DNA from: Escherichia coli
Lineage (GTDB): Bacteria; Pseudomonadota; Gammaproteobacteria; Enterobacterales; Enterobacteriaceae
Assembly: GCA_029351405.1 (NCBI GenBank)
Contig: GCA_029351405.1_4841.1
DNA length: 64,000 nucleotides
Reading direction: 5' to 3' (one strand)
Part shown: positions 1-64,000 of the stretch, piece by piece
Position numbering within the stretch: position 1 is the first letter of the stretch
Layout: each line of letters starts with the position of its first letter
The notes under the pieces: generated by a model
What the model saw: only the letters and a program-made list of their open reading frames with translations
The model's database searches: none
Told to the model about the DNA's origin: nothing
Program-made: the position numbers and the translations under genes

Positions 1-114
1 TACAGTGTCTATAACCATATTCAGACCAAACCTCTCGCCACCATTGACTTCAGCCAAGATACGGACAATATGACGGTTTCTGTGACGTCGTTGGAACCGA
101 ATGTCAAATGTCAT
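1..114 (-). CDS. partial gene (start codon end only; rest lies beyond the window edge), product unknown
   Basis: Minus-strand ATG at 112-114 preceded by GAAGGA RBS; frame stays open to position 1 (MTFDIRFQRRHRNRH...). Confidence 0.3.
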   Translation of the reverse strand, partial: MTFDIRFQRRHRNRHIVRILAEVNGGERFGLNMVIDTV

Positions 115-134
115 CTGTCCTTCGTTGCGGGTTA

Positions 135-1853
135 CTAAACCTCAAACACGGCATCAGTGAACCAAGCGGGGAAGAACTCTGGGTTGCGCATCATCAGTGA
201 TTCAAAAGAAGAATCAAGGATGTACGTCGCAGCCCAGTCATTCACGCCCCTGACCGAACGCCCACACATCTGAACGATACGCAGTACCGCCATCCTGAAG
301 TACGCCGATGGGTCCACACTGTTGACGTGGGCCACCAGAGGATCACCAAGGTAATCGTATGGCACCTTGATCAAGATCTGAAATCGACTATAATCGCCTT
401 TGAAGTCATACCCCTCTTCCATGGCCGGACTGGCGATGACACAAGGCGTCTTCGTCCTGAACGCGTGTTCCATGATGTCCATCAGAGCCTTACGGGTACG
501 AGGAACGTGAATCATATTCCGGTACTTACTGAACTTTTGTAGAGCCAGGGCGCGGTCATAACTCACGGTGTGGATGATACCAGACTGCCCAGGGTGGAAT
601 GCGATGATTTCATCCACGTATTCGGCCAGCTTCTTCATCTCATAGTCACCCATGTTCGCCGTCATCTTCATGATGGGCATGTAGTTGACTTTCCGGTTCT
701 CAATCGGGATAGGATTGCCGATCTGTATCTTGTGGTACTCACCCTCACGGATACCCAGTGACCGGGCGTACGAGTCAATCCCACAAATGGTCGCCGACAT
801 GTGAACGTGGTAGTCACCCTTGCGGAACAGACCGAACTGGGATACATCAGAGGCGATGACAGGCTTGAACTGAATCATACCCTTGTCCTTCTCCTGTACG
901 ATGAAAGTGCTGGCGTTGGTCTGCCCCATGATACCACAGTAGTCGCTGAGGTTGTGAAGAGTATCAATAATATCAGACAGCTTCATCACCTGGGCTTCAG
1001 TCAGGCGCTCGTCTTCTACCAGTTCCTCAAGAGTTTCCAGCAGGGATTCAACCTTGCCGTGTAGTTCATCAAATATCGCATGCATCTCACCAGACAGGGA
1101 ATACAGCTTGCCCAATTCATAGTTCTCTGTGCGCCTGATGATATCCTTGATGGTCTCCACGATAGGCACTCCCTCGGGGATCGTAAGCAGCCCTTCCACA
1201 GCCTTTGTGCTGTATTCCATGATAGTATGCTCTAGGAGCGTAGAGGGCATTTTATGACACTCGTCAAGGATCAGCATATCGGCGCGGTTTTCCGGCTTCA
1301 TACAGATCGTCGTGCACATCTCCACCATCATGGCGGCGTTGGTGCAGCGCAAGGAGGAGACGTCGGTCCACTGTCGACGCGCCTGAACATATGGGCAACG
1401 ATTCTTACTACAGTGGCCATCACGGCATGCCATACGACACTGAATGGCGTTGTAGTATAGGTCGGGACTGATGTGGCAACGATAGTTCTTCTTGCCCTTC
1501 AGGATGTCTATCGCCACGGCTTTCTCTGCTGCATACTGATCCTGTAAACCTTTGGTCGGCGTCGTGATAGACGTGCGAAACTGACCATACGGGTTGTGCT
1601 CAAGAACCAAATGGCGAAGCACGTTATGGATGGTAGTGCCGATGAGGGATTTACCCACACCAGTCGGAGCCTCGATGATCACGTGTTTGAATTTCTTATT
1701 CACAAGGGCATCAATGGCTTCAACGATGCACTCCATCTGGCCGGGGTTGGCGGTGTCATACGGGAAGAACTCAGTGGCAAGAGACTTGATGCGGTCTATG
1801 CTGACTGGTCCGACGCCGTCAAGCGCCTTGGTATATTGGTTGAATGCTGTCAC
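135..1853 (-). CDS. DinG/XPD (Rad3)-family SF2 helicase with Fe-S cluster domain
   Basis: 572-aa ORF; Walker A APTGVGKS, DECH (DEAH-type) box, four-Cys cluster (CHISPD...CRMACRDGHCSKNRCPY) typical of the XPD/DinG Fe-S domain; GTG start with AGGAGG RBS. Confidence 0.75.
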   Translation of the reverse strand: MTAFNQYTKALDGVGPVSIDRIKSLATEFFPYDTANPGQMECIVEAIDALVNKKFKHVIIEAPTGVGKSLIGTTIHNVLRHLVLEHNPYGQFRTSITTPTKGLQDQYAAEKAVAIDILKGKKNYRCHISPDLYYNAIQCRMACRDGHCSKNRCPYVQARRQWTDVSSLRCTNAAMMVEMCTTICMKPENRADMLILDECHKMPSTLLEHTIMEYSTKAVEGLLTIPEGVPIVETIKDIIRRTENYELGKLYSLSGEMHAIFDELHGKVESLLETLEELVEDERLTEAQVMKLSDIIDTLHNLSDYCGIMGQTNASTFIVQEKDKGMIQFKPVIASDVSQFGLFRKGDYHVHMSATICGIDSYARSLGIREGEYHKIQIGNPIPIENRKVNYMPIMKMTANMGDYEMKKLAEYVDEIIAFHPGQSGIIHTVSYDRALALQKFSKYRNMIHVPRTRKALMDIMEHAFRTKTPCVIASPAMEEGYDFKGDYSRFQILIKVPYDYLGDPLVAHVNSVDPSAYFRMAVLRIVQMCGRSVRGVNDWAATYILDSSFESLMMRNPEFFPAWFTDAVFEV

Positions 1854-1907
1854 TTTCTTCCTCCTATGGGATTCGCCTATAGTTTACCCGATCCCCAAGA
1901 ACGAAAA

Positions 1908-1930
1908 AGCCGGAGTACAATGCTCCGGCT
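1908..1930 (-). terminator. intrinsic terminator hairpin
   Basis: AGCCGGAG-TACAATG-CTCCGGCT with T-runs on both sides, downstream of the HU-like gene. Confidence 0.55.
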
Positions 1931-1981
1931 TTCTCTTTTGCCATGCCCTGATTACAGAGCCTGGCCGCGCGTCAGATAGAA

Positions 1982-2260
1982 TTACTTGCCGTTGGCAGCG
2001 TTCTTCAGACCTTCGCCCACTTTGAATTTCACAACGTTTTTCGCCGCGATCTGAATGGTCTGGCCGTTCAGAGGGTTGCGACCTTCACGCGCTTCTTGGT
2101 GTTTCACTTCGAACGCACCGAAGCCGACCAGCTGTACAGATGCGCCTGCAGCAACTGCAGTCTTAACACCGTCGATAAAGGATGCCACTACTTTCTCCGC
2201 TTCGCCTTTGGTGATATTCTGGGTCGAAGCAATGTGGGCAACAAATTCAGTACGATTCAT
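1982..2260 (-). CDS. HU/IHF-family histone-like DNA-binding protein
   Basis: 92 aa; HU signature GFGxFEV...REGRNPxxGQ and overall length/composition of bacterial HU; GGAG RBS. Confidence 0.85.
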   Translation of the reverse strand: MNRTEFVAHIASTQNITKGEAEKVVASFIDGVKTAVAAGASVQLVGFGAFEVKHQEAREGRNPLNGQTIQIAAKNVVKFKVGEGLKNAANGK

Positions 2261-2353
2261 CTAGATTTCTCCGTTGGGTTAATGTTTACTTTCATGTTCA
2301 CTACAAGAGGACTACAGCTTACCTAACAAAACATATTGAATAAAGCGAAATTA

Positions 2354-2602
2354 TTAGCCTTTCACCACGTCTTCAGTCGTTATCGTGCCATAACATCCAC
2401 AGCGTTCACAAATCACTCTGACGCAAGGCTTAAAAGTCTGAATATTAGACACAGGAACGTTCACCGCCTTTGAAGAAACCTGCATTTCGCGGACTTTAAC
2501 CCGTTGTTCGGCCAGGCGCTCATCGTCCAAGAAGGTGATCGTCTTGTGAGGACAACGCATTGACGATTCACCAACCCAGATTATTGCCATGTTGGGACTC
2601 AT
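2354..2602 (-). CDS. small Cys-rich (zinc-ribbon-like) protein
   Basis: 82 aa, CxH ... CxxCxCxG cysteine pattern; strong GGAGG RBS. Confidence 0.45.
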   Translation of the reverse strand: MSPNMAIIWVGESSMRCPHKTITFLDDERLAEQRVKVREMQVSSKAVNVPVSNIQTFKPCVRVICERCGCYGTITTEDVVKG

Positions 2603-2877
2603 GATTTGACCTCCGATTTGGAGATTAACGATTCCATCTCCTGACGACCAATGACAGTCTCAACTTTGTCTTCTTCAACCATCATTTCATTCAGAAGATC
2701 GTACCCCAGGACTTGTACACCAAAAGACTTTTTGTTCAGTTCTGCCTCAATATTGAGAACTCGCTGAACCGTCAGGCCACCGGAAGAGGACGGTACTGGA
2801 TAGAAGGCGGAACGCACTTGAACACACCCATTTACGCTGTAACGAACCAGCAAGACATCACACCATACACCAGCCAT
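2599..2877 (-). CDS. hypothetical protein
   Basis: 92-aa ORF, ATG with GGAGGTG RBS, tightly packed between neighbours. Confidence 0.45.
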   Translation of the reverse strand: MAGVWCDVLLVRYSVNGCVQVRSAFYPVPSSSGGLTVQRVLNIEAELNKKSFGVQVLGYDLLNEMMVEEDKVETVIGRQEMESLISKSEVKS

Positions 2878-2878
2878 G

Positions 2879-3541
2879 TTACACCTCCACCGCGTGAGAC
2901 TTCAGGAGTTCATCAATCTCTTTCTGTCCCATGTATGAGAACGGGGTGCGCTGGTAGAACGCCCAGAGTACTAACTGGACAACAGCACGGGAACGGGTTT
3001 CGGCCGTCATCACCAGGCCACTGAAATGAGGAGACTCAGCTGTCCATTGTATCTCTTCGCCCAGGTCTTGATTACAGGTCACCGAGATGCGGAACTTGTT
3101 GCACAGATTGTCGACTTCTTTGTACGCATCGGTAGACACACGAAGTTGTTCCGCATGTGCCCACGGAGTTGTGACGATTCTTTCACCCATCACTTTATCA
3201 GAGATAAACCAATCAATACATTCGGTAAACTCACTAAAATGGTCGATACGATAAATGCAGTCTCCCCCTTCCATAGAACGCATGGCATGATAGCGAGCGT
3301 CGATTTCGTTGTTGTGCATCGCGTTGAAGTCGATGAACACGCGACGCGCCAGCACAACATCTTCTGGTTGAAGTGCCAGGAAATCGTTCAGGCGGCTATA
3401 ATGGAGGACATTGGAACCGTCGTGGCCACGTGTGCAATATGCGTAATGGCTACCGATACGGGCGTGGGCAATATAAGACAACGGGGCGAAGAATAATCCG
3501 TCAGGATCAGGACCGACGATAATAGAATAAAGTTTTTCCAT
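2879..3541 (-). CDS. hypothetical protein (220 aa)
   Basis: ORF 2879-3640 trimmed to internal ATG at 3541 (MEKLYS...); shares the CTATATC-ATG-GAAAAA initiation motif. Confidence 0.5.
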   Translation of the reverse strand: MEKLYSIIVGPDPDGLFFAPLSYIAHARIGSHYAYCTRGHDGSNVLHYSRLNDFLALQPEDVVLARRVFIDFNAMHNNEIDARYHAMRSMEGGDCIYRIDHFSEFTECIDWFISDKVMGERIVTTPWAHAEQLRVSTDAYKEVDNLCNKFRISVTCNQDLGEEIQWTAESPHFSGLVMTAETRSRAVVQLVLWAFYQRTPFSYMGQKEIDELLKSHAVEV

Positions 3542-3597
3542 GATATAGTCACTCAAATGAAAGGGCAGCTTTATGATAAGCCGCCCGAGGTTATTGA

Positions 3598-4464
3598 TTA
3601 TTGGAAATCGCCAACATACATGTTCAGCTTGTCGTCCCAATTCAGAACGACACGGATCGTTCCGGTATCTTCTGGGAAGGTCAGTTTGTCACACATGGCG
3701 CGATTAACATAAGTCCCGCTCTGGTTGACGTTGTAGTCCTTGCCTTGCATGATACCAAAACGCTTGAAGTCGCGAGTGACCATCATGTTCAACGTGGTCC
3801 ACGGAATGATGTCACGCAAGGCTTTGCACAGGACGATCTTGCCATCCGACCTGAACGACACAAACAGCTCGTTGGCGATACGACGGCGAGTAGGCGGTTC
3901 AAGTTCACGCAGGGAAATGAATTGTGAATTCTTTACCTTTTCTGCCAGCGCCTGTACTTCTGCTGGATCCGGCTTGAACGGCTCCACTGAAGAGTCAGAC
4001 TTCATCACAACATCACCCTTGCGCTTCTCAACCAATTGCTTCACAGCCTTTTGACTCACGGGCGGGAGGTATTTGGACTTAGGAACAACCGCTGGCTTGA
4101 TGACAGGGCTTGCATCTGGTTTCGCCTTTGGGGTACTCCGAGCCGCACGCAGCTTTTCCTGGGCTTGTAGAATGCGCTCTTGACGAGAAAGCGGAGCCTT
4201 TGGGGTGATCTTCGTACTGAAGTCAGAAACTCCGACCCAGTCACCCTGGTCGTTGCGCTTGGCGACCAGAGTCAGTTTGTGGATGATACCCTGAAGTTTG
4301 CTCTCACGTAAGTTGTCGGCATACCAGAACTTCGCGCCCATCTCGAACTTCTCGGCGAAGATCACGCGAGCGTCTTCGTGTACCAACATAACTTTGGCTG
4401 CGTTGGGGGCAAAAGCCTTATTCTTTTCGATAATCGCCGCAGCGATTGTTTTGGTCAGGAGCAT
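3598..4464 (-). CDS. hypothetical protein (288 aa) with Lys/Pro-rich central linker
   Basis: Long ORF, ATG at 4464 (GTG one codon upstream), AAGGA RBS. Confidence 0.5.
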   Translation of the reverse strand: MLLTKTIAAAIIEKNKAFAPNAAKVMLVHEDARVIFAEKFEMGAKFWYADNLRESKLQGIIHKLTLVAKRNDQGDWVGVSDFSTKITPKAPLSRQERILQAQEKLRAARSTPKAKPDASPVIKPAVVPKSKYLPPVSQKAVKQLVEKRKGDVVMKSDSSVEPFKPDPAEVQALAEKVKNSQFISLRELEPPTRRRIANELFVSFRSDGKIVLCKALRDIIPWTTLNMMVTRDFKRFGIMQGKDYNVNQSGTYVNRAMCDKLTFPEDTGTIRVVLNWDDKLNMYVGDFQ

Positions 4465-4503
4465 CACAGTGTATTCCTTCAGTTCACAATGTAGGGCTAA
4501 ATT

Positions 4504-4833
4504 TTAACCCGAAACTTTATTTTGAAATCCGACAAAGTCCTGGGCAATTCCCCGGCAATACATCAGGTCTTTCTTCGTTTGTGCACTGTTGTCAGCCGCA
4601 GTCAGCATCATGGGAAGGTCCAGCGCATTCTCTATCTGATCAACACTGAACAGATCAAGGCGCTTCAGCTCTCCCTCGAAGTCAGACAGTAGGATAGATG
4701 TGTCTTTGTCATCTGGGTGGAACTGCTGATACGTCTCCATCCATGCCACACATGTGTTCAGTTTGGACGGTGGCGCAGCGTTTACACACCCGGCTATCAG
4801 TACCAACAAGAGCAGGATTTTACATTTCATCAC
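4504..4833 (-). CDS. predicted lipoprotein
   Basis: 109 aa; N-terminus MMKCKILLLLVLIAGC has a hydrophobic core plus lipobox L-I-A-G-C. Confidence 0.55.
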   Translation of the reverse strand: MMKCKILLLLVLIAGCVNAAPPSKLNTCVAWMETYQQFHPDDKDTSILLSDFEGELKRLDLFSVDQIENALDLPMMLTAADNSAQTKKDLMYCRGIAQDFVGFQNKVSG

Positions 4834-5516
4834 TCGTTCTCCTTCATCATATTGTCGCAGTCAACGCGAGTCTGCTGGAGTTCGCGTGACATGCGAGGAT
4901 CATCAAGGTTCACGCTCAGATTCGTGGCCAGGTCTTTCAGACCGTTCTGAACCCTGTCTTCAAAGTAATAATCGTTCTCAACCAACCAGGCTCTGAGACC
5001 GAGAGCGCGAGTGCGCCATTCCTTCTTCAGGACGCGATCAGAGGTCTGCGTAGCGCTGTATTCGAATACTTTGATGCACTGGTTGCCATCGTTGATAAGG
5101 TTCAGGTGGCGGCGACCAACCTGCACACCCTTCTGTAATGCCGGAGAAGGGAGCGAACGACACTGTCTTACGGTCATTCGGCCTTGGGTGCCCATACGCC
5201 CAGTCATGATTAAATCGCCAGCCTCCATGCCTCCACGGTTAAATTCGTCGTCATTGAGGTAGCCCTTGAGGTTATAGGCTCCCTGTTTGTAACGGTTGAA
5301 CTCAATTCCGGCATTGACGACAGCAGTGGAGACGTTGCCTGTGTTCCAGAGTTCAGCGAAGTTCTCTATGGAACCAGACTTGTCGATGGCAACCGCCTGG
5401 GAGAACCCAGCACAATAGGAAAGGTCGGACCACAGTTTATCACCTGTGGAGTTCAGATTGGCAGCGGCGGGTAATGCCAGACCAGCCAGCACAACCCCGA
5501 GGATTAAACGTTTCAT
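4830..5516 (-). CDS. secreted/periplasmic protein (228 aa)
   Basis: ORF 4830-5681 trimmed to ATG 5516 with AGGAGA RBS; N-terminus MKRLILGVVLAGLALPAAA is a classic signal peptide. Confidence 0.55.
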   Translation of the reverse strand: MKRLILGVVLAGLALPAAANLNSTGDKLWSDLSYCAGFSQAVAIDKSGSIENFAELWNTGNVSTAVVNAGIEFNRYKQGAYNLKGYLNDDEFNRGGMEAGDLIMTGRMGTQGRMTVRQCRSLPSPALQKGVQVGRRHLNLINDGNQCIKVFEYSATQTSDRVLKKEWRTRALGLRAWLVENDYYFEDRVQNGLKDLATNLSVNLDDPRMSRELQQTRVDCDNMMKENE

Positions 5517-5595
5517 GGTGATTCTCCTTATTTCATTGGATGAAATGATAGGCGGCTCACCATGTTGAGTAAAGGGTTTCAATAAACTATCGTAT

Positions 5596-6045
5596 TCAGA
5601 AACGGGTATCGCTGACCGTTCTGTATCGCACACCCTGAAACTGTTTAGCGAGTTTAACAAATTCCATCGCTGGTAAATCAACTTTGTAGACCTTCATGCG
5701 CTGTTTGCCGTCCATGTTCAACGCAGCGACAAATCGGTGTGAGCCGTCAACAACGTAATTGTCAGAAGACACCCAAACCCGACCCATAGGTTTCTTATTT
5801 CTGATGTTCTTCATGATCTTCCAGACCTTCATCTTGTTGATTTCGTTCTGGGTAAGACGAAGCATTTTGATGGGCACTTGCGCAGCATCTATGGACACGC
5901 CGTTGTCTTCAAGATATTTGTGAAAATCTTCTTGTTTGTCGGCATCGATTTGCGGCATAGAAGAACGAGAAAGCCCGAGGTTCCCAACAGGAATCCTCAG
6001 GCCGTTAATGATGTTCAACCAGTCAATAAAAGATGTAAGGAACAT
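5596..6045 (-). CDS. ParB-N-like (DGxHR motif) domain protein
   Basis: 149 aa; VVDGSHRFVAA resembles the ParB/sulfiredoxin-fold DGxHR motif; GAGGTG RBS. Confidence 0.4.
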   Translation of the reverse strand: MFLTSFIDWLNIINGLRIPVGNLGLSRSSMPQIDADKQEDFHKYLEDNGVSIDAAQVPIKMLRLTQNEINKMKVWKIMKNIRNKKPMGRVWVSSDNYVVDGSHRFVAALNMDGKQRMKVYKVDLPAMEFVKLAKQFQGVRYRTVSDTRF

Positions 6046-6077
6046 GACACACCTCGGGATATAGGGTTATCCCTTAG

Positions 6078-6236
6078 TTAGCGCATCCATCGATCCTTTC
6101 TCTCTTTCTCCTTGCGTTCGCGACGTTTCTGGTCGGATCGGAATAACCAATAGAAGAAGTTCCCACCCAAGATGAAAACCACCGCGATTATTACTAGGAC
6201 ACCCTTCACAATTTCCCAAACCAATTCTTTATCCAA
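6078..6236 (-). CDS. small single-pass membrane protein
   Basis: Hydrophobic segment VLVIIAVVFILGGNFFYWLF followed by basic tail RSDQKRRERKEKERK; probable TTG start just after upstream stop with GAGGTG RBS. Confidence 0.35.
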   Translation of the reverse strand: MDKELVWEIVKGVLVIIAVVFILGGNFFYWLFRSDQKRRERKEKERKDRWMR

Positions 6237-6237
6237 A

Positions 6238-6525
6238 TTACACCTCGTCTTCTTCAGGTCCACCGTCAATCAGGATACGAGCGGTGTCGAAAGTTTCCCC
6301 ACCCGTGTTCAACAGCTTGGTTAGATCATCAAGAGTACCGACAGGACCAAGATCAGCCTGGCGGAGAACGAACTCTAGAAGCCCGTAGAGCGCTGATTGG
6401 AAACGGGAGTTGTCGATATCGTTCTTGACTTCCATCAGGCGGACAACATTGGCAGACTGGACATAACTCAGCTGAGTCTTACCTTTTGCCATGTCTTTCA
6501 CGGAACGGCGTTGTTCAGGCGTCAT
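6238..6525 (-). CDS. hypothetical protein (95 aa)
   Basis: ATG with G-rich RBS; ATGA overlap with upstream gene. Confidence 0.45.
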   Translation of the reverse strand: MTPEQRRSVKDMAKGKTQLSYVQSANVVRLMEVKNDIDNSRFQSALYGLLEFVLRQADLGPVGTLDDLTKLLNTGGETFDTARILIDGGPEEDEV

Positions 6526-6899
6526 AATGTTCCACCCCCGACAGAGATCAAGAACTCTTCTTGCATGGTCTTGACCGGGTGGTGGTTTCGGATTTCGATC
6601 ATGAAGCCCCAGCCGCCGTCGGCGACGTTGCCAAAGGTCTTGACGCCAAAGGACTTCGTCCCGTTGGAGCAGGAATAGATGTCCAGGACGTATGGGCTAC
6701 CCTGATTGTCGATCCCACGATTCACGTCTTCTGATACGCAGCGCTCAATCATCTTCCCGTTCTTATACAGAACGAGGTCTTGGCCATACGCCTTGAAAGC
6801 ATAAACACCGTTGGTAGACACTCCGGTGATGACAGGAGGGGCGGAAACAGCAGCAAAGGAAGCGCCTAGCAGGGCAACAGCGAGGATTAACTTTTTCAT
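6522..6899 (-). CDS. secreted protein (125 aa)
   Basis: ORF trimmed to ATG 6899; N-terminus MKKLILAVALLGASFAAVSA is a signal peptide; CTATATC-ATG-AAAAA initiation motif. Confidence 0.5.
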   Translation of the reverse strand: MKKLILAVALLGASFAAVSAPPVITGVSTNGVYAFKAYGQDLVLYKNGKMIERCVSEDVNRGIDNQGSPYVLDIYSCSNGTKSFGVKTFGNVADGGWGFMIEIRNHHPVKTMQEEFLISVGGGTL

Positions 6900-6923
6900 G
6901 ATATAGTCTCTTGGTTTCAAATG

Positions 6924-6945
6924 GGCGGGGTATGATTACCCCGCC
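6924..6945 (-). terminator. hairpin GGCGGGGTA-TGAT-TACCCCGCC plus TTTGAAA tail
   Basis: Downstream of the 168-aa gene; same stem as the hairpin at 7484-7504. Confidence 0.45.
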
Positions 6946-6951
6946 GTGGGT

Positions 6952-7458
6952 TTATAGAGTAACAAGTGATACGGTAAAAACCATCGTCCCGTCTGTTGCC
7001 ATTTTTCTTGAAACTGGTATGACGCGAGGCTGGCAGAATATCCATTCTTTCTCCATGGACGCCAAGTCCAGCATATCCATTTCTGATTCATCGCCTTTGT
7101 TCACAAATTTTTCTAGAGAACCATAGACATTAAGCCCCTCCGGGAGTCCGTTTCGATGTTTGTAACAAATGCGGGCAACAGCTTTGGTTCCGTACGATTT
7201 AGAAAATTGTTTGGCCACATGCTTCAGTTCACTGAAGCTAAGACAAGAATCCCATGTCTGGAACATGTCGCCTCGTTCAAACATCATCTCTAAACGCGCA
7301 ACGTCCTCTTTAGGCAGCCCGCGATAAAGTGTGGTCGTCTGTGGTTCGCGTAATTCTTGCACCAGATCACGGACGGCAGGGGAAACAGTACCGGGGCGCA
7401 TTATGTGGGACTTATCATGGACGAGGTAAAATAAATCTTGAATTTGTTGATCGGTCAT
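6952..7458 (-). CDS. hypothetical protein (168 aa)
   Basis: ORF trimmed to ATG 7458 (MTDQQIQ...), AGGAA RBS, flanked by two copies of the same hairpin. Confidence 0.5.
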   Translation of the reverse strand: MTDQQIQDLFYLVHDKSHIMRPGTVSPAVRDLVQELREPQTTTLYRGLPKEDVARLEMMFERGDMFQTWDSCLSFSELKHVAKQFSKSYGTKAVARICYKHRNGLPEGLNVYGSLEKFVNKGDESEMDMLDLASMEKEWIFCQPRVIPVSRKMATDGTMVFTVSLVTL

Positions 7459-7483
7459 GGTATAGTTCCTGCATTTCAAATAG

Positions 7484-7504
7484 ACGGGGTAATCATACCC
7501 CGCC
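7484..7504 (-). terminator. hairpin CGGGGTA-ATCA-TACCCCG plus TTTGAAA tail
   Basis: Downstream of the 63-aa gene; copy of the 6924 hairpin with an inverted loop. Confidence 0.45.
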
Positions 7505-7564
7505 CAAAGTTATAGAATTAACTGATGTGCTTCAGAAGAGCGAAGAGGATCGCGGCCTTGGCCT

Positions 7565-7756
7565 TTACCTTTCCCACGATACCTGTCTCGACATCAACTT
7601 CTTCAGCAACCCACTCTTTCCCTTCTTGCTGATGATAACGTCACGACGCTGTGCGTAGACTTCTTTGGTCGCATACACACGACGGAACCCTTTAGCGCGG
7701 AGCAAGCCCCAATTGCGATCAATTTCTACTGAGGTTTCTACCATTTTGTTCTTCAT
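7565..7756 (-). CDS. hypothetical small protein (63 aa); possible -1 frameshift extension to 7511
   Basis: ATG at 7756; 0-frame stop at 7565; -1 frame stays open to 7511 (see slippery-site feature). Confidence 0.4.
   Translation of the reverse strand: MKNKMVETSVEIDRNWGLLRAKGFRRVYATKEVYAQRRDVIISKKGKSGLLKKLMSRQVSWER
7616..7622 (-). other. candidate -1 ribosomal slippery heptamer G_GGA_AAG
   Basis: Minus-sense codons AAG AAG GGA AAG place GGA and AAG in the zero frame, matching the X_XXY_YYZ pattern; the -1 frame is open for 35 further codons. Confidence 0.25.
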
Positions 7757-7807
7757 GTTATAATCTTACCTTTCAACCCGGTGAACCCATCGTTCGCCAG
7801 TTATTGA

Positions 7808-7837
7808 ATAATAGGACATTCCTTAGAGGAAGTAAAC
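7808..7837 (-). promoter_or_regulatory. sigma70-like promoter (GTTTAC-18 nt-TATTAT)
   Basis: Follows the terminator after the ACP-like gene and precedes the 63-aa gene. Confidence 0.35.
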
Positions 7838-7852
7838 CCCTAAAAGTAAAAA

Positions 7853-7872
7853 TCCCCAACGTTTGTTGGGGA
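7853..7872 (-). terminator. intrinsic terminator after the ACP-like gene
   Basis: TCCCCAAC-GTTT-GTTGGGGA followed on the minus strand by TTTTT. Confidence 0.55.
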
Positions 7873-7878
7873 CTTCTG

Positions 7879-8202
7879 TTATTTGCGCAGGGCAACTACG
7901 AGTTCAGCGAGTTCACCCATGGTCGGGTCATCACCTTTACTGCCCAGCCAACCATCGTCGATTTCGACCTGAAACTCTTCTTCGAGGTCCATTACAATTT
8001 CGATAGCGTCCAGTTCATCACCGCCGAGGTCTTTCTTGGTACGGAGGCCAGCCAGCTTGTCCAGGGCGTCCTCGTTCTGAGATGCCACGTCGTCCAGCAA
8101 TTTGCGCTTGTCATCGTCACGCCACAGATCCAAGTTCAGATTGTCAGTGGCGTACTGAGCCAGATGACGCATGACTTCAACATATGTTGGTTTGCTGCTC
8201 AT
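7879..8202 (-). CDS. acyl carrier protein-like protein (conserved Ser replaced by Glu)
   Basis: 107 aa; KDLGGDELDAIEIVMDLEEEFQVEIDD aligns with the ACP helix II region ([28 protein letters not shown]) but reads DEL instead of DSL; GGGAGA RBS. Confidence 0.7.
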   Translation of the reverse strand: MSSKPTYVEVMRHLAQYATDNLNLDLWRDDDKRKLLDDVASQNEDALDKLAGLRTKKDLGGDELDAIEIVMDLEEEFQVEIDDGWLGSKGDDPTMGELAELVVALRK

Positions 8203-8221
8203 GCTACTTCTCCCAAAGAAT

Positions 8222-8237
8222 GGCGGGTTGCCCCGCC
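8222..8237 (-). terminator. hairpin GGCGGG-TTGC-CCCGCC
   Basis: Between the vWA gene end and the ACP-like gene start. Confidence 0.35.
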
Positions 8238-8244
8238 CGTTGGA

Positions 8245-10446
8245 TTAGATTTTGATTTCTTTCTCTGTCAGTTCGGCAGTGACCTTGTACTTCACCCCAT
8301 CCACTTCAACTTCCATGGTGGACTCTTCCAGGTCGAGGTCGGTGAACCAGCCATGACCAGCAACGATACCATACACCACTTTAGACAGCGTCTTGTTCAG
8401 GGCGCGGACTTCGGTGATGGCCGCCTTGGTAGCAGCGTCGATCCAGTTTTCGATCAGCTGTTTCTGTAGGGCTTCAGGCACGGCAGTGATCATAGGAGAC
8501 TTCACAAATGCTTCGTACTCTTTCAGAGCATTGGCGATGAACAAGTCACCAGCATTGAGTTTCTTGTTCTCGGCGATCTTCTTCTGTACTGCCGCGATGC
8601 TCGGTAGTGAAGATGCCCCGGCGATCTTAACGTTCAGCTCACGGCTCATGTAGACGTCCGTGGAGTCCTTCAGTTCGGTCTTCGGTGAGAAGCCGTAATC
8701 GCGGATGCCGTAGGAGGACAGGAACTCGGCCGCCTCAGCGCCGTACTGTACTGCCAGGCCTTTGGCGTTACCCTTACCAACCAGGGCGTCTCGATAGAAC
8801 TTCAGTACCTTCTGCTTGCCTTTCAGGGCTTCCAGGCGGACATTATCCGCAAAGAACTGAGCAGCACTGATGTTCTTGACCATGGCGCGGTTGACCAGCG
8901 GTACGCTTTCCAGGTTCAGGATGAACACTTCCGGACCACCAAACACGTGGACGCCCATTTCGATCAGCTTCTGTACAACTTCGATATCAGCCTTGAACGG
9001 CAGAGTCTTCACGTTAATGATACCGTCTTTGACGATGGTGTAGTTGCGCCACTGGAAAGTATCCAGTTCTTCAGGCAGGCCAAACTTCTTCTGTGCGAAT
9101 TCAGGCACAGCCACAGTACCGTGTTGAATTGTACGCACACTGATGTTCGGGCGCTCGGAGTTATAGACCAAATCGCTGATTGGCACAACACCCAGGTCGT
9201 TGGTAGGTTCGAACGTCGGGTTCCACTCTTCGTGTTCTGCCAGCTTGAGAGCCAGGGCTTTACGCTCTTCTTTGGACTGAGCATTCGCGATCTGTTCTGC
9301 CAGCTTGTCTTCGGTGTCGTCGGTTTTCTGCACAGTACCGCGCCCGATACTCTTATAGGAGAACATCGGATGCTTGGTAGCAACAGGCACACCAGCTTCA
9401 GCCAGGTACGTCAGCACATCAACGACGGTTGTCGCATCTTCAGCCGGAACCATGTCATAGTCAATACCGTCAACGCCGCGCAGCTGGTCATCAACAATCG
9501 CCTGAACCAGATCGTTCTTGATGTTGGAGTAGTCCTGCTTGGTGAAGCAGTTGCTGTACTGTTTGATGAAGCGAACGTCGCCCGTCTTCTTCAGCGCAGC
9601 CCAAACCAGATCTGCGTCCATAGTGTGTACGCCGTAGAACGCCAGCACGTATGCCGCCTGGATGTCCGTCAGGCTATCCATCTGGTCGATCATGTTAGGG
9701 TTTACAACCCACAGCTTGGTGACGCTCTCAGGGATGCTCACATAGCCGACCGGGTGAGAGTCATCGTCCTGTACCGCCAGCACTGTTGCCACACCGTTTT
9801 CGACGTAGATTGCATGGGTGTAGATGACTGGGACATCAACTTTCACCTTCGGCACTGATGACTTCAGCACGTTTTCCAGTTCGTTCTGGTATTCGGTCTG
9901 ACCTTCGGCAAACACGTGAGTAGCACCGGAGCGTTCGGCCATCTGCGCCAGCAGTTCGCGGTTACAGTACCAGCCGTATTCGATAAATGTAATGTTATCG
10001 AAAGCAAATGGCAGGGTCTCAGCAACCAGTAAGATTTCGTTGGTACGCCAGCAGTTGTCATAACCATCGGTCATGAATGCCAGGTTGTTGACGTAGCCAG
10101 GTTTCTTCAGGTCACGCGCAGTATCCATCGCCAGTTTCAATGGCTCAACGAAACCAGTACAGCCGGATGGTTGCAGGAAACGGTCGATCAGTTTGTTCAG
10201 CTCGCTCAGGTCAGATGCGACACCGATCTGACGCCCGGCAAATACCGTTCCGAAATCACCGCGAGATGAAAAGTAAAGGATGCTCACAGTATCTTCGGGT
10301 TTCACCAGGGAAGGTAGGTTCTCCTTCAGATGCTTACGGACTTCTGGAAGTGAACGATACATGGAACCGGAGATATCCACAACGATTACATGGTTAGACG
10401 GCGCGACGGTCGCAACCGCATTCTTAAATGTTAATGATTCAATCAT
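8245..10446 (-). CDS. von Willebrand factor type A (vWA) domain protein
   Basis: ORF 8245-10584 trimmed to ATG 10446 (MIESLTF...); N-terminal MIDAS motif VVDISGSM ... MTDGYD; about 500-aa uncharacterised C-terminal region. Confidence 0.7.
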   Translation of the reverse strand: MIESLTFKNAVATVAPSNHVIVVDISGSMYRSLPEVRKHLKENLPSLVKPEDTVSILYFSSRGDFGTVFAGRQIGVASDLSELNKLIDRFLQPSGCTGFVEPLKLAMDTARDLKKPGYVNNLAFMTDGYDNCWRTNEILLVAETLPFAFDNITFIEYGWYCNRELLAQMAERSGATHVFAEGQTEYQNELENVLKSSVPKVKVDVPVIYTHAIYVENGVATVLAVQDDDSHPVGYVSIPESVTKLWVVNPNMIDQMDSLTDIQAAYVLAFYGVHTMDADLVWAALKKTGDVRFIKQYSNCFTKQDYSNIKNDLVQAIVDDQLRGVDGIDYDMVPAEDATTVVDVLTYLAEAGVPVATKHPMFSYKSIGRGTVQKTDDTEDKLAEQIANAQSKEERKALALKLAEHEEWNPTFEPTNDLGVVPISDLVYNSERPNISVRTIQHGTVAVPEFAQKKFGLPEELDTFQWRNYTIVKDGIINVKTLPFKADIEVVQKLIEMGVHVFGGPEVFILNLESVPLVNRAMVKNISAAQFFADNVRLEALKGKQKVLKFYRDALVGKGNAKGLAVQYGAEAAEFLSSYGIRDYGFSPKTELKDSTDVYMSRELNVKIAGASSLPSIAAVQKKIAENKKLNAGDLFIANALKEYEAFVKSPMITAVPEALQKQLIENWIDAATKAAITEVRALNKTLSKVVYGIVAGHGWFTDLDLEESTMEVEVDGVKYKVTAELTEKEIKI

Positions 10447-10615
10447 CGTTTTGACCTTTTTGGGCTTTGGAGTGTTTGGAGTTCGCGTCGGCGTTCTCCA
10501 GCATAGTTTCAATGAAATCCCGGTTGTTTTCCATTTGGGCGACCAGAACATCACTGGGGCGGAATGATTTGTCAAGACAATCAAGTCCGGCGCGTTTTAA
10601 TTTGTTGTCGGTCAT
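10439..10615 (-). CDS. small hypothetical protein
   Basis: 58 codons from ATG 10615 (listed ORF begins at a TTG); weak RBS. Confidence 0.25.
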   Translation of the reverse strand: MTDNKLKRAGLDCLDKSFRPSDVLVAQMENNRDFIETMLENADANSKHSKAQKGQNDD

Positions 10616-10660
10616 CAGGCTCTCGTGAGTTATATTTCCCAACTATTTCAACATGGAACT

Positions 10661-10691
10661 ATTATATTACGACAGGCGGTATTGATGTCAA
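10661..10691 (-). promoter_or_regulatory. sigma70-like promoter (TTGACA-17 nt-TAATAT)
   Basis: Minus-strand TTGACATCAATACCGCCTGTCGTAATATAAT in the AT-rich spacer upstream of the vWA operon. Confidence 0.4.
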
Positions 10692-10765
10692 TTAATATAA
10701 TAAAAATACCCGATTGAATATAACCGGGCATTATATTATTGACAGGTTGAAATATTATTCAGAGC

Positions 10766-11638
10766 TTATTTAAAGGAGTCTACAATGGATTTGAAAATAT
10801 AATCTTTGGAGCGCTGTTGTACCGGGAGTTCTCCATACGGAACCATGCAAGGGTGTTGTTTGGTCTGAGGGTCTTTGACTGGGCCATACACCCAACCCTC
10901 AGACTCCTTCTCCGCCATCCATCTCTCATGCGATTCGCTGGGCTTACGATCACCAGTGAGGTGGAAGATAACACCTTTGCAAGCGCTCTCACGTTGCCAG
11001 GCCGGAGATTGTTCCCAAGGCAGTTGAGAGTCGTCACCAACAGACTTACAGTATGCGCGGTTGGCTTCATGACAAATCTTGGCGATGCGCAGAACCAATG
11101 GCGAATAAGTGAGATCGAGTTTGGAGTTGGCGCGCAGGAAATCACTAACAGTCTTACGAGATTTGGCGTTATGAGATTCAACAACAAGTTCCATGTCATC
11201 CGGCCCACAAACGAAAGACGCCAAGAAGCGCTCACCATTTTCCGCTCTGAACGTCACGTCCTGAATCATCACATTGAAGCCGAGGTGATAGGCCGGATAG
11301 AGGGCGCTACGTTCAACAGCGTATTGATCGATCCGGATCTCTGCCGTTTCCGTGGCTTTGGCCAACAGATCTTGTTCAACAAGCGCCCGGTACGTCTCGA
11401 GCTGCCACAGCTGGTCGAAGGTATTATTGTAGGAAATCTCTTTGCCCAGGGCTTCATCGAAGTTGGCAGGGTCTATGGATGTGCTGGGCTTGGTGCCGTG
11501 AACGACGAAGCCGTTATCCATCTTGAAATGACAAGTGATAGCCCGGTGACCGCCGACTTCGCGGTCTTCGTAAATCACCTCAGCGATATGTGACTTCAGG
11601 ACTTCAGGAGTGAGTTTTATGCCAGTACGAGTTGTCAT
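10766..11638 (-). CDS. hypothetical two-domain protein (C-terminal RyR-like region suspected)
   Basis: 290 aa; the C-terminal stretch HERWMAEKESEGWVYGPVKDPQTKQHPCMVPYGELP resembles phage RyR-domain proteins; not verifiable without HMM search. Confidence 0.5.
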   Translation of the reverse strand: MTTRTGIKLTPEVLKSHIAEVIYEDREVGGHRAITCHFKMDNGFVVHGTKPSTSIDPANFDEALGKEISYNNTFDQLWQLETYRALVEQDLLAKATETAEIRIDQYAVERSALYPAYHLGFNVMIQDVTFRAENGERFLASFVCGPDDMELVVESHNAKSRKTVSDFLRANSKLDLTYSPLVLRIAKICHEANRAYCKSVGDDSQLPWEQSPAWQRESACKGVIFHLTGDRKPSESHERWMAEKESEGWVYGPVKDPQTKQHPCMVPYGELPVQQRSKDYIFKSIVDSFK

Positions 11639-11646
11639 GTGTTATC

Positions 11647-12021
11647 CTATGATAGTTGTTTACAGACCTCCACTACTTTACGACACATATCGATATTGAA
11701 CAACCCAATATGACAATCGCGCTTCTTGATCCCCAGCTTATGCGCCAGCCAACTGTAAGCGTCGCTCCTGCTCAACTCTCCGCTTTTCCACAGTGGGTCA
11801 AACGATCTATGGGCTTCCTGCTTAGCAGCACGGAGAGCGGCATTCGCCATCCTTCCCAAAGGTTGTCTGCCGTCGCCATGGGCATGGCAACCGACACGGG
11901 CATCACATGGGGTACATACCCAGAACTTCAGATTGCGGAGGTCAGGACGATGAGGGTAGAGAACATCACCACCGACGAATTCGGCTGGGAGGCCACAGTA
12001 ATCACATATAACAGGTTCCAT
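11647..12021 (-). CDS. zinc-ribbon protein
   Basis: ORF trimmed to ATG 12021; CDYCG ... CTPCD cysteine pairs. Confidence 0.45.
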   Translation of the reverse strand: MEPVICDYCGLPAEFVGGDVLYPHRPDLRNLKFWVCTPCDARVGCHAHGDGRQPLGRMANAALRAAKQEAHRSFDPLWKSGELSRSDAYSWLAHKLGIKKRDCHIGLFNIDMCRKVVEVCKQLS

Positions 12022-12040
12022 ATTCTTTGTCCAAAAGAAA

Positions 12041-12057
12041 CCCCGCACATGGCGGGG
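12041..12057 (-). terminator. hairpin CCCCGC-ACATG-GCGGGG plus T-tract
   Basis: Downstream of the 123-aa gene. Confidence 0.45.
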
Positions 12058-12081
12058 TTGCTCAGGCCGAGGCCAACAGGG

Positions 12082-12453
12082 TTATTTCAGCAGCGCTTCC
12101 AGTTCTTCAATAGATTTGCCTTCCAGCTCCTGCTGTTTCTTACGCTGGATCAGCTCCAGGATAACCTGGTTGTTCGCCTTACGCTCTGCCGCGTCTTTGA
12201 TGTCGTCGCGTTCTTTCAGCTTAACACCGATGATGTGCTTGACAACGTCGAAGCGCAGCTGCAATTCGGAATCAACGTTGCTTTTGGTGCCAATGAAATC
12301 TTCTTCATCGGTTTCTGCTGCTTTCACCTGACGGCTCAGACCTTTCGCCATTTCGTTCAGGGCGGTCAGGCTCAGATCCCAAACCTGCTCAACAGACAGC
12401 AGACCTTTGTTAGACTCGAAGCGCAGTTTCAGACGGGTTACTTTATCAAACAT
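12082..12453 (-). CDS. hypothetical coiled-coil protein
   Basis: 123 aa, charged heptad-like C-terminus; GAGGA RBS. Confidence 0.5.
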   Translation of the reverse strand: MFDKVTRLKLRFESNKGLLSVEQVWDLSLTALNEMAKGLSRQVKAAETDEEDFIGTKSNVDSELQLRFDVVKHIIGVKLKERDDIKDAAERKANNQVILELIQRKKQQELEGKSIEELEALLK

Positions 12454-12497
12454 TTTACTATCCTCAATGATGAATGGGTCACAATTTCAAATCAGGT

Positions 12498-14516
12498 TTA
12501 GAACACAACTTTCACAGTGCGGTTGAACGAGCCGCTCACCTTCACGAACACGTGGTTGCGTTGGGTGGTAGAGAAGCCCAGACCGGACAGCTGCTCAGTG
12601 CTTGGCTGTACTTTAATCTTACCACCTAACATTTCAAAAACCTTGCGGTGTTTATCAAGTTCCGGCTTCAGATATTCGTTATAGAAGCCACGGGTGCCGA
12701 CAGGGTTAGCACAACCTTCCAGGATGAAGAACACGTGCTTGTTGCCAGTCTGCTCACCGTCCCAATGGTTTGGTGAGTTCAGAACCAGCTGTACCTTCTG
12801 GAAGACCGAGGTCTTGATGCCCCAGATTTCCTGAGAGCGAGCGTCGTCCTTCAGGGTAGAACGGATGTCTACCACCTGACCAGCGCGGACATCAATCACA
12901 ACAGCCAGAGTGCGATCTTTGTGCTTCAGACCAGGATGCGAAAAACGCTTGGTCTGGCCTTTGTATTCAACTTCGATTTCGAAGCCCATATCACAGGTTT
13001 CACGCTGGCTGAAGTTAGTGACATAGAACTCGTACAGACCATCACGCAGCTTGCGTTCATCGCTGAAGAAGATGTTCTCCACCGGGCGGCGGTTGGGATC
13101 AATGCCGTCCATACCGTTCATGTCGATATCCAGGGTTGCGCCAGTTGCCGAACGACGGTTGTGATAATACACGTGGTTGTGAAGAGGATCGTTCAGGCTC
13201 AGATCCAGGTCGTCGTTGTTATGCCAAGCCAGTGACACGCGGAGGAAGCTGTCGACATTGCCGCCTGCGGTCTTCACGCGCTCTTTGATAGAGTCGGCCA
13301 CTTCGCCATTGTACGACCAGCTGAAGCCGTTGTTCCACTTGAACAGGTTAGGAGCGCCTGCGGTAGCCGGAGCGATCAGGGACATCAGGTTGCCAATGTG
13401 AGAGTTTTCGACCAGCACTTCCAGGGAATGCGCCTTTGGCAACACGTTGGTCAGGAAGTCGTCGATCGTGATCTCTTCAACCTTGTCCAGGGACTTGGTC
13501 GGAGTCTTCACTTCAGACGCCAGCTGAGCAAACGGGTCCATCTTCTTCTGAGCTGCCAGATCGGCGAACAGAACGTTGTTGATGGTCAGATCGTCATACA
13601 CGGCATAACGGCGACCCAGTGAATCAGTCAGACCCAGCGCTTCGACTTCTTTCTGCGCGTTTTCAATCATAGACTTCGTGACCAGCGCGGTTGGGCGCTT
13701 GTAGTTCGTCGGAGCGACTTTGGTTTCAAAGGACTTCACGGCGGTTTCCAGATCCCGGCCTTCATTGAGGTCTACCAGCAGAGAGCCAATCACGGTATTA
13801 CGAATGCCGTGAGGGGTATGACCGTTTGCACGGTAGCCAGTGCGCCAAGCCCACAGAGCGCGTTTCTCTTCTGCAGTTTGTTCGTACAGGGTCTTGTTCA
13901 CCACAAACGCCTGCACTGCCGCTTTGTGCTCTTCACCGCGATACAGAGAATTCTGGTCGATCAATTCCAGAACGATTTCAGCCGATTCCAGAGACAGTTC
14001 ACGCAGGCCGCGCTCAAACACTTCAATCGCCTGGCGGATTTCACCCTTCTTAGAAGCGATGGCATCTGCCCGCAGAACATAGCTGCCCAGCAGGTCGGTG
14101 TGGAAGTGGTTGTAGGTGCGGACAATACCGTCTTTCATTTCGTGATTCGACCCAACACCAACTTTCTTGGTGTCGTTGAAGTACACGTCGACGATTGCGT
14201 GCTGCTTAACATACGCTGACAGCGCCGCAGCGACAACGTCATATTCGTTACCCAGCTGAATGTTATCCCAGATAGAGATCACGTTCAGGTCGGAGTCGAT
14301 GGTGACCACACCGCCGATGTTACGGATGAATTGTTTACAGCAGGTGCAGTCGTGCTCGGTACGCTCACGGTAGAGCGGGTTGGTACCAGCAGGGAAAGAA
14401 GACAGATACAGATCCCACAGAGCATCTTTATCGATGTTGGTCATGAACAGACCAGTTGCTGACATGGCCAGCACGTTATTGTTGACAGCTACTGCGAAGG
14501 GCTTAAAATCTGACAT
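12498..14516 (-). CDS. large hypothetical protein (672 aa)
   Basis: Uninterrupted ORF, ATG with AGGAAG RBS; no Walker or GHKL motifs seen. Confidence 0.6.
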   Translation of the reverse strand: MSDFKPFAVAVNNNVLAMSATGLFMTNIDKDALWDLYLSSFPAGTNPLYRERTEHDCTCCKQFIRNIGGVVTIDSDLNVISIWDNIQLGNEYDVVAAALSAYVKQHAIVDVYFNDTKKVGVGSNHEMKDGIVRTYNHFHTDLLGSYVLRADAIASKKGEIRQAIEVFERGLRELSLESAEIVLELIDQNSLYRGEEHKAAVQAFVVNKTLYEQTAEEKRALWAWRTGYRANGHTPHGIRNTVIGSLLVDLNEGRDLETAVKSFETKVAPTNYKRPTALVTKSMIENAQKEVEALGLTDSLGRRYAVYDDLTINNVLFADLAAQKKMDPFAQLASEVKTPTKSLDKVEEITIDDFLTNVLPKAHSLEVLVENSHIGNLMSLIAPATAGAPNLFKWNNGFSWSYNGEVADSIKERVKTAGGNVDSFLRVSLAWHNNDDLDLSLNDPLHNHVYYHNRRSATGATLDIDMNGMDGIDPNRRPVENIFFSDERKLRDGLYEFYVTNFSQRETCDMGFEIEVEYKGQTKRFSHPGLKHKDRTLAVVIDVRAGQVVDIRSTLKDDARSQEIWGIKTSVFQKVQLVLNSPNHWDGEQTGNKHVFFILEGCANPVGTRGFYNEYLKPELDKHRKVFEMLGGKIKVQPSTEQLSGLGFSTTQRNHVFVKVSGSFNRTVKVVF

Positions 14517-14630
14517 GATGTAATCTTCCTGTTTCAGTTCAAATGTGCGCCCCGTTTGCCAGGGCGCTTCGTTTAAGTGAGGTCAATATACGCTGGATTG
14601 AGTTATTGAAGAACGAAGTAAAGGGAATCT

Positions 14631-15854
14631 TTATTCAGGTTTCTTCAAACGGTCCAGCAAATTGACGGAACCACGTTTGAGCACGACTTCATCACAGCGC
14701 TTTTTGTATTCCCCACCGCCGTCATAGCTGACCTTGCCCCGAGGTTTTTCACCGCGCCCAACCGCCTCAACACAGCGGGTGTACTTGCTCAGTTCACAGA
14801 ACATGTTCTCCAGCTGCATAACGTTCATGCACTGATCTACAGGCTCTTCAGCCGACCAGAATTGCTCACGAACATACCCATATTGGGAATACACCGCGTC
14901 CTGATTGTCCCGCAACCAGAAGATGCATTCTTCATGCGTCATGCCATCTTTGTCCTGGAACATCAGATCAATCCCTGCGCGACAGCCTGGTCCAGCAACC
15001 GTGAAGTGGTTCTCACTGAAAGGATATCCAGGAATGTACGTGAAATCAACCCAGATCTGATAGGCCAGGAATGGACCAAGCCCTTCGATGTCGTCATACA
15101 TGCGCTGGTATACTTCCAGAGGAGTACCAAGGCGCAGCAAGTCATGGAAATAGTTTGGATACTTGTTGACGAATGCCTTCAGAGAACGGATAACACGCAT
15201 CGGCATGTATGGTTCCCATCCCTCGATGGTATATTCACCAGGATTCTCTTCGACCAGCTTTTTGGCGACCTTGTAGTCCATCTCGTCCACAATACCCTGG
15301 CCAACGCGATACACTTTCACCATCATCCCACCGAAGCGCTGCTCCTTGTGGTTGACAACCAGCTCAGGGAAAGCCAGGCATTGCTTCAGGCCGCCCGTGT
15401 TGAAGGCATTGGTGAATACCTTACCGCCGTCGGCCTCGAACTTCTGAAGTCGTTCGCGGGTTGCATCAAGGTTGATCTTGGCGAATTCTTTGATCGTCAT
15501 CGCGCCGCCGATAGCCTGGATTGGATCCCAGAGGTTGAACATGCGGAACAACACGCAGTTGAACATCTTGTCGGCCATACCCAGAGCATCGTTGTTGACG
15601 ATGTTGTTGATCAGGTTGAGAGACTGCCTGTCGTGCTCTCTCCGGACATTACAGAACTTGACCTGCCGTAATATGGGATTATCAGTCCAAGGAGCAGGAA
15701 GGCGCTGGACATCCTTCTTGACGTGGATCTGATAACGATCGCGCATCCATTCGTAAGACAGGCGGGTATGGGTCGGACTGAGAACCGGTTTGGCCGACTT
15801 TATCTTTTCTTCACGGACACCGCAGTACGGGACGTCTAGGGCTTTATCTTTCAT
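14631..15854 (-). CDS. hypothetical protein (407 aa)
   Basis: ATG with AGAGGA RBS; no recognisable catalytic motif by eye. Confidence 0.6.
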   Translation of the reverse strand: MKDKALDVPYCGVREEKIKSAKPVLSPTHTRLSYEWMRDRYQIHVKKDVQRLPAPWTDNPILRQVKFCNVRREHDRQSLNLINNIVNNDALGMADKMFNCVLFRMFNLWDPIQAIGGAMTIKEFAKINLDATRERLQKFEADGGKVFTNAFNTGGLKQCLAFPELVVNHKEQRFGGMMVKVYRVGQGIVDEMDYKVAKKLVEENPGEYTIEGWEPYMPMRVIRSLKAFVNKYPNYFHDLLRLGTPLEVYQRMYDDIEGLGPFLAYQIWVDFTYIPGYPFSENHFTVAGPGCRAGIDLMFQDKDGMTHEECIFWLRDNQDAVYSQYGYVREQFWSAEEPVDQCMNVMQLENMFCELSKYTRCVEAVGRGEKPRGKVSYDGGGEYKKRCDEVVLKRGSVNLLDRLKKPE

Positions 15855-15922
15855 GGTATCCTCTTAGAATACGAAAACAGAGGCCATTATAGCCTCTGTT
15901 GTTTAGTGAATAACTGTATATC

Positions 15923-16795
15923 TTAATCGATACGGGTCAGTTGGGTGATAGATGATTGCACTGGGCTGGCCACATAGATACGGACGTTGGCTTTCCATTC
16001 ACCCCAGATCAACGGTAGAGTTGGAAAGTTGTCTTCATTGAAAACAAACACGGGAATGTAGCTCTCGACTGTTTCGCCAGAGAACGCCTGGAAGCCCATC
16101 TTGGTGTATCCCACGATCTCGTCAATAAAATCGAACGGCGCGTAGGCAACACCAGCATGTTCGTTGCATCCGAGTCGACCTGGGGTAGCCGTGCCCGTCA
16201 GAATGATTTCGGTGATCTGGCGCTTAGGCTCGGTGGTCAACATATCAGAGAAGTCAGGCTCTTTGAAGGTTGCCATGTTCTTCAGGAACTTGCCAGCCGG
16301 GTATTCTTTGCCGTCGACGGTGATGGTGTTCACCACTTTGATACACGCCTGAGGGAATTCCCCTTCGATGCGCAGACTTTCGCGTGGGAAGCCTTTGTTG
16401 TAGTAGTAATCCAGTGCTGGCACAACTTCACCTTCATTACGGATGAACTTGCTCATGTTAGAGGCATACACGCGTTGTAGGCATTCGTCACCGTCGAAAC
16501 CAGCAATATGAGCCACACCGTCGTTGACTGTTGTGATGTCGCCCTGAGCATCCATGATCTGGCGCATAATGCCTTTGATGTCGACAACAACGGGTTCTTT
16601 CAGGACTCGCGGAGATGCAGTGAACTCAATTTTCACCTCATGGTCGAAATACGCCGCTTCCAGCAGTTCACGGGTTTCTTCCAGCACCAGTTTCGCCTGA
16701 TTGCGGATCTTGTCAAAATTGGGCGACGTGACATCGCCCTTTGCATTACCGAAAGCCAGATTCAGATTCACGTTCTTAGAAAATGTAGTTGTCAT
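15923..16795 (-). CDS. hypothetical protein (290 aa)
   Basis: ATG with GGAG RBS; sits where T4 has gene 43, downstream of regA. Confidence 0.55.
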   Translation of the reverse strand: MTTTFSKNVNLNLAFGNAKGDVTSPNFDKIRNQAKLVLEETRELLEAAYFDHEVKIEFTASPRVLKEPVVVDIKGIMRQIMDAQGDITTVNDGVAHIAGFDGDECLQRVYASNMSKFIRNEGEVVPALDYYYNKGFPRESLRIEGEFPQACIKVVNTITVDGKEYPAGKFLKNMATFKEPDFSDMLTTEPKRQITEIILTGTATPGRLGCNEHAGVAYAPFDFIDEIVGYTKMGFQAFSGETVESYIPVFVFNEDNFPTLPLIWGEWKANVRIYVASPVQSSITQLTRID

Positions 16796-16811
16796 GATTT
16801 AGCGACTCCAG

Positions 16812-17276
16812 TTATTCGCTTTTGGCCTTTGTAGGCCGGATAATGTATTTTGGGACCAGCTTCCATTCAGGAACCTGATCGTGTTTAACCACTTTAATGC
16901 GTGACATATCAGCGGCTTCGGTGACCTGCTCAGGATGAATGACCTTCACCATGTTCCACTGCTCCAGCAGCTTGATGATTCGGTTCATCCTCAGGACATC
17001 TTCGCGGTTAAATCCGTTGTAATGCCCGTCCAGCATAAATAGATGCTTAAAGTGGACGATATAATACTTACCACACTTATGAAGAATATGGCAAGTCTGA
17101 TACAGAGTATTCGGCTCTTGGCGCGTGTTTACCCCAATTCGACTCAGTGTTTCCTTGATCCCCAGGAATATACCTGGCCGATCTTGGTTCAATTGAACTT
17201 CAACCATACAATCAACGATGCTGGCCTCATCGTTGACTGCTGAAATATTCAATATGTCTAGCGTATTACGCGCCAT
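16812..17276 (-). CDS. regA: RegA-like translational repressor
   Basis: 154 aa; LYQTCHILHKCGKYYIVHFKHLFMLDG and WKLVPKYIIRP match the conserved T4 RegA core; position after the clamp-loader genes matches T4 order. Confidence 0.8.
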   Translation of the reverse strand: MARNTLDILNISAVNDEASIVDCMVEVQLNQDRPGIFLGIKETLSRIGVNTRQEPNTLYQTCHILHKCGKYYIVHFKHLFMLDGHYNGFNREDVLRMNRIIKLLEQWNMVKVIHPEQVTEAADMSRIKVVKHDQVPEWKLVPKYIIRPTKAKSE

Positions 17277-17304
17277 GACTCATTCCCCTTTACAATAGTT
17301 TGAA

Positions 17305-17727
17305 CTACTTAGCCTTGCGCGGTTTCGCTTTGGCGTTCAGCTCAGTGCGTCTCATCTTCTCGCGTATCTCGGCCAGGACTTCCTTCGGCAAGAAACGGAC
17401 GTACTCCGATGCCTTCTCCATGCTGATGTAGAAGTACTCTGAGAGTAACTTCACGTCAGGATCAATCGGACCTTTCTTAGACCATTTGTCGTAGCGTTTC
17501 CGAGCCGGAATGGTGTAAAAGGCATATGACCATTGCATCCATGGAGTGATAGCATGTAGCTTATTCATCTGTTGCGCAGCCACTAGAGTGTCTTTGCTCT
17601 GAGCTAAACCACGCCGCGTCATAAACGGGTCGAATCCTTTCAACACTTCTGGGTCATCAGACCGCAAAAGGTTTTCTTTGCTGCTGTTCAGAGCAGCCAG
17701 GTAATCGAACAATCCAAGGGCGGCCAT
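17305..17727 (-). CDS. clamp loader small subunit (gp62-like), assigned by synteny
   Basis: ORF trimmed to ATG 17727, 5 nt after the gp44-like stop; lies between gp44-like and regA as in T4. Confidence 0.5.
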   Translation of the reverse strand: MAALGLFDYLAALNSSKENLLRSDDPEVLKGFDPFMTRRGLAQSKDTLVAAQQMNKLHAITPWMQWSYAFYTIPARKRYDKWSKKGPIDPDVKLLSEYFYISMEKASEYVRFLPKEVLAEIREKMRRTELNAKAKPRKAK

Positions 17728-17731
17728 AATA

Positions 17732-18721
17732 TCACTTCCACTTGATGTTGAGCATGACATTGGTCAGGAAAAACACAGCATGCAACCAGACATCGCCGAC
17801 TTGGCGGTGTTCAATCTGAGACTGACCACATACGCACACCAGATCAGGGATAGACTCATTCTGAACCAACATTTGCTTCTCTTTATCCTGTGGCACACAG
17901 AACTGGAAGAAGCGGGAATAGAAGTCTTCAGTGATATAGTTCTGGTTGTCGGTCACCCACTGCTTCATCCCAGCCCAGTCATTATCCTTCAACATATTCA
18001 CCAACATGCCCATATCGGCCGATTTTAACACAGCCAGTGCACGTTCGTCGATCTTGCCGTAAGTGGTGACGTTATCCTGTAGAACACCCATGATGCGGCG
18101 GTTATCAGGGAAATGGCGCTTGACAATAGCAGCCAACACAGGAGGGTCATACTCAACACCTTCGCTGCGAAGGATTTCAGCACAGCGGCGCATGAACTGA
18201 AGTTTGACCTCATCAGCCTCAGTCTCATTCCAGATAAAGTCGATTTCACGGCAACGAGAGCGCAGAGGTTCGTTCACACGTTGCTTGGCGTTGGTGGTCA
18301 GGATGAATGAACAGTTCTTGGAGACCTTCTCCACAATACCCTTCAGCGACTCCTGCGCCGCCATAGACAGACGCTCTACTTCGTCGAGGATAACGACTTT
18401 GCGACCACCGAATACACTCACACCAGTAGAGTACTGAATCACGCGGTCACGGATAACGTCGATACTGTTGTCCAGGGATGCGTTGATCATCAGTGGTTGC
18501 TTACAACCGATCTCGTTACACACAGCCAGGGCGGAGGTAGTCTTGCCAGTACCAGGCTGAGGGGAGTAGAACAGCATAGACGGGATGTTACCGTTGCCGC
18601 TGGTGATGTAGCCATGGATTTTAGCGCGGACGTCTTGAGGGATGATAATCTCGTCCAGGTTGTCAGGGCGGAAACGGTTCTCCCAGGCGTACTGGTCTTT
18701 TACAATCGTGATATTAGACAT
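17732..18721 (-). CDS. clamp loader large subunit (gp44-like AAA+ ATPase)
   Basis: 329 aa; Walker A PQPGTGKTT, Walker B VVILDEV, SRC motif (SRCREIDF) of RFC-type clamp loaders. Confidence 0.85.
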   Translation of the reverse strand: MSNITIVKDQYAWENRFRPDNLDEIIIPQDVRAKIHGYITSGNGNIPSMLFYSPQPGTGKTTSALAVCNEIGCKQPLMINASLDNSIDVIRDRVIQYSTGVSVFGGRKVVILDEVERLSMAAQESLKGIVEKVSKNCSFILTTNAKQRVNEPLRSRCREIDFIWNETEADEVKLQFMRRCAEILRSEGVEYDPPVLAAIVKRHFPDNRRIMGVLQDNVTTYGKIDERALAVLKSADMGMLVNMLKDNDWAGMKQWVTDNQNYITEDFYSRFFQFCVPQDKEKQMLVQNESIPDLVCVCGQSQIEHRQVGDVWLHAVFFLTNVMLNIKWK

Positions 18722-19377
18722 TATGTATTTCCATGATATAGTTTACAGAACAGAACCCAAGCGTCGTCATCATACGGGTTCCAGCCCTCTTTGAATTTGT
18801 TTAACATACTCGTTGCGGTGTTCTCTTTAATAGAGAACAAACGGGCAATTCTATGGCACCCATCACCAGTAGAAACCCAGTGATCATACACTACCCCAGC
18901 CTTTAACCACATCGGTCTGGTGTTGTGTAGCAGCGCAGCCCCGGTGTCCCAGGGTTTTATTCCTGCGGCGGGGTGGCTTTTACCAGTTCTTCCGTGCATG
19001 GGATGAAGATTCCCAGACTTGCCCTTCAACCAACTCGAGACACCAACTCGGTGATGTTTAGGTCCCGCTGACCTACCGTTGGCGATACCACAACCCCGTG
19101 GCTGAAATGATTTGTTTAAACATTTTGGGTGATCAATGTTCTCACTAATCAACTGCTGCTCTCTCCAATATGCTTCTTCTGGGGAGTCAAACAGTTCTAC
19201 GAATTCTACATCAAAGAAATCAGAACCTTTCTTAGATATGATTTCCTTGACTGTTTGTGAAGAAGTGAAATATGAAGTGAACAATTGTAAAGGATGTGCA
19301 CCCAATTTCGTTCTAGAACCAAAATAGAAAGAACCATCCTTCCCTAACAAATGATATACAAACGGTTGGTTCCTCAT
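18721..19377 (-). CDS. GIY-YIG-like homing endonuclease gene inserted between the clamp and clamp-loader genes
   Basis: ORF trimmed to ATG 19377 with GAGG RBS; N-terminus FVYHLLGKDGSFYFGS resembles the GIY...YIG motif. Confidence 0.45.
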   Translation of the reverse strand: MRNQPFVYHLLGKDGSFYFGSRTKLGAHPLQLFTSYFTSSQTVKEIISKKGSDFFDVEFVELFDSPEEAYWREQQLISENIDHPKCLNKSFQPRGCGIANGRSAGPKHHRVGVSSWLKGKSGNLHPMHGRTGKSHPAAGIKPWDTGAALLHNTRPMWLKAGVVYDHWVSTGDGCHRIARLFSIKENTATSMLNKFKEGWNPYDDDAWVLFCKLYHGNT

Positions 19378-19409
19378 TTCAGCCTCGTGTAGAAGAATCA
19401 TTTCAAATA

Positions 19410-19428
19410 GGCGGGGAACTCCCCCGCC
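19410..19428 (-). terminator. hairpin GGCGGGG-AACT-CCCCGCC plus TATTTGAAA
   Basis: Between the sliding clamp gene and the endonuclease gene. Confidence 0.45.
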
Positions 19429-19458
19429 CACACATTATAGCATCAGGCTGGAGATTGA

Positions 19459-20127
19459 TTACTCAATCTGTGCGCCGACGAAGTAATTGATCGTCGCGTC
19501 GGATGATTGGAAGTTCACCATCTGTAGATCAGCACATGCACGCAGAGTGTAGTTGCCTTCGATCATTTTCAGGTTGGCAACATCCAGCGGCATTACGAAG
19601 TCCGGCAGCGCGGTTTCGCCCAGCTCAACAGTGTAATTGTTGGAGTTGTCCAGGGTAGTGGTGGTTGCAACCAGGCGTGTTTTGCCACCCTGAGCAACCA
19701 GACGCACAGTCTTATGTCCTAGGGTAGAGCAGGCGCGGGTCAGTTCTTTCATCTTCTCTGGAGTGATGATCGCTTCAAAATCGACAGACGGCAGTTCAAT
19801 GGTGTCAGCCGGAACAACAGTGAGTTCTTTAGCAGAACGCCAGAATTGCAGCTGAGAGCTTTCGCCTTTCAACAGGATGTAGTCCTGATGGAATTCGGCT
19901 TTGGCACCTTTGAAGGAAGGTAGGCGCTGGATGGCCAGAAGTTTGGTCAGGTCCAGAATCGGGAACTCAAACGGGAAGTCTTCTTCGATCTGCGCCACGG
20001 CGATCACAGTAGAAGAATCATTAATACTGCGCAGCATCTTGCCCGGTGTCAGAACGATAGATGGGTTGATGGTCTCAAAGTTGGCCAGCAACTGAAGTGT
20101 ACGTTCAGAGAGAGTGATCTCTTGCAT
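19459..20127 (-). CDS. sliding clamp (gp45-like)
   Basis: 222 aa, the size of T4 gp45; N-terminus LQLLANFETINPSIVL resembles gp45; sits upstream of the clamp-loader genes. Confidence 0.7.
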   Translation of the reverse strand: MQEITLSERTLQLLANFETINPSIVLTPGKMLRSINDSSTVIAVAQIEEDFPFEFPILDLTKLLAIQRLPSFKGAKAEFHQDYILLKGESSQLQFWRSAKELTVVPADTIELPSVDFEAIITPEKMKELTRACSTLGHKTVRLVAQGGKTRLVATTTTLDNSNNYTVELGETALPDFVMPLDVANLKMIEGNYTLRACADLQMVNFQSSDATINYFVGAQIE

Positions 20128-20317
20128 TTGTATGTATCCTCAAAATATAGTGGGGGTTCAAGTCATGTTTGACGCAATCTAGTATCGCTGTGTTTTGCTT
20201 ATAGAACAAGTGGCAAATTGCGCTACGCGTTATTAATAAATGCCTTCGGCATTTATGGACTTTATTAAAGATAATAACCTTTATTAATCCTATTCGCTTC
20301 GCTCATAAAACAAATAC

Positions 20318-20344
20318 TCGTTGTTCGCTAACGCTCACAACTCG
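20318..20344 (+). repeat. 27-nt conserved intergenic element, copy 1
   Basis: TCGTTGTTCGCTAACGCTCACAACTCG, followed by TATAAT; 126 nt upstream of the plus-strand gene at 20470. Confidence 0.5.
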
Positions 20345-20469
20345 TATAATACCACGCCGTTGTTCAACAAGAAAGCAGTTTTTATTCAACAGCAAAAATA
20401 ATTTATTTGGTCTAAACATGCACGCGAAATAATATGTATGTCATGTTAACCAACACACGAGAGTAATAT

Positions 20470-20814
20470 ATGAAACAGTTCGTAGGATTATACGCAGTTG
20501 GGTGTAGTAAGCCAGACGCCAACACCCCAGTTTATCTGACACAGCTGGCGTCAGACAAGAACTTACCATCGGAACCGCGATTTGTCCCCCTTGGCTTGAT
20601 GACAGGCCTGAAAGTTGGTCTGTATGTCGGCGTTGTGACGTTTGAAAACGGCATCGAAGCGAAGGTTCTGCCATTCAAATTGGGTAGTGAACAAATGCTG
20701 AAGGATACGATCAGTGAACACCTGAACTCACAATGTCTGGCTTCTCTGGATAAATTGTTCGGCGTAGTATCTGATGAAGGCGAGGCCACCCCCGCCTATG
20801 TGAATCAAGATTAA
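20470..20814 (+). CDS. hypothetical protein (114 aa), plus-strand
   Basis: ATG with GAGAG RBS after a 340-bp AT-rich intergenic region; convergent with the helicase gene. Confidence 0.5.
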   Translation: MKQFVGLYAVGCSKPDANTPVYLTQLASDKNLPSEPRFVPLGLMTGLKVGLYVGVVTFENGIEAKVLPFKLGSEQMLKDTISEHLNSQCLASLDKLFGVVSDEGEATPAYVNQD

Positions 20815-22319
20815 TCGTGATTACCCAGCGCCACCTTCATGAACTCCACAGGGTGGCGCTCTGCCAGGTAAAACTTGTAACGCTCATGAGAGTGCCTAAG
20901 AGCGTGGTTCGTGCTGGCGTTATACGATGCATCATCAACTAAGTCCCATATCCACGCAACGTCCTTAGAGGAGTGCTGACGCATCAGACGACCCAATGTC
21001 TGTATGACGCGGATATATGACTTGCTCGGGTGTGCCAGTACAAGGTGGTGCAGCTTCTTGATTGACACACCCTGCTGCATTGTTCCGTATGATGCTAACA
21101 GGGTGATGTCCTCTCCATCCTCCATCGCTTTCTGTATGCGACGGCGGTCTTCTATCTTCACTTCCCCGTTGATGACAAACACGTTGGGCTTGACTGCGCT
21201 CAGCATATCATACACGACCATCATGTGACCATCAATACGCTCGAACATGATGGCCACGTTTCCTTTCAGATTCAGTGCCATCTTGGCGATCAGTTCGTTG
21301 CGGGACTGGTGTGTAATAAGGTATTCTATTTCCTTGGAATAATCCCCGTCCAGACCAACGGCATCCGCCGGAGTGTGCTTCAGCTGAATCATCTTCACTT
21401 TGATGTCAGTGGCGTACCCGAGATTGATAAGGTCGCGAGCCGTGATGATCTTATGGTACGCCCCGAAGTGAGCCACCACCTGAAGCCCGGCAACTTTGGT
21501 GTTCGCCAGCGTACCTGTAACCCCCAGGCGCTGGTCGGCATAGATGCAGTTGTTTAGGATGTAAGACAGTTTATCAGACTTGGAGGTGTGCACTTCGTCC
21601 ACCACGATATCACCGAACTGGTGGAACCATTCCTTCGGCTGGTCTTGAATGCCTTGCCATGTACTGATGACGATTGGTTTGCTGATCTCCTTTGTCGCGC
21701 CCTCAAAAATCAGCTGGGTGTTAGCAACGGGCTTCCAATCACTGCCATGAGCATACTCTTCGAAGTTGTCGTACAGCTGAGTGACTAGGTGGATTGACGG
21801 CACCACGATAAGCGTCTTCAGAGGACTTTCGAGAGCTTCTCTGCGCCGCCTGTAGTACCGCGCCATGACATACAGAATAAAGGACTTACCGGCACTCGTA
21901 GCCAGTTCACAGACGCATCTGGTTTGACGCATAGCCTTGGCGATGGTGTCGTACTGGTAGTCACGAGTCTCGGCATCGATATATTCGTGATTTTCGGTGC
22001 GGATCTTTGGATGCAGACTGTCGATGAAGTCACGGATTTCTTCATCTGGGATTTCCTGAATGTACTTCAGTGTCGGATCCAGTTCAATTGTGTATCCGTT
22101 GTTCTTACAGAACTTAAATACCTCAAACAGCAGACCGATATCGATTAGACCAGATGACTTGGTAAATAGGCGGACAACCCCGTCCCATTTAGAGAAGGGG
22201 TTGGGAACGAAGTTCGGGTCTTCGAATTTGAAGTAATCATTAAGTTCTTCCCTGATAGAAAGATCTGCGATGCAACGCATGCGGACTTCGTTAACCTTAA
22301 CAATCTGAATGTCTGCCAT
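20811..22319 (-). CDS. UvsW-like SF2 DNA helicase
   Basis: ORF trimmed to ATG 22319 (GGGAG RBS); ATP-binding GKS loop, VVDEVH (DExH) box, C-terminal helicase motifs; late-promoter motif upstream. Confidence 0.75.
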   Translation of the reverse strand: MADIQIVKVNEVRMRCIADLSIREELNDYFKFEDPNFVPNPFSKWDGVVRLFTKSSGLIDIGLLFEVFKFCKNNGYTIELDPTLKYIQEIPDEEIRDFIDSLHPKIRTENHEYIDAETRDYQYDTIAKAMRQTRCVCELATSAGKSFILYVMARYYRRRREALESPLKTLIVVPSIHLVTQLYDNFEEYAHGSDWKPVANTQLIFEGATKEISKPIVISTWQGIQDQPKEWFHQFGDIVVDEVHTSKSDKLSYILNNCIYADQRLGVTGTLANTKVAGLQVVAHFGAYHKIITARDLINLGYATDIKVKMIQLKHTPADAVGLDGDYSKEIEYLITHQSRNELIAKMALNLKGNVAIMFERIDGHMMVVYDMLSAVKPNVFVINGEVKIEDRRRIQKAMEDGEDITLLASYGTMQQGVSIKKLHHLVLAHPSKSYIRVIQTLGRLMRQHSSKDVAWIWDLVDDASYNASTNHALRHSHERYKFYLAERHPVEFMKVALGNHD

Positions 22320-22340
22320 ACAAAATCTCCCAAGGATTAT

Positions 22341-22351
22341 GGGGTATTTAG
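22341..22351 (-). promoter_or_regulatory. late-promoter-like motif CTAAATAcccc
   Basis: Minus-strand CTAAATACCCC about 25 nt upstream of the UvsW-like start. Confidence 0.45.
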
Positions 22352-23094
22352 TGATCCGGCCAGACTCCGTTTTGTTCTTTATCCATGCGATGATACAGAC
22401 GAACACGCTCAAACATCTTTGTCAGAATGTCATCACGGTTGAACTCAATGATGGTTGGTAGAGGGGAAGACTCGTTGGCAATCACGTTGATGAGGCGGGT
22501 GATCTTGACACCGAACATCTGCTGGAACATGACCGAATATAAACACAGCTGGATACTGTAATCCTCGATCATGCCCCGCGTCTTCATAGTGTTCGATGTC
22601 TTGAAGTCGATGACAGCAGGTTTACCCTCATAAACCCCGATAAGGTCTACACGACCTGCAAGACCAAGCACCTCGCTATATAATGGGATCTCCTGAGCAT
22701 AGATCTTTGTCATCTTGTTCAGGTAAGGGAACAGCTGCTTGAACATGAACATGTATTCGCCAGCCGCTTCCAACACTTCTTTCATTGGGCGGTTCTTTAG
22801 ATACAGTTCACACGCAAGGTGCAGCTTCTCCCCTCGGTCAGCACAGCGCATGGTCTCAAGATCAGCGGCCTCTGCGCCCAGCTTCTTCCTCCAAGACTCA
22901 AGCCATTCATGATCTCCAGTGCGTCCCAGCATAGTCGTGACGGATGTCAGTTTAACACCAGACGGTGAAACGTAATGACGACCATTCTCCGTCGTAACAC
23001 ACTCCAGTTCCTTGTAAGGAAGTTCGTATTGCTGGAATGTGTAATGACGGTTTTCGAAGTCATTCAGCTTGCGTAGATCCTGGAGAGATGCCAT
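22348..23094 (-). CDS. PD-(D/E)XK (RecB/Cas4-like) nuclease
   Basis: 248 aa; GRVDLIGVYEGKPAVIDFKTS gives a D ... D-x-K catalytic arrangement. Confidence 0.55.
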   Translation of the reverse strand: MASLQDLRKLNDFENRHYTFQQYELPYKELECVTTENGRHYVSPSGVKLTSVTTMLGRTGDHEWLESWRKKLGAEAADLETMRCADRGEKLHLACELYLKNRPMKEVLEAAGEYMFMFKQLFPYLNKMTKIYAQEIPLYSEVLGLAGRVDLIGVYEGKPAVIDFKTSNTMKTRGMIEDYSIQLCLYSVMFQQMFGVKITRLINVIANESSPLPTIIEFNRDDILTKMFERVRLYHRMDKEQNGVWPDH

Positions 23095-23109
23095 TATGTG
23101 TGATCCTCG

Positions 23110-23562
23110 TTATACACCATCAATATATTTTCTCCACTCAATAGCATTTTTCACTTCGTATCCCAGTTTGTTCAGGCGATCCAAACAAGTCTCTATGAAC
23201 TTGACTTTTGCTTTTTGTTCTTGTAACAGAACAGACAACTCCACATAGTCATCGTCTGCTTTGACCCATGTATCCAGGTCAGACTTCAGGGGGCGAACCT
23301 TCAGGGGGCGCTCTGCGTAGATGTTAGGGGGTAACTCCCCTGCATAGTAGCGGCGCAGATAGAGATCGATCTGGCGGAAGCGTCCGTTGAGAAATTCAAG
23401 ATAACGCCCCTCGCGCAGATAATGCCGCTGTACAGCCATCCAAGAGCGCCCGATTTTCAGCGAGATCTGGTCAAGGTTCATGTCTTCTGGGTCCACTGTG
23501 ATCAGCGGCTCCAGTTCGTTCATGATGTCCTCGGTAGCCATTGTCTGTAGTTGTTCTTTCAT
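23110..23562 (-). CDS. UvsY-like recombination mediator (tentative)
   Basis: 150 aa, next to the UvsW-like gene as in T4; weak resemblance of the C-terminal helical region to UvsY. Confidence 0.4.
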   Translation of the reverse strand: MKEQLQTMATEDIMNELEPLITVDPEDMNLDQISLKIGRSWMAVQRHYLREGRYLEFLNGRFRQIDLYLRRYYAGELPPNIYAERPLKVRPLKSDLDTWVKADDDYVELSVLLQEQKAKVKFIETCLDRLNKLGYEVKNAIEWRKYIDGV

Positions 23563-23592
23563 AAAATATCCCAGCTTGTCAATGTCATAGAA

Positions 23593-24105
23593 TTATACCG
23601 CATTTCGTGGATTAGAATCAATCGCCTTCCCACCAGATAGTGGAACCAGCTGTTGGAACTTGAAGGTCACTGTCGTCACCAGCTGAGGTACAGCCGCGTC
23701 TACGTCCACCAGTACGTTGTCCAAAGCAGTCGGGCGGGCTTCCTCCAGCACGAGAGTGAGGCCAATCGGTCGGTTGAGGTTATCCAGCAATTCAATGGTA
23801 ATGTCCTTGCTGACAGGCAAATCCTTGCCGACGTTGCTGGTAATCCATTGGTGGATCTGTAACCATGATTTCCAGTCCTCGTCTATAACGAAAGTAAATA
23901 CGACGGGATCATAGGTTAAACGCTCTGAAGGTATAGAAACCAACACGTCACCAGGAGACGGACCATCGATGCCTTCGGAGTACACCCCTGGTATACTGAA
24001 GTCGTGGATGTTACGGGTTAGGAGTACAAGGTCTCCGATAGTCAGACGCCACTTATCGGACGCCGCGAAATTAGGGTTTTCGTTCTTAAATTGTACGTTG
24101 GACAT
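23593..24105 (-). CDS. hypothetical protein (170 aa; N-terminus uncertain)
   Basis: ATG 24105 with AAAGGTG RBS; the frame stays open upstream to 24408, so a longer form from ATG 24315/24318 is possible. Confidence 0.45.
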   Translation of the reverse strand: MSNVQFKNENPNFAASDKWRLTIGDLVLLTRNIHDFSIPGVYSEGIDGPSPGDVLVSIPSERLTYDPVVFTFVIDEDWKSWLQIHQWITSNVGKDLPVSKDITIELLDNLNRPIGLTLVLEEARPTALDNVLVDVDAAVPQLVTTVTFKFQQLVPLSGGKAIDSNPRNAV

Positions 24106-24304
24106 AATAGCACCTTTACTGTGGAGATATTTTGTGACCCTGATGCGCGGGATCAGTAGATTGTTGTTGGCATGCTCGATGCTCTTGTTTACGAGCTGTC
24201 GCATCTTTGTCACGCCAATAATTTCTGTTTCCGAACTCTGGAACCCAGAAGTGCGCACTGTACCTGTGACGTTGTCGGCCAGCGTTCCCACTTGTAACAA
24301 GGGT

Positions 24305-24784
24305 ATGCTGGACATCATCGTGCAAGAGTTCCAGCCCTTCCAGAAGCTCGTACCTTTAGGTTGCTTTGATGAGAACACGAGCACCCTCAAGCCATACTGG
24401 AAGACCACAATTCCTCTCCTGCGGCGTGGCGATGAAGGGAAGATTCCATACCTATCAGCAAGTATTTATTACTCTCAGAACAACAGCATCATTATCACCT
24501 TTAATCCATCATTCCATGCCAAGCTGAAGCAACACATAGTTGGGCGACTGGATACAACATCAGATATAATCGTGACGTTCAAGATCATGAATGACTCAGA
24601 TAAACCAGTACGAATCGCAACTCAGGGTGTGTTCGTTAACAACGACGCGGTTGGAAATGGGATGAGTATCTTTGAAGTTAACCCAGGGGGAACGATCTTG
24701 ATCAGACTGAGTAATGTGGGTGTGAACTCCCTGCTGTTGGATGGCATCGAACCAGTGGGAGTTCTTCCGGCGCGGGAGCACTGA
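24305..24784 (+). CDS. hypothetical plus-strand protein (start uncertain)
   Basis: Plus-strand frame open across 24106-24784 where no convincing minus gene exists beyond 24408; candidate ATGs at 24143, 24305 and 24581; C-terminal region looks protein-like. Confidence 0.3.
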   Translation: MLDIIVQEFQPFQKLVPLGCFDENTSTLKPYWKTTIPLLRRGDEGKIPYLSASIYYSQNNSIIITFNPSFHAKLKQHIVGRLDTTSDIIVTFKIMNDSDKPVRIATQGVFVNNDAVGNGMSIFEVNPGGTILIRLSNVGVNSLLLDGIEPVGVLPAREH

Positions 24785-25513
24785 TTACTTCAGCGCGTTC
24801 TTCAGATTATCGGAACCGATGCTGTTGATGACACCTCCGGCGCAGATATCTTTCGCCCACTCTGAGATCACGTTGGCGAAAGAGAAGTTAAGACACTTAC
24901 CAACCATGTCTTGGATATGGGCTAACTCTGCTGCAATACCGTTCGTGATGTCCTGAGCAATAGAGGCTACTGATGCGACAGCAGTGTCGATGGCCTGAGT
25001 AACTTCAGCGGCCAGTGCCTGAATAGCATCAAGACCAGCACTGACACCCTGAGCTACCAACTCAGCCAGCTCATTCATCTTGTTTGTGATAGTTGTGAGA
25101 ACACTTTGCATTGTGTTGATCCACTGTTTGCCGAGGTTCTGAATAACCCCAAATGCATTATTGATCAGATCACAGTTGTTCGGTTCTCGACCTATAGACT
25201 TCAGGGCGGACTTATACGACACAGATGTACCGATGCGGGAATATGCCTCGTTCACTGACTGGTAGCCATAGTTGTTCAAAGTAGTGATGCTGTCGTTGGC
25301 TGAGTTGAACATTGCTGTAGATTCGTTGAGTTTGGCTGTAGTCAACCCACCTGCCGTCAGCGCTTCCTGAATCTGCGTATTTCCGGTGTTAGCCAGTGAC
25401 GCTGTAGTCGCCTTACCACTGGTGATTAACCCCTGTGAGGCGCTGCTGAGGGACGGGAGAGGATTGGTAAAGGCGTTGCCCTGCGATAGGGCGTCATAGA
25501 TCTGTGCGTTCAT
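24785..25513 (-). CDS. late-expressed Ala/Ser/Thr/Asn-rich protein, probably virion-associated
   Basis: 242 aa with composition typical of tail or whisker proteins; CTAAATAcccccc motif upstream. Confidence 0.5.
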   Translation of the reverse strand: MNAQIYDALSQGNAFTNPLPSLSSASQGLITSGKATTASLANTGNTQIQEALTAGGLTTAKLNESTAMFNSANDSITTLNNYGYQSVNEAYSRIGTSVSYKSALKSIGREPNNCDLINNAFGVIQNLGKQWINTMQSVLTTITNKMNELAELVAQGVSAGLDAIQALAAEVTQAIDTAVASVASIAQDITNGIAAELAHIQDMVGKCLNFSFANVISEWAKDICAGGVINSIGSDNLKNALK

Positions 25514-25536
25514 AAGAAAATACCCCCATGGATGAT

Positions 25537-25549
25537 GGGGGGTATTTAG
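25537..25549 (-). promoter_or_regulatory. late-promoter-like motif CTAAATAcccccc
   Basis: Upstream of the 242-aa gene start at 25513. Confidence 0.45.
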
Positions 25550-25552
25550 GGA

Positions 25553-25723
25553 TCATGGTAGTTTGTAAACGAAGTTGGACCAGAACTTACGAACAAACTT
25601 CTTGACATAAACCATTCGGTTGGCGTATTCCCCATCCTTCAGGTCATTGTAGGTCTCGATCCCTACCGCGCCCAAGAAGTACGCCGTGAAGATATAGCAG
25701 AACAGATTGATGACGACAAACAT
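25553..25723 (-). CDS. small hydrophobic protein (56 aa)
   Basis: Not in the ORF track (under 60 aa); ATG 25723 with GGAG RBS; hydrophobic N-terminus MFVVINLFCYIFTAYFLGAV. Confidence 0.3.
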   Translation of the reverse strand: MFVVINLFCYIFTAYFLGAVGIETYNDLKDGEYANRMVYVKKFVRKFWSNFVYKLP

Positions 25724-25764
25724 GATGTATCTCCGCTGTGTGTACTCAAATTATTTATGATATG

Positions 25765-26187
25765 TTACAAAAGACGCTTGGTCTTCGGCTTACCCATTAG
25801 AGTGATATCCACAGGGAGGCCAGCTTTCTTGCAACGGTTGATCATGTCCAGGGTGCCAGTGGACGAACCATCCCACATCGCAATCGGATACACTTCCAGC
25901 TTGGTCTGCCTGACGAGATCCAATGCCTTGTCTAACATGTCCTGATTGCGTTTGTTGCCCATCCCTTTCCCATACTTTTCATAATAGCTCGGAGGTATTG
26001 GCATAGGAGTGATATGAACATAATTGATTTCAGCCCAATCACGGCAAATCGTGTCGACACCCGTGGCCTCACCCTCAATCAGTGTATAGACCTCACGAGG
26101 ATCCAAGAGTTCGTCCAGCTTGGCGAATACCTTATCCCGCTCGGTGATTGAGCGGGAACCCGTAATGAGAACGATATACTTCTTCAT
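25765..26187 (-). CDS. SLOG/DUF2493-like Rossmann-fold protein (tentative)
   Basis: ORF trimmed to ATG 26187; IVLITGSRS ... EGEATGVD ... WDGSSTGT pattern resembles the DprA/LOG-like SLOG family. Confidence 0.4.
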   Translation of the reverse strand: MKKYIVLITGSRSITERDKVFAKLDELLDPREVYTLIEGEATGVDTICRDWAEINYVHITPMPIPPSYYEKYGKGMGNKRNQDMLDKALDLVRQTKLEVYPIAMWDGSSTGTLDMINRCKKAGLPVDITLMGKPKTKRLL

Positions 26188-26191
26188 AGAA

Positions 26192-26512
26192 TCACAGCGC
26201 CCCAAGATTGCCGATTACGTACAGGGAGCACAGAGGAGTGCCTGACGAACGAGGTTCGATCGTCATCCCGCTCAGGCGGATCAGTTCCAGTAAGCCGTCA
26301 GTGGTCTGATACGCGCGTGTCGAACCGTTCGGTCGATATAGCTCCAGCTCAGTTCGCCCTTCCTTTATTGCATTGCGAATGCGAGTGAACACGCTGTGGT
26401 CGCCGAATTTCTGTTTCAGAATATCCAGTTTGGTGGTCAGGCGGCGACGCGATTTGCGCGCACGAGGGTTCTCTTTTACGACCGCTTCTAAAATCGGGAT
26501 GCTGTTAGTCAT
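26192..26512 (-). CDS. hypothetical protein (106 aa)
   Basis: ATG with AGAGGA RBS; sigma70-like promoter about 150 nt upstream. Confidence 0.45.
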   Translation of the reverse strand: MTNSIPILEAVVKENPRARKSRRRLTTKLDILKQKFGDHSVFTRIRNAIKEGRTELELYRPNGSTRAYQTTDGLLELIRLSGMTIEPRSSGTPLCSLYVIGNLGAL

Positions 26513-26660
26513 GATAAAGTCCTCTATTTGTAGGGGATAGGGTATGCGGTTAACATACCCTGTTCAAAGGTTTAGAACAAATTGCTGCAATGTTACTTTG
26601 TAACGAGAGTGGTGATAGTTCCTTCATTTCAGAGTCAGTGTTGTGCTGCTTATGGAATGA

Positions 26661-26689
26661 AGTATATGGGGTTTATTGAAGAAGTAAAC
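26661..26689 (-). promoter_or_regulatory. sigma70-like promoter (GTTTAC-17 nt-TATACT)
   Basis: Minus-strand GGGGTTTACTTCTTCAATAAACCCCATATACT upstream of the 106-aa gene. Confidence 0.35.
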
Positions 26690-26713
26690 CCCGTTTATTG
26701 AATAAATTTAAAT

Positions 26714-26950
26714 TTATTTGAAGCGATCAGGAAGGGTGTCGTGAACCTCGGCGCTCAGCACCAGAAACTTACCATCCGTCGTTGGGAAGCAATAGTCTTT
26801 CTTGATGTGACGCAAGTGTTCAGCTACAGCTGCCACGCAGTCATCTGTCACGTCGGTCTTCTCACCAACCCACATGCTGGTTTTAGTGTTCAACCTGCCC
26901 TGGAATATAGTACCAGTGAGAGGACTTGTGCCGATCTTTTTGATAATCAT
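26714..26950 (-). CDS. hypothetical protein (78 aa)
   Basis: ATG with GAGGTC RBS. Confidence 0.45.
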   Translation of the reverse strand: MIIKKIGTSPLTGTIFQGRLNTKTSMWVGEKTDVTDDCVAAVAEHLRHIKKDYCFPTTDGKFLVLSAEVHDTLPDRFK

Positions 26951-26958
26951 GTTTGACC

Positions 26959-27402
26959 TCAGTTGTTAATGCGGAACAGTTGTGGATAACCACCTGGATG
27001 CCCTTCTCCGGTCACGAAGACCTCGTACCGGGCACCTTTAACCAAACCGGGCAAATTGCCTGAGTCGAGCAGATAGCGGATTTTATCCATAGTGTCCATC
27101 CAGGACTTAGCAGGTTCAGCTTCAGCCTCTCCACGATTGAGGACGAGTTCACCTTCAGAATAATACTTCCCGCTGTCCTTCATGTAGTACAGCTTGATAT
27201 GGATATACTGAGGGGATGGGACCAAACGCCAGCCGTCATCAATCAGATCCTGGCGATCATTATCCAGGGACTGGTAATCGATCTCACCAGACGCCAGACC
27301 ATAGCTGCGCATGTAGCGGAACTTCTCAACACGGTCTTTCACGTCAGAGATGAAGAACTCCTTCGCGGCTGGACTGATAAAAATGTATTTCTCTTTTGAC
27401 AT
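26959..27402 (-). CDS. hypothetical protein (147 aa)
   Basis: ORF trimmed to ATG 27402; GGAAGGAA RBS and CTATATC-ATG initiation motif. Confidence 0.5.
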   Translation of the reverse strand: MSKEKYIFISPAAKEFFISDVKDRVEKFRYMRSYGLASGEIDYQSLDNDRQDLIDDGWRLVPSPQYIHIKLYYMKDSGKYYSEGELVLNRGEAEAEPAKSWMDTMDKIRYLLDSGNLPGLVKGARYEVFVTGEGHPGGYPQLFRINN

Positions 27403-27419
27403 GATATAGTTCCTTCCTT

Positions 27420-27644
27420 TCAAAGAATGATGTGTTTGTCGATATCGGACTGCGTTGCAATCTCCCAGCGGACGATGTTCTCGGTTGTGATGAAATCACG
27501 GTTCAGGTGAGAGGCTGGCACATACACCAATGTGTTGACCATGAAGTAGCGCTGCTCATTGTTCCAGGAGTCAACATAAGCCTCAATAAGGCACACTTCG
27601 ATCACTTCGCCTTTCGGATTCTTCACAGTCTTTTTCAGATACAT
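27420..27644 (-). CDS. hypothetical protein (74 aa)
   Basis: ORF trimmed to ATG 27644 with GAGGG RBS. Confidence 0.4.
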   Translation of the reverse strand: MYLKKTVKNPKGEVIEVCLIEAYVDSWNNEQRYFMVNTLVYVPASHLNRDFITTENIVRWEIATQSDIDKHIIL

Positions 27645-27703
27645 GACACAGCCCTCGGTAGTAGACGGGGCAATAATACCTCTCACCCCGTTATTGAAAA
27701 CTG

Positions 27704-27904
27704 TTATCCTTCTTGTTCTTCCCAACCCCATTCATCTTCCCAAGACTGGCGAGGGGTCTTGCCCGCTTCGTAATCATCACGCCAGGCGTCGGCGTCGGCG
27801 GCTGAACCGCCCTGGCTTTTCGCGACTTTGCACAATACGTCGTGCCACTCACGGAAAGTGGAGTTGGCGACTGTGGTGTTTACAGAATCTTCTTTCAGGC
27901 TCAT
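27704..27904 (-). CDS. hypothetical acidic protein (66 aa)
   Basis: ATG 27904 with GAGGA RBS; Trp/Glu/Asp-rich C-terminus. Confidence 0.4.
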   Translation of the reverse strand: MSLKEDSVNTTVANSTFREWHDVLCKVAKSQGGSAADADAWRDDYEAGKTPRQSWEDEWGWEEQEG

Positions 27905-27963
27905 TGTGATTTCCTCGATTAATAGAGAGGGTAATAATACCCTCATGCAATCTTTGAAACTCT

Positions 27964-28296
27964 TTATCCAGCCAAAGTCATATTCTGGGAACCAACCCCA
28001 TCTTCACATTCTGGATGACATGAAGTGCCCAGTTTTTCATGGATCACATCCAGATGGGTAAAGATAGCGTCGATGATATCGTCTTGGTCAGACTGGACGT
28101 CAATCACCAAGCCGACCAGACCAGGCGCGGCCATTTCTTTATCTTCACCTTTCTGAGCGGTTGGGTAATCACCGTCGAGTTGGATACGGATGTTTCTGAT
28201 ATTAGTAAGGAGGTTGCACAAACGCTCTTTATGAGAACGAGCATTGACCAAGATTTGGGACACGGATTGTGTTGGTGATACGAGGTTGCTTGACAT
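27964..28296 (-). CDS. hypothetical protein (110 aa)
   Basis: ATG with AGGAG RBS; an 11-bp-stem hairpin lies immediately upstream. Confidence 0.45.
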   Translation of the reverse strand: MSSNLVSPTQSVSQILVNARSHKERLCNLLTNIRNIRIQLDGDYPTAQKGEDKEMAAPGLVGLVIDVQSDQDDIIDAIFTHLDVIHEKLGTSCHPECEDGVGSQNMTLAG

Positions 28297-28388
28297 GATT
28301 TATACTCCTGTTGTATGGTTGACCGTACAAGCATACAACAGGCAGGTGTATTGAACAACGCGGGTATTAAATCGACACGATAAAGGAA

Positions 28389-28616
28389 TTAACTCGGAAT
28401 GTGTCTAGCGATCTTCTTGTTGATGTCGTCTAGCAGAATATTCATCGTATCTTTGCAGACCTCTACAGCCAATATCGATTTGGAATTCATGAATGAGCTG
28501 AAGATACCAGATTTCAAACGCCTCAACTCCTTTTCCGCTTCTTCAATCTGTCCCATGATGTATTTCTTCGCGCCCTGTAGCTCTATAGCACGGATGTCTA
28601 TTTCTTTATCGTTCAT
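28389..28616 (-). CDS. hypothetical coiled-coil protein (75 aa)
   Basis: ATG 28616 with GGAGGTC RBS. Confidence 0.45.
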   Translation of the reverse strand: MNDKEIDIRAIELQGAKKYIMGQIEEAEKELRRLKSGIFSSFMNSKSILAVEVCKDTMNILLDDINKKIARHIPS

Positions 28617-28669
28617 GATGACCTCCAATTAGTTTGGCACATCATATAGCGAATCCACATAATGAAAAA

Positions 28670-28685
28670 CCCCGCCGAAGCGGGG
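28670..28685 (-). terminator. hairpin CCCCGC-CGAA-GCGGGG plus T-tract (after the capsid gene)
   Basis: Identical 16-nt hairpin also at 35331 and 48484. Confidence 0.6.
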
Positions 28686-28708
28686 TTTTGTAGGACCAGC
28701 CTGTTAGA

Positions 28709-30040
28709 TTAGAACAAGCCTTTGATCAGCCCTTTACGGAAGTACACGTTGCTGTCCTGGGCGATACCGTCCGCAGTCACATAGACCTGTGGATCCTGGT
28801 TCGCTGGGATCTGAACGAATGGGTTAGCACAAATCCCGTAGCGGGTCTTGAACGCCATACGTGGCGCGAAGGTGGTTTCACCCTGGGTGCGGTACATTTC
28901 CAGCGGCACATACGGCGCGAAGAAGATACCAGCATCCAGCGCGGTCGCGCCTTTGTATGCCAGGGTGATGTACTCTGCTACTGCATACGGGTCGATGTAA
29001 ACGCGCATGCCGTTAGACAGAACACCAGCGAAGGTCTGACCAGTTGGGTCAATCGCCAGCTTGGTGTTTTCCTGCAGCGCCGGAGCATAATCCAGCATGC
29101 CGGACATCGCCAGAGCGGATGCTACGTTCGGAGAGCACAGAACACGGTTGCCTTTACCACGACGGGTGTCAACACCGATGCCGTTCGCTTCAACTTCCAG
29201 CATGAAAGTCATGTACTTCCATTTTTCCAGCGCCCAACGACCGGAGATGTCAGTGGAGATGTCTACGATACCGTTGGTGCCGAATTTTTTGAAGCGTACT
29301 GCGCTGAAGTTCATGGTGCGGATAAACTCACGGTTCATCTCTGCCTGAATTTCAGTTACCATCACGTCGGACAGGATGCTGTCAACGTCTTCGCCGTGGA
29401 TCGCCATCATGTCCTGGCGCAGTTCGTGGCTGTAGTCAGCGTACAGGCCGCGAGACTTCGCAGTCACGGTTGCTTTCTGAACGGTGATACCGACACGTGC
29501 CCATGGGTTGGTGGTGGTGCCCAGCAGTTCAGCGTCGGTAGATGGCATGCCTTTACCGATGGTGGTGGTAGCAGCGCCGGAACCTTCGATCTCAGTCTGG
29601 GTAAAGCCAGATGGGTCGCCAGCCTGAGCAGTGCCGTCACCAGAATAGCCAGAATCAGCTTCCTGCATGAACAGTTCTTTACGGGACTGTGCAGTGTTGG
29701 AACCGTCTGCAACACCTTGGCGAGCACGCAGTGCGAAGATCTGACCGTCAGGACCAGACAGCGGCTGAACGCCGAAGAAGTCCATCGCGATGTTGACCGG
29801 AGCCAGACGTTTGGCCATGTCGATCAGGACTGGCTGCCATTTGCCCACAGAGGCGTTCACGGAGCCAGGAGCGTCGGATTCGCCCAGGTTTTTGGCGTTC
29901 CACTCAGCCTGGTTTTGCAGCAGACGGACGGCAACGTTTTCGGCAGAAAGCGGCTGGATGCTTTCAGATTCTTTCTGAAGAACCGGCAGCCACTGCTCGC
30001 GCATTTGTTCGGTAACAAGTTTCTTAGCCATGATGGTCAT
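28709..30040 (-). CDS. major capsid protein (T4 gp23-like)
   Basis: 443 aa; GVQPLSGPDGQIFALRA, KTRYGICANPFV and C-terminal YFRKGLIKGLF match conserved gp23 blocks; strong hairpin terminator downstream. Start may be ATG 30031. Confidence 0.9.
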   Translation of the reverse strand: MTIMAKKLVTEQMREQWLPVLQKESESIQPLSAENVAVRLLQNQAEWNAKNLGESDAPGSVNASVGKWQPVLIDMAKRLAPVNIAMDFFGVQPLSGPDGQIFALRARQGVADGSNTAQSRKELFMQEADSGYSGDGTAQAGDPSGFTQTEIEGSGAATTTIGKGMPSTDAELLGTTTNPWARVGITVQKATVTAKSRGLYADYSHELRQDMMAIHGEDVDSILSDVMVTEIQAEMNREFIRTMNFSAVRFKKFGTNGIVDISTDISGRWALEKWKYMTFMLEVEANGIGVDTRRGKGNRVLCSPNVASALAMSGMLDYAPALQENTKLAIDPTGQTFAGVLSNGMRVYIDPYAVAEYITLAYKGATALDAGIFFAPYVPLEMYRTQGETTFAPRMAFKTRYGICANPFVQIPANQDPQVYVTADGIAQDSNVYFRKGLIKGLF

Positions 30041-30122
30041 TCCTTACATTGATATTCAGTTAAGTTGAAATTACTTAGTAGTTCAAAATCAAGCCCCCTT
30101 TCGAGGGCTGTGGCTGCTAAAA

Positions 30123-30977
30123 TTAGCCGTTGATGCCGAAGCGACGATTATAGTCGGCCAACTGACGCTTGATAGATTCTTTCAGCTCTTTGTCTGTTTC
30201 GTCTTCATCGTCATTGTCATCGCCTTCTTTCTTAGGCTTTTTGCCTTCTTCGACTTTACCATCTTTGTTGTCGTCATCGCCGTCTTTACCGCCGACTTTG
30301 TCCTGGAAGTCATCGTCATCGTCATCACCTTCTTTCTTCACGGACTTACCTTCTACCAGGTTGCGGAAGGTGTGTACGCGGGAAGCGAATTCGCTTTCGG
30401 TGGTGAACTGCACAGCTTCCAGCAGATTGACAACCGTTGCTTTCTTGGTGTCGACCATACCTTCACAGACACGGGCGATCACAGAGTCACGCAGAGTCGC
30501 ATTCGCGGCTTCTTTGATTTGACGGTTTTCGCTTTCGGCAATCGCAGCACGTCGTTCTGCTTCGGTCAGGCGGGCAGTCAGCGCAGCGATCTGGCCGTTT
30601 TCGTCGGTGGCAAAGTTAATACCAGCTTCTTTCAGAACACCAGTCAGGCCAGTCAGCAGATTTTCAGCCGCTTCACGTTTGATCTGAGCATCGATTGCAG
30701 GAGCGTTCTTGTTAGCCCACTCTTCTACAACCGCGTTCAGGAAGCCATCGACTTTGGTCGCGATTTCCATCAAGTGAGACTCTTTCAGCTGAGCAATCTC
30801 AGCCTGATGAGCTTCAACCAGACGCAGGCGCTCAATGTTGGCAGCGTTTTCGGTTTCTTGAATAGCGGTCAGGCGAGCGGCTTCTACTTTAGATTCCAGC
30901 AGACCAGATACTTTATCCAGGAAGTCGGTGCTGAGGCCGTTAACACCCTCAAACAGTTTTTGCAATTCAGGTTTCAT
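30123..30977 (-). CDS. prohead scaffold protein (gp22-like)
   Basis: 284 aa, coiled-coil and extremely acidic Asp/Glu/Lys-rich C-terminus; lies between protease-like and capsid genes; late-promoter motif upstream. Confidence 0.75.
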   Translation of the reverse strand: MKPELQKLFEGVNGLSTDFLDKVSGLLESKVEAARLTAIQETENAANIERLRLVEAHQAEIAQLKESHLMEIATKVDGFLNAVVEEWANKNAPAIDAQIKREAAENLLTGLTGVLKEAGINFATDENGQIAALTARLTEAERRAAIAESENRQIKEAANATLRDSVIARVCEGMVDTKKATVVNLLEAVQFTTESEFASRVHTFRNLVEGKSVKKEGDDDDDDFQDKVGGKDGDDDNKDGKVEEGKKPKKEGDDNDDEDETDKELKESIKRQLADYNRRFGING

Positions 30978-31003
30978 GATTGTTTCCTTCTGAACGATTT
31001 TCA

Positions 31004-31011
31004 GTATTTAG
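31004..31011 (-). promoter_or_regulatory. late-promoter-like motif CTAAATAC
   Basis: About 30 nt upstream of the scaffold gene start at 30977. Confidence 0.45.
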
Positions 31012-31022
31012 TGAGGCTGAAT

Positions 31023-31691
31023 TCAGCCCAGATGTTTCAATGCGATATCGAGGCGGCGCAGGAAGTCGTCTTCTAACTGAATATTGGTTTTCACCAATGA
31101 ATCGACCACATGCCCCTTAATGTCCTTAGGAACCCAAATTCCTGAAGATTCATCAAGCTGCCATTCCACAGATTCGCTCACAGCCTTTACATAACAAACT
31201 TGTCCAGAAGGACGGTCGACTGCATCAACAGCAGTGAGCATAAAGCCGGGTTGAACGTCATCATAGCCGTTCACTGACTTGGTCTCACCAAGGCCACGTG
31301 TAGACACGGCCAGGTTGAAGTCTGCTTCAGCCAGAGCACGAATGATCTGACCTTTCGGTGTATTCAGGATCCGCGCTCGACCGATAGCGTTGGTGCCTTC
31401 CCAGCGCAAAGATTCGGTTTTGAGTGCAGCGTGTTCGATATCGGGGAAAGGATAATCCGGATGCTTGAGTTCACCGATTGCACGACGATCCTGGATATAC
31501 TCTTTGTCGTATGCTTCGACAGCAGGGATACCCACCTTTTGGAGATCGTAGTTGCGACCATTACGGTTCACCTGGTTACACATCACGAATGGACCTTCGA
31601 TGTACATGGCTTTTCCGCCAGTAGCCGTGGCCGCTTCACCAATCTGAAGGTCTTTCCCTATCGCAGTGATCTCACGCAACAGTTTCATCAT
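31023..31691 (-). CDS. prohead core protease (gp21-like)
   Basis: 222 aa, the size and position of T4 gp21 (between gp68-like and gp22-like). Confidence 0.7.
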   Translation of the reverse strand: MMKLLREITAIGKDLQIGEAATATGGKAMYIEGPFVMCNQVNRNGRNYDLQKVGIPAVEAYDKEYIQDRRAIGELKHPDYPFPDIEHAALKTESLRWEGTNAIGRARILNTPKGQIIRALAEADFNLAVSTRGLGETKSVNGYDDVQPGFMLTAVDAVDRPSGQVCYVKAVSESVEWQLDESSGIWVPKDIKGHVVDSLVKTNIQLEDDFLRRLDIALKHLG

Positions 31692-31698
31692 TCGCTCC

Positions 31699-32004
31699 TT
31701 AACTCAGTCCCATCATACGACGGAACTTCATTGCTTTTTTCTTACGACGCTCGATTTTGCGCTGGTATCCCATACCCATGCGTTTCTTGGCTCGGATCGC
31801 CTTGCGGTTGCCCAGCTTGCGAGTACGGCGCTCACTGGCGACCATCACCTCACAACGGGAACCATCCGCAGACAGTTTGAAACCAGGAGCACACTGCAGA
31901 CGGCGACGGCGTTTGCCTTTTGCGTTCACCTTGTCAATGACTTTCTGCTCATCCATGCGGGAAGCCAGGAAATCAGCGAACGTTGCAACTTCTTCGATTT
32001 CCAT
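31699..32004 (-). CDS. basic prohead core protein (gp68-like, by position)
   Basis: 101 aa, Arg/Lys-rich; AAGAGGAA RBS. Confidence 0.45.
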   Translation of the reverse strand: MEIEEVATFADFLASRMDEQKVIDKVNAKGKRRRRLQCAPGFKLSADGSRCEVMVASERRTRKLGNRKAIRAKKRMGMGYQRKIERRKKKAMKFRRMMGLS

Positions 32005-32016
32005 GATACATTCCTC

Positions 32017-32187
32017 TTACTGGTCGTCGCCGAAAGGACCCATGTCTTGGCTCAGGGAGTTCAAGACATATTCAGTGCCCTGCTGGACCAGTTCTTGGGC
32101 GCGAGCGGACAGTTCCATTTCGCATTCAGCAGTAGCGGCATCAGTATCACCAGCGATGATTGCTTTTACCAGATCGATAGCGGCCAT
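32017..32187 (-). CDS. small acidic prohead core protein (gp67-like, by position)
   Basis: ORF trimmed to ATG 32187; acidic 56-aa product between portal and gp68-like genes. Confidence 0.4.
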   Translation of the reverse strand: MAAIDLVKAIIAGDTDAATAECEMELSARAQELVQQGTEYVLNSLSQDMGPFGDDQ

Positions 32188-32224
32188 GTTCATATCCTCT
32201 AAATGTTTTCTATACTTAGTCGAA

Positions 32225-33919
32225 TTATTCTTCACCACCAGGAGGGTTAGTCGCTGGGATGACGTTAGGTCTGAATTTCAGTGGACTGACTTCCCCGCTG
32301 CCGAAGCCGCCGGACTCATCTGCCTGCACTTCAGGGTATTTGCCTTCTTTCTTCTCTTTCTCGATCTTCTCTTGCTGGTCTTTGATGTCTTCATCGGACA
32401 TACGCAGCAAATTGCGTTGAGCAAAATCGATAGAGAAGAGAGTGCCGATATATGGTTCGATCTGACCGAGAGCCGCCATACGCTGTGACAAGATTTCGTT
32501 CTCTTGTTGTTCACGGATGAAGCTGTCAGAAGTGAATTCGAACTTGACGAACGGCTTGATCTTCTCATTCCAGTCAGCCTGATCTGTAATGCCTTTCAAT
32601 ATCAGCTGGCGGCGCAGAAGTTCCAGGAAGATACCAGAAGAATAACGACGGCGCAGGCTCGCACAGAACTTGTTGAAGCGCAGTTCTTCCTGTGTGATTT
32701 CAGCAAGATTGGAACCACCGATGTTGATGGAACCTTCCTCTTGCAGGCGGCTCTTAGGGATCATCAGAGCCTCGTAGAGCTTCTCGCGGAAGTATACCAC
32801 ATGATCCATTTGACCCAGTTGATCGCCACCGCCTACGTTGGAGATCTCGGTTGCGTTCTGCCCTTCGCGACGTGGTAGCCAGTAGTCCTCAGCGATACCC
32901 ATCAAATGAGTGTTACCAGCCACCTTACCAGTGGTGCGATCATACGCCAGACGGTTCTTGAATTTGCCCATCATGGCTTGCATGTATTCTTCGGCCGACT
33001 TCTTACCCAGCGTACCCACGTCGAGATAGAACGCTCGCTTCTCAGGAGCACGTGTGATCGCATAGATTACCGTTGCATCTTCAGTTGTAACAAGGTTGTT
33101 CAGGGGACGGATAGCCGGGTTCAGCAGGCTTGGCACAACCCCATTCGCCAGAGGCTCTTCACCACTGTCCAGATACACTATGCTCTCATCATCAAACACC
33201 AGCTCTTGCTGTGACGGTTGGAAGTTCTGAGACGTACCGGACTGGCCAGTGAATTGGTTGCGGTTGTAGTTCGGGTTGTAGTAGTATTGAAGTTTTACGT
33301 CATTGATGACTTCGATACCGTCGCGCATCGCTTTTTGAACGATGTATACAGGACGGATACAGCGTGAGTCCATCATGATGAGTTTGGCGATACCCGCTTT
33401 CTTGTTCTTCGGGTCCACTACAACGTGGAATGCCTGACGGCCTTCAATATACCATTTGCGGATCTTCTGATACGCCGTGTTGTCAAAGTCAAGGAGATGC
33501 ATGATCTCTTTGAATGCGTCAGTGATCTTCTCTTTGACTTCTTCTGTGATACCATCTACCTTTTCCAGGTTGATGGTTACAGGAGTCTCTTCCTCTTCAC
33601 AAGTGACGACGTCGTTGACAATGATATCCACAGCCTTACGAATCTCAGGCTGCTGAGCCATAGACTGGTACTCTTCGACCAGCTGTTTGACGTTGAGCAA
33701 CTCATTCTCAACACCAACGAAATTGAATGTGTTCGCGCCGCCCTGGAGGATGATGGAACCATCCTGAGAATCGTCCAGCGCAACAACAGTCGCTTTTGAA
33801 AGCAACTTCTCTTCTTGGTTCGTGACCATCTTGTCGGTATCAATCGGCGCTTCTACTTTGCCGCCTCTACCGAACAGGCCGAAGAACCCATTTCCGAATG
33901 CACCATTACCGAATGCCAT
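32225..33919 (-). CDS. portal vertex protein (gp20-like)
   Basis: 564 aa, the size and position of T4 gp20 (upstream of the prohead core genes, downstream of the tube gene). Confidence 0.85.
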   Translation of the reverse strand: MAFGNGAFGNGFFGLFGRGGKVEAPIDTDKMVTNQEEKLLSKATVVALDDSQDGSIILQGGANTFNFVGVENELLNVKQLVEEYQSMAQQPEIRKAVDIIVNDVVTCEEEETPVTINLEKVDGITEEVKEKITDAFKEIMHLLDFDNTAYQKIRKWYIEGRQAFHVVVDPKNKKAGIAKLIMMDSRCIRPVYIVQKAMRDGIEVINDVKLQYYYNPNYNRNQFTGQSGTSQNFQPSQQELVFDDESIVYLDSGEEPLANGVVPSLLNPAIRPLNNLVTTEDATVIYAITRAPEKRAFYLDVGTLGKKSAEEYMQAMMGKFKNRLAYDRTTGKVAGNTHLMGIAEDYWLPRREGQNATEISNVGGGDQLGQMDHVVYFREKLYEALMIPKSRLQEEGSINIGGSNLAEITQEELRFNKFCASLRRRYSSGIFLELLRRQLILKGITDQADWNEKIKPFVKFEFTSDSFIREQQENEILSQRMAALGQIEPYIGTLFSIDFAQRNLLRMSDEDIKDQQEKIEKEKKEGKYPEVQADESGGFGSGEVSPLKFRPNVIPATNPPGGEE

Positions 33920-33984
33920 GATTAAGTCCTCAACATTTTCTTGTAATTAGTGAGGGGGAATAAGATCCCCCAGCACTGAGGACA

Positions 33985-34518
33985 TTAGAGAGACTTGTCT
34001 GAGATGGCCTGGAAGTAACGCAGGTCAACAGTGAACTGAGTATAAGAGTCCATTGCAGACATGTCCAGTTCCAGCTGACCGAGGTTCTGAGGCCAGGTGC
34101 CCTGAAGGGTCCAAGTCTTGGTGACGTTGTCATTCGCATCCAGCAGTTCCATGATTACATCACGGAAATAATCATCTGGGTTAGCAGACGCACGGTTGTT
34201 GTTGCTGCCGTTGATATACTGCTGCCAGACTTCGAATGCGTTGTACGGGGCGTTGTCCACAACGTTGATAAACGTTACAGGCAGAGCCTCGAAGCGGCGG
34301 TCACCTGGGAATGGAAGTTCACGACCACCCCATGGGACGAGTATTTCCCCGAGCTGGCCTGTTGGGGTATTTGTGGTCACCGCCAACAGCGAAACATCAC
34401 GGATAGTATCGCTTCCAGCCACGAAGGAAGGGAAGTTAACAGTCACACGCCAACGGTGTTGGCGCTGAACGCCACCCCCGCGTGACATAGCTGCTCTGAA
34501 TTCATTAACTGTAGCCAT
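33985..34518 (-). CDS. tail tube protein (gp19-like)
   Basis: 177 aa; C-terminus WTLQGTWPQNLGQLELD ... QFTVDLRYFQ matches the gp19 C-terminal block; AGGAG RBS and late-promoter motif upstream. Confidence 0.8.
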   Translation of the reverse strand: MATVNEFRAAMSRGGGVQRQHRWRVTVNFPSFVAGSDTIRDVSLLAVTTNTPTGQLGEILVPWGGRELPFPGDRRFEALPVTFINVVDNAPYNAFEVWQQYINGSNNNRASANPDDYFRDVIMELLDANDNVTKTWTLQGTWPQNLGQLELDMSAMDSYTQFTVDLRYFQAISDKSL

Positions 34519-34543
34519 GGTCGTTCTCCTCTGAATAGTGTAA

Positions 34544-34551
34544 ATATTTAG
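34544..34551 (-). promoter_or_regulatory. late-promoter-like motif CTAAATAT
   Basis: About 28 nt upstream of the tail tube start at 34518. Confidence 0.45.
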
Positions 34552-34842
34552 TTTTGAAATAAATGGGGGTTAAAATACTCCAAAGTGAAGATATTTATTA
34601 TGTCATTCCCCGATAAAAATTATTCATGCTGGGAACGATGAAACGCAATCCGGGTTTGTTGGATAACATCCGACGACCGAAACTGAATGCCGCTCTTGGG
34701 TTGATAGTAAACTCAGGAAAGAGAAATTCCTTAAACTTGGATACGATGTAGAAGGTAAAACAGAGGATATGCTGGCGATAGAAGCCGGGTTGGGGCGTAT
34801 CTGGGGGTGTGGTCTTATCCGGTATGAACAGGAAAACTAAAA

Positions 34843-34858
34843 CCCCGCCTCAGCGGGG
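34843..34858 (-). terminator. hairpin CCCCGC-CTCA-GCGGGG plus T-tract
   Basis: Downstream of the inserted 118-aa gene. Confidence 0.5.
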
Positions 34859-34865
34859 TAAACTA

Positions 34866-35222
34866 CTATTTGCGAATGCCAACCTGAGCATAATACACAT
34901 GATAATCACCGTGGGTACGGAAGCTGGTGAGGTGGAAGGTGACGAGGTGGCTCCCGAAAGCTACAACTTTGGTATCTGGGGAGCATAAATCATTAGTTAG
35001 TTCACCCAGAACCTTACCACAAAACTCCCCAACAATAGCGTTAAATCTGTCAATGTGTGGACTGGTCACCGTCATTGGACCAACATCTGCACAGTAGATC
35101 CCTTTTATCATCTTTCCCTGGCTGTCGCGTACTGGCTTTGCAGGCTGGTAAGGGTTGACGCGGCGTTTCAGGTTACAGAGGCCGATTTCTTTCAGGATAG
35201 CGTTAATTTCGGTCTTGGTCAT
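34866..35222 (-). CDS. hypothetical protein inserted between sheath and tube genes
   Basis: ORF trimmed to ATG 35222; own promoter-like element and CTATATC-ATG initiation motif; terminator hairpins on both sides. Confidence 0.5.
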   Translation of the reverse strand: MTKTEINAILKEIGLCNLKRRVNPYQPAKPVRDSQGKMIKGIYCADVGPMTVTSPHIDRFNAIVGEFCGKVLGELTNDLCSPDTKVVAFGSHLVTFHLTSFRTHGDYHVYYAQVGIRK

Positions 35223-35269
35223 GATATAGATCCTTCGTTTCAAGTTGGTGTCGTACTGCTTATGTTTAG

Positions 35270-35298
35270 AATTATACGTGAGTTATTGAAGAAGTAAA
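35270..35298 (-). promoter_or_regulatory. promoter-like element (CTTTAC-17 nt-TATAAT)
   Basis: Minus-strand CTTTACTTCTTCAATAACTCACGTATAAT upstream of the inserted 118-aa gene. Confidence 0.35.
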
Positions 35299-35330
35299 GT
35301 AATTCAATAAAATAATCTGGAAAATTTAAA

Positions 35331-35346
35331 ACCCCGCCGAAGCGGG
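35331..35346 (-). terminator. hairpin CCCCGC-CGAA-GCGGGG plus T-tract (after the sheath gene)
   Basis: Same hairpin as at 28670. Confidence 0.6.
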
Positions 35347-35355
35347 GTTTGTTTA

Positions 35356-37251
35356 TCAGGAAGCGGCTACGATACCACCGCCAGTTTCGATCTCGCTGAA
35401 CTCCATGTCCGGACGTACCGCAGCAAAGTCCAGATACACCCAGTTGATGGAGTATTCTGGTTTCAGCCAGATACCCGCGACCATCTGGTTCGCAGCGATA
35501 ACATCAGCGGTGTTATTGTCCTCGTCACACTTCACCATCCCGTCATAGATCGCGCCCATGTTGGCCAACTGGCGGATATATGGGCGGACAGCGTTGCTGA
35601 ACAACCCACGAGTGAATGCATCGTTGTTCTCACCAAGGTAGTATTTGGCGATGGCTGCGATATTCTGCTCTGCCATAATGAACAGACCACGAACGTTGAT
35701 GCGGTCGAACGCAGATGGGCGGGTCAGGCCAGTCTTGTCGCCGTACAACACGATGCCTTCGTTGGAGAAGGTGACGATGCTGTTGATCTGGTTGCGATAC
35801 AGCACAGCACGCTCATCAGAAGACGCAGACCACGCCATTCGATTATAGTTGTTGTATTTACCACGGTTGTGGAACGCTGGAGATTTGTAGATACCCGCGA
35901 TTTCAATGCTTCGCGCCCAAACACCTGCGGTGCCGCCACAAGCCGGAATCCAACGCATTTTGTCGTTGTACTTGTCGTACACATACGCCCAGTTGTCATC
36001 CATGAAGAAGTAGGAGGAGTCGCGAACAAGGCTTTCACGCCAGGCCACAACATCATCCATCTCACGGCCACGGTTTCCGACGACCGTATCGCGAAGAGGA
36101 GACACAAAGGACACTGTGTCTTTACGCTCAGTGGACAGGTCGATCAGTGCCTGCTGCTCAATCAGTTCTTCACAGAAACCGAACACTGGCTTGGCATCAT
36201 ACGCTTCGGCGTTGTTCAGTGCCTGGATAGCCGCAACACGGTTCCCAGTGTAATCGTCTACACCACCTTCGAGTTCAATGACACCAGCAGCCAGGGTAGT
36301 GGCGAAGGTGTACACCCAATTTGAGGTGCCGTTGATCACGTCTTTGAAGTACGCATTGGATCCATCAGATTTCTTAGAACCCTGAGCGGTCTGCACCAGT
36401 TCATACTTCTCGATGATCGTACCGGAAGCGCCAACAGTGGTGACGGCAGCGGTAGCAGTCAGACCATTCGCGTCTGGAACAATCGCAGTCGCAGCCTGAG
36501 GACCGATTGCTTTGTGGGTGACGGTGACGGTGTTGGACTTCACGACAACAGAAGAATACACGTCAGACAGAGACGTCAGCGCGGTTCCGATCTTTGTCGC
36601 CAGAGTCGCCGGAGTATCAGCGTCAGTGTACGCCACGGCTTCCCCAGCAACAGAGATGGAACCAGCAGCGGTGGCAGTACCGGATACAGAGATACGATCA
36701 ACCTGGCTAACAGCGCCAGAAGAGTCTGTGATGCGACCTACTTTGTCAACGATGGCGATATGGTACTCGCCAGCCTGCGGAGCATATGCGAAGTTGTTAC
36801 GGAATTCCCAGGTCGGGAACAGTGCAGCATCACAGATGTTCACAGCAATGTCGTTACCCAGAGAGCCAGCATAGCGGCCTGTCCAAGTAATAGACGCAGA
36901 TGGGGACGCAGTTTCGAAGTCTAGTTTGTTGCGGATAAGGATTGCAGTCTGACCTTTGGTTACAGCGTTGCGTGCCGCCGGACCGACCACACGGGTCACC
37001 CATGCAACAGAGCTGTAAGACAGGAAGTCAGCAATCACCAAGAAGTCGGTGGCAGTTGCATCGTTTGGCTTGAAGAATTTCTTTACCAGACCAGTTTCGC
37101 CACCAGTGACCAACACAGGGAGTTCTGCTTCACCCCATTGGAATTTGCCGACAGTCGCACCCTGAACAACAACGGATGGAGACGTCTGAAGCGTGGCATC
37201 ACGCTCAGTCCACTGTACGGACGGCGCAACGCTGAAGCTTTGAGTTGCCAT
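35356..37251 (-). CDS. tail sheath protein (gp18-like)
   Basis: ORF trimmed to ATG 37251 with GAAGGA RBS; about 630 aa, T4 gp18 size and position; late-promoter motif upstream, hairpin terminator downstream. Confidence 0.85.
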   Translation of the reverse strand: MATQSFSVAPSVQWTERDATLQTSPSVVVQGATVGKFQWGEAELPVLVTGGETGLVKKFFKPNDATATDFLVIADFLSYSSVAWVTRVVGPAARNAVTKGQTAILIRNKLDFETASPSASITWTGRYAGSLGNDIAVNICDAALFPTWEFRNNFAYAPQAGEYHIAIVDKVGRITDSSGAVSQVDRISVSGTATAAGSISVAGEAVAYTDADTPATLATKIGTALTSLSDVYSSVVVKSNTVTVTHKAIGPQAATAIVPDANGLTATAAVTTVGASGTIIEKYELVQTAQGSKKSDGSNAYFKDVINGTSNWVYTFATTLAAGVIELEGGVDDYTGNRVAAIQALNNAEAYDAKPVFGFCEELIEQQALIDLSTERKDTVSFVSPLRDTVVGNRGREMDDVVAWRESLVRDSSYFFMDDNWAYVYDKYNDKMRWIPACGGTAGVWARSIEIAGIYKSPAFHNRGKYNNYNRMAWSASSDERAVLYRNQINSIVTFSNEGIVLYGDKTGLTRPSAFDRINVRGLFIMAEQNIAAIAKYYLGENNDAFTRGLFSNAVRPYIRQLANMGAIYDGMVKCDEDNNTADVIAANQMVAGIWLKPEYSINWVYLDFAAVRPDMEFSEIETGGGIVAAS

Positions 37252-37292
37252 AATCTTATTCCTTCTCTGTAGAGTTTCGCTCAATTTGAAAG

Positions 37293-37300
37293 ATATTTAG
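37293..37300 (-). promoter_or_regulatory. late-promoter-like motif CTAAATAT
   Basis: About 45 nt upstream of the tail sheath start at 37251. Confidence 0.45.
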
Positions 37301-37303
37301 TGA

Positions 37304-39514
37304 TCACCGTCTCAGCCATTCTTCCATAGACATACCAGAGTGTTCATCATAAACCTGAATTCCACCGAACCCTGGGATGTTCTCCACAGAGTGAGGATCT
37401 GGCGTCGACATCATACCCCCAAATGGTAGCATCTGTGATTCTTCCATCGCAGACAACCGTCCTCTCATGTCCGCAGAGATATTTGAATTGGTGAGATCAC
37501 TAAACCATTCTTGTTTCACCGCCCATGCATACAACACGAGGGGCATTACACAGTCATCATGACAACCATCATCGGCTTCATACCTTGTTCCAGTCCATAC
37601 GAATGTACTGAGTTCATCTATCGTGTCCTGGTCATCTATCACCAGCATTTCACGTTCAATCAGGGCTTTCAGGTTGGCACAGCCGTTTGTGCGCACCTTC
37701 TTGTTGGTATTGATACCAGGTTCAGGGCGGCGACCACCGATTCTCTTGCCTGTGCCCTTGGTATCTGTTGTGGTGAAGATGATCTCGGGATATTCAATTT
37801 CCTGGTATAGAATTGTGATTACCTGACCACCCACGTCGTTGTTGGTCTCGACTAGCATCGGGCACGTTCCATACTTCTCGCCCATATCGGCGATTGTGTA
37901 CGCATACATCATTGGAGGTATCGTGTTATTTCGATACTTGGCTGCGATCTTGTGAGGATAGTCTGTGATGTCGATAATGGTCAGCACAGAATAATCCCCT
38001 TCGACACCCTTGCCTGTATCTGCGATACCCATATAGATGCGCTTAGGATCGTAGTCGTGATAAATCTTGGTGAACTCGTTCGGCTCCTGATACAGCTTCG
38101 AGGTCATCTTGTCCAGACACTTGGCAGGTATCAGTGATCCCACAGAACCACGGAACTTAATACCAAATTCTTGATCGAAACGTGCATCACCCAGCTTCGC
38201 CCTTTGTTTGGATTCCCAGTCTGGATCTTTGGTGTACGTTGGAACACGATACCATGGGACCTCTGTGAGTTTGAAGTCGTTGTATTGTGGATGTTCTGGG
38301 TTCGCCTTGGTGACGATGTCGTAGAACAACCCGCGCTGACCTTTCGGCGTACTGGTCAGAATACAACGTGAAGTCTCTGCAGATGCAATCGCCGGGAATG
38401 TAGACTCCCAGAATTCAAAGTCGTTTTCAATGAACGCCACTTCGTCCACATACAGGAGCGATACAGATCGACCACGGATGGAGTCGGAAGATGTCGCATA
38501 GGCGTAGATCTTTGATCCGTTTTCGAACTCGATCAGCGTGGAACCGAACTTCTCACAACCCTGTTGGAGGAAGAATGGCAAATCTTGATATGCTTTGCGA
38601 ATACGATCTAGGATTTCAATCGCCTGCTTCTCTTTGTTCGCCAGTACTGCGATCTCTTTGTCAGAGTGGAACATGGCATACCAGAGCAGGAACGCTGCCA
38701 CGACAGTCGTGTTGTGGCTGAGGAAGCCGTTGGTGTAGTAGCGCTGATCACTAGATTTCACCTGTAGGTCATACATGTGATGCGTCTCACCAGTCTGCCA
38801 AACCTCACGGATTTCTTCTGGACCTTCTGATGTCATGATGTATGACCCAGCATTCAGGTCTTTGGCAAATATCTCCTTCATTTCCGGGGTGAAGAATATG
38901 TGTTCGTCGGCCACGTTAATTCGCCGCCCAGTAACAGTCACAATAACGAATTCCGCATATTTCTTCGTCTTATGCGCTGCGATAACCGGAACCCAGCCAC
39001 TATCGGATTGCACAAAGTAACGTTTGCCGAAGCGGCTGTCCACAAACTTGTCATGGTTGCCAATGGTATTCAGCGGCACAGCGTGATTGACGTCCTCGAA
39101 ACGGCTGTGAAGCTCCCCTATGGTCAGGAGCAACTGCTCTTGGCTGAGAGTATCGTAAACTGTGACAAGCGTGTCACCTTTTACACATTTCCCAGACTGA
39201 CGAGCCTGGACGACCGCATTGAATCGATAGTCCTGGAAGTCATGGAACAACTGCTTCTGATAATCGTGCATGTCAAAGAGGATGAAGCCTTTATCGATGG
39301 TCGTGATCTTGTAGTAGTTGGCGGCGAAGTAATGGGCGTCCATCGCGCACTCGACGAACTCCGATTCCTGCTCATCTGTTAGCATCAACTCCACACGAGG
39401 AGCACGCACAGACGGCTTGCGCATGAACGTTTGGTCCATACGCAGTCTGACGTCTTCTGTCTTAAACCCCGTCTTGAGCGGGGCATATTCTACATCACGC
39501 TTCTGATACGCCAT
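37304..39514 (-). CDS. large terminase subunit (gp17-like) containing a mini-intein
   Basis: ORF trimmed to ATG 39514 with AAGGTGA RBS; Walker A split as ARQSGK / intein / TTVVAAF; T4 gp17 size once the insert is removed. Confidence 0.85.
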   Translation of the reverse strand: MAYQKRDVEYAPLKTGFKTEDVRLRMDQTFMRKPSVRAPRVELMLTDEQESEFVECAMDAHYFAANYYKITTIDKGFILFDMHDYQKQLFHDFQDYRFNAVVQARQSGKCVKGDTLVTVYDTLSQEQLLLTIGELHSRFEDVNHAVPLNTIGNHDKFVDSRFGKRYFVQSDSGWVPVIAAHKTKKYAEFVIVTVTGRRINVADEHIFFTPEMKEIFAKDLNAGSYIMTSEGPEEIREVWQTGETHHMYDLQVKSSDQRYYTNGFLSHNTTVVAAFLLWYAMFHSDKEIAVLANKEKQAIEILDRIRKAYQDLPFFLQQGCEKFGSTLIEFENGSKIYAYATSSDSIRGRSVSLLYVDEVAFIENDFEFWESTFPAIASAETSRCILTSTPKGQRGLFYDIVTKANPEHPQYNDFKLTEVPWYRVPTYTKDPDWESKQRAKLGDARFDQEFGIKFRGSVGSLIPAKCLDKMTSKLYQEPNEFTKIYHDYDPKRIYMGIADTGKGVEGDYSVLTIIDITDYPHKIAAKYRNNTIPPMMYAYTIADMGEKYGTCPMLVETNNDVGGQVITILYQEIEYPEIIFTTTDTKGTGKRIGGRRPEPGINTNKKVRTNGCANLKALIEREMLVIDDQDTIDELSTFVWTGTRYEADDGCHDDCVMPLVLYAWAVKQEWFSDLTNSNISADMRGRLSAMEESQMLPFGGMMSTPDPHSVENIPGFGGIQVYDEHSGMSMEEWLRR
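38711..39187 (-). mobile_element. mini-intein (159 aa) within the terminase P-loop
   Basis: Insert begins CVKGDTLV, ends GFLSHN, followed by Thr; excision recreates QSGKTT; no endonuclease domain. Confidence 0.7.
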
Positions 39515-40211
39515 CGTCTTCACCTTCTTCCTTCGGCTCTGCCTGAACGTCGATTACATCTTCTTCGGGATCAGGTCCTTTGGATGCAGCTTTCGCTGCA
39601 GTACGTTCTTCAGCACGTTTACGGGCGTCTTCGATGGTCTTCAGTAGATCACGAGAAGACCTGGCCTGTTTACCGACGTTGACCGTGGTTGTGCCATCAG
39701 GGGACGTGGTGACCTCGACGGTTGTTTCGTCTCCAGGAGGTGGCTCTCTGTCGCCCGTGACCGCCTTGATAGTTTTCTGGTTCTCCATCAGGTCTTTGTT
39801 CAGACCGCGCATGAGTTCACCCAACTCTTTGAAGACTGTGAAAGCACGGGGTGCTTCAGTCGTCGTCGCAAGTTTGGCTGCCTGTCCCATCATGAACATC
39901 GTGGCTTCCTGCATGGCATAAGTCGTGTCACGGATGCGTTTGTAGTCGGTGGTGGCATCAGTGTCTTCGAAGTCTGGAACCTTAGATTCCTTGGGCTTCA
40001 GCTCTTCTGGGTCCAATGAAGGAGGAAACACCACAGGCTCATACCCCGCAGTCTCATACCCCGCAGGCTTTTCACCCAACCATTCGCCTGTATCCGGATC
40101 GTAATCTTTTCCGGCCATAGGCGAGGTCTTCTCCATGACTTCTTGAGCGACCTCATCCCGCGCTTGGATAGCACTGAGGGTGGATAATAGGCGTTCTGAC
40201 ATAGCACTCAT
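39495..40211 (-). CDS. small terminase subunit (gp16-like, tentative)
   Basis: ATG 40211 with GGAG RBS; lies immediately upstream of the large terminase gene and overlaps its start. Confidence 0.5.
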   Translation of the reverse strand: MSAMSERLLSTLSAIQARDEVAQEVMEKTSPMAGKDYDPDTGEWLGEKPAGYETAGYEPVVFPPSLDPEELKPKESKVPDFEDTDATTDYKRIRDTTYAMQEATMFMMGQAAKLATTTEAPRAFTVFKELGELMRGLNKDLMENQKTIKAVTGDREPPPGDETTVEVTTSPDGTTTVNVGKQARSSRDLLKTIEDARKRAEERTAAKAASKGPDPEEDVIDVQAEPKEEGEDDGVSEA

Positions 40212-40213
40212 AA

Positions 40214-40909
40214 TCAATCTCCAGGATGATGTACACCGTCTTTGTCAACACGGAACCACTCCGGCAGTTCCGTCCACGGTGTTTTCAAATCATTAGACAT
40301 TTCGATAATTATCTCTTTGATCCCGTTAGGATCCCCGCCTCCACCGTTGTCCACCCAATAGTCATACCCGTAGATGAAGCCGCTCAGCTGGAACATGAAG
40401 GAGCAGTCGACGTGTGGTGAATCAGAAGCATCCCCTTCCCAGTTATCGGACATCTGGTGGCTGATCAGTTGGATCTTGATCTTCTGGTCTTGCTGTAGTG
40501 TATCGTTGTCCTTGATACCACAGTCTAGAGAGGGGGTGAATACCGAATAAACCTGCTCTAGCACCTGTAACATCTCAATCAATTTCTTGGTTCGGATATT
40601 GTACTCAAAATCGATAATCAGGGGGATTCGCTGCTTCGCCCCTGCTGTTGGTGTCGATTGTCGATTGTGGTACGTCTTCGTCACCTGTTTGTTGATCTCA
40701 AACTGACCAAAAGAGAAAGTCGCAAATGGAAGCATGTTGGACGGCACGTTCCTGTTGAGGTCATTGCGTCTCCCGATGGCCATGTGTAATGGGACTTCCA
40801 TAAGACCACGCTCTGTGTTCACCTTCAGATCAGACATAATGGTGGCAAACAGATTGATGTATTTCATCAATGAATCATGGTAGAAGTAATTTTCAAATGG
40901 TCTGGCCAT
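40214..40909 (-). CDS. tail completion/sheath stabiliser (gp15-like, by synteny)
   Basis: 231 aa in the position of T4 gene 15. Confidence 0.4.
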   Translation of the reverse strand: MARPFENYFYHDSLMKYINLFATIMSDLKVNTERGLMEVPLHMAIGRRNDLNRNVPSNMLPFATFSFGQFEINKQVTKTYHNRQSTPTAGAKQRIPLIIDFEYNIRTKKLIEMLQVLEQVYSVFTPSLDCGIKDNDTLQQDQKIKIQLISHQMSDNWEGDASDSPHVDCSFMFQLSGFIYGYDYWVDNGGGGDPNGIKEIIIEMSNDLKTPWTELPEWFRVDKDGVHHPGD

Positions 40910-40911
40910 GA

Positions 40912-41562
40912 TTATTCTCCAAAGTCGATCTTCATATTGTCTGTTGCAAGCCCCTTCTCAAGATCATCTGCTAAAGCATTGTCGGTCTGTAGAGAAGAAT
41001 CCTTGTACACGTCCGGTTCGTTCTCTTCGTCCAAGATGGACAGACGTTTGTCAATATCGTCGATCTCCGGAACGCCCGTATCGAAGTTTTCGTTGCCGTA
41101 CTGGAACAACGTGCACGGCAGAGAGAACGTATACCATTTGCCAAATTGCATGAAGTCTTCATCGTTGTTCGGGTTGTTGACCTTGAAGATCTTGTTCGCC
41201 AGTGGTAGATAGATCAGGTCACCTTCCTGAGGTTGTTGTTCAATCCCAACACCGTTGCCTATCACCTCGGCAAATCGGCGGCGCGAGATAGAGAACGTCA
41301 CTTCGTCTTGCAATTGGATACCCCCAAACTTCTCCCACATCTGGGTGTTGAAGCCCTGATAATCCTGCATGTACGCTTCGATGTCGAACGCCTGGTCGAA
41401 CCTGTGGTTAGCATCGTTGGTGATAGGAAATTTTTCAACGATGGAACGGGGTATATACTTGATGTCTATCCCGCGCAACTCAATCATTTCCTGTACCAAA
41501 TCTTCAATCAGCTTCTGTGTGCCTTGGTGATTGGTGGCGTTGAAATATTTAGAAGTGGCCAT
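40912..41562 (-). CDS. neck protein (gp14-like, by synteny)
   Basis: 216 aa; late-promoter motif upstream. Confidence 0.4.
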   Translation of the reverse strand: MATSKYFNATNHQGTQKLIEDLVQEMIELRGIDIKYIPRSIVEKFPITNDANHRFDQAFDIEAYMQDYQGFNTQMWEKFGGIQLQDEVTFSISRRRFAEVIGNGVGIEQQPQEGDLIYLPLANKIFKVNNPNNDEDFMQFGKWYTFSLPCTLFQYGNENFDTGVPEIDDIDKRLSILDEENEPDVYKDSSLQTDNALADDLEKGLATDNMKIDFGE

Positions 41563-41583
41563 ATCGATACCCTCAATTTTGAA

Positions 41584-41592
41584 GGTATTTAG
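41584..41592 (-). promoter_or_regulatory. late-promoter-like motif CTAAATACC
   Basis: About 25 nt upstream of the gp14-like start at 41562. Confidence 0.4.
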
Positions 41593-41621
41593 TCGAAGTT
41601 TATTCTTTTGAGGAATAGCTC

Positions 41622-41834
41622 ATGCAAGTGGAAGACATTAAAGAAGTTCGCAGCGGTCGTCGCGTCCGAATCATCTGTGTAGACGCCAAGATTGGAGGTG
41701 GTGATTACGACATCGTCGGTCTGGTGAAAGAAGTAGATGGCACAGACTTCATTGAGTGGTGGAACTCCAAAGACAAGACAGAAGACGGTCTGCTGCGTGG
41801 TAGTGGCAACGGAAACCTGGATTTGAAAATCTAA
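41622..41834 (+). CDS. small plus-strand hypothetical protein (70 aa)
   Basis: ATG with GAGGAA RBS; strong hairpin plus T-run terminator directly downstream. Confidence 0.5.
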   Translation: MQVEDIKEVRSGRRVRIICVDAKIGGGDYDIVGLVKEVDGTDFIEWWNSKDKTEDGLLRGSGNGNLDLKI

Positions 41835-41836
41835 AA

Positions 41837-41862
41837 GAAGGGCGGGTTCCCGCCCTTCTTTT
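41837..41862 (+). terminator. bidirectional intrinsic terminator
   Basis: GAAGGGCGGG-TT-CCCGCCCTTC followed by TTTT; after the plus-strand 70-aa gene and the gp13-like gene. Confidence 0.6.
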
Positions 41863-42619
41863 ACCCCATGTAGAAGTCGATAGGGTACTGCTGGCCAGTG
41901 CGCAGTTCTTCCTCTAAACGCTCGATCTCCGCTTCAGCCTCACTGAACATAGTATCACCATCCAGCTCAATACCGCCAGGGAGACGGATGCCTCTTGCCT
42001 TCTTGAGCACTTCCGCCCAGCGGCGCTTGACCAACGCAGTTGCATATGCCTTCAGCCACATATCATTCCATGCTTCTTCATTACCCTCAACCTCTGGGTC
42101 GATGTTCTGGAAGCATTTGAACGCCAACACCTCGTCCTTTATCAGGGCGAATTGTGGGTAGAGTTTGCGCTGGAATTTCTTGTAAACGAAGGTGCGCTTC
42201 ACGTTCAGTACACTGGTGATGTCAGACAAACGCTGTTGCATTGAAACATAGTCGACCAAGCGGATGGAAACGAGGGCGGCCTTTGGTACCAACATGGCTT
42301 GGGCCATCTGCCATTGAGGGGTTGCCCAGTTACCGATCGATTCAATCGGAGGGCCAACGATGACTTCAACCACGTCGTCGATGTCTTTGGGGAACTCGAT
42401 GTAACCGTTGGTGATAGTTTCTTCAGTCACCTGGTGAACAAAGAATGCGTCCTGACTGCCATCACGATGATACTCCCAAAACTTCTGTAGAGCATCGTCT
42501 ACAGCATCCGAAACTTGCGTTGGGTCAAGGTTGATCTGAATTACAGGTGCCCCCAATTTCTTGAGAATGTAATTCATAAATCCTTTACGATCAACAATAG
42601 AATTAACGGCCATTGCCAT
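41861..42619 (-). CDS. neck protein (gp13-like, by synteny)
   Basis: 252 aa in the position of T4 gene 13. Confidence 0.4.
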   Translation of the reverse strand: MAMAVNSIVDRKGFMNYILKKLGAPVIQINLDPTQVSDAVDDALQKFWEYHRDGSQDAFFVHQVTEETITNGYIEFPKDIDDVVEVIVGPPIESIGNWATPQWQMAQAMLVPKAALVSIRLVDYVSMQQRLSDITSVLNVKRTFVYKKFQRKLYPQFALIKDEVLAFKCFQNIDPEVEGNEEAWNDMWLKAYATALVKRRWAEVLKKARGIRLPGGIELDGDTMFSEAEAEIERLEEELRTGQQYPIDFYMG

Positions 42620-42941
42620 TCCCCTTGTTGCTCTGGATATCAGCGACGGTGATACGTAAAGTGCGAACGTCGTCGGATAGACTGTTGCTATTGAGTTTCA
42701 ACTCAGCAACGTTCTGCTTGACGTAGTTAACGTCTGTGTTTAACACAGCAATCTTCTCATTCATATCGTTCACCTTGGTGAGGATTAGGTCGACCTTGTT
42801 GGAGTCACGCTCAACCACATCAAGGCGATTCTCAAATTTACCCATCATCCAAACAACCGAGCCAACAGAGACTATCGTCGCCGTCAGCACCCCAGTGAGG
42901 ATCGCTTTCACATCGATCACAGTGTCAGTTTGGGTTGCCAT
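42603..42941 (-). CDS. membrane-anchored coiled-coil protein (112 aa)
   Basis: ORF trimmed to ATG 42941 with GGAGGTC RBS; hydrophobic helix AILTGVLTATIVSVGSVVWMMG followed by heptad-like region. Confidence 0.4.
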   Translation of the reverse strand: MATQTDTVIDVKAILTGVLTATIVSVGSVVWMMGKFENRLDVVERDSNKVDLILTKVNDMNEKIAVLNTDVNYVKQNVAELKLNSNSLSDDVRTLRITVADIQSNKGNGNGR

Positions 42942-43173
42942 CTTGACCTCCTGACGGGAGTTCAATCCCGAGGTGTTCTGCCATGAGTTGTACCATCGCT
43001 GTCAGTTGATCTATTTGCGCTGCCTGCGCTGCAATAGTTCTGTCCTTTTCTTCCTGATTTCGACGAGCGTTCAGTGCTGCCAAACCGGCAGCATTGTCTG
43101 TGCAGATGATAGCCCCAGGGCAAGAGCTACTTCTCATCATCGATGCATGCCCTTGTACTTTTACACCACGCAT
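42925..43173 (-). CDS. hypothetical protein (82 aa)
   Basis: ATG with AGAGGA RBS. Confidence 0.4.
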   Translation of the reverse strand: MRGVKVQGHASMMRSSSCPGAIICTDNAAGLAALNARRNQEEKDRTIAAQAAQIDQLTAMVQLMAEHLGIELPSGGQDGNPN

Positions 43174-43222
43174 GATAATATCCTCTGTTAATGGCGGGGC
43201 AACCCCGCCTTGTTAATACTAC

Positions 43223-46200
43223 TTATGCCAGAGCAATCAAACGGAAATCTTTGAATGACGGCGGTGCTGTGCGGTTGCCTCTGACCAGCAGGCGGATCTT
43301 CAGACCAACGAAAGGATTGGTGCTGTCTACAGTCTTGTCATACTCATATTCGAAGAATGTAGAACCGTCATTGACCAGAGGGGATGTCGGTGTCACAGTT
43401 TCCCATGCCACATTATCCATCTCCTGGCCTGCGCGCAGCAGTTTAACCTGCACAGTCATTGAAGACTGAGAAGGTAGCATCGCGCCGAAGTATTGCTTCA
43501 GAGTGGTGCAAGGGTTATCGAATCCAATATCCTTGGTCACATAGCTGAACACATCTTCAAACGGATCCACACCGTAGGTGTTGAAGATGATAGTGAAATC
43601 ATCACCGTCGATCATTGGAGCCGTGTAGACATTACTCTCGTTGCGAGTCATGGTTGCACGAACCTGGAAGTCGCCCACCTGACGATAGATACCTTCCGTC
43701 GGCAGAGACACGTCTGTATCGGATTCGAACTCAACCCAATCAGAGAATGAGTTGGAGGTCGCATCGCGATAGCGGTATTCCAGTTTCAATACAGATCCTT
43801 CTAGAGCTGAATTGGTGACGCTTGCGTAGAACATGTCTACCAAGTAGTTGCCTAGGAAAGAAGCCGCTTCACCACCAATCTGACCGTCGGAGTCGGCGTT
43901 GGAACTCAGAACAAATTTGAACGTCGTGAACGTCGCATCAGTCACAGTGTGTCGAGCGTTCAGTTGCTCAGGAGTGAAACCACAACCACCCGTCAACCCA
44001 GACAGAGTAACACTTTCACCCGCAGTCAGGCCATGCCCCGGAGCGTACACAGTAACAGTTGAAGAACCGTTGACACATTTCACGGTGTTCAGACCCAGAG
44101 GGCGGATCTTCGGACCGACTTTAGCATCGAAGGTCACGATGTTTGAACCAGCGGAGAAGTTACAGCGATACACACGGAACTTCATATCGGCAGTCTGGTT
44201 TGGAGTCCAGGTCGTACCATTTGAAGATGTGAAGAACACGCCAGTGTACGGCTGTTTGGCAATGAACTCGTTGGTCAGCAAGTTCTTCTTACCCATCTCT
44301 GCGATGTATGCGTTGTAGTCCTGAGTGTTGGCCAAGAGAACAATCGCGAACTCAGTCTGCGCCTGCAGATACACAGGATAATCAAACTTGAACATCGTCG
44401 GCACAGAAGAGTCTGTGGAGATGGAAACTTCTGATGGATTCAGAGTCTTACGAGTGACGACAGTCGTCGCTGGCAGACCATTGCTCATCTCGCGGATTTC
44501 CAGAGTGATCGGGATATCACGGGACTTGGTAGAGAAGAACACTTCGATGCCTTCGATGTATTCGCCGCCGATATTGGTGGCAACCATGAAGGACTGGGCG
44601 ATAGGATCTTTCCACTTCGCGACTTCAACCGTCTCTGTTTTGTTTTCAGTAGACTTGGTCGCAGTGTATCCCAGGACGCGAGTGTTGACATAAGTCTTCT
44701 GGATGCCCTGTTTCTTGCCGAAGGACTTATGAACAGCCTCAGCATTGGTCAGGGTATCATCAGCAGACTTGCTGTCCACAGGACTGTCAGTCAGACGGAA
44801 GACGTTGTCACCCGTGTTAAACTTGATAGTCTCGTTCTGGGGAACCGCAAACACACCTTTGATGTTACCGTTGGCATCAGTGTTCAACGCACCACCCAGT
44901 ACACCACCGTTTGGGGTACAGTACGCGCTCACATCACGCCCAGAGAAGAACGGATACACACGAGTGAACGGACGCAGGCCTGTGGCTTCGAAGTTGATGT
45001 TCGTTTTGCGCATGTATGGGATTACCTGCGTTTCAACGATCTGCTCACCAGTCAGGGTAGTGGTCGTCCTGTCGGTGTACGTGTACGTGGTAATGTCACG
45101 GGTGGACACAGTCGTGCGGTAGCGGTAGCCCCACCATACACCACCCGCACCATGCGGTTCCCACACACGCTCAGACACGGACACAGTACGCCATGTGCCA
45201 TACACAGAACCTTCTTTGATCGCACCACGGGTGTTGATCGTTTCGTTGATCACACGTGGAGTAACATAGTAGTTCTCAAACCAGTAATCAGTAGTTGGGT
45301 TCAGTTTCAGGAATCCTTCCCAGTTGAACACCGCATACGGGTTCACGTTGATGGTCGTGGTTGCATAGTCCTGGCGGACAGAGATCTCACGGGTGTAGTT
45401 GCATACAACCATGCCATCCTGAACGTTGTTCCAACCGACTGGCGTCAGGTCAATCGCGTTCTGCTGAACAAACGGGCGTAGGCGACCATTGTCAGTGTCG
45501 ATTGAGCCCACCCAGTCTGCAGACAAATCGTCGATCAGACGGAAGTCTTTGAATGGGTCTGCTGCGATACCGTTCTTGAAGCGCGGGTTGCCAGTAATTG
45601 GATCGAACACCTGTTGTGTCATCGCCGAGGATTCCAGCTGAGACAGTGAGGTGTAATATTCGACATTGGAGATACGGGTCTCCAGTTTACCGATATCGCG
45701 CATCGTGTAGCGGCGGTTGTCGATAGTGCGAATCTGGATGTCGTCAATGTTGGCCGTGTATGGTGGGATCATCAATTCATACAGGCGCATGCCGTTGTCT
45801 GGGATCGCAGGGGAAGCCAGGTTGTTGGAACTCACACCACGAGCAACGTTGAACACACCGTTGTCTGCCAGATACACAGCATCAATACGAGGCAGATAGT
45901 ACTCTGCATCTAGGATGATCGCGGTGTTCGGGCGAACCATGTCCGTGTCAGACGCTCCGCTGGTGATCTTAGGACGGAAGTCCAGGCTGTCGGCCAACCC
46001 ATACACAGTACCAGAACTGGATGAAACATAGTTCGGGATGTCTGGGTAGTTGATGGACGAATAGGAGTCCGCTGTGAAGAAATCACCAGAGCTGTGAGCG
46101 AAATACTGATACACCACCGTGAACGTCCCTGAAATGGCTCCAGTGGACGATATGAGGTTAGAAAGGTAGTATGCCGCATCGCGTTGACCGCCGTCCAGAG

Positions 46201-48061
46201 TGAAGTTAGAGGTGACGTCAGCACCATTTGCGTTCTTCACGCTGACCAGCTTGTAGCCGTCGTGGTTCCCAAGTTGTGCGCTGGCTGTCTCAGTAAACGT
46301 TACAGTCTCGGTGGCTTCGGTAACAGTCTTGGTCTTGATCGTCGCTGTGGTGCGGACCATCAATGCCAACAGGTTGATAGACTGGTTGGCATACCCCGCG
46401 CCCAGGGAAATCTGCAGTGCTGAACCAACCGGAGTACCAGCCAGGGACAGCCCCGAAGAGATATCAAACTGAGCTGCAGTGCCATCTGCTTTCGCTGCGG
46501 AGTACAGTGAAAACTCAGGGCTGAAGCTGTAACCCAGAGGAGCAGAAATTGAGCCTGCACCAGCAGCGTTCAACGTGATCTTGTTTGACCGCAGGACGGT
46601 GTAGTTGATGTCGATGGTGCCTGTAGGTGCTAGGGTCTTCACACCAAATACAGGCAGAGGGAAGATCAGGTCAATTGCTGAACTCTGACTGAACTGATTG
46701 GACTCCAGTTCACAAGAGAACATCGTTGTACCACTTTCTTCATAAGCGACTTTGGTCACCGTGCCCATGTCCCCAGTCACAACCAGGTCGCGCATATACA
46801 GACGGAATTCAGTACCGGAGCGCTCTGCCGAAATCAACAGGGCGGTGGCCTGCACATCGCTGGATGCGTTCAGGAACTTGTAGCGGATTGTGCGGGAGAC
46901 AACCGGAACCCCTTTGGAGTTCTTGGACACCAGATAGTTGCCAGTCGAAACAGCCACAGGATTGTTGTTCAGGATATCAGTGTCACGGGCTTTGTCAATT
47001 ATGACCAGCTCTTCGCCGAGGTTTTCGATACGACGACCACGAACGTAGGAAATGCCTGGCTTCATAACCGCCACGAATTTGCTTTCATCACCACCTTCAG
47101 CCGGAGTGTAAACGCCGCCGTTGTTGTTATCTTTCAGATGTTCGCGTAGGTCGATCTGGTGGGTAGAGACGTTGTAATCCCCGTTGGTCTCATAGGTACG
47201 CTGAGCCATGGCGTCTTCGAGGATGTTGTATGTTGACTGGGTGACCATGGACTGAATGCGACCGTCTTTCACCTTCGCCAGTTCAACGAAGTCGGCCACT
47301 TCTTCATCATAACCGTAGCGAGACAACACGAGGTCGACGCGTAGGCGATGCGCACCAGGGGCTTTAGAGTTCGGAGTACCCTGAGCATTGGAGAACAGAC
47401 TTTCATCTTCTGCTTCGGTCACGATTGTTTCTGTAACTTTGAAGCCAATGCGGTGAGATGTAGAGTTCGATGCGTTGTCTACGATCAAAGTGGTTGGTTC
47501 AACATCCAGGAACATACCACGAACGAAATAAACACCCTTTGTCATGCGAGCGACAATCGAACCACCAACAGTATCGGCCACACCATAGCCGACACGGATG
47601 AAGTTATCGTTCACGTCATAGGTGTTGAAGTACAGATTGTCGCCAGCTTCGAAACCGTCTGAACTACCACTCTCAGTCATCTCTAAGATGGCATACATTG
47701 TATCCGGCTCAGCTGGGTAACGTTCCAGAGACAGGACGCGTGCTTTCGCATTGTTGTCCTTGCCCAGAACATAGAGTTCGGAGATACCTTCCAGATCAGT
47801 GAATTCACTACCACCAGCCAGAGTGAACTTCATGGACACAGCAGTGTTGGTGATCGTCAGGCCGCCGGGGATAACCATTGAACCGTCTTTGAACAGATGG
47901 TTGCCAAGTTTCTCCAGTTGATCCTGGAAGATAGTCTGCATCTGGTTCAGTTCACGAGTCTGAACTTTGATAGGTGCCGGACGGAACAGGATGCGTGAAA
48001 AACGCTTCTCTGGATTCCAGTCATCCCAATATGGGCGGCGGTTGAGGTTCATTTCTTGCAT
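43223..48061 (-). CDS. large virion structural protein (1612 aa), probably baseplate/tail-associated
   Basis: Single uninterrupted 4.8-kb ORF with GGAG RBS and late-promoter motif upstream; lies between the neck genes and the tailspike genes; family not identifiable by eye. Confidence 0.65.
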   Translation of the reverse strand: MQEMNLNRRPYWDDWNPEKRFSRILFRPAPIKVQTRELNQMQTIFQDQLEKLGNHLFKDGSMVIPGGLTITNTAVSMKFTLAGGSEFTDLEGISELYVLGKDNNAKARVLSLERYPAEPDTMYAILEMTESGSSDGFEAGDNLYFNTYDVNDNFIRVGYGVADTVGGSIVARMTKGVYFVRGMFLDVEPTTLIVDNASNSTSHRIGFKVTETIVTEAEDESLFSNAQGTPNSKAPGAHRLRVDLVLSRYGYDEEVADFVELAKVKDGRIQSMVTQSTYNILEDAMAQRTYETNGDYNVSTHQIDLREHLKDNNNGGVYTPAEGGDESKFVAVMKPGISYVRGRRIENLGEELVIIDKARDTDILNNNPVAVSTGNYLVSKNSKGVPVVSRTIRYKFLNASSDVQATALLISAERSGTEFRLYMRDLVVTGDMGTVTKVAYEESGTTMFSCELESNQFSQSSAIDLIFPLPVFGVKTLAPTGTIDINYTVLRSNKITLNAAGAGSISAPLGYSFSPEFSLYSAAKADGTAAQFDISSGLSLAGTPVGSALQISLGAGYANQSINLLALMVRTTATIKTKTVTEATETVTFTETASAQLGNHDGYKLVSVKNANGADVTSNFTLDGGQRDAAYYLSNLISSTGAISGTFTVVYQYFAHSSGDFFTADSYSSINYPDIPNYVSSSSGTVYGLADSLDFRPKITSGASDTDMVRPNTAIILDAEYYLPRIDAVYLADNGVFNVARGVSSNNLASPAIPDNGMRLYELMIPPYTANIDDIQIRTIDNRRYTMRDIGKLETRISNVEYYTSLSQLESSAMTQQVFDPITGNPRFKNGIAADPFKDFRLIDDLSADWVGSIDTDNGRLRPFVQQNAIDLTPVGWNNVQDGMVVCNYTREISVRQDYATTTINVNPYAVFNWEGFLKLNPTTDYWFENYYVTPRVINETINTRGAIKEGSVYGTWRTVSVSERVWEPHGAGGVWWGYRYRTTVSTRDITTYTYTDRTTTTLTGEQIVETQVIPYMRKTNINFEATGLRPFTRVYPFFSGRDVSAYCTPNGGVLGGALNTDANGNIKGVFAVPQNETIKFNTGDNVFRLTDSPVDSKSADDTLTNAEAVHKSFGKKQGIQKTYVNTRVLGYTATKSTENKTETVEVAKWKDPIAQSFMVATNIGGEYIEGIEVFFSTKSRDIPITLEIREMSNGLPATTVVTRKTLNPSEVSISTDSSVPTMFKFDYPVYLQAQTEFAIVLLANTQDYNAYIAEMGKKNLLTNEFIAKQPYTGVFFTSSNGTTWTPNQTADMKFRVYRCNFSAGSNIVTFDAKVGPKIRPLGLNTVKCVNGSSTVTVYAPGHGLTAGESVTLSGLTGGCGFTPEQLNARHTVTDATFTTFKFVLSSNADSDGQIGGEAASFLGNYLVDMFYASVTNSALEGSVLKLEYRYRDATSNSFSDWVEFESDTDVSLPTEGIYRQVGDFQVRATMTRNESNVYTAPMIDGDDFTIIFNTYGVDPFEDVFSYVTKDIGFDNPCTTLKQYFGAMLPSQSSMTVQVKLLRAGQEMDNVAWETVTPTSPLVNDGSTFFEYEYDKTVDSTNPFVGLKIRLLVRGNRTAPPSFKDFRLIALA

Positions 48062-48094
48062 TTTGATGCTCCATCGATAGGTGCCATTATAGAG

Positions 48095-48102
48095 ATATTT
48101 AG
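48095..48102 (-). promoter_or_regulatory. late-promoter-like motif CTAAATAT
   Basis: About 35 nt upstream of the 1612-aa gene start at 48061. Confidence 0.45.
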
Positions 48103-48483
48103 TATACAGCCAACCGAGGAATAGAAAGAAATAAGCCCGAAGGGGCTTTGTTTATCTTTCTGCGGTTATGGTCATGGATTCGAGACCTCTGCCATTTGTG
48201 GTGGTACAGCCAGGGAATGGAGAACGCAAACAAGACGAACCAATGGAACCACAGTAGTAGGTTCAGACGCTAGTGTTAAGGTACAAGGTACGGACATTGC
48301 TAACAGAGACAACGTATTGGCTACTTACACACTTGGTTCTACAGACCCTTTCATGGTGGATGGTGTTCAGTTGGGTATGTTTAATATATATCTGGACAAG
48401 TAATCACCTTAACAGCAGTATCGGTTAGGGTAATGCAAACAGTAAACTCTATATAAAAAGTATTATTAATATGTAAATAATAA

Positions 48484-48499
48484 CCCCGCCGAAGCGGGG
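48484..48499 (-). terminator. hairpin CCCCGC-CGAA-GCGGGG (after the first tailspike gene)
   Basis: Third copy of the same hairpin. Confidence 0.55.
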
Positions 48500-48505
48500 T
48501 TATTA

Positions 48506-50455
48506 TTATCCAATAACAGTCCCATCAGTAAGGCTTGTTGGCGGGGAACCAAATTTACGTACTAACTGATTTGATGAGTTTTTAAACAAATAGAATTTAC
48601 TACCAAACTCCATACATGGAATACCCGTTCCCGTGGTAGTAGCCAGACCCATGTTGGTAGCGATGTATGCTTTGCCATCTAAATTGATGGCGTTATTAAC
48701 GTTGTTTACACCGTGATAGTTACTAATAGAGCTTACCCAATCTGATGCTGTGGTTTTCGGGTTAATAACGTTCATAGCATTCGAAGATGCGGTTAGCGTG
48801 TCTATACGTAAGTTATCAATAGTAAATTTCCCGTAGTTGTCTATGGTGAATGCAGTTGCTGGATTACGTATATCAATGTTACGCCCTACAAACTCACTAA
48901 TGTTCTTTATTCTCGGAGCGGTTTTAACTCCGGTCAAGGTGCAAGTATAGTTCTCGACTTTGACGACCCCAAAGGTATCTCCTCCGTTAGTCGTGTTTAT
49001 ACTGAGAGCATTCTGCACGTTTTCACTTGTTACATTTAAAATTTTAGCATCAATTACGCCAGAGTTCTCAATATTAACGTCAGCGTTAGCACCGTTTATG
49101 TACACACCATCGAGTGTAGCTTTACGAGTAAGTGGAGAGTTGCTCGGATACATGCTAATGATAACCCCCATCGTATTATGACGAACTGATGGGTTATCTT
49201 CATCCTCTACCGTATTCTGGTGATAGATTCTTGTACCTTGCCCTATGTACACGTCATAGCTTCCAGATAGACGCATACCCCACTTGCCTTTCTTACTCCC
49301 GATATTGTTGCAATATGCACCGAGAACAACCCCAGACGATATCTGGAATACAGGGCTGCCGTCAGAATTGTCTTCAGAGGTCATCAATATTGGCTCTCTC
49401 CAGCGGGATACCTGATATGACCCGCCGATTACCTTGAAGTTAGCGGTACTGTAGAAGGCCATGCCGTTACGGTCAGTATCATAAGTGCGACAACGCGTCA
49501 CCTGCACATCAGTACAGAACTTAAACATTATCCCTGGCTGGCCGCCACGAGAACCATAAGCATTAATTACCGAGCAGTCAGTTAATTTAATGCGGGTGGC
49601 CTGGTGAAACCAGAAACCATTAAATGTTGACGTATCTACTGTCGTGTCCCACGTCACATTAGACTTATTACCATCAATAACAAGTCCATTTACGATGATA
49701 TCATAATGCTCAGGATTACCTGCGTCATAAGTATAAGCCTTACGGTTAGTTATCCCGGTGGAAATGCTTGGGTAGTGACCGGGTTTTAATTTTAGCGTAC
49801 ATCCATAAGCATTAATTGTTGTGCCAGGCTTAACAATTAAAGGCGTACCATCCCAGTAAAGTGTACGGGCTGGGAAAGTTACATGTGTTGCTCCAGAGTT
49901 TAGTGCCTCTTGTATAGCTGCCGTGTGGTCAGTTGCCGATTCCATTGATGAAGTAATGAACATGTCAACAGATACATATACACCATAAGTGACACCGACG
50001 CTAACCCACGCCCCTAATTTAATCTCACCTGTGCTATTTGGGGTTGAACCAGGGTAAACAATTTTAGGTAACTCACCATCCCAGCGATATTTACCACCCC
50101 CATGGGTAAGTATTTCATTCTTAGTGTTAATGGTAGCACCTGTAATAAAGGAACCAGTAACAGTTACAAACTCTTCTCGTTCTACAGCCAGTTCACCCAA
50201 ATCAACAGTACCCTCAGAATGAACCAGGACTGCTTGCGCACTAAGGCTAACAGCAGTGGTTCCTACTGGAAGTACAGGTAATGAGTAAGCACGCTGAGTA
50301 GCCTTATCATAGATTACTTTATAACCACCCAAGTCTACACCTACAGAAAAATAGACTACTTCGTTCTGCTTAACACCAAACTTACGGGCAATGGCTTGCT
50401 TATTGGTAAGAATACCAGTAGAGCCTTTACCGCCTTGTGAGAACATTTCGTTCAT
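48506..50455 (-). CDS. tailspike protein (649 aa) with beta-helix-type repeats
   Basis: N-terminus MNEMFSQGGKGSTGILTNKQAIARKFGV; Asn/Gly/Thr/Val-rich coils in the body; hairpin terminator downstream; AT-rich distal part. Confidence 0.7.
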   Translation of the reverse strand: MNEMFSQGGKGSTGILTNKQAIARKFGVKQNEVVYFSVGVDLGGYKVIYDKATQRAYSLPVLPVGTTAVSLSAQAVLVHSEGTVDLGELAVEREEFVTVTGSFITGATINTKNEILTHGGGKYRWDGELPKIVYPGSTPNSTGEIKLGAWVSVGVTYGVYVSVDMFITSSMESATDHTAAIQEALNSGATHVTFPARTLYWDGTPLIVKPGTTINAYGCTLKLKPGHYPSISTGITNRKAYTYDAGNPEHYDIIVNGLVIDGNKSNVTWDTTVDTSTFNGFWFHQATRIKLTDCSVINAYGSRGGQPGIMFKFCTDVQVTRCRTYDTDRNGMAFYSTANFKVIGGSYQVSRWREPILMTSEDNSDGSPVFQISSGVVLGAYCNNIGSKKGKWGMRLSGSYDVYIGQGTRIYHQNTVEDEDNPSVRHNTMGVIISMYPSNSPLTRKATLDGVYINGANADVNIENSGVIDAKILNVTSENVQNALSINTTNGGDTFGVVKVENYTCTLTGVKTAPRIKNISEFVGRNIDIRNPATAFTIDNYGKFTIDNLRIDTLTASSNAMNVINPKTTASDWVSSISNYHGVNNVNNAINLDGKAYIATNMGLATTTGTGIPCMEFGSKFYLFKNSSNQLVRKFGSPPTSLTDGTVIG

Positions 50456-50479
50456 ATAAACCTCTTTGTTTTTCTAAGA

Positions 50480-50501
50480 ACCCACCCACTTACGAGGGTG
50501 G
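50480..50501 (-). terminator. hairpin CCCACCC-ACTTACGA-GGGTGGG between tailspike genes
   Basis: 7-bp GC-rich stem downstream of the 892-aa tailspike gene. Confidence 0.4.
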
Positions 50502-50513
50502 GGGAATGGTTGA

Positions 50514-53177
50514 TTAGCTTAAGGGTTTCAATTCCCAACGTTTGTCATAGTAATGTGCAAACCCGCAGTAGGATACAGACAGATGAACGATTGCATTTGT
50601 TAGGCTTGCTGTAGGCAATGCGATTCTAACAAATGTTTTACCGTCACGTACTAGTTTGGTTACAGTTACCCCGGAAAGGGATTTATCACCAGCAATCATA
50701 TTGGACCAAACTGCACCAGAGGCTACATTTTCCTGTGTGCTACCGGATAGCCCAAACAGAATACTGCCCCCAGTCTCTGTACCAGCCAAACCATTTTTGT
50801 TAACTGGAATGATATCTGCACGTCCTGCAACGAAGCAACCATCCGGAATTTTAGTCTCTTCCCCTACAGCACAAAGGAATATATCTAAAGCCCTGTTCCA
50901 TGGAACCAGTACAGTAGCTTCCTTGTGGTCAACACTTCTGAAGAAGGAATTACTATTAGAATGGATTGCTGACAAAGTAGTACCCGTGTACGAGTTACGA
51001 CCTTGTACAATATCTTCTCCATATACCCTGCCCCGGTAAAGGTTGCCACGGTTATATGTAGATATTGTGTAGGAACCATCGCTAACTTTTAAAAATTCAA
51101 AATTACTATTTAATGTAACACTACGCCCAATATACTGGTTGCTTGGAGAAGTGGTATTCTCCATCAATTTGATAGCATAGTCAGAGTTAACGTAACCACT
51201 GTCAAAAATAATCCTCCCAGCCTGATACTCATTAGCAGGCAACTCAATAAAATGAGTTACACCAGTATTCATTTTAGACTGAATCCAACAAGAAACATCT
51301 CTGAATACGATTGTTGTTTGTGCAGCAGGGGAGGCTAACTGTGAGAAGTCTAACGCCACTGGCCCGTTTATCCCTTCAATACCAAAACCAGAGAAAGAAA
51401 GGCTACGAATATCCCCATAGAATTTATGAGGTAAAATGCAACCATCTGCTGCAATGTTGCTGGTAGCAACATACATAACAGGCATTCCATTATTGGCTGG
51501 CTCGTATGTAGTACGATTAATGGCAGCTCCCCATAAAAAGCCAATGTCACAATGGTGTGCCCAAATAGATGACATATCCGTACTAGTGCTTCCATTGATA
51601 CCAAAACCATAGGTACAGTCATATGCATACAAATTGGTCATAACACTGACAAAGCAAGCCATAGGCAAAGCGAACTTATAGTGGTAAAAGTCCACGTCAT
51701 ACACATTAAATGTTTTACCACCACCACCTATGCCATTACTTAAGTCGAATGAACTAATAACAAGAGGGCTACCTACGTAATCAGAATCAGCATTACGGAA
51801 AGAAAGGCGACCAATAGTAATATTGTGTCCCCATCTGGTAGAGATGAATCCACCCTTACCTGATGTATAAATAATACTTTGTCTCTGACCAAGACCCGTA
51901 ATGGATAGAGATTTACCAGTCCAACGCTCATTACTAATATCAATCTGTGTATCACCAATATACATTGGTTGGGTAATTTTGATATTCAACCCATTAGCTA
52001 CAGCATATGAATATGTTGCTAACAAAGCATCCCCATCATTGTGTACACCAGACAGGTCAGCAGCCCCCATACTTGGTGCTTTAGGATAAGGTGTGCCTTG
52101 AATAGTACTCCCGTCAATATATGGAGCATCCATCCACGCACCAAACATAGATGGGGTAACTTCGGTGCTACCACGTAAATCACGTACCCAACGCTTGCCG
52201 GATGCAGTAACAATAGTCATACCATTGTCATCTGCTGATGTAACAGATGGTTTATATACAAAGTATCCACCACCCAAATCACCTGCATTGGTTGCAATCA
52301 TACCGTCAGTATGGGCTTCTACATAAATACGCTGTTCAGCATAAGTAGGCTCAATTGTTCGCAGTACTGCAATATTGGGGCATGTACCAATCAGCTTACT
52401 ACCATCAGGCTTACTCAGGTCTACCCTAAGACCAGCACCAGAATTAGGAATTTCCATCAAATCTACGGTAATGTTACCCGGGCTGTAGGTTAACTGACCA
52501 TTAGACACAGAACTAATATAGACATTGGTCGGTAATGAAGGCAGGCCATAAATTTTCTGAGAAGCTGCATCGAAGATAACTTTCTTACTATTGAGTACTT
52601 GAGATGTATCCGTACTAAGAATTACCTCAGAATCTTTTACATTAGCTGAACGGGCGATTTCTTGAATACTGCGGTCAAACAACGGACTGATATTCGGTTG
52701 TTTAACAGACATTTCAGCGACTACCCAAACGCCTGCAGTCAGCGCAGTTTGTAAAGACACTTTCCCTGTCGTGCTGTCATAGGAATATTCAATTTCGGGT
52801 GTTTTGTACTCACCACCGATATAAAGAGATTGGACTCCATAAGATGTGTAATCAGGAGTGAACTCGGTTTCACCTCCCACGGCCTGAAACTTGTAGATTC
52901 GAATCCCAGTTTTATAATCTTCTGGAGACAGAATCTTATCAAACAGACAGAACACAACGTCACCTTTGGATAATGCACACCCGAGATTCAACGTATTTCC
53001 ATCGATTTCAAAGTTGTCTAACGGAACTTGCATACCACCGTTGATTGTGACTATACCAGTGATAGGGTAGAAAGGGAGGGAGATAAACTTCTCTCCGCCC
53101 GTTGCGGTATAAGTGTATGGAATCTGGTGCGGGGCTGTTACAACCGCTCCAAAAATGCTCTCGACGTTTCTGGTCAT
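50514..53177 (-). CDS. tailspike protein (about 890 aa)
   Basis: ATG 53177 (alternative 53192) after the 39-nt leader repeat; long parallel-beta-helix-like body; central and C-terminal parts about 30-35% GC. Confidence 0.7.
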   Translation of the reverse strand: MTRNVESIFGAVVTAPHQIPYTYTATGGEKFISLPFYPITGIVTINGGMQVPLDNFEIDGNTLNLGCALSKGDVVFCLFDKILSPEDYKTGIRIYKFQAVGGETEFTPDYTSYGVQSLYIGGEYKTPEIEYSYDSTTGKVSLQTALTAGVWVVAEMSVKQPNISPLFDRSIQEIARSANVKDSEVILSTDTSQVLNSKKVIFDAASQKIYGLPSLPTNVYISSVSNGQLTYSPGNITVDLMEIPNSGAGLRVDLSKPDGSKLIGTCPNIAVLRTIEPTYAEQRIYVEAHTDGMIATNAGDLGGGYFVYKPSVTSADDNGMTIVTASGKRWVRDLRGSTEVTPSMFGAWMDAPYIDGSTIQGTPYPKAPSMGAADLSGVHNDGDALLATYSYAVANGLNIKITQPMYIGDTQIDISNERWTGKSLSITGLGQRQSIIYTSGKGGFISTRWGHNITIGRLSFRNADSDYVGSPLVISSFDLSNGIGGGGKTFNVYDVDFYHYKFALPMACFVSVMTNLYAYDCTYGFGINGSTSTDMSSIWAHHCDIGFLWGAAINRTTYEPANNGMPVMYVATSNIAADGCILPHKFYGDIRSLSFSGFGIEGINGPVALDFSQLASPAAQTTIVFRDVSCWIQSKMNTGVTHFIELPANEYQAGRIIFDSGYVNSDYAIKLMENTTSPSNQYIGRSVTLNSNFEFLKVSDGSYTISTYNRGNLYRGRVYGEDIVQGRNSYTGTTLSAIHSNSNSFFRSVDHKEATVLVPWNRALDIFLCAVGEETKIPDGCFVAGRADIIPVNKNGLAGTETGGSILFGLSGSTQENVASGAVWSNMIAGDKSLSGVTVTKLVRDGKTFVRIALPTASLTNAIVHLSVSYCGFAHYYDKRWELKPLS

Positions 53178-53184
53178 TTGAAGA

Positions 53185-53223
53185 TACCCCATAGAGGATT
53201 TGCCAATATGGGGTATTTAGTGA
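53185..53223 (-). repeat. 39-nt leader repeat, copy A
   Basis: TACCCCATAGAGGATTTGCCAATATGGGGTATTTAGTGA, identical to 55365-55403; contains the late-promoter motif and inverted repeat CCCCATA/TATGGGG. Confidence 0.8.
53211..53220 (-). promoter_or_regulatory. late-promoter-like motif CTAAATACCC within the 39-nt leader repeat
   Basis: Upstream of the tailspike gene starting at 53177. Confidence 0.5.
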
Positions 53224-53256
53224 ATGGATAAGGAGTCGCAGGACTACCCACTTGTT

Positions 53257-55359
53257 TTATCTGATTACGAATTTGCCCAGGCTAATATCGTTAATCAGCG
53301 TAGCCACTATGTTTGCCAGTTGGGGTGTTGTTAACGTATTCACATCGCCGCCGCGTAAAGTACCTGCGTTTGTAAACGGATACGCTTGCGGTCGTTCACT
53401 GTTGAAGAACTGGTTCCCCTGCTCGTACCTGTGAGCTGGTACAGTTGTATAAAGTATTCCGTTCGTTGTAACAGGCACCGAGCAGTTGACAATGTTCACA
53501 TGACCAGCCACACCAACACATTCAATAGGACGCTCAACCGTACCGAATGGCTGAACACCCACAAGGCGGTTTATGTTCAGGCTCTGTGATGCCTGCGCAT
53601 ACAGATAAGAACTAGGCTTACCATTAATACCACGAATGTTCCAGTTATCTACTTCAATATGCCGTGCATTATGAATCTGACATAGTGCTGTTCCGTCTGT
53701 ATCAGGGGATGCACCAACAATACGCACGTTCTTCATAGTGATGTCTGAAGTCGCTGTTGAGTTCGCCCCGCAGTTAATCATAACAGCTTTAGAACCTGGT
53801 TGTGTGCAGTGGATTGTCAACCCATCGAATTCAATATCCCCTAGATTTACCGTGTGAGAGGAGCCATCCTTACGCAAAAAGAACACGGCCCAATCTGTGT
53901 GGCCTGATATTAAGATATTACTAAATCGCAGGCGTGTGCAGACTACCGGATAATATCGGCAGAGGATTGGCTGTGAGCAATTCTTGATTATGATGTTGTC
54001 ATACGTCACATCGCTTGAACCTTCAATGGCAATTCCAGCGTTACAAGCCTCAATATAAACCCCAGTTACGCTTCCGTTTGTAAAGTTTGCACGGATGCCG
54101 TGTGATTCGCAGTTCTTGATTGTTACATTACTGATGTTTACACGTGTAATTGCAGTACCATCACCACCGCCAACACCAGTTACCAAGTCATCAGACTGAA
54201 GACGAAGACCATTACCGCCAGAACCATTAATGCTGATGTCATGAATCATTACGTTAAGTGTGCGAGCTGGGCGAGCTGAATCCACAAATACAGAAGATGC
54301 CCATGTGGTTCTAGTACGGATATGATGGATATGTGCTTCTGTAGCGTTACCTACAATAATTGCCATGCCTTGACGATTGCTGCCGTCCGGCTGTTGGATT
54401 TTCCCACGTCCACAATCGTGTGAATACAGATTGTCAGCCAACGCCCAGCGACCATAATCCATTGTTACGTTACTGTTCCACGCACCTTGTAATTCACACC
54501 CTGAAAGCTCAAGCGTGCCAGCGGATTGCATAGCCAAACCAACACCAGGGTCAAATGACGCATCCTGACGGTAAAAATCAAACAAGAAATTACCGACGAT
54601 GCGTATATCGTAGGCAGTGTAGTCAAACTCCTGGTTTGTATCATTCCAAGTCCGTGGTGACCTTAGCCAAAACTGACGGGAATCAACAGTTACTTTTGGC
54701 AGAAGCGGTTTAAGCTGAATGTCTCCCTGAATCGTGAAGATCCCTTCAACTTTCACGGGAGAATACCCAATGTAAATATTACCAGCCTTTGGTAACAAAC
54801 GGGCAAGCTGTGCGTCATTCTGGGCGATCTTCCAACCCGTGATCACTTCGTTGAAGAATGATACTGGGTACAACTCATACACACCATTAATCGTGGTCTG
54901 ATCAAAACTGGTGACAGTCACGGGTTCCGTCAGAGAAGAACTCATCATCATCAGATTGCCATCAATTCTGACGAACATTACTCCTGACGGGATAATATCC
55001 CCGACGGCCAAGGAAAGATTATTTTCCGTGGGGAAACAAGTTCCGCCATAGTATCCTGGTGTCGCAACCTGGGAAGTTTCATCGTATTTCTTCCAGGCTT
55101 CTCCAGATATCCCACCAGTTGATTGCGGTGTTGAGTTTTTGTCTACAGTCTTGGGCAAAGACCCACCCCAGGTGTAACACTGGGCACCATTGACATGCCA
55201 CACGGCGTCAGTTGCAGACGCCACAGTAGCACCATCTTCAAAACTACCGTCAACCAAATTAAGGCCTAAATCCGACAAAGCCCGCCGCCACAATTCACGC
55301 GGGTTTTTGTTGATTTCTTTGGCTGTTGAACCTTTCGGCTGATTGAATTGCGGATTCAT
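53257..55359 (-). CDS. tailspike protein (about 700 aa)
   Basis: ATG 55359 after the second copy of the 39-nt leader; N-terminus MNPQFNQPKGSTAKEINK; NxTxxN beta-helix-like repeats. Confidence 0.7.
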   Translation of the reverse strand: MNPQFNQPKGSTAKEINKNPRELWRRALSDLGLNLVDGSFEDGATVASATDAVWHVNGAQCYTWGGSLPKTVDKNSTPQSTGGISGEAWKKYDETSQVATPGYYGGTCFPTENNLSLAVGDIIPSGVMFVRIDGNLMMMSSSLTEPVTVTSFDQTTINGVYELYPVSFFNEVITGWKIAQNDAQLARLLPKAGNIYIGYSPVKVEGIFTIQGDIQLKPLLPKVTVDSRQFWLRSPRTWNDTNQEFDYTAYDIRIVGNFLFDFYRQDASFDPGVGLAMQSAGTLELSGCELQGAWNSNVTMDYGRWALADNLYSHDCGRGKIQQPDGSNRQGMAIIVGNATEAHIHHIRTRTTWASSVFVDSARPARTLNVMIHDISINGSGGNGLRLQSDDLVTGVGGGDGTAITRVNISNVTIKNCESHGIRANFTNGSVTGVYIEACNAGIAIEGSSDVTYDNIIIKNCSQPILCRYYPVVCTRLRFSNILISGHTDWAVFFLRKDGSSHTVNLGDIEFDGLTIHCTQPGSKAVMINCGANSTATSDITMKNVRIVGASPDTDGTALCQIHNARHIEVDNWNIRGINGKPSSYLYAQASQSLNINRLVGVQPFGTVERPIECVGVAGHVNIVNCSVPVTTNGILYTTVPAHRYEQGNQFFNSERPQAYPFTNAGTLRGGDVNTLTTPQLANIVATLINDISLGKFVIR

Positions 55360-55364
55360 GATAA

Positions 55365-55403
55365 TACCCCATAGAGGATTTGCCAATATGGGGTATTTAG
55401 TGA
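55365..55403 (-). repeat. 39-nt leader repeat, copy B
   Basis: Identical to 53185-53223; 5 nt upstream of the tailspike start codon. Confidence 0.8.
55391..55400 (-). promoter_or_regulatory. late-promoter-like motif CTAAATACCC within the 39-nt leader repeat
   Basis: Upstream of the tailspike gene starting at 55359. Confidence 0.5.
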
Positions 55404-55437
55404 GATCAAGGAGCCTTATAACACTCTCTTCATAGTG

Positions 55438-58434
55438 TTACAAATTACCACCAGATACCCATGTACCTGGGGTTCCTGCTACAGTACATATCCACTCTTT
55501 GGGACTACCTACAGCTGGTGAACTGTTAATGCATTTTGCACCACGAGGCCAGGTCAATGTGGTTGGTGCTGCGGTATCATATAGAACCGGTAGTGCACTA
55601 CCTTGTTTCACCAAGCTACCAAGCCATGCAGGAACAGTCGCAACGTCCCACCTGTTACCAGACATTTGCAGTGCACCTACACCATCGCCGTACATGCGAA
55701 TTGCCTCACTGGTTGTATTAAAGCTGCGGCAGTCTCTAATGGTTAAGCTCTGGTTATTCCACGAGATATTACGTGCGAAGCCCTGGAAAGTGACGTTGGT
55801 AATAGCGCAAGCAGCAGTAACCGTAATTGCATAATCACTGGTGCCAGTACCTGCATGAACAGCATCGATACCCTCGTACTTAGCAACACCTATCGAGCCG
55901 CCGGACGCGTCAGTTATCGTCGAAGAGTATGTTGCGCAGTTTCTGAAAATAGTGTTATTCGCAGAGTTACCGAACGCATGAGTAACGTTGTTAATACTCA
56001 CATTTTCAACAATAATATTATCGCCATTACTGCACTGAATAGCTCGTGAGTCATAAATATCCCCATATTTTGTCAGGCTCCCGCCATTAAAGTGGCATCT
56101 TTGACCCTGAAGAGCGACCATAGGACTACCGCTGAAAGATTGATTCCATCGGTGTACATGGCAGTTTGTCAACTCGATGCCAAGCAAATTACCAGAATCG
56201 TTGTATACATAGATATCTATCTTCTGATTATCACCAGCAATGTGGTCAATAATGTGAATGTATCTTGTCGGAGCATCATCACCGCTCTGAGAGTAAACGC
56301 GAATACCATATTCGCTGTTGCCGAATGTCTGGTTTCCTTTGAAGATTGTGCCGGTGCTCTTCCAGATAATGCAACCACGGCCTGTTGCGTTTATCTCTGT
56401 ATCACTCAGGTATCCGTTGGAATTGCTGATTGAATTGATAACTTCATTGAATGTTCCGTAACGGTCTTCAAGCCCCATACCCCAGTTATTTTCAGATATG
56501 CAATCCTGAATCTTGCAACGAGTGCAATTGATCATCTGAATGCCTGAGCCAGGCACCTTTCTGACGGTCATTCCTATAACAGAGCTATGGGAGGTATCAG
56601 CAACTAACACAGCAGACACTACACTGCTTGCTCCAGCCCTGATACCTGTTCCAACGATATTACCACCACGCGCCTGTGTATTCGAACCACGGATAGCGAA
56701 AATATAGTTCGACAATGTAGTACCCTGAATCAGCCTTGCCGCGCCAAAGTCAATACGGCGGGCTTCATGCGCCGTGATTGTTGCGTCCAGCAGGTAATCA
56801 CCATCAGGGAAACTAATTCGTTTAGCTGCTGCGAATGCAGCGTTAATGGCAGAGGAACATGGCGTAACGCCGTCCGGTACTGCACCTGCCATTAACGGAT
56901 TTACAGTGTCAGCATTAATACGAATCCATGCCGCTCCCCCAGGAGTCTTGAATACAGTAACGCCGTTGTCGGTGTAAGAGCTACCGTCGAGCACTGCTCG
57001 TAACTGCCCGCCACCGTATCGTGTGCCGGAACTGTACTCGCGCAGTGTTATGCGCTGTTTATCAAATGACGGCTCTATGTTCCTCAGCGCGGTTACGGTC
57101 AATGCCTCCCCGAGTAATTTATCTCCGTCTTGCGCGGCTAAATCAGAGCGTAGTACATCAGTGTATTCATTTGATACAGGCAACAAACTAACAACAACAC
57201 CTCCAGGCGCATATGTCAGGGTGCTTCCGCTCACAGATACGATGGACGCGCCTGTTGGGATACCAGAAGGCAGACCCCAGATCTTCTGTGCAACGACATC
57301 ATAGATAACCGTCTTTCCGTCCAGTTTGGTGATGGTATCGGACGACAAAATAACCTGAGAATTCGGCACGTTCACGGAACGCGCCACTTCGTTTGGTGTA
57401 CGGTCGATCTGATTGTACAGTGTTGGGTCGCCATTGATGACGACAACAACTTCATCACCAGCTTCGAGTTCGTCGGCCAGCGTGATGATCTTCGTAACGG
57501 AGTCATAAGTGAAGCCCAGGCCTTTCTGCTGGCGGGATCCATCGATAAAGATCTCAGAAACATCTTCGGCATCCACGTCCAACTCGATCTCAGTTTCACC
57601 GCCCGCAGCTGATCCGCTATTGTATATCCAAGTGATAACCGTACCGCCGCCGGAACCACCGGAGCCATCGCCCAACTGGATCGGGACATATTGGATGACC
57701 TGCAGCTCGGAACCTGATGGGATTGATGGACTGAAGTCGACATTGTAACCATTGAGGGAATACTTTGACTCCAGCAGGCGCTTCCCGTCAACATACACAT
57801 CAACAATGGACGGCTGTGTGGTGAGAGTTACCTGAGCTGTGTCTGATGCAACTGTCTCAGTGAAGATGGTACGACTGTAAACGCGCCCCTGGCCAAGACC
57901 GACACCAGCAGTCACAATCCAACCACGCGCGTCTCCAGACCAGGTAAAGGTCGCAGATACACTATCTGTGGAGAGAGTCATAGGCTCTACAGAGCCGTAC
58001 ATTGGGCGTCCGTTTGGATCGATGGTCAGAGGATACAGTGAGAACTTTCCATACAAGTCACAGACTGTAACAGAATCGCCAATGCGCGTAGGGGAAGGGA
58101 ACACCACCGTAGAGACGCCTGTGGAGTTGTCTACCAGATAGCCTCGCCCTTCAGTGAGCGTTGCCGTAGAGGCATGCGGAAGGGCTTCCCAGCGGATACC
58201 ACCGCCACCCAGTGGCAACCAACCACCATTTTCGTAATAACCTTCGAATTCGTCGGAGTCGGCATTGTAGCGAACGGAAGACGGGAGCCCTGCGCTGGCA
58301 TTACCCTCGGGTAAAGTCAGGACAGCATCTGGTCCATGCTCAATCGTACCCGTGTTGAGGATACCAGCCAAAGTAGACTGCTCTTCAGCCGCCAGACCGA
58401 GAGGGAAAACAGGCTGTGTTGGTTTATTAGCCAT
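55438..58434 (-). CDS. tailspike protein (about 1000 aa) with conserved N-terminal anchor region
   Basis: ATG 58434 (MANKPTQPVFPLGLAAEE...); Gly-rich linker GDGSGGSGGG; long beta-helix-like C-terminal part; late-promoter motif upstream. Confidence 0.75.
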   Translation of the reverse strand: MANKPTQPVFPLGLAAEEQSTLAGILNTGTIEHGPDAVLTLPEGNASAGLPSSVRYNADSDEFEGYYENGGWLPLGGGGIRWEALPHASTATLTEGRGYLVDNSTGVSTVVFPSPTRIGDSVTVCDLYGKFSLYPLTIDPNGRPMYGSVEPMTLSTDSVSATFTWSGDARGWIVTAGVGLGQGRVYSRTIFTETVASDTAQVTLTTQPSIVDVYVDGKRLLESKYSLNGYNVDFSPSIPSGSELQVIQYVPIQLGDGSGGSGGGTVITWIYNSGSAAGGETEIELDVDAEDVSEIFIDGSRQQKGLGFTYDSVTKIITLADELEAGDEVVVVINGDPTLYNQIDRTPNEVARSVNVPNSQVILSSDTITKLDGKTVIYDVVAQKIWGLPSGIPTGASIVSVSGSTLTYAPGGVVVSLLPVSNEYTDVLRSDLAAQDGDKLLGEALTVTALRNIEPSFDKQRITLREYSSGTRYGGGQLRAVLDGSSYTDNGVTVFKTPGGAAWIRINADTVNPLMAGAVPDGVTPCSSAINAAFAAAKRISFPDGDYLLDATITAHEARRIDFGAARLIQGTTLSNYIFAIRGSNTQARGGNIVGTGIRAGASSVVSAVLVADTSHSSVIGMTVRKVPGSGIQMINCTRCKIQDCISENNWGMGLEDRYGTFNEVINSISNSNGYLSDTEINATGRGCIIWKSTGTIFKGNQTFGNSEYGIRVYSQSGDDAPTRYIHIIDHIAGDNQKIDIYVYNDSGNLLGIELTNCHVHRWNQSFSGSPMVALQGQRCHFNGGSLTKYGDIYDSRAIQCSNGDNIIVENVSINNVTHAFGNSANNTIFRNCATYSSTITDASGGSIGVAKYEGIDAVHAGTGTSDYAITVTAACAITNVTFQGFARNISWNNQSLTIRDCRSFNTTSEAIRMYGDGVGALQMSGNRWDVATVPAWLGSLVKQGSALPVLYDTAAPTTLTWPRGAKCINSSPAVGSPKEWICTVAGTPGTWVSGGNL

Positions 58435-58467
58435 TTCAAATACCCCTAAATGTGTTCGTTTCATCTA

Positions 58468-58478
58468 GGGGTATTTAG
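58468..58478 (-). promoter_or_regulatory. late-promoter-like motif CTAAATACCCC
   Basis: Upstream of the tailspike gene starting at 58434. Confidence 0.5.
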
Positions 58479-58480
58479 TT

Positions 58481-59671
58481 TTAGAAAGAAGCTACAATAG
58501 AATAATCGACCGAACAAGCAGTTGTTGTATTCGCATTAACAACGGAAATTCTCAATTTACCACCCACCACAGAACCTGTGAACGTCACTGTACCGCTCGT
58601 ACTTTTCTGAACCAACAACTCCGATTTGATAGTTCCGTCGCGAGTTATGGTTACTCGATATGTATCAACAACGTTACCTGTTCCCCATTGCGCGGTCACC
58701 AGTATTTGACAAAGGTTCACCAAATCAAAATCTGGAAGAGCCGTCGTCCCAGAAGCCGAAACCGTGTAAGAAGACAAATTCGTTTTGGTACGATAAACGG
58801 CGTTCCCTAAACTATTGTCGACAGAGGCCATCTTGGCATTATACGTTGATACACTAACTTTATCACTGGAAAGAGAACTGATGCTGTTATCCAGAGATGC
58901 CATCTTCGTGTTGTACGTGCTAACCTCGACTTTATTACCCAGAGACGTATTGATATTGGAGATACTCAAATCCAATGACGTCATCTTCGTGTTGTAAGTC
59001 GATGTGTTGACTTTCCCGTTCAACGACGTGTTGATGCTATTAATCTGGGACTCTAGACTCAGCATATCTGCGTCATACGCTGTCGTTGTCACATATCCAT
59101 TAAATCGGTTATCTGCAAACAACGCATCAAAAAATGCAGTCATTGTCCAATAACGCGCTCCAGAATCTGTTTGTACTGGAATTGAAGTCGGCAGCGTTGA
59201 TCCGGTATACGCAGACAATCTGGTGAAGTCCAAATTGAATTTGTAATATCCGGATGACAACAACTCCCCAGCCAAACCAGAACCAGGTGGGGTAGTGTCT
59301 TCACTGACACCATGCTTTCTCAACATGCTCAGGTTAACACCATCTGTCGCTACTATAGGCTCATCCGCGATAGACAGTTTCTTTCCAGCCGGAACAGTCA
59401 GGCCGCCGTTGGCTGTCAACAACGCAGCAAAAGTCTTGTTCCCGTTGATAATTTGTTCACCACCGTCGGTGCGGATCACTTTGTTTTCCAGTGTGTCGTA
59501 GATATTATCCACAGAACGCTTCAGCTCATACGTCAAATGAGCTGACGGAGGGAACAACGAATCATCAACAGCGAAATCGTTGATAACATCAGTCTTGCTT
59601 ATTTTATCGTCAACAGAAGAAAGGATTGCATCAATCTGCTGACCTGTGTATTGACTCAGAAAATCGGCCAT
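58481..59671 (-). CDS. tail fibre-like protein with tandem 22-aa repeats
   Basis: 396 aa; three or four tandem copies of ...KV.VSTYNTKM.SLD.SIS...; AAGGAG RBS. Confidence 0.55.
   Translation of the reverse strand: MADFLSQYTGQQIDAILSSVDDKISKTDVINDFAVDDSLFPPSAHLTYELKRSVDNIYDTLENKVIRTDGGEQIINGNKTFAALLTANGGLTVPAGKKLSIADEPIVATDGVNLSMLRKHGVSEDTTPPGSGLAGELLSSGYYKFNLDFTRLSAYTGSTLPTSIPVQTDSGARYWTMTAFFDALFADNRFNGYVTTTAYDADMLSLESQINSINTSLNGKVNTSTYNTKMTSLDLSISNINTSLGNKVEVSTYNTKMASLDNSISSLSSDKVSVSTYNAKMASVDNSLGNAVYRTKTNLSSYTVSASGTTALPDFDLVNLCQILVTAQWGTGNVVDTYRVTITRDGTIKSELLVQKSTSGTVTFTGSVVGGKLRISVVNANTTTACSVDYSIVASF
58802..59065 (-). repeat. tandem in-frame coding repeats (about 66 bp units) inside the fibre gene
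   Basis: Protein repeats ...VSTYNTKMTSLD... three to four times; the DNA shows matching periodicity. Confidence 0.6.
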
Positions 59672-59673
59672 TT

Positions 59674-60528
59674 TTAACTCCTTGAACTTTCTAGGAATAC
59701 AGTAAACCCAGCAGGATGGAAGTGCTGACGGAAGACGCGATCAAACACACCTTCAAAATCAGATACGTTGCCAGGAACTCTTATCACATACGTGAATTCA
59801 TCATAGTAGTAATCGTCACGCATTCCTGTCGCGCCGTCACATTCAAAGTTGTCGTCCAGGCCACCAATTTCTTCCTTGGGATAATACACACTCACTGGGC
59901 AACCAAAGTAAATCCAGAAGAACAATTCAATCGCTTTCTTCGTCCCGCGAATGCGATAAATGTGTTTAAGTAACTTCAACCAGCGTACATGGTCCAGTGT
60001 CCGGCGTTCAGTTCCCTCGACATACACAGAGAGAGTGTCTCCGTCTGAAGTCACCAAACTGTCCGAACCAACTGGCACAAACTTCCCGAACTCCAGGAAG
60101 GACTTATCAACCGTTCTCTGGAATCCAAAATCAGCATACCAATCGTCGATGCGTTCGTTCTTGTCTTCCATTGAGATTAATGGCCGACCGTCCACGTCCA
60201 GCAAATCTTCGAAGTCTAGCGCCATCATGTTCTCAAACGTGCGCGTCAGGAACTTGTCTTCCAAGAAGTCTTTGGCCTCAGTACCTGGCGTCTTGCGCTT
60301 CTTGATGTCAATCAACTGCTCAATAGGAGACTGATCCGTATTTGGGTTCACCCAACCACCAGTGTCTGCCAGATACGCCAAGATCTCCTCTTCGGTGAAT
60401 CCCTGCTGGCGATACAACCAGTTGAAGAACGTATCCATAAACTCGATGAATACTGGGAATTCATTCTGGTAAAACAATGGGGTTTCATATTTCACCCCAT
60501 TGTGTCCGTTATTAAGATCTTTGGACAT
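59674..60528 (-). CDS. baseplate-associated protein (tentative)
   Basis: 284 aa; GGAGGTG RBS; translationally coupled between the gp6-like gene and the fibre gene. Confidence 0.45.
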   Translation of the reverse strand: MSKDLNNGHNGVKYETPLFYQNEFPVFIEFMDTFFNWLYRQQGFTEEEILAYLADTGGWVNPNTDQSPIEQLIDIKKRKTPGTEAKDFLEDKFLTRTFENMMALDFEDLLDVDGRPLISMEDKNERIDDWYADFGFQRTVDKSFLEFGKFVPVGSDSLVTSDGDTLSVYVEGTERRTLDHVRWLKLLKHIYRIRGTKKAIELFFWIYFGCPVSVYYPKEEIGGLDDNFECDGATGMRDDYYYDEFTYVIRVPGNVSDFEGVFDRVFRQHFHPAGFTVFLESSRS

Positions 60529-62290
60529 AACGCACCTCCGGCTCCACAGTTACAGCACCGATGCGGAGCACCTGATTCTGTGTGGCCTGAATGTTCTGGT
60601 CAAGACCGTCTGGAGACACAATTATTGTCACACCCTCAGTGTTGTAGTTGGATACTATGATACGCTGGAGTTCAACAACGCCAGTCACATAATCAACCGT
60701 TCCAACAGCTTGTACCAGATATTCCTTGGTCGTGTCTGTTGTACTCACCTTGTACATATTCAGGACACCACTGACGTCGCGTATGTAGTAAGTGAATTCG
60801 ACCTCGGCCGGAAGCGGCTTAAACCCACTGATACGCACAGAACCAGACGCAATTGAGCGCCCATAATCGAATGTGAAGCTGTCCAGCACCCCATAGTCTG
60901 GCTTGAAATGGCGCTTATACTTCACAGAAGTGATGTTTGACACTATCGATCTGTCCATGTCGGTGATGGCCGACTGTAACTGCTCTTTATCGAACAGTTC
61001 GTCGAATCCTTCTAGATTCCCCAAACCCCAGTTGACAACACCGTTCTTCACGACTGTCTTCAACTGCTCTTCGGTATAGGACGTGGAAGTCGGATCCCAG
61101 AACACGCGGGTGGTGACATCAACATAAGTCAGTTCAGCGTCGACAATCTTGGGTGTGATCGTGCCCACATTGTACTTGTCCAACTTCGACACGATATCTG
61201 CCTTCTCAGCGTCCGAGAGCGCCTCACCAACAGAAGGTATCACAGCAATGTAAACGTATCCGGAGTCGGGCGGAGAGAGCGTGTCGCCGCCATATGCTTT
61301 GGCGCGGGAGACGTTGGAGAACAGACGCTCGGTCAACACAGCATAATCGACTTCGGCTACCGCCGCACCCTCAGTCTGATAAGCCAGCGGAGCAAGGCGC
61401 TTGATGTCCTCAATGCTCTCTGGGTCCTTACCACCGGAAGAACGTTCTGACACCAGCTCAACATCTACAAGGTTGAATCCCCCGATGGAAGACGCGGAGG
61501 ACAAGGCGGTAATATCATTGCCGTCTGCACCAGCTGTCTCCAGATACTGGAGATACACGACGTTCCCGTCTTCTACTCGCTTACAGATATACCCATCACC
61601 GAATTCGAACGTGTACATCCCGTCCAACCCCAGCTCAACGAAGTAAAGTTGCGCATACTGGCTCAAATCGAACGGGCTGACGTATCGTGAGAAGGTAGAC
61701 CGCACGTCAGATGTCTCAGATTCCTGTACCTGTACCACCATATGGTCGATGTCCACGGAAGAAGATGGTATCACATAGGTAGAGATCGCGCTGCCTTCCA
61801 CATCATAGGACTTGTACAGCCAGTTACCCTGTATGAGTTTGATGTTCTCGAACTTGTAAGAGCCGTCTACAAGAGAGGCACTCACAGGTTGGTCAACCGT
61901 GAAGTTATAGGATTTGCCATCCTTCACCCCAATGAACATCGCGCGGCGATCCATTACAATCGTGTCTGGAGCCGTGCTGGCGTCATATGGAGTGACTGTG
62001 ACGTTTGCGTACAGGTACGCTGCCTGGTAGTTGTGAGGGGTGTAAGATAAGAACCCCGCCGCCAGACCGACATTAGAACGCTGTTGAGCAGAGTGAAGAT
62101 GGCTTTCGCCATTCAGCATATTCTGCATGAACCCGATAGAGTTGGCATCCGAGGCCAAGATACGCACGATTGCACTGAGACCAGAACCTTCAAAGTCATA
62201 ATCCTTGAAAGTTGGATCAGCTTTCATGCGCTTCTTGATAAGATACTCGAAAGCCCTGACATCGAGTGAAGGGACTGTTTGCGTGGCCAT
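60512..62290 (-). CDS. baseplate wedge protein (gp6/J-like, tentative)
   Basis: ORF trimmed to ATG 62290 with GGAG RBS; about 590 aa; late-promoter motif upstream; first gene of the minus-strand structural block. Confidence 0.5.
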   Translation of the reverse strand: MATQTVPSLDVRAFEYLIKKRMKADPTFKDYDFEGSGLSAIVRILASDANSIGFMQNMLNGESHLHSAQQRSNVGLAAGFLSYTPHNYQAAYLYANVTVTPYDASTAPDTIVMDRRAMFIGVKDGKSYNFTVDQPVSASLVDGSYKFENIKLIQGNWLYKSYDVEGSAISTYVIPSSSVDIDHMVVQVQESETSDVRSTFSRYVSPFDLSQYAQLYFVELGLDGMYTFEFGDGYICKRVEDGNVVYLQYLETAGADGNDITALSSASSIGGFNLVDVELVSERSSGGKDPESIEDIKRLAPLAYQTEGAAVAEVDYAVLTERLFSNVSRAKAYGGDTLSPPDSGYVYIAVIPSVGEALSDAEKADIVSKLDKYNVGTITPKIVDAELTYVDVTTRVFWDPTSTSYTEEQLKTVVKNGVVNWGLGNLEGFDELFDKEQLQSAITDMDRSIVSNITSVKYKRHFKPDYGVLDSFTFDYGRSIASGSVRISGFKPLPAEVEFTYYIRDVSGVLNMYKVSTTDTTKEYLVQAVGTVDYVTGVVELQRIIVSNYNTEGVTIIVSPDGLDQNIQATQNQVLRIGAVTVEPEVRYVQRS

Positions 62291-62329
62291 GATAATCTCC
62301 ATCACCTGAGTTTGAATATGGTGTTGAAG

Positions 62330-62337
62330 ATATTTAG
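62330..62337 (-). promoter_or_regulatory. late-promoter-like motif CTAAATAT
   Basis: About 45 nt upstream of the gp6-like start at 62290. Confidence 0.45.
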
Positions 62338-62464
62338 CCAACGGGAATCAAAACGCTCGCGCGCGTTTAATTTATTCGAATATAACTCGCGAGGGGGCTG
62401 ACGCCCTCGCTCGTAACACCGCCCTATGCGGGCAGCACCATTCCACAGCCATGGAGGCTGCTTC

Positions 62465-62491
62465 TCGTTGTTCGTTAACACTCACAACTCG
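62465..62491 (+). repeat. 27-nt conserved intergenic element, copy 2
   Basis: TCGTTGTTCGTTAACACTCACAACTCG (2 mismatches to copy 1); 165 nt upstream of the plus-strand gene at 62656. Confidence 0.5.
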
Positions 62492-62655
62492 AAGGGCACT
62501 GCGTTAGGATACAGTTTCTTGATGTTGTAGAAAAGTAGTTTTTACCTATTAATAATCACTGTCATTATTTTATTGGTCATTCCTGTGTTTATATTCAATA
62601 AACATACTCCCAATATAATAACGGAGACATTTAATCAATCCAGTGAGGCTCCGGA

Positions 62656-63225
62656 ATGCACATTAACACAGCAATCATGAAACACATTATTCCTTTGTTA
62701 GCAAAATACGAAGGGGAACGCGCCACGAATATCCCTTTTGAAACAATCACCGATGAAGTAAAACGCCTGACAGGTAAAAGTATCAATTTCCGTCGCGTTA
62801 TTGAATCTGCGTTAGAGTTGGCCCGTTCTGATTTACGAAATCCAACATTTTCATTTAACATTGACATAACTTCTTCACTTCGACAAGAATTGGAAGAATC
62901 ATCACAAGCACGGCGCGATCGCTTCCGTCATTTATATGTTCGTAACGAATTCTCTGAAGGTCGTATTGGTATGAAACTGGAGTCTATTCGTTCTGACATT
63001 TGCTTCACTGTCAACTACGTTTTAGAGCCAGAAAGTGGGCGCATTTATTTTGGCGCGATTATCGGTTTCTATGGGAACTCTATTAATGGTTGGGCTGAAC
63101 GCGTTGGATTAAAAGAAACCCAGAACACTCATTCCACACCTTCTACCCATTATATGACGCATGAAGCTGCTGGCGAATATGTTTACCTTCTGCGTCGTAT
63201 TGTGAAGTTAGAAGTGTTAAAATAA
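62656..63225 (+). CDS. hypothetical protein (189 aa), plus-strand
   Basis: ATG with GAGG RBS after a 314-bp intergenic region with hairpins. Confidence 0.5.
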   Translation: MHINTAIMKHIIPLLAKYEGERATNIPFETITDEVKRLTGKSINFRRVIESALELARSDLRNPTFSFNIDITSSLRQELEESSQARRDRFRHLYVRNEFSEGRIGMKLESIRSDICFTVNYVLEPESGRIYFGAIIGFYGNSINGWAERVGLKETQNTHSTPSTHYMTHEAAGEYVYLLRRIVKLEVLK

Positions 63226-63282
63226 CGCTTTATTCAATAAATAATTGCAGTAAAGTTAGTTGCATGGAAGGGAGGGAACACT

Positions 63283-63429
63283 ATGTTTTACATGATGTTA
63301 CTCCTCATCCTCCTGATCGGGATTACCTTTACTCTCCTGGGTCTACCCGATCAGTCCGGTAAACAGTCGCCCACTTCGGCGCATCCGGTTTTGTGCGAAG
63401 GTTCGCCCGCACTGCTGTGGACAGTGTAG
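63283..63429 (+). CDS. small hydrophobic protein (48 aa)
   Basis: Not in the ORF track; ATG with GGGAGGGAA RBS; MFYMMLLLILLIGITFTLLGL membrane-like N-terminus. Confidence 0.35.
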   Translation: MFYMMLLLILLIGITFTLLGLPDQSGKQSPTSAHPVLCEGSPALLWTV

Positions 63430-63631
63430 CTCAAAGAGGAGAGGACTTTTCAAATTAGCTGGGCTGTAGTAAAGTATTAAACACGAGGCGAATAGCGCGG
63501 TGGGAGTAGGGCTGGAACCCGAAACCAGGAAAGCCCAGTCTCAGGGCACCGTGACGAATAGAGGCGTAATATCAACCTCGCTGGTGTCGGTGGACGCACT
63601 TGACCGTCGGAGAACGAAACTCCCTGTTGTA

Positions 63632-63721
63632 GCGTGATTAGCTCAGAATCAGAGAGCACCCCGTTGGCAAGTCGACACCAACGTATAAGGGGAGGTCGGG
63701 GGCGCTAATCTCCATCACGCC
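63632..63721 (+). other. tRNA-like element (not a canonical tRNA)
   Basis: 7-bp acceptor-like pairing GCGTGAT/ATCACGC, U8, D-arm-like TAGCTCAGAATCAGAGAGC, but no canonical anticodon or T arm. Confidence 0.2.
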
Positions 63722-64000
63722 GACAACATTATGAGTCTTCCATAGAGGGTTCATAATGTTGCGTCAAAGGGCAACAAGGTTCCTGTTGGTTGAATTAACT
63801 TGATTCATAGTTCCTACTGATCTTCCCGGATTCGAAGGAGCACCAACAGGCGAGGCCGGATGCGTAAGTTCCGGTAAATCGATGGTGACACCCTCGCCAA
63901 CAAAAATAAAAGGTTTTATCAATAACGGGTTACAAAGTATAGTTAACCCACTGAAGCGAAAAGCTGTTTGGACATTAGACAAACACTTCGATGTGAACCC

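What the first reader, a model, noticed from the sequence alone, without database searches (positions are those of the whole stretch)
1982..2260. Phage-encoded HU-like protein, possibly a binder of modified phage DNA
A bona fide HU-family protein is encoded next to the DinG-type helicase with its own RBS and terminator. Phage HU homologues are uncommon; the best-known one, SPO1 TF1, preferentially binds hydroxymethyluracil-containing phage DNA. ViI-like phages are known to carry hypermodified thymidines, so this protein may be a genome-specific nucleoid protein.
Basis: partly seen in the sequence, partly recalled or inferred. Interest (0 to 1): 0.45.

Follow-up and report, generated by a model that had tools for sequence, protein, structure and literature searches.

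The report
Phage-encoded HU DNA-bending protein
This is a real gene for a small HU-type DNA-bending protein that enterobacterial ViI-like (Ackermannviridae) phages carry next to a helicase gene. It is already annotated in hundreds of phage genomes, and whether it prefers the phage's chemically modified DNA is plausible but untested.

Summary
Window 1982-2260 (minus strand) encodes a 92-aa full-length HU/IHF-family protein (Pfam PF00216, E 6e-30; AlphaFold pLDDT 95.9, canonical HU fold). It has a GGAG ribosome-binding site and a covariation-supported terminator, and sits just upstream of a DinG/Rad3-type helicase.

The window is an Agtrevirus (Ackermannviridae), 97.7% identical to Escherichia phage RPN242. 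The protein is 100% identical to annotated proteins of phages ZQ1 and PC3. About 270 Ackermannviridae genomes carry it at 74-100% identity (48% in Erwinia phage Bue1). It is under purifying selection (dN/dS about 0.1) and a published table lists it as a core gene.

- The lineage does carry 5-NeOmdU-modified DNA, but the modification genes lie outside this window.
- The DNA-binding arm is canonical HU (R61-N62-P63, GFG), not TF1-type, and there is no C-terminal tail.
- It is 38% identical to TF1, against 40-43% for host-type HUs and 53% for the nearest cellular HUs.
- Only two body positions resemble TF1 (A26 with R3, and E83).
- HU-like genes occur in SPO1-like phages, SP10 and Vibrio ViI-like phages, but not in hypermodified phages M6 or PhiW-14.
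- Two virion proteomes do not list it.

Verdict: an ordinary, already-annotated gene with an untested hypothesis attached.

The parts
1982..2260 (-). HU-family gene (92 aa, including the stop codon)
   Evidence: ORF list. Pfam PF00216 E 6.1e-30 over the full length. phrog_379. AlphaFold pLDDT 95.9 with an HU fold. Foldseek TM 0.8-0.89 to HU/IHF structures. dN/dS 0.10-0.14.
2269..2272 (-). Shine-Dalgarno GGAG, 8 nt upstream of the ATG
   Evidence: Read. Conserved as GGAG in 7 of 8 aligned phages (Bue1 differs).
2296..2346 (-). Upstream DNA block of about 50 nt, conserved across genera: GCTTTATTCAATA..TTGTTAGGTAAGCTGTAGTCCTCTTGTAGTGAAC. Probably a promoter or regulator site; its function is unresolved.
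   Evidence: Most columns are invariant in 8 phages down to Erwinia phage Bue1, while the flanking DNA is not conserved. No sigma-70 consensus was found. No conserved RNA structure (-3.3 kcal/mol, no covariation). The block contains one copy of the intergenic palindrome TTATTSAATAA at 2333-2343 and GGTAAGCTGTA at 2313-2323.
1897..1929 (-). Intrinsic terminator ending the HU transcription unit (hairpin plus T-run; the hairpin is also terminator-like on the + strand)
   Evidence: hairpin 1906-1932. Compensatory stem changes and a conserved TTTTTCGTT tail across genera.
1878..1888 (-). GGTAAACTATA motif between the terminator and the helicase start. Among intergenic regions of the window it recurs only upstream of HU (one further match, at 48727-48737, lies inside a coding sequence).
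   Evidence: Conserved across genera.
135..1853 (-). DinG/Rad3-type helicase gene, the conserved downstream neighbour
   Evidence: PF13307 Helicase_C_2, ResIII and DEAD hits. phrog_2488 E 3e-260. The HU-then-helicase order is kept in Erwinia phage Bue1.

Best explanation
The gene encodes a canonical HU-type architectural protein that the phage supplies for its own DNA transactions inside the infected cell.

By homology it should form a homodimer. Two beta-ribbon arms would embrace the minor groove and kink DNA through Pro63, with R58 and R61 on the arms. This binding mode reads DNA shape and flexibility rather than major-groove chemistry. It should therefore tolerate the bulky, cationic 5-(2-aminoethoxy)methyl groups that this phage lineage places on thymine C5 in the major groove.

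The gene sits in a long leftward block. It is followed by a DinG-like helicase gene in the window and, further downstream in the 97.7%-identical phage RPN242, by RNase H, the late sigma factor and the gp46/47-type nuclease genes. It has its own conserved upstream element and its own terminator, and it lacks the motif found upstream of structural genes. The most likely role is bending and compacting replicating phage DNA to assist replication, recombination and possibly late transcription, at a time when the host nucleoid and host HU supply are being taken over.

Shown here: family membership, fold, arm motifs, single copy, conservation across the family, purifying selection, synteny and the terminator. 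Inferred: dimerisation, minor-groove binding, pre-late expression and the process it serves. A strong preference for modified DNA is neither required by nor excluded by this explanation.
For: - Full-length PF00216 match.
- High-confidence HU fold: helices 3-14 and 18-37, beta arms 42-81, helix 83-89. The best structural matches are HU and IHF, including DNA-bound Anabaena HU (TM 0.87).
- Invariant or near-invariant G46-F47-G48, R58, R61-N62-P63 and G82.
- pI 9.7 and net charge +3.7, the same as E. coli HU.
- Present at 74-100% identity in about 270 Ackermannviridae records, one copy each, at 48% in Erwinia phage Bue1, and listed as a core gene (PMC10892097).
- dN/dS 0.10-0.14.
- Conserved position upstream of the helicase, even in Erwinia phage Bue1.
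- In RPN242 the same block continues with RNase H, the late sigma factor and the recombination nuclease subunits.
- Not listed among virion proteins of LIMEstone1, whose HU is 97% identical (PMC3296691), or of Sajous1 (PMC10892097).
- The candidate late-promoter motif CACTAAATAC lies upstream of structural genes but not upstream of HU.
Against: - No experiment on this protein was found in the searchable literature.
- Timing of expression is inferred from motifs only. No recognisable sigma-70 promoter was found, so transcription may simply read through from upstream genes.
- R55, a conserved arm arginine of cellular HUs, is Q in the whole clade, and K83 is E. Binding properties may therefore differ from textbook HU.
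- The clade is separated by a gap from all cellular HUs found (at least 72% identity within the clade, at most 53% outside it). That fits some specialisation.
- E. coli already has abundant HU, so why a phage copy is kept under selection is not explained by a purely generic role.
Confidence: 0.55

Rival explanations
1. TF1-like reading. The protein selectively binds the phage's own 5-NeOmdU/hmU-derived DNA over host DNA. It would act as a genome-specific chromatin protein that marks or organises phage DNA, as TF1 does on hmU DNA of SPO1.
For: - The lineage carries 5-NeOmdU at about 40% of T (PMC5889632). Close relatives of this window encode the kinase and transferase.
- TF1 binds SPO1 DNA but not B. 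subtilis DNA (PMC10531801).
- HU-fold genes turn up in several hmU-lineage groups. TF1 occurs in SPO1-like phages next to the DNA polymerase gene. SP10 gp190 lies between the dUMP-hydroxymethylase/kinase genes and the polymerase gene (E 2.4e-21). Enterobacterial Ackermannviridae carry the gene studied here. Vibrio ViI-like phage D509 has a divergent HU-like gene at a different locus (E 1.9e-11). The background is about 1% of phage records.
- Like TF1, the clade has no acidic residue at position 26 (A, N or K) together with a basic residue 3. In the surface salt-bridge model this frees residue 3 to contact flanking DNA and lengthens the binding site (as described in PMC2528193; residues).
- E83 and the C-terminal GE(S/G)LKxAAxG also resemble TF1.
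Against: - The arm is HU-type, not TF1-type: R61 where TF1 has F61 and SP10 gp190 has Y; GFG rather than GFL; no C-terminal extension.
- Overall it is no closer to TF1 (38%) than to B. subtilis HU (43%), E. coli HU (40-41%) or Flavobacteriia HU (53%).
- The hypermodified phages M6 (5-NedU) and PhiW-14 (putrescinylthymine) have no HU-family ORF (best E 0.55). Many HU-encoding phages, for example 94 Ralstonia records, do not appear among the hosts of this kinase type.
- The positive cases represent only two or three independent lineages, so the enrichment is not statistically secure.
- From my own knowledge: TF1's preference is attributed to the flexibility of hmU DNA. Whether 5-NeOmdU DNA, where only about 40% of T is replaced, is similarly flexible is unknown.
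Confidence: 0.25
2. Host-takeover reading. The phage HU competes with, or forms heterodimers with, host HU-alpha/HU-beta, so as to derange the host nucleoid, host transcription or HU-dependent host processes rather than to serve phage DNA.
For: - The dimerisation body is conserved in HU style, and identity to E. coli HU-alpha/beta is 40-41%.
- The gene does not carry the late-class motif.
- Phages are known to target host nucleoid proteins. T7 5.5 against H-NS is reviewed in PMC6606824.
Against: - There is no direct evidence.
- The protein keeps a complete DNA-binding arm under purifying selection, which a simple poison subunit would not need.
- The gene keeps the same neighbourhood across phages infecting hosts from Erwinia to Klebsiella, whose HUs differ.
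Confidence: 0.1
3. Site-specific (IHF-like) factor. The protein recognises a defined phage DNA element, such as the intergenic palindrome TTATTSAATAA or the conserved block upstream of its own gene, and regulates transcription or an origin or packaging site.
For: - The palindrome TTATTSAATAA is enriched (45 matches against 17 expected at up to 2 mismatches). Its best copies are intergenic, and one lies upstream of the HU gene.
- A roughly 50-nt block upstream of HU is nearly invariant across genera.
- TF1 itself has preferred sites on SPO1 DNA.
Against: - Identity to IHF subunits is only 28-30%.
- There is a single gene per genome rather than an alpha/beta pair.
- Nothing links the motif to this protein. 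The motif sits inside or beside sigma-70/T4-early-like promoters and may simply be a promoter element.
Confidence: 0.07
4. Virion DNA-condensing protein packaged with the genome.
For: It is small and basic (pI 9.7). Some viruses package histone-like proteins; ASFV pA104R appears among the fold matches.
Against: - It is absent from the 39 virion proteins of LIMEstone1, where the smallest listed protein is 13 kDa, and from the Sajous1 virion list.
- There is no late-promoter motif upstream.
- Caveat: small lysine- and arginine-rich proteins are easily missed by tryptic mass spectrometry.
Confidence: 0.03

Closest known systems
Bacterial HU (E. coli HupA/HupB, B. subtilis HBsu, B. stearothermophilus HU)
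   Same: Same Pfam family over the full length, the same 90-92 aa size, the same predicted fold, and the same arm motifs (GFG46-48, R58, R61-N62-P63). pI is 9.7, the same as the E. coli HUs (9.6-9.7); HBsu is lower at 9.0.
   Different: Only 40-43% identical. Clade-specific Q55 (HU has R55), E83 (HU has K83), A26 (HU has D/E26), R3 (HU has K3) and an acidic EAEK at 20-23. It is encoded by a virulent phage as a single gene with its own terminator.
TF1 of Bacillus phage SPO1 (and the TF1-like gp190 of phage SP10)
   Same: A phage-encoded HU-family protein in a phage lineage whose thymine is replaced through the dUMP-hydroxymethylase route. Non-acidic residue 26 with a basic residue 3, E83, and a similar C-terminal helix GE(S/G)LKxAAxG.
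   Different: 38% identity. R61 rather than an aromatic residue (F in TF1, Y in SP10). GFG rather than GFL or GLM. No C-terminal extension (92 against 99 and about 106 aa). It neighbours a helicase rather than the DNA polymerase gene. TF1's preference for hmU DNA and its essentiality are experimentally shown (cited); nothing is known for this protein.
Integration host factor (IhfA/IhfB)
   Same: Same fold. The top sequence hits in the PDB include single-chain IHF, and TM is 0.83-0.89.
   Different: 28-30% identity. One gene rather than an alpha/beta pair. No evidence of site specificity.
Other phage HU homologues (phrog_379; e.g. SPbeta YonN, and Ralstonia, Burkholderia and Flavobacterium phage HUs)
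   Same: Members of the same PHROG and Pfam family.
   Different: At most 51% identical. They occur in phages not known to modify thymine and not found in the search for this hmU DNA kinase type.
Divergent HU-like protein VPHD509_0204 of Vibrio ViI-like phage D509
   Same: An HU-profile match (E 1.9e-11) in a ViI-like genome that also encodes the hmU DNA kinase homologue and a thymidylate-synthase-like gene.
   Different: It sits at a different locus, next to a sigma-factor-like gene and tRNAs rather than the helicase. It lacks GFG and RNP (it has AGI and AYPIP). There is no BLASTP match to the window protein. It is probably non-orthologous.

Membership tests
HU/IHF family (Pfam PF00216, 'type II DNA-binding proteins') | Full-length match to the family profile above the curated threshold | tested here: met
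   103.8 bits against a cut-off of 22.4, E 6.1e-30, residues 1-90 against profile 1-90/90. phrog_379 E 4e-36.
HU/IHF family (Pfam PF00216, 'type II DNA-binding proteins') | Fold: two N-terminal helices, a beta-sheet with an extended beta-ribbon arm, and a short C-terminal helix | tested here: met
   AlphaFold2 pLDDT 95.9: H3-14, H18-37, strands 42-81, H83-89. Foldseek gives probability 1.00 and TM 0.8-0.89 to HU and IHF chains.
HU/IHF family (Pfam PF00216, 'type II DNA-binding proteins') | Arm and hinge motifs: G46-F47-G48, R58, R61-N62-P63 (the intercalating proline) | tested here: met
   All are present and conserved in the clade. The exception is R55, which is Q in the whole clade.
HU/IHF family (Pfam PF00216, 'type II DNA-binding proteins') | Forms a dimer that binds and bends double-stranded DNA | not testable with these tools
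   Only a monomer model could be built. Needs gel filtration or crosslinking plus EMSA or cyclisation assays.
TF1 subtype (SPO1 TF1-like phage proteins) | Aromatic residue at arm position 61 in place of arginine | tested here: not met
   R61 in the window protein and all Ackermannviridae orthologues. F61 in the TF1 orthologue of phage Goe2, Y in SP10 gp190. That residue 61 matters for TF1 binding is from my own knowledge of the Geiduschek laboratory's mutagenesis work, which I did not read here.
TF1 subtype (SPO1 TF1-like phage proteins) | C-terminal extension beyond the HU core (99 aa) | tested here: not met
   92 aa, ending two residues after the HU core.
TF1 subtype (SPO1 TF1-like phage proteins) | Closer in sequence to TF1 than to cellular HUs | tested here: not met
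   38% to TF1, against 43% to HBsu, 40-41% to E. coli HU and 53% to Flavobacteriia HU. In the PDB search, TF1 scores E 4e-11 and Bacillus HU 8e-20.
TF1 subtype (SPO1 TF1-like phage proteins) | No K3-D26 surface salt bridge (non-acidic residue 26), which is linked to a long binding site | tested here: met
   R3 with A26 (N or K in some orthologues), as in TF1 (K3 with A26). HBsu, BstHU, HU-alpha, HU-beta and Flavobacteriia HUs have D/E26. The model is as summarised in PMC2528193. The consequence for site size was not tested.
TF1 subtype (SPO1 TF1-like phage proteins) | Preferential binding to hmU-type modified DNA | not testable with these tools
   Needs EMSA with modified and unmodified DNA of the same sequence.
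TF1 subtype (SPO1 TF1-like phage proteins) | Encoded by a phage whose thymine is replaced through the dUMP-hydroxymethylase pathway | tested here: inconclusive
   No modification gene lies in the window. The 97.7%-identical RPN242 encodes P-loop kinase 2 and aGPT-Pplase2. The kinase is found in 350 phage records, including the close relatives. 5-NeOmdU was shown chemically for ViI, CBA120, CBA6 and 1.255.O, not for an Agtrevirus.
IHF | Heterodimer of two paralogous subunits | tested here: not met
   One match per Ackermannviridae record. A profile search of the window and of RPN242 60-155 kb finds a single HU ORF. The first 60 kb of RPN242 was not profile-searched.
IHF | Sequence closer to IhfA/IhfB than to HU | tested here: not met
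   28-30% identity to IHF subunits against 40-53% to HUs.

The most novel reading that the evidence does not exclude
Phage groups that build their DNA from hydroxymethyl-dUMP have recruited HU-fold proteins independently at least two or three times: TF1 and SP10 gp190 in Herelleviridae, this protein in enterobacterial Ackermannviridae, and a different HU-like gene in Vibrio ViI-like phages. The reason would be that a minor-groove, flexibility-sensing architectural protein is what works on major-groove-hypermodified DNA. On this reading the Ackermannviridae protein discriminates 5-NeOmdU phage DNA from host DNA, using a canonical HU arm plus TF1-like body changes (R3/A26, E83, Q55). It would be a self-DNA chromatin protein in an E. 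coli-tractable system.
Probability: 0.17. Interest if true: 0.55.

Novelty: already known. Interest (0 to 1): 0.27.

Why it matters
As it stands this is a routine, already-annotated core gene of a well-sequenced phage family.

It would matter only if the untested hypothesis proved true. A TF1 analogue in phages of E. coli and Salmonella would give a genetically tractable system for asking how architectural proteins handle hypermodified, partly cationic DNA. It might also provide a reagent that distinguishes 5-NeOmdU DNA from ordinary DNA.

This check narrows the hypothesis. The arm is ordinary HU. The candidate specificity determinants are a few body and arm positions (R3/A26, Q55, E83). And a phage HU is not a general requirement of thymidine hypermodification, since M6 and PhiW-14 lack one.

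Tried and rejected
1. Sigma-70 promoter scan around the gene found nothing. I tried by eye to fit the conserved upstream block to sigma-70, T4-early (GTTTAC..TATAAT) or T4 MotA-box architectures. None fits convincingly, so I leave it as an unassigned conserved element.
2. Structured RNA leader or autoregulatory hairpin: RNAalifold gave -3.3 kcal/mol with no covariation. Rfam gave only sub-threshold noise.
3. 'Vibrio ViI-like phages lack HU, so HU is dispensable for 5-NeOmdU DNA'. This was suggested by tblastn organism counts and by the empty position upstream of the helicase. I rejected it after a profile search of the whole D509 genome found a divergent HU-like ORF elsewhere.
4. Unusual charge as an adaptation to cationic DNA: pI and net charge equal those of E. 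coli HU.
5. A second HU paralogue that could form a heterodimer. Vi01_008, annotated 'histone family DNA-binding' (167 aa), has no Pfam hit and no homologue in the window. Every Ackermannviridae record listed shows one HU match.
6. Recent capture from the enterobacterial host: rejected, since identity to HupA/HupB is 40-41%, lower than to Firmicute or Flavobacteriia HUs.
7. Literature searches for any functional, transcriptomic or genetic study of this gene in Ackermannviridae found none. Three papers I wanted were not held.
8. A ParB-like reading of ORF 5596-6045: no Pfam support.
Full report
**What is there.** Window 1982-2260 holds one ORF on the minus strand (ATG at 2260, TAA ending at 1982) of 92 aa: MNRTEFVAHIASTQNITKGEAEKVVASFIDGVKTAVAAGASVQLVGFGAFEVKHQEAREGRNPLNGQTIQIAAKNVVKFKVGEGLKNAANGK. 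It matches Pfam PF00216 (Bac_DNA_binding) from the first to the last profile position, at 103.8 bits against a cut-off of 22.4 (E 6e-30). It also matches phrog_379 and 36 solved HU, IHF and TF1 chains. An AlphaFold2 model built on 59 homologues has mean pLDDT 95.9 and the textbook HU layout: two helices, a beta sheet with a long arm, and a C-terminal helix. Foldseek places it with HU and IHF structures at TM 0.8-0.89, including DNA-bound Anabaena HU.

**Signals around the gene.** A GGAG lies 8 nt before the ATG (2272..2269). On the minus strand, 52 nt after the stop, the hairpin GCCGGAG-N7-CTCCGGC is followed by TTTTTCGTTCTT (1929..1897). The scan tool flagged the same hairpin only on the plus strand. 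In an alignment of eight phages from different genera, both sides of the stem change together while the T-run stays. That is good evidence for a working terminator.

**The neighbour.** The next gene downstream (135-1853, minus strand) carries the Helicase_C_2 domain typical of DinG/Rad3/XPD helicases, plus ResIII and DEAD hits. The only addition is that everything lies on the minus strand.

**Where the window comes from.** The first 6 kb is 97.7% identical over its full length to Escherichia phage vB_EcoM-RPN242. It is 91-98% identical to AV101, Ag3, SKML-39 and other Agtrevirus-type Ackermannviridae. The whole window is collinear with RPN242 positions 68,912-134,447.

**The gene is already known.** It corresponds to RPN242_gp099, annotated 'DNA-binding protein'. 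The protein is 100% identical to annotated proteins of phages ZQ1 and PC3. In other records it is variously named 'DNA-binding protein HU-beta' or 'transcription factor 1'.

**Distribution and conservation.** tblastn finds it in 538 of 50,697 phage records. About 270 of these are at least 60% identical and are Ackermannviridae: Agtrevirus and Limestonevirus at 97-100%, Kuttervirus at about 85%, and the Klebsiella and Serratia groups at 74-77%. Every record listed shows a single copy. The more distant Erwinia phage Bue1 has a 48%-identical copy, again directly upstream of the helicase.
- A published comparison of 150 Vi01-like phages lists 'putative DNA binding protein' right after 'putative ATP-dependent helicase' in its core-genome table (PMC10892097).
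- dN/dS against four other genera is 0.10-0.14.
- In a search of about 5.8 billion proteins, the clade (at least 72% identity) is separated by a gap from everything else. The nearest cellular proteins found are Flavobacteriia HUs at about 53%. That search is biased by its word index.
- Identity to E. coli HU-alpha and HU-beta is 40-41%, so this is not a recent capture from the host.

**Is the phage DNA modified?** The literature is clear for the lineage. ViI, CBA120, CBA6 and Vibrio phage 1.255.O replace about 40% of T by 5-(2-aminoethoxy)methyl-dU, and Ag3 and SKML-39 are listed among the phages encoding the hmU DNA kinase (PMC5889632). The pathway enzymes (kinases gp67 and gp243, serine transferase gp247, decarboxylase gp226) were reconstituted (PMC8989533). 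A 2024 review states that the genes are conserved across the family (PMC11721090). None of these genes is in the window, since tblastn found no hits. RPN242 has 'P-loop nucleotide kinase 2' and 'aGPT pyrophosphorylase clade 2' at 147.8-150.5 kb. The kinase is found in 350 phage records, including the closest relatives. Modified DNA in the source phage is thus a strong inference, not something the window shows.

**How TF1-like is it?** I aligned it with its orthologues, TF1 (the orthologue in SPO1-like phage Goe2), B. subtilis and B. stearothermophilus HU, E. coli HU-alpha and HU-beta, and IHF. The cellular sequences were typed from my own knowledge of the UniProt entries.
- *HU-like features:* it keeps all HU hallmarks: G46-F47-G48, R58, R61-N62-P63 and G82.
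- *TF1 features it lacks:* the aromatic residue at 61 (F in TF1, Y in SP10 gp190), GFL in place of GFG, and the 9-residue C-terminal tail.
- *Overall identity:* it is 38% identical to TF1, lower than to HBsu (43%). TF1 itself is closest to HBsu (45%). The two phage proteins therefore look like independent derivatives of cellular HUs.
- *TF1-like features it has:* two local resemblances exist. Residue 26 is non-acidic (A; N or K in some orthologues) and residue 3 is basic, as in TF1, whereas all cellular HUs compared have D or E at 26. In the surface salt-bridge model, loss of D26 frees residue 3 to contact flanking DNA and lengthens the binding site to about 37 bp in TF1 (as summarised in PMC2528193). 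The second resemblance is E83 (K in HU) and the C-terminal GE(S/G)LKxAAxG.
- *Clade-specific change:* Q55 replaces the conserved arm arginine R55.
- *Charge:* net charge and pI are the same as for E. coli HU.

**Does HU travel with thymidine hypermodification?** I profile-searched complete genomes with an HMM built from the alignment.

| Phage (modification) | HU-family ORF? | Evidence |
|---|---|---|
| SPO1-like Goe2 | Yes, TF1, next to the DNA polymerase gene | |
| SP10 (alpha-glutamylthymine) | Yes, TF1-like gp190 (E 2.4e-21), between the thymidylate-synthase-like and kinase genes and the polymerase gene | |
| Vibrio ViI-like D509 | Nothing upstream of its helicase, but a divergent HU-like ORF (E 1.9e-11; lacks GFG and RNP) beside a sigma-factor-like gene and tRNAs | |
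| Pseudomonas phage M6 (5-NedU) | None (best E 0.55) | |
| Delftia phage PhiW-14 (putrescinylthymine) | None (best E 0.55) | |

Conversely, many HU-encoding phages (94 Ralstonia records, SPbeta-like Bacillus phages, Burkholderia and Flavobacterium phages) are not among the organisms carrying this kinase type. HU-fold genes are therefore suggestively frequent in hmU-lineage myoviruses. But the positive cases amount to two or three independent lineages, the association is neither necessary nor sufficient, and I cannot give it a meaningful P value.

**Expression and location.** Upstream of the gene, a block of about 50 nt (2296-2346) is nearly invariant from Agtrevirus to Bue1, while the DNA further upstream is not conserved. 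It has no sigma-70 consensus and no conserved RNA fold.
- The block contains one copy of a palindrome, TTATTSAATAA. This motif is enriched in the window (45 matches against 17 expected), and its best copies lie in intergenic regions, often within T4-early-like promoters of the form GTTTACTTC..TATAAT.
- It also contains GGTAAGCTGTA. Among intergenic regions, a variant of this motif recurs only just upstream of the helicase gene.
- A different motif, CACTAAATAC, precedes structural genes (10 matches against 3.2 expected, nine of the ten on the coding strand). It is absent upstream of HU.
- Neither the LIMEstone1 virion proteome (39 proteins, the smallest 13 kDa; its HU is 97% identical) nor the Sajous1 virion list includes the protein. 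Small basic proteins are easily missed by mass spectrometry.

I infer a non-late, intracellular protein. This is inference, not measurement.

**Mechanism.** The best-supported account is an ordinary HU mechanism: a dimer with beta arms in the minor groove and proline-induced kinks, which the phage supplies for its own replication, recombination and transcription. C5 substituents of pyrimidines project into the major groove. A minor-groove, shape-reading protein is therefore the kind of architectural factor expected to keep working on 5-NeOmdU DNA. That is established structural knowledge of HU-DNA and IHF-DNA complexes applied by inference. Whether the protein goes further and prefers modified DNA, as TF1 does, is open. 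The arm argues against a TF1-type solution, while the R3/A26, E83 and Q55 changes leave room for altered wrapping. I put 0.55 on the generic architectural role, 0.25 on a real preference for modified DNA, and small weights on host interference, site-specific regulation and virion packaging.

**Novelty.** The feature is already known as an annotation and as a family core gene. No functional study turned up in the searchable library. The hypothesis is reasonable and cheap to test by EMSA with three DNA chemistries, but the sequence evidence gathered here makes it neither surprising nor compelling. Interest is low to moderate.

Noticed in passing
window 7879-8202 (-): A 107-aa ORF matches the phosphopantetheine-attachment (acyl carrier protein) domain: PF00550 at 24.8 bits against a cut-off of 20.8, and PF14573 at E 4e-6. 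That makes it an ACP-like protein in a virulent phage, 5.6 kb upstream of the HU gene. By coincidence or not, the top Foldseek hit of the HU model is a B. subtilis ACP-HU (DBH1) complex model, 9a4h.
   Followed up: no
window, intergenic sites 2333, 7801, 14603, 15903, 26673, 26695, 35283, 35300, 48506, 62591, 63230: The palindromic 11-mer TTATTSAATAA is enriched (45 matches against 17 expected at up to 2 mismatches). Its best copies are intergenic, often inside or beside GTTTACTTC..TATAAT (T4-early-like) promoters that follow terminators. It could be a promoter element or an operator for a dimeric regulator.
   Followed up: partly
window 22344, 25542, 31004, 33943, 37293, 41585, 53213, 55393, 58471 (all - strand): The motif CACTAAATAC (10 matches against 3.2 expected) lies upstream of head, tail and baseplate genes. 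It is a candidate late-promoter consensus for this family. The 2011 genome papers could not define one with the T4 TATAAATA pattern.
   Followed up: partly
window 20317-20343 and 62464-62490 (-): A 27-nt near-identical repeat, GAGTTGTGAGYGTTARCGAACAACGAG (an imperfect inverted repeat), occurs once in each of two of the window's larger intergenic regions (314-342 nt). None is expected by chance.
   Followed up: no
window 1878-1888 and 2313-2323 (-): GGTAARCTRTA occurs in intergenic DNA only upstream of the helicase gene and upstream of the HU gene, and both copies are conserved across genera. The two neighbouring genes may share a regulatory signal of a rare class.
   Followed up: partly
L003 6626-7129 (Salmonella phage Vi01, Vi01_008; outside the window): ViI-like phages carry a second gene annotated 'histone family DNA-binding' (167 aa), which a published table lists as core. 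It has no Pfam match at E up to 0.1 and no homologue in this window. What it is remains unclear.
   Followed up: partly
L029 32537-32809 (Vibrio phage D509, VPHD509_0204): Vibrio ViI-like phages have a very divergent HU-like protein (E 1.9e-11 to an HU profile; AGI instead of GFG, AYPIP instead of GRNP). It sits at a different locus from the enterobacterial phages. This is probably an independent acquisition.
   Followed up: partly
L039 16537-16857 (Bacillus phage SP10 gp190): SP10, which has alpha-glutamylthymine DNA, has a TF1-like protein with Y at position 61 and a C-terminal tail. It lies between the thymidylate-synthase-like and hmU-kinase genes and the DNA polymerase gene.
   Followed up: partly
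window 2599-2877 (-): The ORF two genes upstream of HU is a full-length member of Pfam DUF7425 (E 9e-46). It belongs to a run of small conserved genes of unknown function (phrog_31251, 5397, 5426, 3828) that lie in the same leftward block as the HU gene.
   Followed up: no

What the first reader, a model, noticed from the sequence alone, without database searches (positions are those of the whole stretch)
3535..35232. Shared translation-initiation motif CTATATC-ATG-(A/G)AAAA in a subset of genes
Four genes start with an identical 10-mer, (GA)CTATATCATG followed by an A-rich codon run (starts at 3541, 6899, 27402, 35222), and two more have close variants (7458 CTATACCATG; 26512 CTTTATCATG). This is far more frequent than chance for about 70 genes and suggests a common translational operator. 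The genome encodes a RegA-like repressor, which in T4 binds AU-rich initiation regions, so these genes may form its regulon.
Basis: inference. Interest (0 to 1): 0.4.

Follow-up and report, generated by a model that had tools for sequence, protein, structure and literature searches.

The report
Shared ribosome-binding cassette of phage early genes
The repeated CTATATC-ATG is real: it is the conserved end of portable promoter/leader/ribosome-binding cassettes that an Ackermannviridae phage places in front of small, swappable accessory genes, and nothing yet ties it to the RegA repressor.

Summary
CTATATCATG occurs 5 times, all on the minus strand, against 0.12 expected. Four copies are gene starts. 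In the 97%-identical complete genome AV101, all 7 TATATCATG copies are annotated starts.

The window comes from an Ackermannviridae phage close to Agtrevirus AV101. The 10-mer is the 3' edge of a longer block, TTGAAA-N3-AGGAA-CTATATC-ATG. That block ends dispersed regulatory cassettes of two kinds: a GC hairpin plus ribosome-binding region, or a predicted early promoter (GTTTAC-N17-TATACT) plus a roughly 45-nt leader plus ribosome-binding region.

The cassettes are at least 90% identical across five genera, with 2-3 copies per genome. The same cassette precedes unrelated ORFs in different phages, and homology stops at the ATG. Deletions and replacements have junctions inside the cassettes. This resembles the PeSL cassettes of T4-like phages.

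The heptamer is also constrained in its own right. In one orthologue set it is 91% conserved, against 66% for third codon positions, and only transitions occur. It matches the phage-wide preferred start context (A-3, U-2, C-1).

A true RegA homologue exists, but genes 45, 44, 62 and regA lack the motif. The RegA-regulon idea is untested, not excluded. Interest is moderate.

The parts
3539..3548 (-). CTATATC-ATG initiation region of a 220-aa gene (2879-3541, phrog_5426, function unknown)
3552..3586 (-). TTTGAG box (3552-3557) and GC hairpin GGGCGGCTT/AAGCTGCCC (3563-3586) just upstream of that gene. The hairpin scores as terminator-like. One arm position is G-U on the sense RNA and would be C-A on the antisense strand.
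6897..6945 (-). Type-A cassette before a 125-aa signal-peptide gene (6522-6899): hairpin 6924-6945, TTTGAAA 6915-6921, AAGAGA 6907-6912, CTATATCATG 6897-6906
7456..7505 (-). Type-A cassette before a 168-aa gene resembling an ADP-ribosylase (6952-7458): hairpin 7483-7505, TTTGAAA 7474-7480, GCAGGAA 7466-7472, CTATACCATG 7456-7465
7754..7836 (-). Predicted early promoter TTTACT-N17-TATTAT (7808-7836) and the first gene of the unit (ATG 7756). Its start context is TTATAAC here and TTATATC in relatives.
18732..18741 (-). The non-start copy. It lies in the last codons of a GIY-YIG-like homing endonuclease (18721-19377) inserted between gene 45 and gene 44, 11 nt before the gene 44 ATG (18721). The overlapping GGAAATACATAATG (18719-18732) serves as the gene 44 ribosome-binding region.
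26510..26562 (-). Variant CTTTATCATG (26510-26519) with AGAGGA and hairpin CAGGGTATG/CATACCCTA (26538-26562) before a 106-aa gene. The whole intergenic element is conserved in Kuttervirus and Limestonevirus.
26615..26705 (-). Orphan type-B cassette: GTTTAC (26684-26689), N17, TATACT (26661-26666), leader CATAAGCAG..., then CTGAAATGAAGGAACTAT (26615-26632). It is cut inside the heptamer and the ORF start is deleted.
27400..27424 (-). TTTGAAA (27418-27424, containing the TGA stop of the upstream ORF), GGAAGGAA, and CTATATCATG (27400-27409) before a 147-aa gene (26959-27402)
35220..35298 (-). Type-B cassette between tail sheath and tail tube genes: TTTACT (35293-35298), N16, TATAAT (35271-35276), leader CATAAGCAGTACGACACC, CTTGAAA (35238-35244), GAAGGA (35231-35236), CTATATCATG (35220-35229). 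It precedes a rare 118-aa ORF (34866-35222).
Its own start region lacks the motif.

Best explanation
CTATATC-ATG is the 3' end of a conserved translation-initiation block of about 25 nt: TTGAAA at -21..-16, AGGAA at -12..-8, CTATATC at -7..-1, then ATG. This block closes a small family of portable regulatory cassettes in Ackermannviridae genomes. Type-B cassettes carry a sigma-70-type early promoter (GTTTAC/TTTACT, N16-17, TATACT/TATAAT) and a C/A-rich leader of about 45 nt. Type-A cassettes carry a GC-rich stem-loop, annotated as a terminator in a relative, placed directly before the block inside an early transcription unit. The cassettes drive small accessory ORFs in the variable parts of the genome. 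Because the copies resemble each other, they recombine, so ORFs behind them are deleted, replaced or newly joined, with the junction at or inside the block. This is the behaviour described for PeSL cassettes of T4-like phages. Inferred: the heptamer works as the spacer of a strong, poorly structured ribosome-binding site. It has a modest Shine-Dalgarno element (AAGGA or AGAGA) 8 nt from the AUG, and it gives the start context this phage prefers at most of its genes (A-3, U-2, C-1). Shown here: the anatomy, the copy number, the conservation across the family, the ORF swapping and junctions, and purifying selection on the heptamer. Inferred only: promoter activity and timing, strength of translation, and the absence of a dedicated repressor.
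For: The longer block appears in the information profile of 65 distinct instances and in paralogues. The 91-nt type-B cassette occurs in 274 phage records from all Ackermannviridae genera sampled. It is at least 90% identical in 262 of them, with about 2 places per genome. Neighbouring proteins drop to 47-52% identity. The cassette before 35222 has 814 places in 281 records. In the clearest records, such as H153, the match ends one base after the ATG, and the ORF behind it is rare. LIMEstone1's authors annotated the same element as a putative early promoter. At one slot the same cassette heads at least 5 unrelated ORF families. Pairs with under 40% identity downstream keep 95% identity upstream. 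The slot between the 7756 and 6899 genes has three states: an ADP-ribosylase-like gene, denV, or empty with a hybrid cassette. The window's orphan cassette is a deletion between AAGGAACTAT in the block and a GCAGGAACTAT repeat 48 nt into the ORF. The heptamer equals the position-wise consensus of all starts. ATC precedes 31% of window starts but only 3% of all minus-strand ATGs and 6% of 70 E. coli starts. In 13 distinct orthologues of the 27402 gene the heptamer is 0.91 conserved. The SD region is 0.72, the upstream region 0.60, codon position 3 is 0.66 and codon positions 1-2 are 0.80. Motif start regions cost less to open: median 5.2 against 6.9 kcal/mol, P = 0.01. Genes with late promoters (CTAAATA, 11 in the window) and motif genes do not overlap.
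Against: Only transitions occur in the heptamer (positions -6, -4 and -1). There are no A/T transversions. That is more specific than an 'A/U-rich, unstructured spacer' requires and would suit recognition by a protein. The accessibility advantage is modest. Promoters, terminators and timing are predictions, and no transcript or ribosome data exist for this family. Copy number (2-4 per genome) is far below that of PeSLs in T4-like phages. In type-A cassettes no promoter is evident. High identity across genera could partly reflect recent exchange rather than selection.
Confidence: 0.6

Rival explanations
1. RegA operator. The phage's RegA homologue binds the single-stranded CUAUAUC-AUG region, perhaps with the TTGAAA box, and shuts off translation of these early accessory mRNAs later in infection. 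The motif genes would then form its regulon.
For: A true RegA homologue is present with T18, R21 and W81 conserved. The motif sits exactly where T4 and RB69 RegA bind, between the SD and the AUG or over the AUG, in A/U-rich and poorly structured RNA (PMC3014915). Motif genes lie in predicted early units. The heptamer is under base-specific constraint with transitions only. Related variants (NTAYATY) form a graded series, like the hierarchy of T4 RegA sites.
Against: Genes 45, 44 (native form), 62 and regA, the conserved RegA targets in T4 and RB69, lack the motif. The copy next to gene 44 belongs to a homing-endonuclease insertion or its scar. The same start context is preferred at late structural genes, which RegA does not repress in T4. 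T4 and RB69 RegA sites have no fixed consensus and differ from this motif (aaAAUUGUUAUGUAA; UAA repeats; PMC3014915). RNA-contact residues K14 and F106 are not conserved. Much of the identity among sites is explained by shared cassettes.
Confidence: 0.2
2. Operator for another trans-acting factor. Candidates are a different phage RNA-binding protein, an endoribonuclease acting like T4 RegB on early Shine-Dalgarno regions, host CsrA or S1, an antisense RNA, or base pairing with 16S rRNA beyond the anti-SD.
For: An element of 11-25 nt covering the SD and spacer of early genes parallels the long T4 RegB/S1 site GGAGRAYARAA (PMC3014915). There is base-specific constraint. The TTGAAA box sits at a fixed distance.
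Against: The 'putative RegB' annotated in LIMEstone1 and its AV101 counterpart match only an SLT transglycosylase domain and a family of unknown function, not RegB. No antisense locus of 12 nt or more exists in AV101. E. coli 16S rRNA has no Watson-Crick complement of even 6 nt, and the only 7-nt match needs two G-U pairs and is at chance level. Rfam finds nothing in the window.
Confidence: 0.12
3. A DNA-level signal, such as a promoter or late-promoter variant or a repressor operator, that happens to abut start codons.
For: CTATATC loosely resembles the family's late motif CTAAATA and a -10 hexamer. LIMEstone1's authors placed a 'putative middle promoter' -10 on AACTAT before gene 44.
Against: The motif is fused to the ATG at zero distance in 7 of 7 copies in AV101 and 16-17 of 20 in LIMEstone1. 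A transcript started from it would begin inside the ORF. TTGAAA lies 9 nt from TATATC, not 16-18. True late promoters lie 14-49 nt upstream of other genes. All copies are on the coding strand.
Confidence: 0.04
4. Chance, or merely the generic A/U-rich start context.
For: ATC before ATG and A/T at -6..-4 are general in this phage.
Against: 0.12 copies are expected from shuffles and 0.05 from the start-context matrix, against 4-5 observed. The same sites are conserved across genera.
Confidence: 0.02

Closest known systems
PeSL (promoter-early stem-loop) mobile regulatory cassettes of T4-like phages (Arbiol et al. 2010, PMC2839356; Comeau et al. 2014, PMC4122927)
   Same: Both are short repeated intergenic modules made of a stem-loop, a sigma-70-type early promoter, a Shine-Dalgarno sequence and the start codon at the 3' end. 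Both sit in variable regions before small ORFs of unknown function. Insertions, deletions and ORF replacements between related phages have their junctions in the modules.
   Different: This is a different phage family (Ackermannviridae). There are only about 2-4 copies per genome rather than dozens. A leader of about 45 nt and a base-specific heptamer next to the ATG are conserved across at least five genera. Type-A modules have the hairpin directly before the ribosome-binding region with no evident promoter. Minicircle excision is not testable here. No paper in the library links PeSLs with this family.
T4/RB69 RegA translational operators (Uzan and Miller 2010, PMC3014915)
   Same: Position between the SD and the AUG or over the AUG. 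A/U-rich RNA of low structure. Early-gene mRNAs. A RegA homologue is encoded next to gene 62.
   Different: T4 and RB69 sites lack a fixed consensus and are richer in A and U runs. The classic targets (genes 44, 45, 62, regA) lack this motif. No binding data exist.
[quoted passage not shown]
   Same: The type-B cassette promoter is the element annotated as 'putative early promoter' in LIMEstone1. CTAAATA late motifs are present in the window.
   Different: Those descriptions stop at the promoter hexamers. The conserved leader, the TTGAAA/AGGAA/CTATATC block, its dispersal and the ORF swapping are not part of them.
Strong phage ribosome-binding sites such as the T7 gene 10 leader (AAGGAGAUAUACAUAUG), recalled from general knowledge
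   Same: An SD followed by an alternating A/U spacer of about 8 nt with low structure.
   Different: The resemblance is recalled, not tested. The SD is weaker here and the heptamer is fixed base by base.

Membership tests
PeSL-type mobile regulatory cassette | A sigma-70-like early promoter inside the module | tested here: inconclusive
   Type-B has GTTTAC/TTTACT, N16-17, TATACT/TATAAT, annotated as a putative early promoter in LIMEstone1. Type-A has no clear -35. There are no transcript data.
PeSL-type mobile regulatory cassette | A stem-loop (terminator-like) joined to the promoter | tested here: met
   CGGGG...CCCC flanks the -35 in the orphan cassette. GGGGCaaacGCCCC lies upstream of the AV101 79283 copy. 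Type-A cassettes have GC hairpins, annotated as a terminator in LIMEstone1.
PeSL-type mobile regulatory cassette | SD and start codon form the 3' end of the module | tested here: met
   Homology between copies stops at the ATG. In one search the clearest matches (e.g. H153) end one base after the ATG.
PeSL-type mobile regulatory cassette | Several copies per genome, in variable regions | tested here: met
   511 places in 274 records and 814 places in 281 records. This is only 2-4 per genome, fewer than in T4-like phages.
PeSL-type mobile regulatory cassette | Indels and ORF replacements between relatives with junctions in the modules | tested here: met
   Three states of the 7458 slot, including a hybrid cassette. 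At least 5 ORF families in the type-B slot. The orphan cassette is cut inside the heptamer.
PeSL-type mobile regulatory cassette | Excision of minicircles between tandem modules | not testable with these tools
   Needs PCR on infected cells, as in Arbiol et al. 2010.
RegA translational operator | A RegA protein is encoded by the phage | tested here: met
   PF01818, E = 2e-34. T4 RegA structure 1REG, E = 4e-26.
RegA translational operator | The site overlaps or lies just 5' of the AUG in unstructured A/U-rich RNA | tested here: met
   The heptamer is at -7..-1. Opening energy is lower than for other genes.
RegA translational operator | Present on the conserved targets (genes 44, 45, 62, regA) | tested here: not met
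   None carries it natively.
RegA translational operator | Specific binding and repression by RegA | not testable with these tools
   Needs gel shift, reporter assays or ribosome profiling.
T4 RegB/S1 cleavage site | A RegB endoribonuclease is encoded and the site has GGAG followed by an A-rich context | tested here: not met
   The 'putative RegB' of LIMEstone1 and the AV101 counterpart match SLT and DUF7270, not RegB. The block has GGAA-CUAUAUC, not GGAGRAYARAA (PMC3014915).
Ackermannviridae late promoter (CTAAATAcCcc) | The motif lies 14-49 nt upstream of late genes | tested here: not met
   The 11 CTAAATA sites before gene starts belong to other genes. The heptamer abuts the ATG.

The most novel reading that the evidence does not exclude
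The base-specific heptamer, together with the TTGAAA box at a fixed distance, is the operator of a dedicated post-transcriptional regulator, most plausibly the RegA homologue. That regulator would switch off a mobile set of early accessory genes. Any ORF captured behind a cassette would then acquire both early expression and timed shut-off. This would also give a RegA-family protein its first clear sequence consensus. A weaker variant: A-3/U-2/C-1 is a phage-specific start context that favours phage over host mRNAs.
Probability: 0.2. Interest if true: 0.55.

Novelty: new member of a known kind. Interest (0 to 1): 0.35.

Why it matters
Gene regulation in Ackermannviridae is almost unstudied. 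These phages are widely used for biocontrol and diagnostics. The CBA120 paper could not find early promoters (PMC3184105), and a 2024 review of the family does not mention promoters or translational control. These cassettes give a concrete early expression module conserved across the family: promoter, leader and ribosome-binding site. They also mark the places where accessory genes are gained and lost, and they explain how unrelated ORFs come to share one start region. They could be used directly as insertion sites and expression signals for engineered phages. They also supply a defined RNA to test against the RegA homologue.

Tried and rejected
1. Chance or generic context was rejected by shuffles and by a start-context matrix.

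2. Sigma-70 promoter reading of TTGAAA...TATATC: the spacing is 9 nt, not 16-18.

3. MotA-box reading on the opposite strand: the sequence is inconsistent between copies, and the family lacks MotA/AsiA (PMC3184105).

4. Loop-to-start-region pairing: the type-A loop UAUGAU could pair with AUCAUG. However, the loop is reverse-complemented between the window and AV101 at the same gene, so the pairing is not conserved.

5. Antisense RNA: there is no complementary locus of 12 nt or more in AV101.

6. Pairing with 16S rRNA: there is no Watson-Crick 6-mer, and the only 7-mer match, with G-U pairs, is at chance level.

7. RegB-like nuclease: the annotated 'RegB' is not a RegB.

8. Known RNA family: there are no Rfam hits.

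9. Gene 44 as a motif-bearing RegA target: the copy there comes from a homing endonuclease or its scar. AV101 and Det7 have a different native leader.

10. TCATGA palindrome: present in only 2 of 5 copies.

11. A literature search for transcript maps of this family found nothing useful.

12. Protein-based locus searches in IMG/VR gave only 9 and 5 loci, so most comparisons used GenBank phage records.

Full report
**Origin of the window.** The window matches Ackermannviridae phages at 96-97% identity. The closest are Enterobacter phage fGh-Ecl02 and Escherichia phages AV101, ZQ1 and PC3. Nearly all genes lie on the minus strand. It contains the T4-like cluster of gene 45, gene 44, gene 62 and regA, together with head and tail genes.

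**Observation.**
- CTATATCATG occurs five times, always on the minus strand. Shuffles expect 0.12 copies.
- Four copies end in the start codon of a gene: ATG at 3541, 6899, 27402 and 35222.
- One-mismatch variants start the genes at 7458 and 26512.
- A position matrix built from the other 56 starts predicts 0.05 exact heptamers among 62 genes.
- The same matrix shows that A at -3, T at -2 and C at -1 are general. ATC precedes 19 of 62 starts but only 42 of 1275 minus-strand ATGs.
- I assembled the complete AV101 genome with its 199 annotated genes. TATATCATG occurs seven times there, and every copy is an annotated start.
- In LIMEstone1, 16-17 of 20 TA[TC]AT[CT]ATG copies are starts.

**The fifth copy.** The copy at 18732-18741 lies in the last codons of a GIY-YIG-like homing endonuclease. 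This endonuclease is inserted between gene 45 and gene 44. AV101 and Det7 lack the insertion and have a different gene 44 leader. RC-2014 lacks the endonuclease but keeps its 3' end as a scar, motif included. This copy is therefore not a native gene 44 signal.

**Anatomy of the block.** The 10-mer is the end of something longer. Aligning 65 distinct instances on the ATG gives three boxes at fixed spacing:
- TTGAAA at -21..-16
- AGGAA at -12..-8
- CTATATC at -7..-1

Several paralogues share TTGAAA-n-GCAGGAACTATATCATGAC.

**Two upstream arrangements.**
- *Type A* (3541, 6899, 7458). A GC-rich hairpin is followed by (A)TTTGAAA. LIMEstone1 annotates this hairpin as a factor-independent terminator, and one copy scores as terminator-like here. 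The 7756, 7458 and 6899 genes follow a predicted early promoter at 7808-7836.
- *Type B* (35222, plus an orphan copy at 26615-26705). It has GTTTAC/TTTACT, N16-17, TATACT/TATAAT, then a leader of about 45 nt (CATAAGCAGYACRACAC...), then the block. LIMEstone1's authors annotated this as a putative early promoter.

The family's late motif CTAAATA occurs 12 times in the window. Eleven of these lie 14-49 nt before gene starts, and none of those genes carries the heptamer.

**The cassettes are dispersed and conserved.**
- The 91-nt type-B cassette is found in 274 phage records covering Kuttervirus, Agtrevirus, Limestonevirus, Taipeivirus and Miltonvirus.
- It is at least 90% identical in 262 of these records, with about two places per genome.
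- The cassette before 35222 has 814 places in 281 records. In the clearest records, such as H153, the match ends one base after the ATG. The ORF behind it is found in very few phages.
- By contrast, the neighbouring 147-aa protein falls to 47-52% identity in Taipeivirus.

**The cassettes mark sites of ORF exchange.**
- At the type-B slot, one cassette heads at least five unrelated ORF families in different phages. Pairs with under 40% identity after the ATG keep 95% identity before it.
- In the window this slot is empty. The cassette runs ...GAAATGAAGGAACTAT and then jumps 48 nt into the ORF seen in LIMEstone1, at an internal GCAGGAACTAT repeat.
- The slot between the 7756 and 6899 genes has three states:
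  - an ADP-ribosylase-like gene (window, L015)
  - denV (RC-2014, LIMEstone1, L014, L016)
  - no gene, with a hybrid cassette made of the 5' half of one copy and the 3' half of the other (L013, L017)
- This is the behaviour reported for PeSL cassettes in T4-like phages. Those modules likewise end in the SD and start codon (PMC4122927). No paper in the library links PeSLs with this family.

**The heptamer is constrained in its own right.**
- The 27402 gene has no promoter cassette. Its upstream sequence is coding, and it differs between genera.
- Across 13 distinct orthologues (47-100% protein identity) conservation is as follows:

| Region | Conservation |
|---|---|
| Heptamer | 0.91 |
| SD region | 0.72 |
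| Farther upstream | 0.60 |
| Codon position 3 | 0.66 |
| Codon positions 1-2 | 0.80 |

- The only changes are transitions at -6, -4 and -1.
- The heptamer coincides with the position-wise consensus of all starts.
- ATC before the start codon is rarer in a 70-gene E. coli sample: 6%, against 31% in the window (P = 2e-4) and 16% in AV101 (P = 0.04).
- Motif start regions are somewhat easier to open: median 5.2 against 6.9 kcal/mol, P = 0.01.

**RegA.**
- The 154-aa protein at 16812-17276 is a true RegA homologue. T18, R21 and W81 are kept. K14 and F106 are not.
- T4 RegA sites overlap the AUG or lie just 5' of it, are A/U-rich and unstructured, lack a clear consensus, and belong to about 30 early and middle mRNAs (PMC3014915).
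- The motif's position, composition and predicted early class fit that description. The base-specific constraint would suit a protein site.
- Against this, genes 45, 44, 62 and regA lack the motif. The same context is favoured at late structural genes. Shared cassettes already explain much of the identity among genes.
- I rate RegA control at about 0.2.

**Other readings.** I examined other trans-acting candidates and found no support: RegB, an antisense RNA, 16S rRNA pairing and known RNA families.

**Conclusion.**
- The best-supported account is a PeSL-like family of early expression cassettes whose common ribosome-binding block ends in CTATATC-ATG.
- The block most likely acts as an efficient start region in the context this phage prefers.
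- A dedicated repressor remains a live but untested alternative.

Noticed in passing
window 18721-19459 (minus strand); L003 18101-18206: A GIY-YIG-like homing endonuclease is inserted between gene 45 and gene 44. It takes over the native gene 44 leader and SD for itself. Its last codons supply a new ribosome-binding region (GGAAATACATAATG) for gene 44, and its stop overlaps the gene 44 start (TAATG). RC-2014 keeps only the 3' scar of this element.
   Followed up: partly
window 6924-6945 against AV101 (L001 about 7310-7335): The hairpin before the 6899 gene has loop TAATCATA in the window but its reverse complement TATGATTA in AV101. The AV101 form equals the loop of the neighbouring 7458 hairpin. 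This suggests either a loop flip or gene conversion between the two adjacent cassettes.
   Followed up: partly
whole window and AV101 (all gene starts): There is a phage-wide start context A(-3) U(-2) C(-1). ATC precedes 31% of window starts and 16% of AV101 starts, late structural genes included. The figure is 6% in a 70-gene E. coli sample and 3% for all minus-strand ATGs. The cause is unknown.
   Followed up: partly
window minus strand: 22351, 25549, 31011, 34551, 37300, 41592, 48102, 53220, 55400, 58478, 62337: The family's late-promoter motif CTAAATA(cCcc) lies 14-49 nt before 11 gene starts (the twelfth copy, at 41552, is 643 nt from the next start). All 12 copies are on the minus strand and none on the plus strand.
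   Followed up: yes
AV101 9092, 14199, 17036, 117763, 48231 (record coordinates): In promoters of the published TTCAAT-N14-TATAAT class, the -10 hexamer sits in the loop of a GC-rich hairpin (for example GGGGGATATAATTCCCCC). One stem-loop could therefore serve as the terminator of the upstream gene and hold the next promoter.
   Followed up: no
LIMEstone1 ORF086 (L026 22407-23021) and AV101 80025-80513: The protein annotated 'putative RegB' in LIMEstone1, and similarly in Miltonvirus 3M, matches a lytic transglycosylase (SLT) domain just below threshold and not RegB. The annotation looks wrong.
   Followed up: partly
window 34519-35355: The gap between the tail sheath and tail tube genes is a hot spot. 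The window holds a cassette-driven 118-aa ORF found in few other phages. AV101 has a 232-aa ORF there, Det7 has two GIY-YIG endonucleases, and RC-2014 and LIMEstone1 have a large endonuclease on the other strand.
   Followed up: partly
window 10584-10700 (minus strand): An AT-rich intergenic region holds a near-perfect sigma-70 promoter, TTGACA-N17-TATAAT, preceded by a hairpin and TTCAAT repeats. It lies upstream of a short TTG-start ORF.
   Followed up: no
L021 about 1597-1660 (LIMEstone1 ORF133) and relatives: ORF family 1 of the type-B slot contains, 48 nt into its coding sequence, a near-copy of the ribosome-binding block (CTGAATGCAGGAACTATCACC). A former start region may have been absorbed into the ORF. 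This repeat is the deletion endpoint in the window.
   Followed up: partly

What the first reader, a model, noticed from the sequence alone, without database searches (positions are those of the whole stretch)
4504..6899. Cluster of exported proteins within the early region
Three genes encode products with clear N-terminal export signals: a lipoprotein with lipobox LIAGC (4504-4833), a 228-aa periplasmic protein (4830-5516) and a 125-aa secreted protein (6522-6899). A small single-pass membrane protein lies between them (6078-6236). Envelope-targeted early proteins in lytic phages are often superinfection-exclusion or receptor-masking factors, or counter envelope-associated defences.
Basis: partly seen in the sequence, partly recalled or inferred. 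Interest (0 to 1): 0.45.

Follow-up and report, generated by a model that had tools for sequence, protein, structure and literature searches.

The report
Phage periplasmic protein pair, mislabelled spanins
This phage makes a small cluster of proteins that it sends into the host's cell envelope. The two conserved ones are labelled in public databases as the proteins that burst the outer membrane, but they lack the membrane anchors that job needs, so their real function is still unknown.

Summary
The window is an Agtrevirus-like Ackermannviridae phage. On the minus strand at 4504-6899 it encodes a lipobox protein (LIAGC), a 228-aa protein and a 125-aa protein with classical cleavable signal peptides, and a 52-aa single-pass membrane protein.

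With the ParB-like gene upstream they are syntenic in every relative examined, and the small gene is in 282 phage records. Public records call them i-/o-spanin or "Rz-like spanin". That label fails its defining features:
- The 228-aa protein has a 12-residue hydrophobic core followed by an invariant P-A-x-A cleavage motif, not a transmembrane anchor.
- The lipobox cysteine is present in only 3 of 21 loci and about 7 of 37 protein clusters. It is absent in CBA120.

Both proteins are therefore ancestrally soluble, cysteine-bearing periplasmic proteins. The lipid anchor here is a recent, lineage-specific gain.

The pair has a conserved sigma-70-type promoter. No late-promoter motif lies nearby, which supports early expression.

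No fold or sequence relative of known function was found. Function is unproven. My best guess is an early periplasmic module related to superinfection (exclusion or lysis-inhibition sensing). The 125-aa and 52-aa genes are variable accessory cassettes.

The parts
4504..4833 (-). Small subunit of the pair (108 aa from the ATG at 4830, 109 aa from the GTG at 4833). It has a lipoprotein signal MKCKILLLLVLIAGC. The mature protein is about 94 aa, acidic (pI 4.4), a compact 5-helix bundle with 2 invariant Cys.
   Evidence: ORF and lipobox. AlphaFold2 pLDDT 86. Conservation and invariant C27/C92. Lipobox present in only 3/21 loci and 7/37 clusters. PHROG 3843, labelled 'Rz-like spanin'. pI.
4830..5516 (-). 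Large subunit of the pair (228 aa). It has a cleavable Sec signal peptide (MKRLILGVVLAGLALPAAA|N). The mature protein is about 209 aa with 4 invariant Cys. Its stop codon overlaps the start of the small subunit (TGATG).
   Evidence: invariant P16, A17, A19; C35, C119, C147, C220; hydrophobic core of 12 aa against 20 aa in lambda Rz; only 10 representative clusters in 1.84 billion proteins; distant homologues also have classical signal peptides.
5545..5573 (-). Sigma-70-type promoter for the pair: TTTACT-N17-TATCAT.
   Evidence: 9/12 match; both hexamers and the 17-nt spacing are conserved in Agtrevirus-, Kuttervirus- and Taipeivirus-like loci, while the spacer sequence differs.
5596..6045 (-). 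ParB-like 149-aa protein. It is not exported. It is always immediately upstream of the pair and is a syntenic neighbour rather than a demonstrated partner.
   Evidence: PHROG 2859/1033. Synteny in 21 loci plus L028/L029.
6078..6236 (-). 52-aa single-pass membrane protein with a short acidic N-terminus, a 21-aa TMD and a strongly basic C-terminal tail. It is a variable accessory gene.
   Evidence: PHROG 14464 'membrane protein'. Present in only some relatives.
6238..6525 (-). 95-aa protein with no export signal and unknown function. It sits between the exported genes, and its start overlaps the stop of the 125-aa gene.
6522..6899 (-). 125-aa secreted protein (signal MKKLILAVALLGASFAAVSA|PP). 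It has 2 conserved Cys and its sequence looks beta-rich. It is a variable accessory gene, missing from most of the Kuttervirus-like loci.
   Evidence: Presence and absence.
6915..6978 (-). Promoter-like TTTACC-16-TATAAA, then the stem-loop GGCGGGGTAATCATACCCCGCC, then CATTTGAAA, upstream of the 125-aa gene. It is one copy of a repeated element.
7474..7520 (-). Second copy of the TATAA / stem-loop / ATTTGAAA element, upstream of the ADP-ribosyltransferase-like gene (6952-7458). The two copies bracket a cassette that is absent from a 99%-identical relative.
   Evidence: ART-like PHROG 832.
3563..3586 (-). Terminator-like hairpin plus T-run after the 289-aa gene that follows the pair. It is the probable end of the transcription unit.

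Best explanation
**What is shown.**
- The 228-aa and 108-aa genes encode a translationally coupled pair of Sec-exported proteins with invariant cysteines. The pair is specific to, and conserved across, the Ackermannviridae.
- Ancestrally both are soluble periplasmic proteins with cleavable signal peptides.
- In this phage's lineage the small subunit has gained a lipobox. Here it is probably tethered to the inner face of the outer membrane through a short linker of about 8 residues.
- The pair has its own conserved sigma-70-type promoter and lies far from any late-promoter motif. It is probably made early by host RNA polymerase.
- It sits in one transcription unit with two variable envelope proteins (125-aa secreted, 52-aa membrane), next to recombination-prone promoter/stem-loop repeats.
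- It is not a two-component spanin.

**What is inferred.**
- The two proteins form a periplasmic complex.
- The complex acts on a conserved partner that appears in the periplasm during infection.
- Most likely it handles superinfection. It could block an incoming phage, as T4 Spackle does by inhibiting the tail lysozyme. Or it could sense superinfection to delay lysis, as the T4 RI antiholin does.
- The two variable genes are accessory exclusion or host-takeover cassettes.

The stated confidence refers to the functional inference. The structural part (exported soluble pair, not a spanin) I hold at about 0.8.
For: **Export signals and cysteines.**
- Signals are present and conserved.
- P-A-x-A is invariant with a variable -2 residue, and the hydrophobic core is 12 residues.
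- Distant homologues at 35% identity keep classical signal peptides.
- There is an even number of invariant Cys in each protein.

**Coupling and synteny.**
- A 1-4-nt start/stop overlap is kept even in the deepest relatives.
- The ParB-like / large / small trio is syntenic in 21 of 21 loci plus L028 and L029.
- The small gene is present in 282 phage records, nearly all named for enterobacterial hosts of Ackermannviridae. Both genes are listed among the core genes of Vi01-like phages (PMC10892097).

**The lipobox is dispensable.**
- It is present in 3 of 21 loci and 7 of 37 clusters.
- A close relative has Ser in place of the Cys.
- It is absent in CBA120 orf133.

**Early expression.**
- The TTTACT-N17-TAtcAT hexamers are conserved while the spacer varies.
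- All 12 CTAAATA motifs lie at 22351-62337. Most of them sit 25-45 nt upstream of a start codon.
- None lies within about 2.5 kb upstream of the pair in the 23 related loci.
- CTAAATA is the late promoter of the T4-like phage Aeh1 (PMC1524935).

**Biological need.**
- CBA120 shows T4-like lysis inhibition at high multiplicity of infection, with no holin or antiholin identified (PMC3184105).
- T4's Sp and RI are small, early, secreted periplasmic proteins (my own knowledge of T4 biology).
- The large subunit is 82-95% identical across genera whose neighbouring genes are 30-60% identical. This fits a conserved target.
Against: - The BFVD viral library returned only a family member from Erwinia phage phiEa2809.
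- The large subunit could not be modelled (pLDDT 42), so complex formation and mode of action are pure inference.
- Exclusion genes are usually accessory and fast-evolving, whereas this pair is core and slow-evolving.
- Promoter assignments are by sequence only. No transcriptome was found.
- Signal-peptide cleavage was judged by rules, not by SignalP or experiment.
Confidence: 0.35

Rival explanations
1. The pair is a genuine two-component spanin, as the public annotation says. The 228-aa protein would be the inner-membrane i-spanin and the lipoprotein the outer-membrane o-spanin. Together they would bridge the periplasm and fuse the membranes at lysis.
For: - Gene order and overlap resemble the i-spanin / o-spanin architecture.
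- The window's small protein has a canonical outer-membrane lipobox.
- Marshall gp94/gp95 are annotated this way and are included in the spanin survey.
- PHROG 3843 carries the label 'Rz-like spanin'.
- Ackermannviridae otherwise have no identified spanin (PMC6139136).
Against: - The 'i-spanin' has no TMD. Its hydrophobic core is 12 aa against 20 aa in lambda Rz. In CBA120 the uncharged stretch is only 16 aa, and AxA is invariant.
- The lipobox is missing from most orthologues, including CBA120 orf133, which RefSeq still labels a spanin.
- The same survey lists Vi01, CBA120, PhaxI, SFP10, Maynard, AG3 and others as spanin-less. It flags the Marshall pair as the extreme outlier in periplasmic length, at 300 residues.
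- The small protein is a compact helical bundle with 4% Pro on an 8-residue tether, against 24% Pro in Rz1.
- There is no late promoter.
- The annotated endolysin lies about 20 kb away in a relative.
- The genome announcements mention no spanin and give no experiment behind the label.
Confidence: 0.07
2. The pair is a non-canonical lysis component. It could be a soluble periplasmic outer-membrane disruptor in a family that lacks spanins.
For: - The family needs some way to breach the outer membrane, and none is known (PMC6139136; PMC3184105).
- The pair is listed among the core genes of Vi01-like phages and is strongly conserved.
- Repeated acquisition of an outer-membrane anchor in one lineage suggests the outer membrane is a relevant site.
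Against: - The promoter is early-type and there is no late motif. A disruptor accumulating from early times would need a restraint that is not evident.
- The small subunit is acidic and globular, with no amphipathic or cationic membrane-active segment evident on reading the sequence.
- There is no linkage to the annotated endolysin.
Confidence: 0.13
3. The pair is a host-takeover or counter-defence factor. It would bind or inhibit a conserved host periplasmic or envelope component, such as a protease, a nuclease, Tol-Pal/Lpp, envelope-stress sensors or an envelope-associated defence. It would not act on phages.
For: - Early-type promoter and a neighbourhood of host-takeover genes, including an ADP-ribosyltransferase-like gene.
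- Conservation across phages of Salmonella, Escherichia, Klebsiella, Serratia, Dickeya and Erwinia fits a target conserved in Enterobacterales.
Against: - No match to any PADLOC, Pfam or NCBIfam model.
- No host partner can be named.
Confidence: 0.25

Closest known systems
Two-component spanins (lambda Rz/Rz1, T4 PseT.3/PseT.2)
   Same: Two adjacent, overlapping genes for envelope-directed proteins, with the larger one first. In this phage the second is an outer-membrane lipoprotein. Both have periplasmic cysteines. Public databases file the pair here.
   Different: The larger protein has a cleavable signal peptide instead of an N-terminal TMD. The lipobox is absent from most orthologues. The small protein is a folded, Pro-poor helical bundle on a very short tether. 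The promoter is early-type. No experimental support exists.
T4 Spackle (Sp, gp61.3), periplasmic inhibitor of the gp5 tail lysozyme
   Same: A small, early, Sec-exported, helical periplasmic protein of a T4-related myovirus whose baseplate hub carries a lysozyme. [quoted passage not shown]
   Different: No sequence or fold match to any PDB entry. Here there are two subunits. The Ackermannviridae hub lysozyme is of a different type (PMC3184105).
T4 RI antiholin (periplasmic sensor for lysis inhibition)
   Same: A small secreted periplasmic protein made from early times. The family shows a lysis-inhibition phenotype whose components are unknown.
   Different: There is no signal-anchor-release type N-terminus and no similarity to RI or to the holin T periplasmic domain. 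No holin is identified in the family to pair it with.
Phage lipoprotein exclusion factors (T5 Llp, phi80/N15 Cor)
   Same: In this lineage, a small phage-encoded outer-membrane lipoprotein expressed before lysis.
   Different: The lipid anchor is not conserved in the family. The protein is coupled to a larger periplasmic partner. Ackermannviridae use polysaccharide receptors through tail spikes, not an outer-membrane protein that such factors usually mask. No homology was detected.

Membership tests
Two-component spanin: i-spanin | N-terminal transmembrane domain (type II, N-in/C-out) anchoring the protein in the inner membrane | tested here: not met
   The hydrophobic core is LILGVVLAGLAL, 12 aa, against 20 aa in lambda Rz. 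In CBA120 orf135 the uncharged stretch is 16 aa and is bounded by Lys. P16-A17-x-A19 is invariant with a variable -2 residue, which marks a signal peptidase I site. Distant homologues also have classical signal peptides. The test is rule-based; SignalP and experiment were not available.
Two-component spanin: i-spanin | Extended, largely coiled-coil periplasmic domain able to reach across the periplasm | tested here: inconclusive
   The AlphaFold2 model is unreliable (pLDDT 42). Its longest predicted helix is about 21 residues and the N-terminal 138 residues are unmodelled. The spanin survey itself notes that many i-spanins lack coiled-coil predictions.
Two-component spanin: o-spanin | Lipobox and outer-membrane lipoprotein sorting signal | tested here: not met
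   The feature is met in this window (LIAGC, Val at +2). It is not a property of the family. The lipobox is present in 3 of 21 loci and 7 of 37 clusters. It is absent in CBA120 orf133 and in the deep relatives L028 and L029. The close relative P0037 has Ser in place of the Cys.
Two-component spanin: o-spanin | Gene embedded in, overlapping or adjacent to the i-spanin gene | tested here: met
   The stop of the 228-aa gene overlaps the start of the small gene (TGATG, or 4 nt with the GTG start). The overlap is conserved in L028 and L029.
Two-component spanin | Homology to an experimentally verified spanin, or functional complementation of a spanin-null phage | tested here: not met
   The only 'spanin' hit is PHROG 3843, which is the family itself. 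The 228-aa protein hits only PHROGs of unknown function. Pfam and NCBIfam gave nothing. The Marshall and Maynard announcements report no experiment. Complementation cannot be tested here.
Two-component spanin | Expression with the lysis programme (late transcription or lysis-cassette linkage). This is usual but not strictly defining; T4 is an exception. | tested here: not met
   No CTAAATA late motif lies in 1-22000 of the window, and none lies within about 2.5 kb upstream of the pair in 23 related loci. A conserved sigma-70-type promoter precedes the pair. The endolysin is annotated about 20 kb away in relative PQ306799.
Sec (type I) signal-peptide proteins: 228-aa and 125-aa products | Basic n-region, 7-15-residue h-region, small residues at -3/-1 | tested here: met
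   MKR-LILGVVLAGLAL-PAAA|N and MKK-LILAVALLGASF-AAVSA|P. Both are conserved in homologues. Cleavage itself was not tested.
Bacterial lipoprotein (type II signal): small subunit in this phage | Lipobox [LVI][ASTVI][GAS]C at the end of a short h-region | tested here: met
   I-A-G-C with Cys at residue 15 of the 108-aa form. The whole-genome-equivalent scan finds only one other plausible lipoprotein. Lipidation was not tested.
T4 Spackle / T4 RI / holin T periplasmic domain / T5 Llp | Detectable sequence or fold similarity to the solved structures of these proteins | tested here: not met

The most novel reading that the evidence does not exclude
The conserved periplasmic pair is the missing envelope component of Ackermannviridae lysis control. 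It would be either the sensor/antiholin behind the T4-like lysis inhibition seen in CBA120, or a new anchor-independent way of breaching the outer membrane in a large, therapeutically used phage family that has no spanin. In either case it would use a protein fold with no known relatives.
Probability: 0.2. Interest if true: 0.7.

Novelty: new variant of a known kind. Interest (0 to 1): 0.42.

Why it matters
Ackermannviridae (Vi01, CBA120, Det7, LIMEstone1, AV101 and others) are widely isolated and used for biocontrol and therapy. Their holin, antiholin, outer-membrane disruption step and exclusion functions are still unidentified (PMC3184105; PMC6139136). A 2024 family review does not mention any of these topics.

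The only 'spanin' annotation in the family is carried in many of the 282 phage records that hold the small gene, and in a PHROG family name. It rests on a lineage-specific lipobox and a signal peptide misread as a membrane anchor.

Correcting this does two things. It removes a false answer to how these phages breach the outer membrane. It also highlights a family-specific, strongly conserved periplasmic protein pair as a concrete, easily testable candidate for superinfection handling or lysis control.

Tried and rejected
**Structure and fold.**
- AlphaFold2 of the 228-aa protein on a 20-sequence alignment gave pLDDT 42, so the model was unusable for fold search.
- Profile searches against PDB sequences found nothing.

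**Family libraries.**
- Pfam, NCBIfam and PADLOC gave nothing for any of the nine proteins in the region, or only sub-threshold noise.
- Pfam on the distant homologues also gave nothing.

**Ideas tested and not supported.**
- That the small protein is Spackle-like, RI-like or a lysozyme inhibitor of a known family: no similarity.
- That the downstream 289-aa protein matches the Band_7 protein at the same position in relative L028: no similarity.

**Search for an alternative spanin.**
- I scanned the window plus 99 kb of a relative. This found one further lipoprotein, next to the DNA polymerase gene, with no membrane-protein neighbour.
- It also found one type II membrane protein with a tail that reads like a coiled coil in the late region. 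No pair was found.

**Literature.**
- Searches for Ackermannviridae transcriptomes or experiments on these genes found nothing relevant.
- T4's late-promoter motif TATAAATA is not used here: one chance-level hit.
Full report
**1. Identity of the window.**
The region 4000-7500 is 96% identical over its full length to Enterobacter phage fGh-Ecl02 and to Escherichia phages vB_EcoM-ZQ1 and AV101. It matches 276 phage records. The annotated relatives I examined (Marshall, vB_CECAV_050, ChubbyThor, CBA120) are all classified in the Ackermannviridae. The window is therefore an Agtrevirus-like Ackermannviridae genome segment. Every gene between 2.8 and 10.6 kb is on the minus strand.

**2. The observation.**
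- The 109-aa ORF (4504-4833, GTG) more probably starts at the ATG at 4830, giving 108 aa. That is the start annotated in relatives. Its N-terminus MKCKILLLLVLIAGC|VNA has a canonical lipobox. It has no Asp at +2, which by the E. coli sorting rule (my own knowledge) predicts the outer membrane.
- The 228-aa product begins MKRLILGVVLAGLALPAAA|NLN.
- The 125-aa product begins MKKLILAVALLGASFAAVSA|PP.
- The 52-aa product has one 21-residue hydrophobic segment followed by a very basic tail.

The signals are conserved in homologues. I scanned 226 ORFs with a simple rule, covering the window plus the remainder of a relative's genome. Signal-like N-termini were almost confined to this cluster, with P about 0.01 for the clustering. 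The caveat is that SignalP and LipoP were not available.

**3. Two of the genes are one conserved module that databases call a spanin.**
- The stop codon of the 228-aa gene overlaps the start of the small gene, and a strong Shine-Dalgarno sequence (AAGGAG) lies inside the upstream gene.
- In all 21 related loci retrieved from IMG/VR, the order ParB-like gene, 228-aa gene, small gene is kept. The 125-aa, 52-aa and ADP-ribosyltransferase-like genes come and go.
- Two much more distant relatives keep the same trio and the same start/stop overlap. They are about 35% identical in the large protein. One comes from a 156-kb contig.
- The small protein is encoded in 282 phage records of Salmonella, Klebsiella, Escherichia, Dickeya, Serratia, Shigella, Erwinia and Enterobacter phages.
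- Both genes appear in a published core-gene list for Vi01-like phages (PMC10892097).
- In phage Marshall they are annotated i-spanin and o-spanin, and likewise in ChubbyThor.
- PHROG 3843, which is the small protein's own family, carries the name 'Rz-like spanin'. RefSeq applies that name to CBA120 orf133, PhaxI, Det7, SFP10, LIMEstone1 and others.

**4. The spanin label fails its defining features.**

*The 'i-spanin' has no membrane anchor.*
- An i-spanin must be anchored in the inner membrane by an N-terminal TMD. The 228-aa protein has a hydrophobic core of 12 residues, against 20 in lambda Rz measured the same way.
- The core is followed by Pro-Ala-x-Ala. This is invariant in 20 diverse family members, while the -2 residue varies (A, S, T, H). 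That is the signature of selection for signal peptidase I cleavage.
- In CBA120 orf135 the whole uncharged stretch is 16 residues and ends at a Lys.
- The 35%-identity homologues also carry textbook signal peptides.

*The 'o-spanin' is usually not a lipoprotein.*
- The lipobox Cys is present in only 3 of 21 loci: the window's closest relative, Marshall and P46FS4.
- It is present in about 7 of 37 protein clusters at 90% identity.
- All the rest have ordinary signal peptidase I signals (…VYA|AP, …VLA|AP, …ALA|VP). These include CBA120 orf133 (MRNIIFLLFFSMLASFQVVA|TP) and the deep relatives.
- One close relative of the lipobox clade has Ser in place of the Cys.
- The mature part of the protein is highly conserved, with two invariant Cys.
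- The conserved function therefore does not need a lipid anchor. The anchor here is a recent lineage-specific gain.
- The lipobox allele is 98% identical between this Agtrevirus-like window and the Kuttervirus Marshall, while other Kuttervirus-like loci are about 70% identical. This points to exchange between genera.

*Shape.*
- The small protein is confidently modelled as a compact five-helix bundle (pLDDT 86; about 96 in the mature domain).
- It has 4% Pro and an 8-residue tether. Rz1 is Pro-rich at 24%.

*The literature is internally inconsistent.*
- The spanin survey counts the Marshall pair as a singleton spanin family with the longest periplasmic length in the data set, 300 residues.
- The same survey lists Vi01, CBA120, PhaxI, ECML-4, SFP10, Maynard, SJ2, SJ3, phiSboM-AG3 and Dickeya phage RC-2014 as spanin-less (PMC6139136).
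- The Marshall and Maynard genome announcements do not mention spanins and give no experiment behind the annotation.

I therefore reject membership in the spanin family, with a residual probability of about 0.07.

**5. Timing.**
- T4's late-promoter motif TATAAATA is not used here.
- The motif CTAAATA, often followed by CCCC, occurs 12 times. All copies are on the minus strand between 22351 and 62337, and most lie 25-45 nt upstream of a start codon. In this part of the genome a relative has tail-spike and baseplate genes annotated.
- The same heptamer is the late promoter of the T4-like phage Aeh1 (PMC1524935).
- None occurs in 1-22000 of the window. In 23 related loci none lies within about 2.5 kb upstream of the pair.
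- The 79-nt spacer between the ParB-like gene and the 228-aa gene contains TTTACT-N17-TATCAT. Across Agtrevirus-, Kuttervirus- and Taipeivirus-like loci both hexamers and the spacing are conserved while the spacer sequence differs. That is the comparative signature of a working sigma-70 promoter.
- The 125-aa gene is preceded by TTTACC-16-TATAAA and a stem-loop.
- A terminator-like hairpin follows the 289-aa gene downstream of the pair.

The 'early region' description is thus supported by sequence evidence. I found no transcriptome to confirm it.

**6. What the pair is.**
- Both proteins are orphans. Pfam, NCBIfam and PADLOC gave no hits.
- The 228-aa family has only 10 representative clusters among 1.84 billion proteins.
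- Profile searches against all PDB sequences found nothing.
- The large subunit could not be modelled.
- *Shown:* two Sec-exported proteins with an even number of invariant cysteines each, made in a coupled fashion. The large one is 82-95% identical across genera where neighbouring genes are 30-60% identical. The small one is acidic, with pI 4.4.
- *Inferred:* they form a periplasmic complex that acts on a conserved partner.

**7. Most likely function, and rivals.**
CBA120 shows T4-like lysis inhibition at high multiplicity of infection. No holin, antiholin or spanin is known for the family (PMC3184105; PMC6139136). A 2024 review of the family contains none of the words holin, endolysin, lysis inhibition, superinfection, promoter or periplasm.

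In T4, the early secreted periplasmic proteins are Spackle, which inhibits the incoming tail lysozyme, and RI, the antiholin and superinfection sensor (my own knowledge).

By analogy of location, timing and biological need, but not by homology, I rank the readings as follows:
- superinfection-related periplasmic function: about 0.35;
- a host envelope target, as takeover or counter-defence: about 0.25;
- a non-canonical outer-membrane disruptor: about 0.13;
- a true spanin: about 0.07.

The remainder is unassigned.

The 125-aa and 52-aa genes are variable, and the 125-aa gene and its ADP-ribosyltransferase-like neighbour are preceded by repeated promoter/stem-loop elements.

**8. Verdict.**
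- The functional interpretation is untested, and it is only partly apt for the conserved pair.
- The main result is a correction of a widespread annotation. It also identifies a family-specific periplasmic pair as a defined experimental target.
- This is a new, unrelated variant of a known kind of thing: early phage proteins sent to the envelope. It is of moderate interest.

Noticed in passing
window 6915-6958, 7474-7520 and 19401-19440 (minus strand): A repeated element of about 45 nt: TATAA(A/C/T), then 4-6 nt, then a GC-rich stem-loop (GGCGGGG..CCCCGYC), then YATTTGAAA. It sits upstream of the 125-aa gene, the ADP-ribosyltransferase-like gene and a third gene. A 99%-identical relative (L004) lacks the ADP-ribosyltransferase gene. 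It carries a single hybrid copy made of the left half of one repeat and the right half of the other. The roughly 560-bp cassette was therefore gained or lost by recombination between the repeats. This resembles T4 promoter-early stem-loop (PeSL) shuffling.
   Followed up: partly
window 22351-62337 (minus strand), 12 sites: CTAAATA, often followed by CCCC, lies 25-45 nt upstream of most of the nearby gene starts. All copies are on the coding strand. It is a likely late promoter for this family. The 2011 CBA120 paper stated that the family's late promoter was unknown. The same heptamer is the Aeh1 late promoter.
   Followed up: partly
window 42603-42941 (minus strand): A 112-aa protein with a 22-residue N-terminal TMD (AILTGVLTATIVSVGSVVWMMG) and a tail of about 70 residues that reads like a coiled coil. 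It belongs to PHROG 3961 (unknown function). It lies in the late region between a protein that matches a 'virion structural protein' family and one that matches a head-tail adaptor family. Its topology is that of an i-spanin or a class III holin, which makes it a better anchor-bearing lysis candidate than the 228-aa protein. No lipoprotein partner was found nearby.
   Followed up: partly
relative PQ306799.1 143212-143553 (L027 18213-18554), outside the window: A second phage lipoprotein candidate (113 aa, MKLNKILLVCALAFSTTAC|S, PHROG 3748) lies just downstream of the DNA polymerase gene. The next gene has no signal or membrane segment, so this is not a spanin pair either.
   Followed up: partly
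window 4504-6045 versus L005 (Marshall) and L009-L015: There is mosaicism inside the cluster. The pair is 98% identical to Marshall, a Kuttervirus, but only 70-95% identical to other Kuttervirus-like loci. The adjacent ParB-like gene shows the opposite pattern: 83% to Marshall and 97-98% to the others. This implies recombination breakpoints between the ParB-like gene and the pair, and exchange of the lipobox allele between genera.
   Followed up: no
L029 2745-3077 and L028 5028-6028 (distant relatives): Downstream of the pair, the distant relatives carry other envelope proteins. One has a 110-aa secreted protein that aligns only weakly with the window's 125-aa protein. The other has a 69-aa two-TMD protein followed by a Band_7/SPFH protein. 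This position seems to collect envelope-directed genes.
   Followed up: no
window 6952-7458 (minus strand): A 168-aa protein matches the C-terminal part of the PHROG for RNA polymerase ADP-ribosylase (Alt/Mod-like, E 3e-15). It is present in only a few relatives.
   Followed up: no
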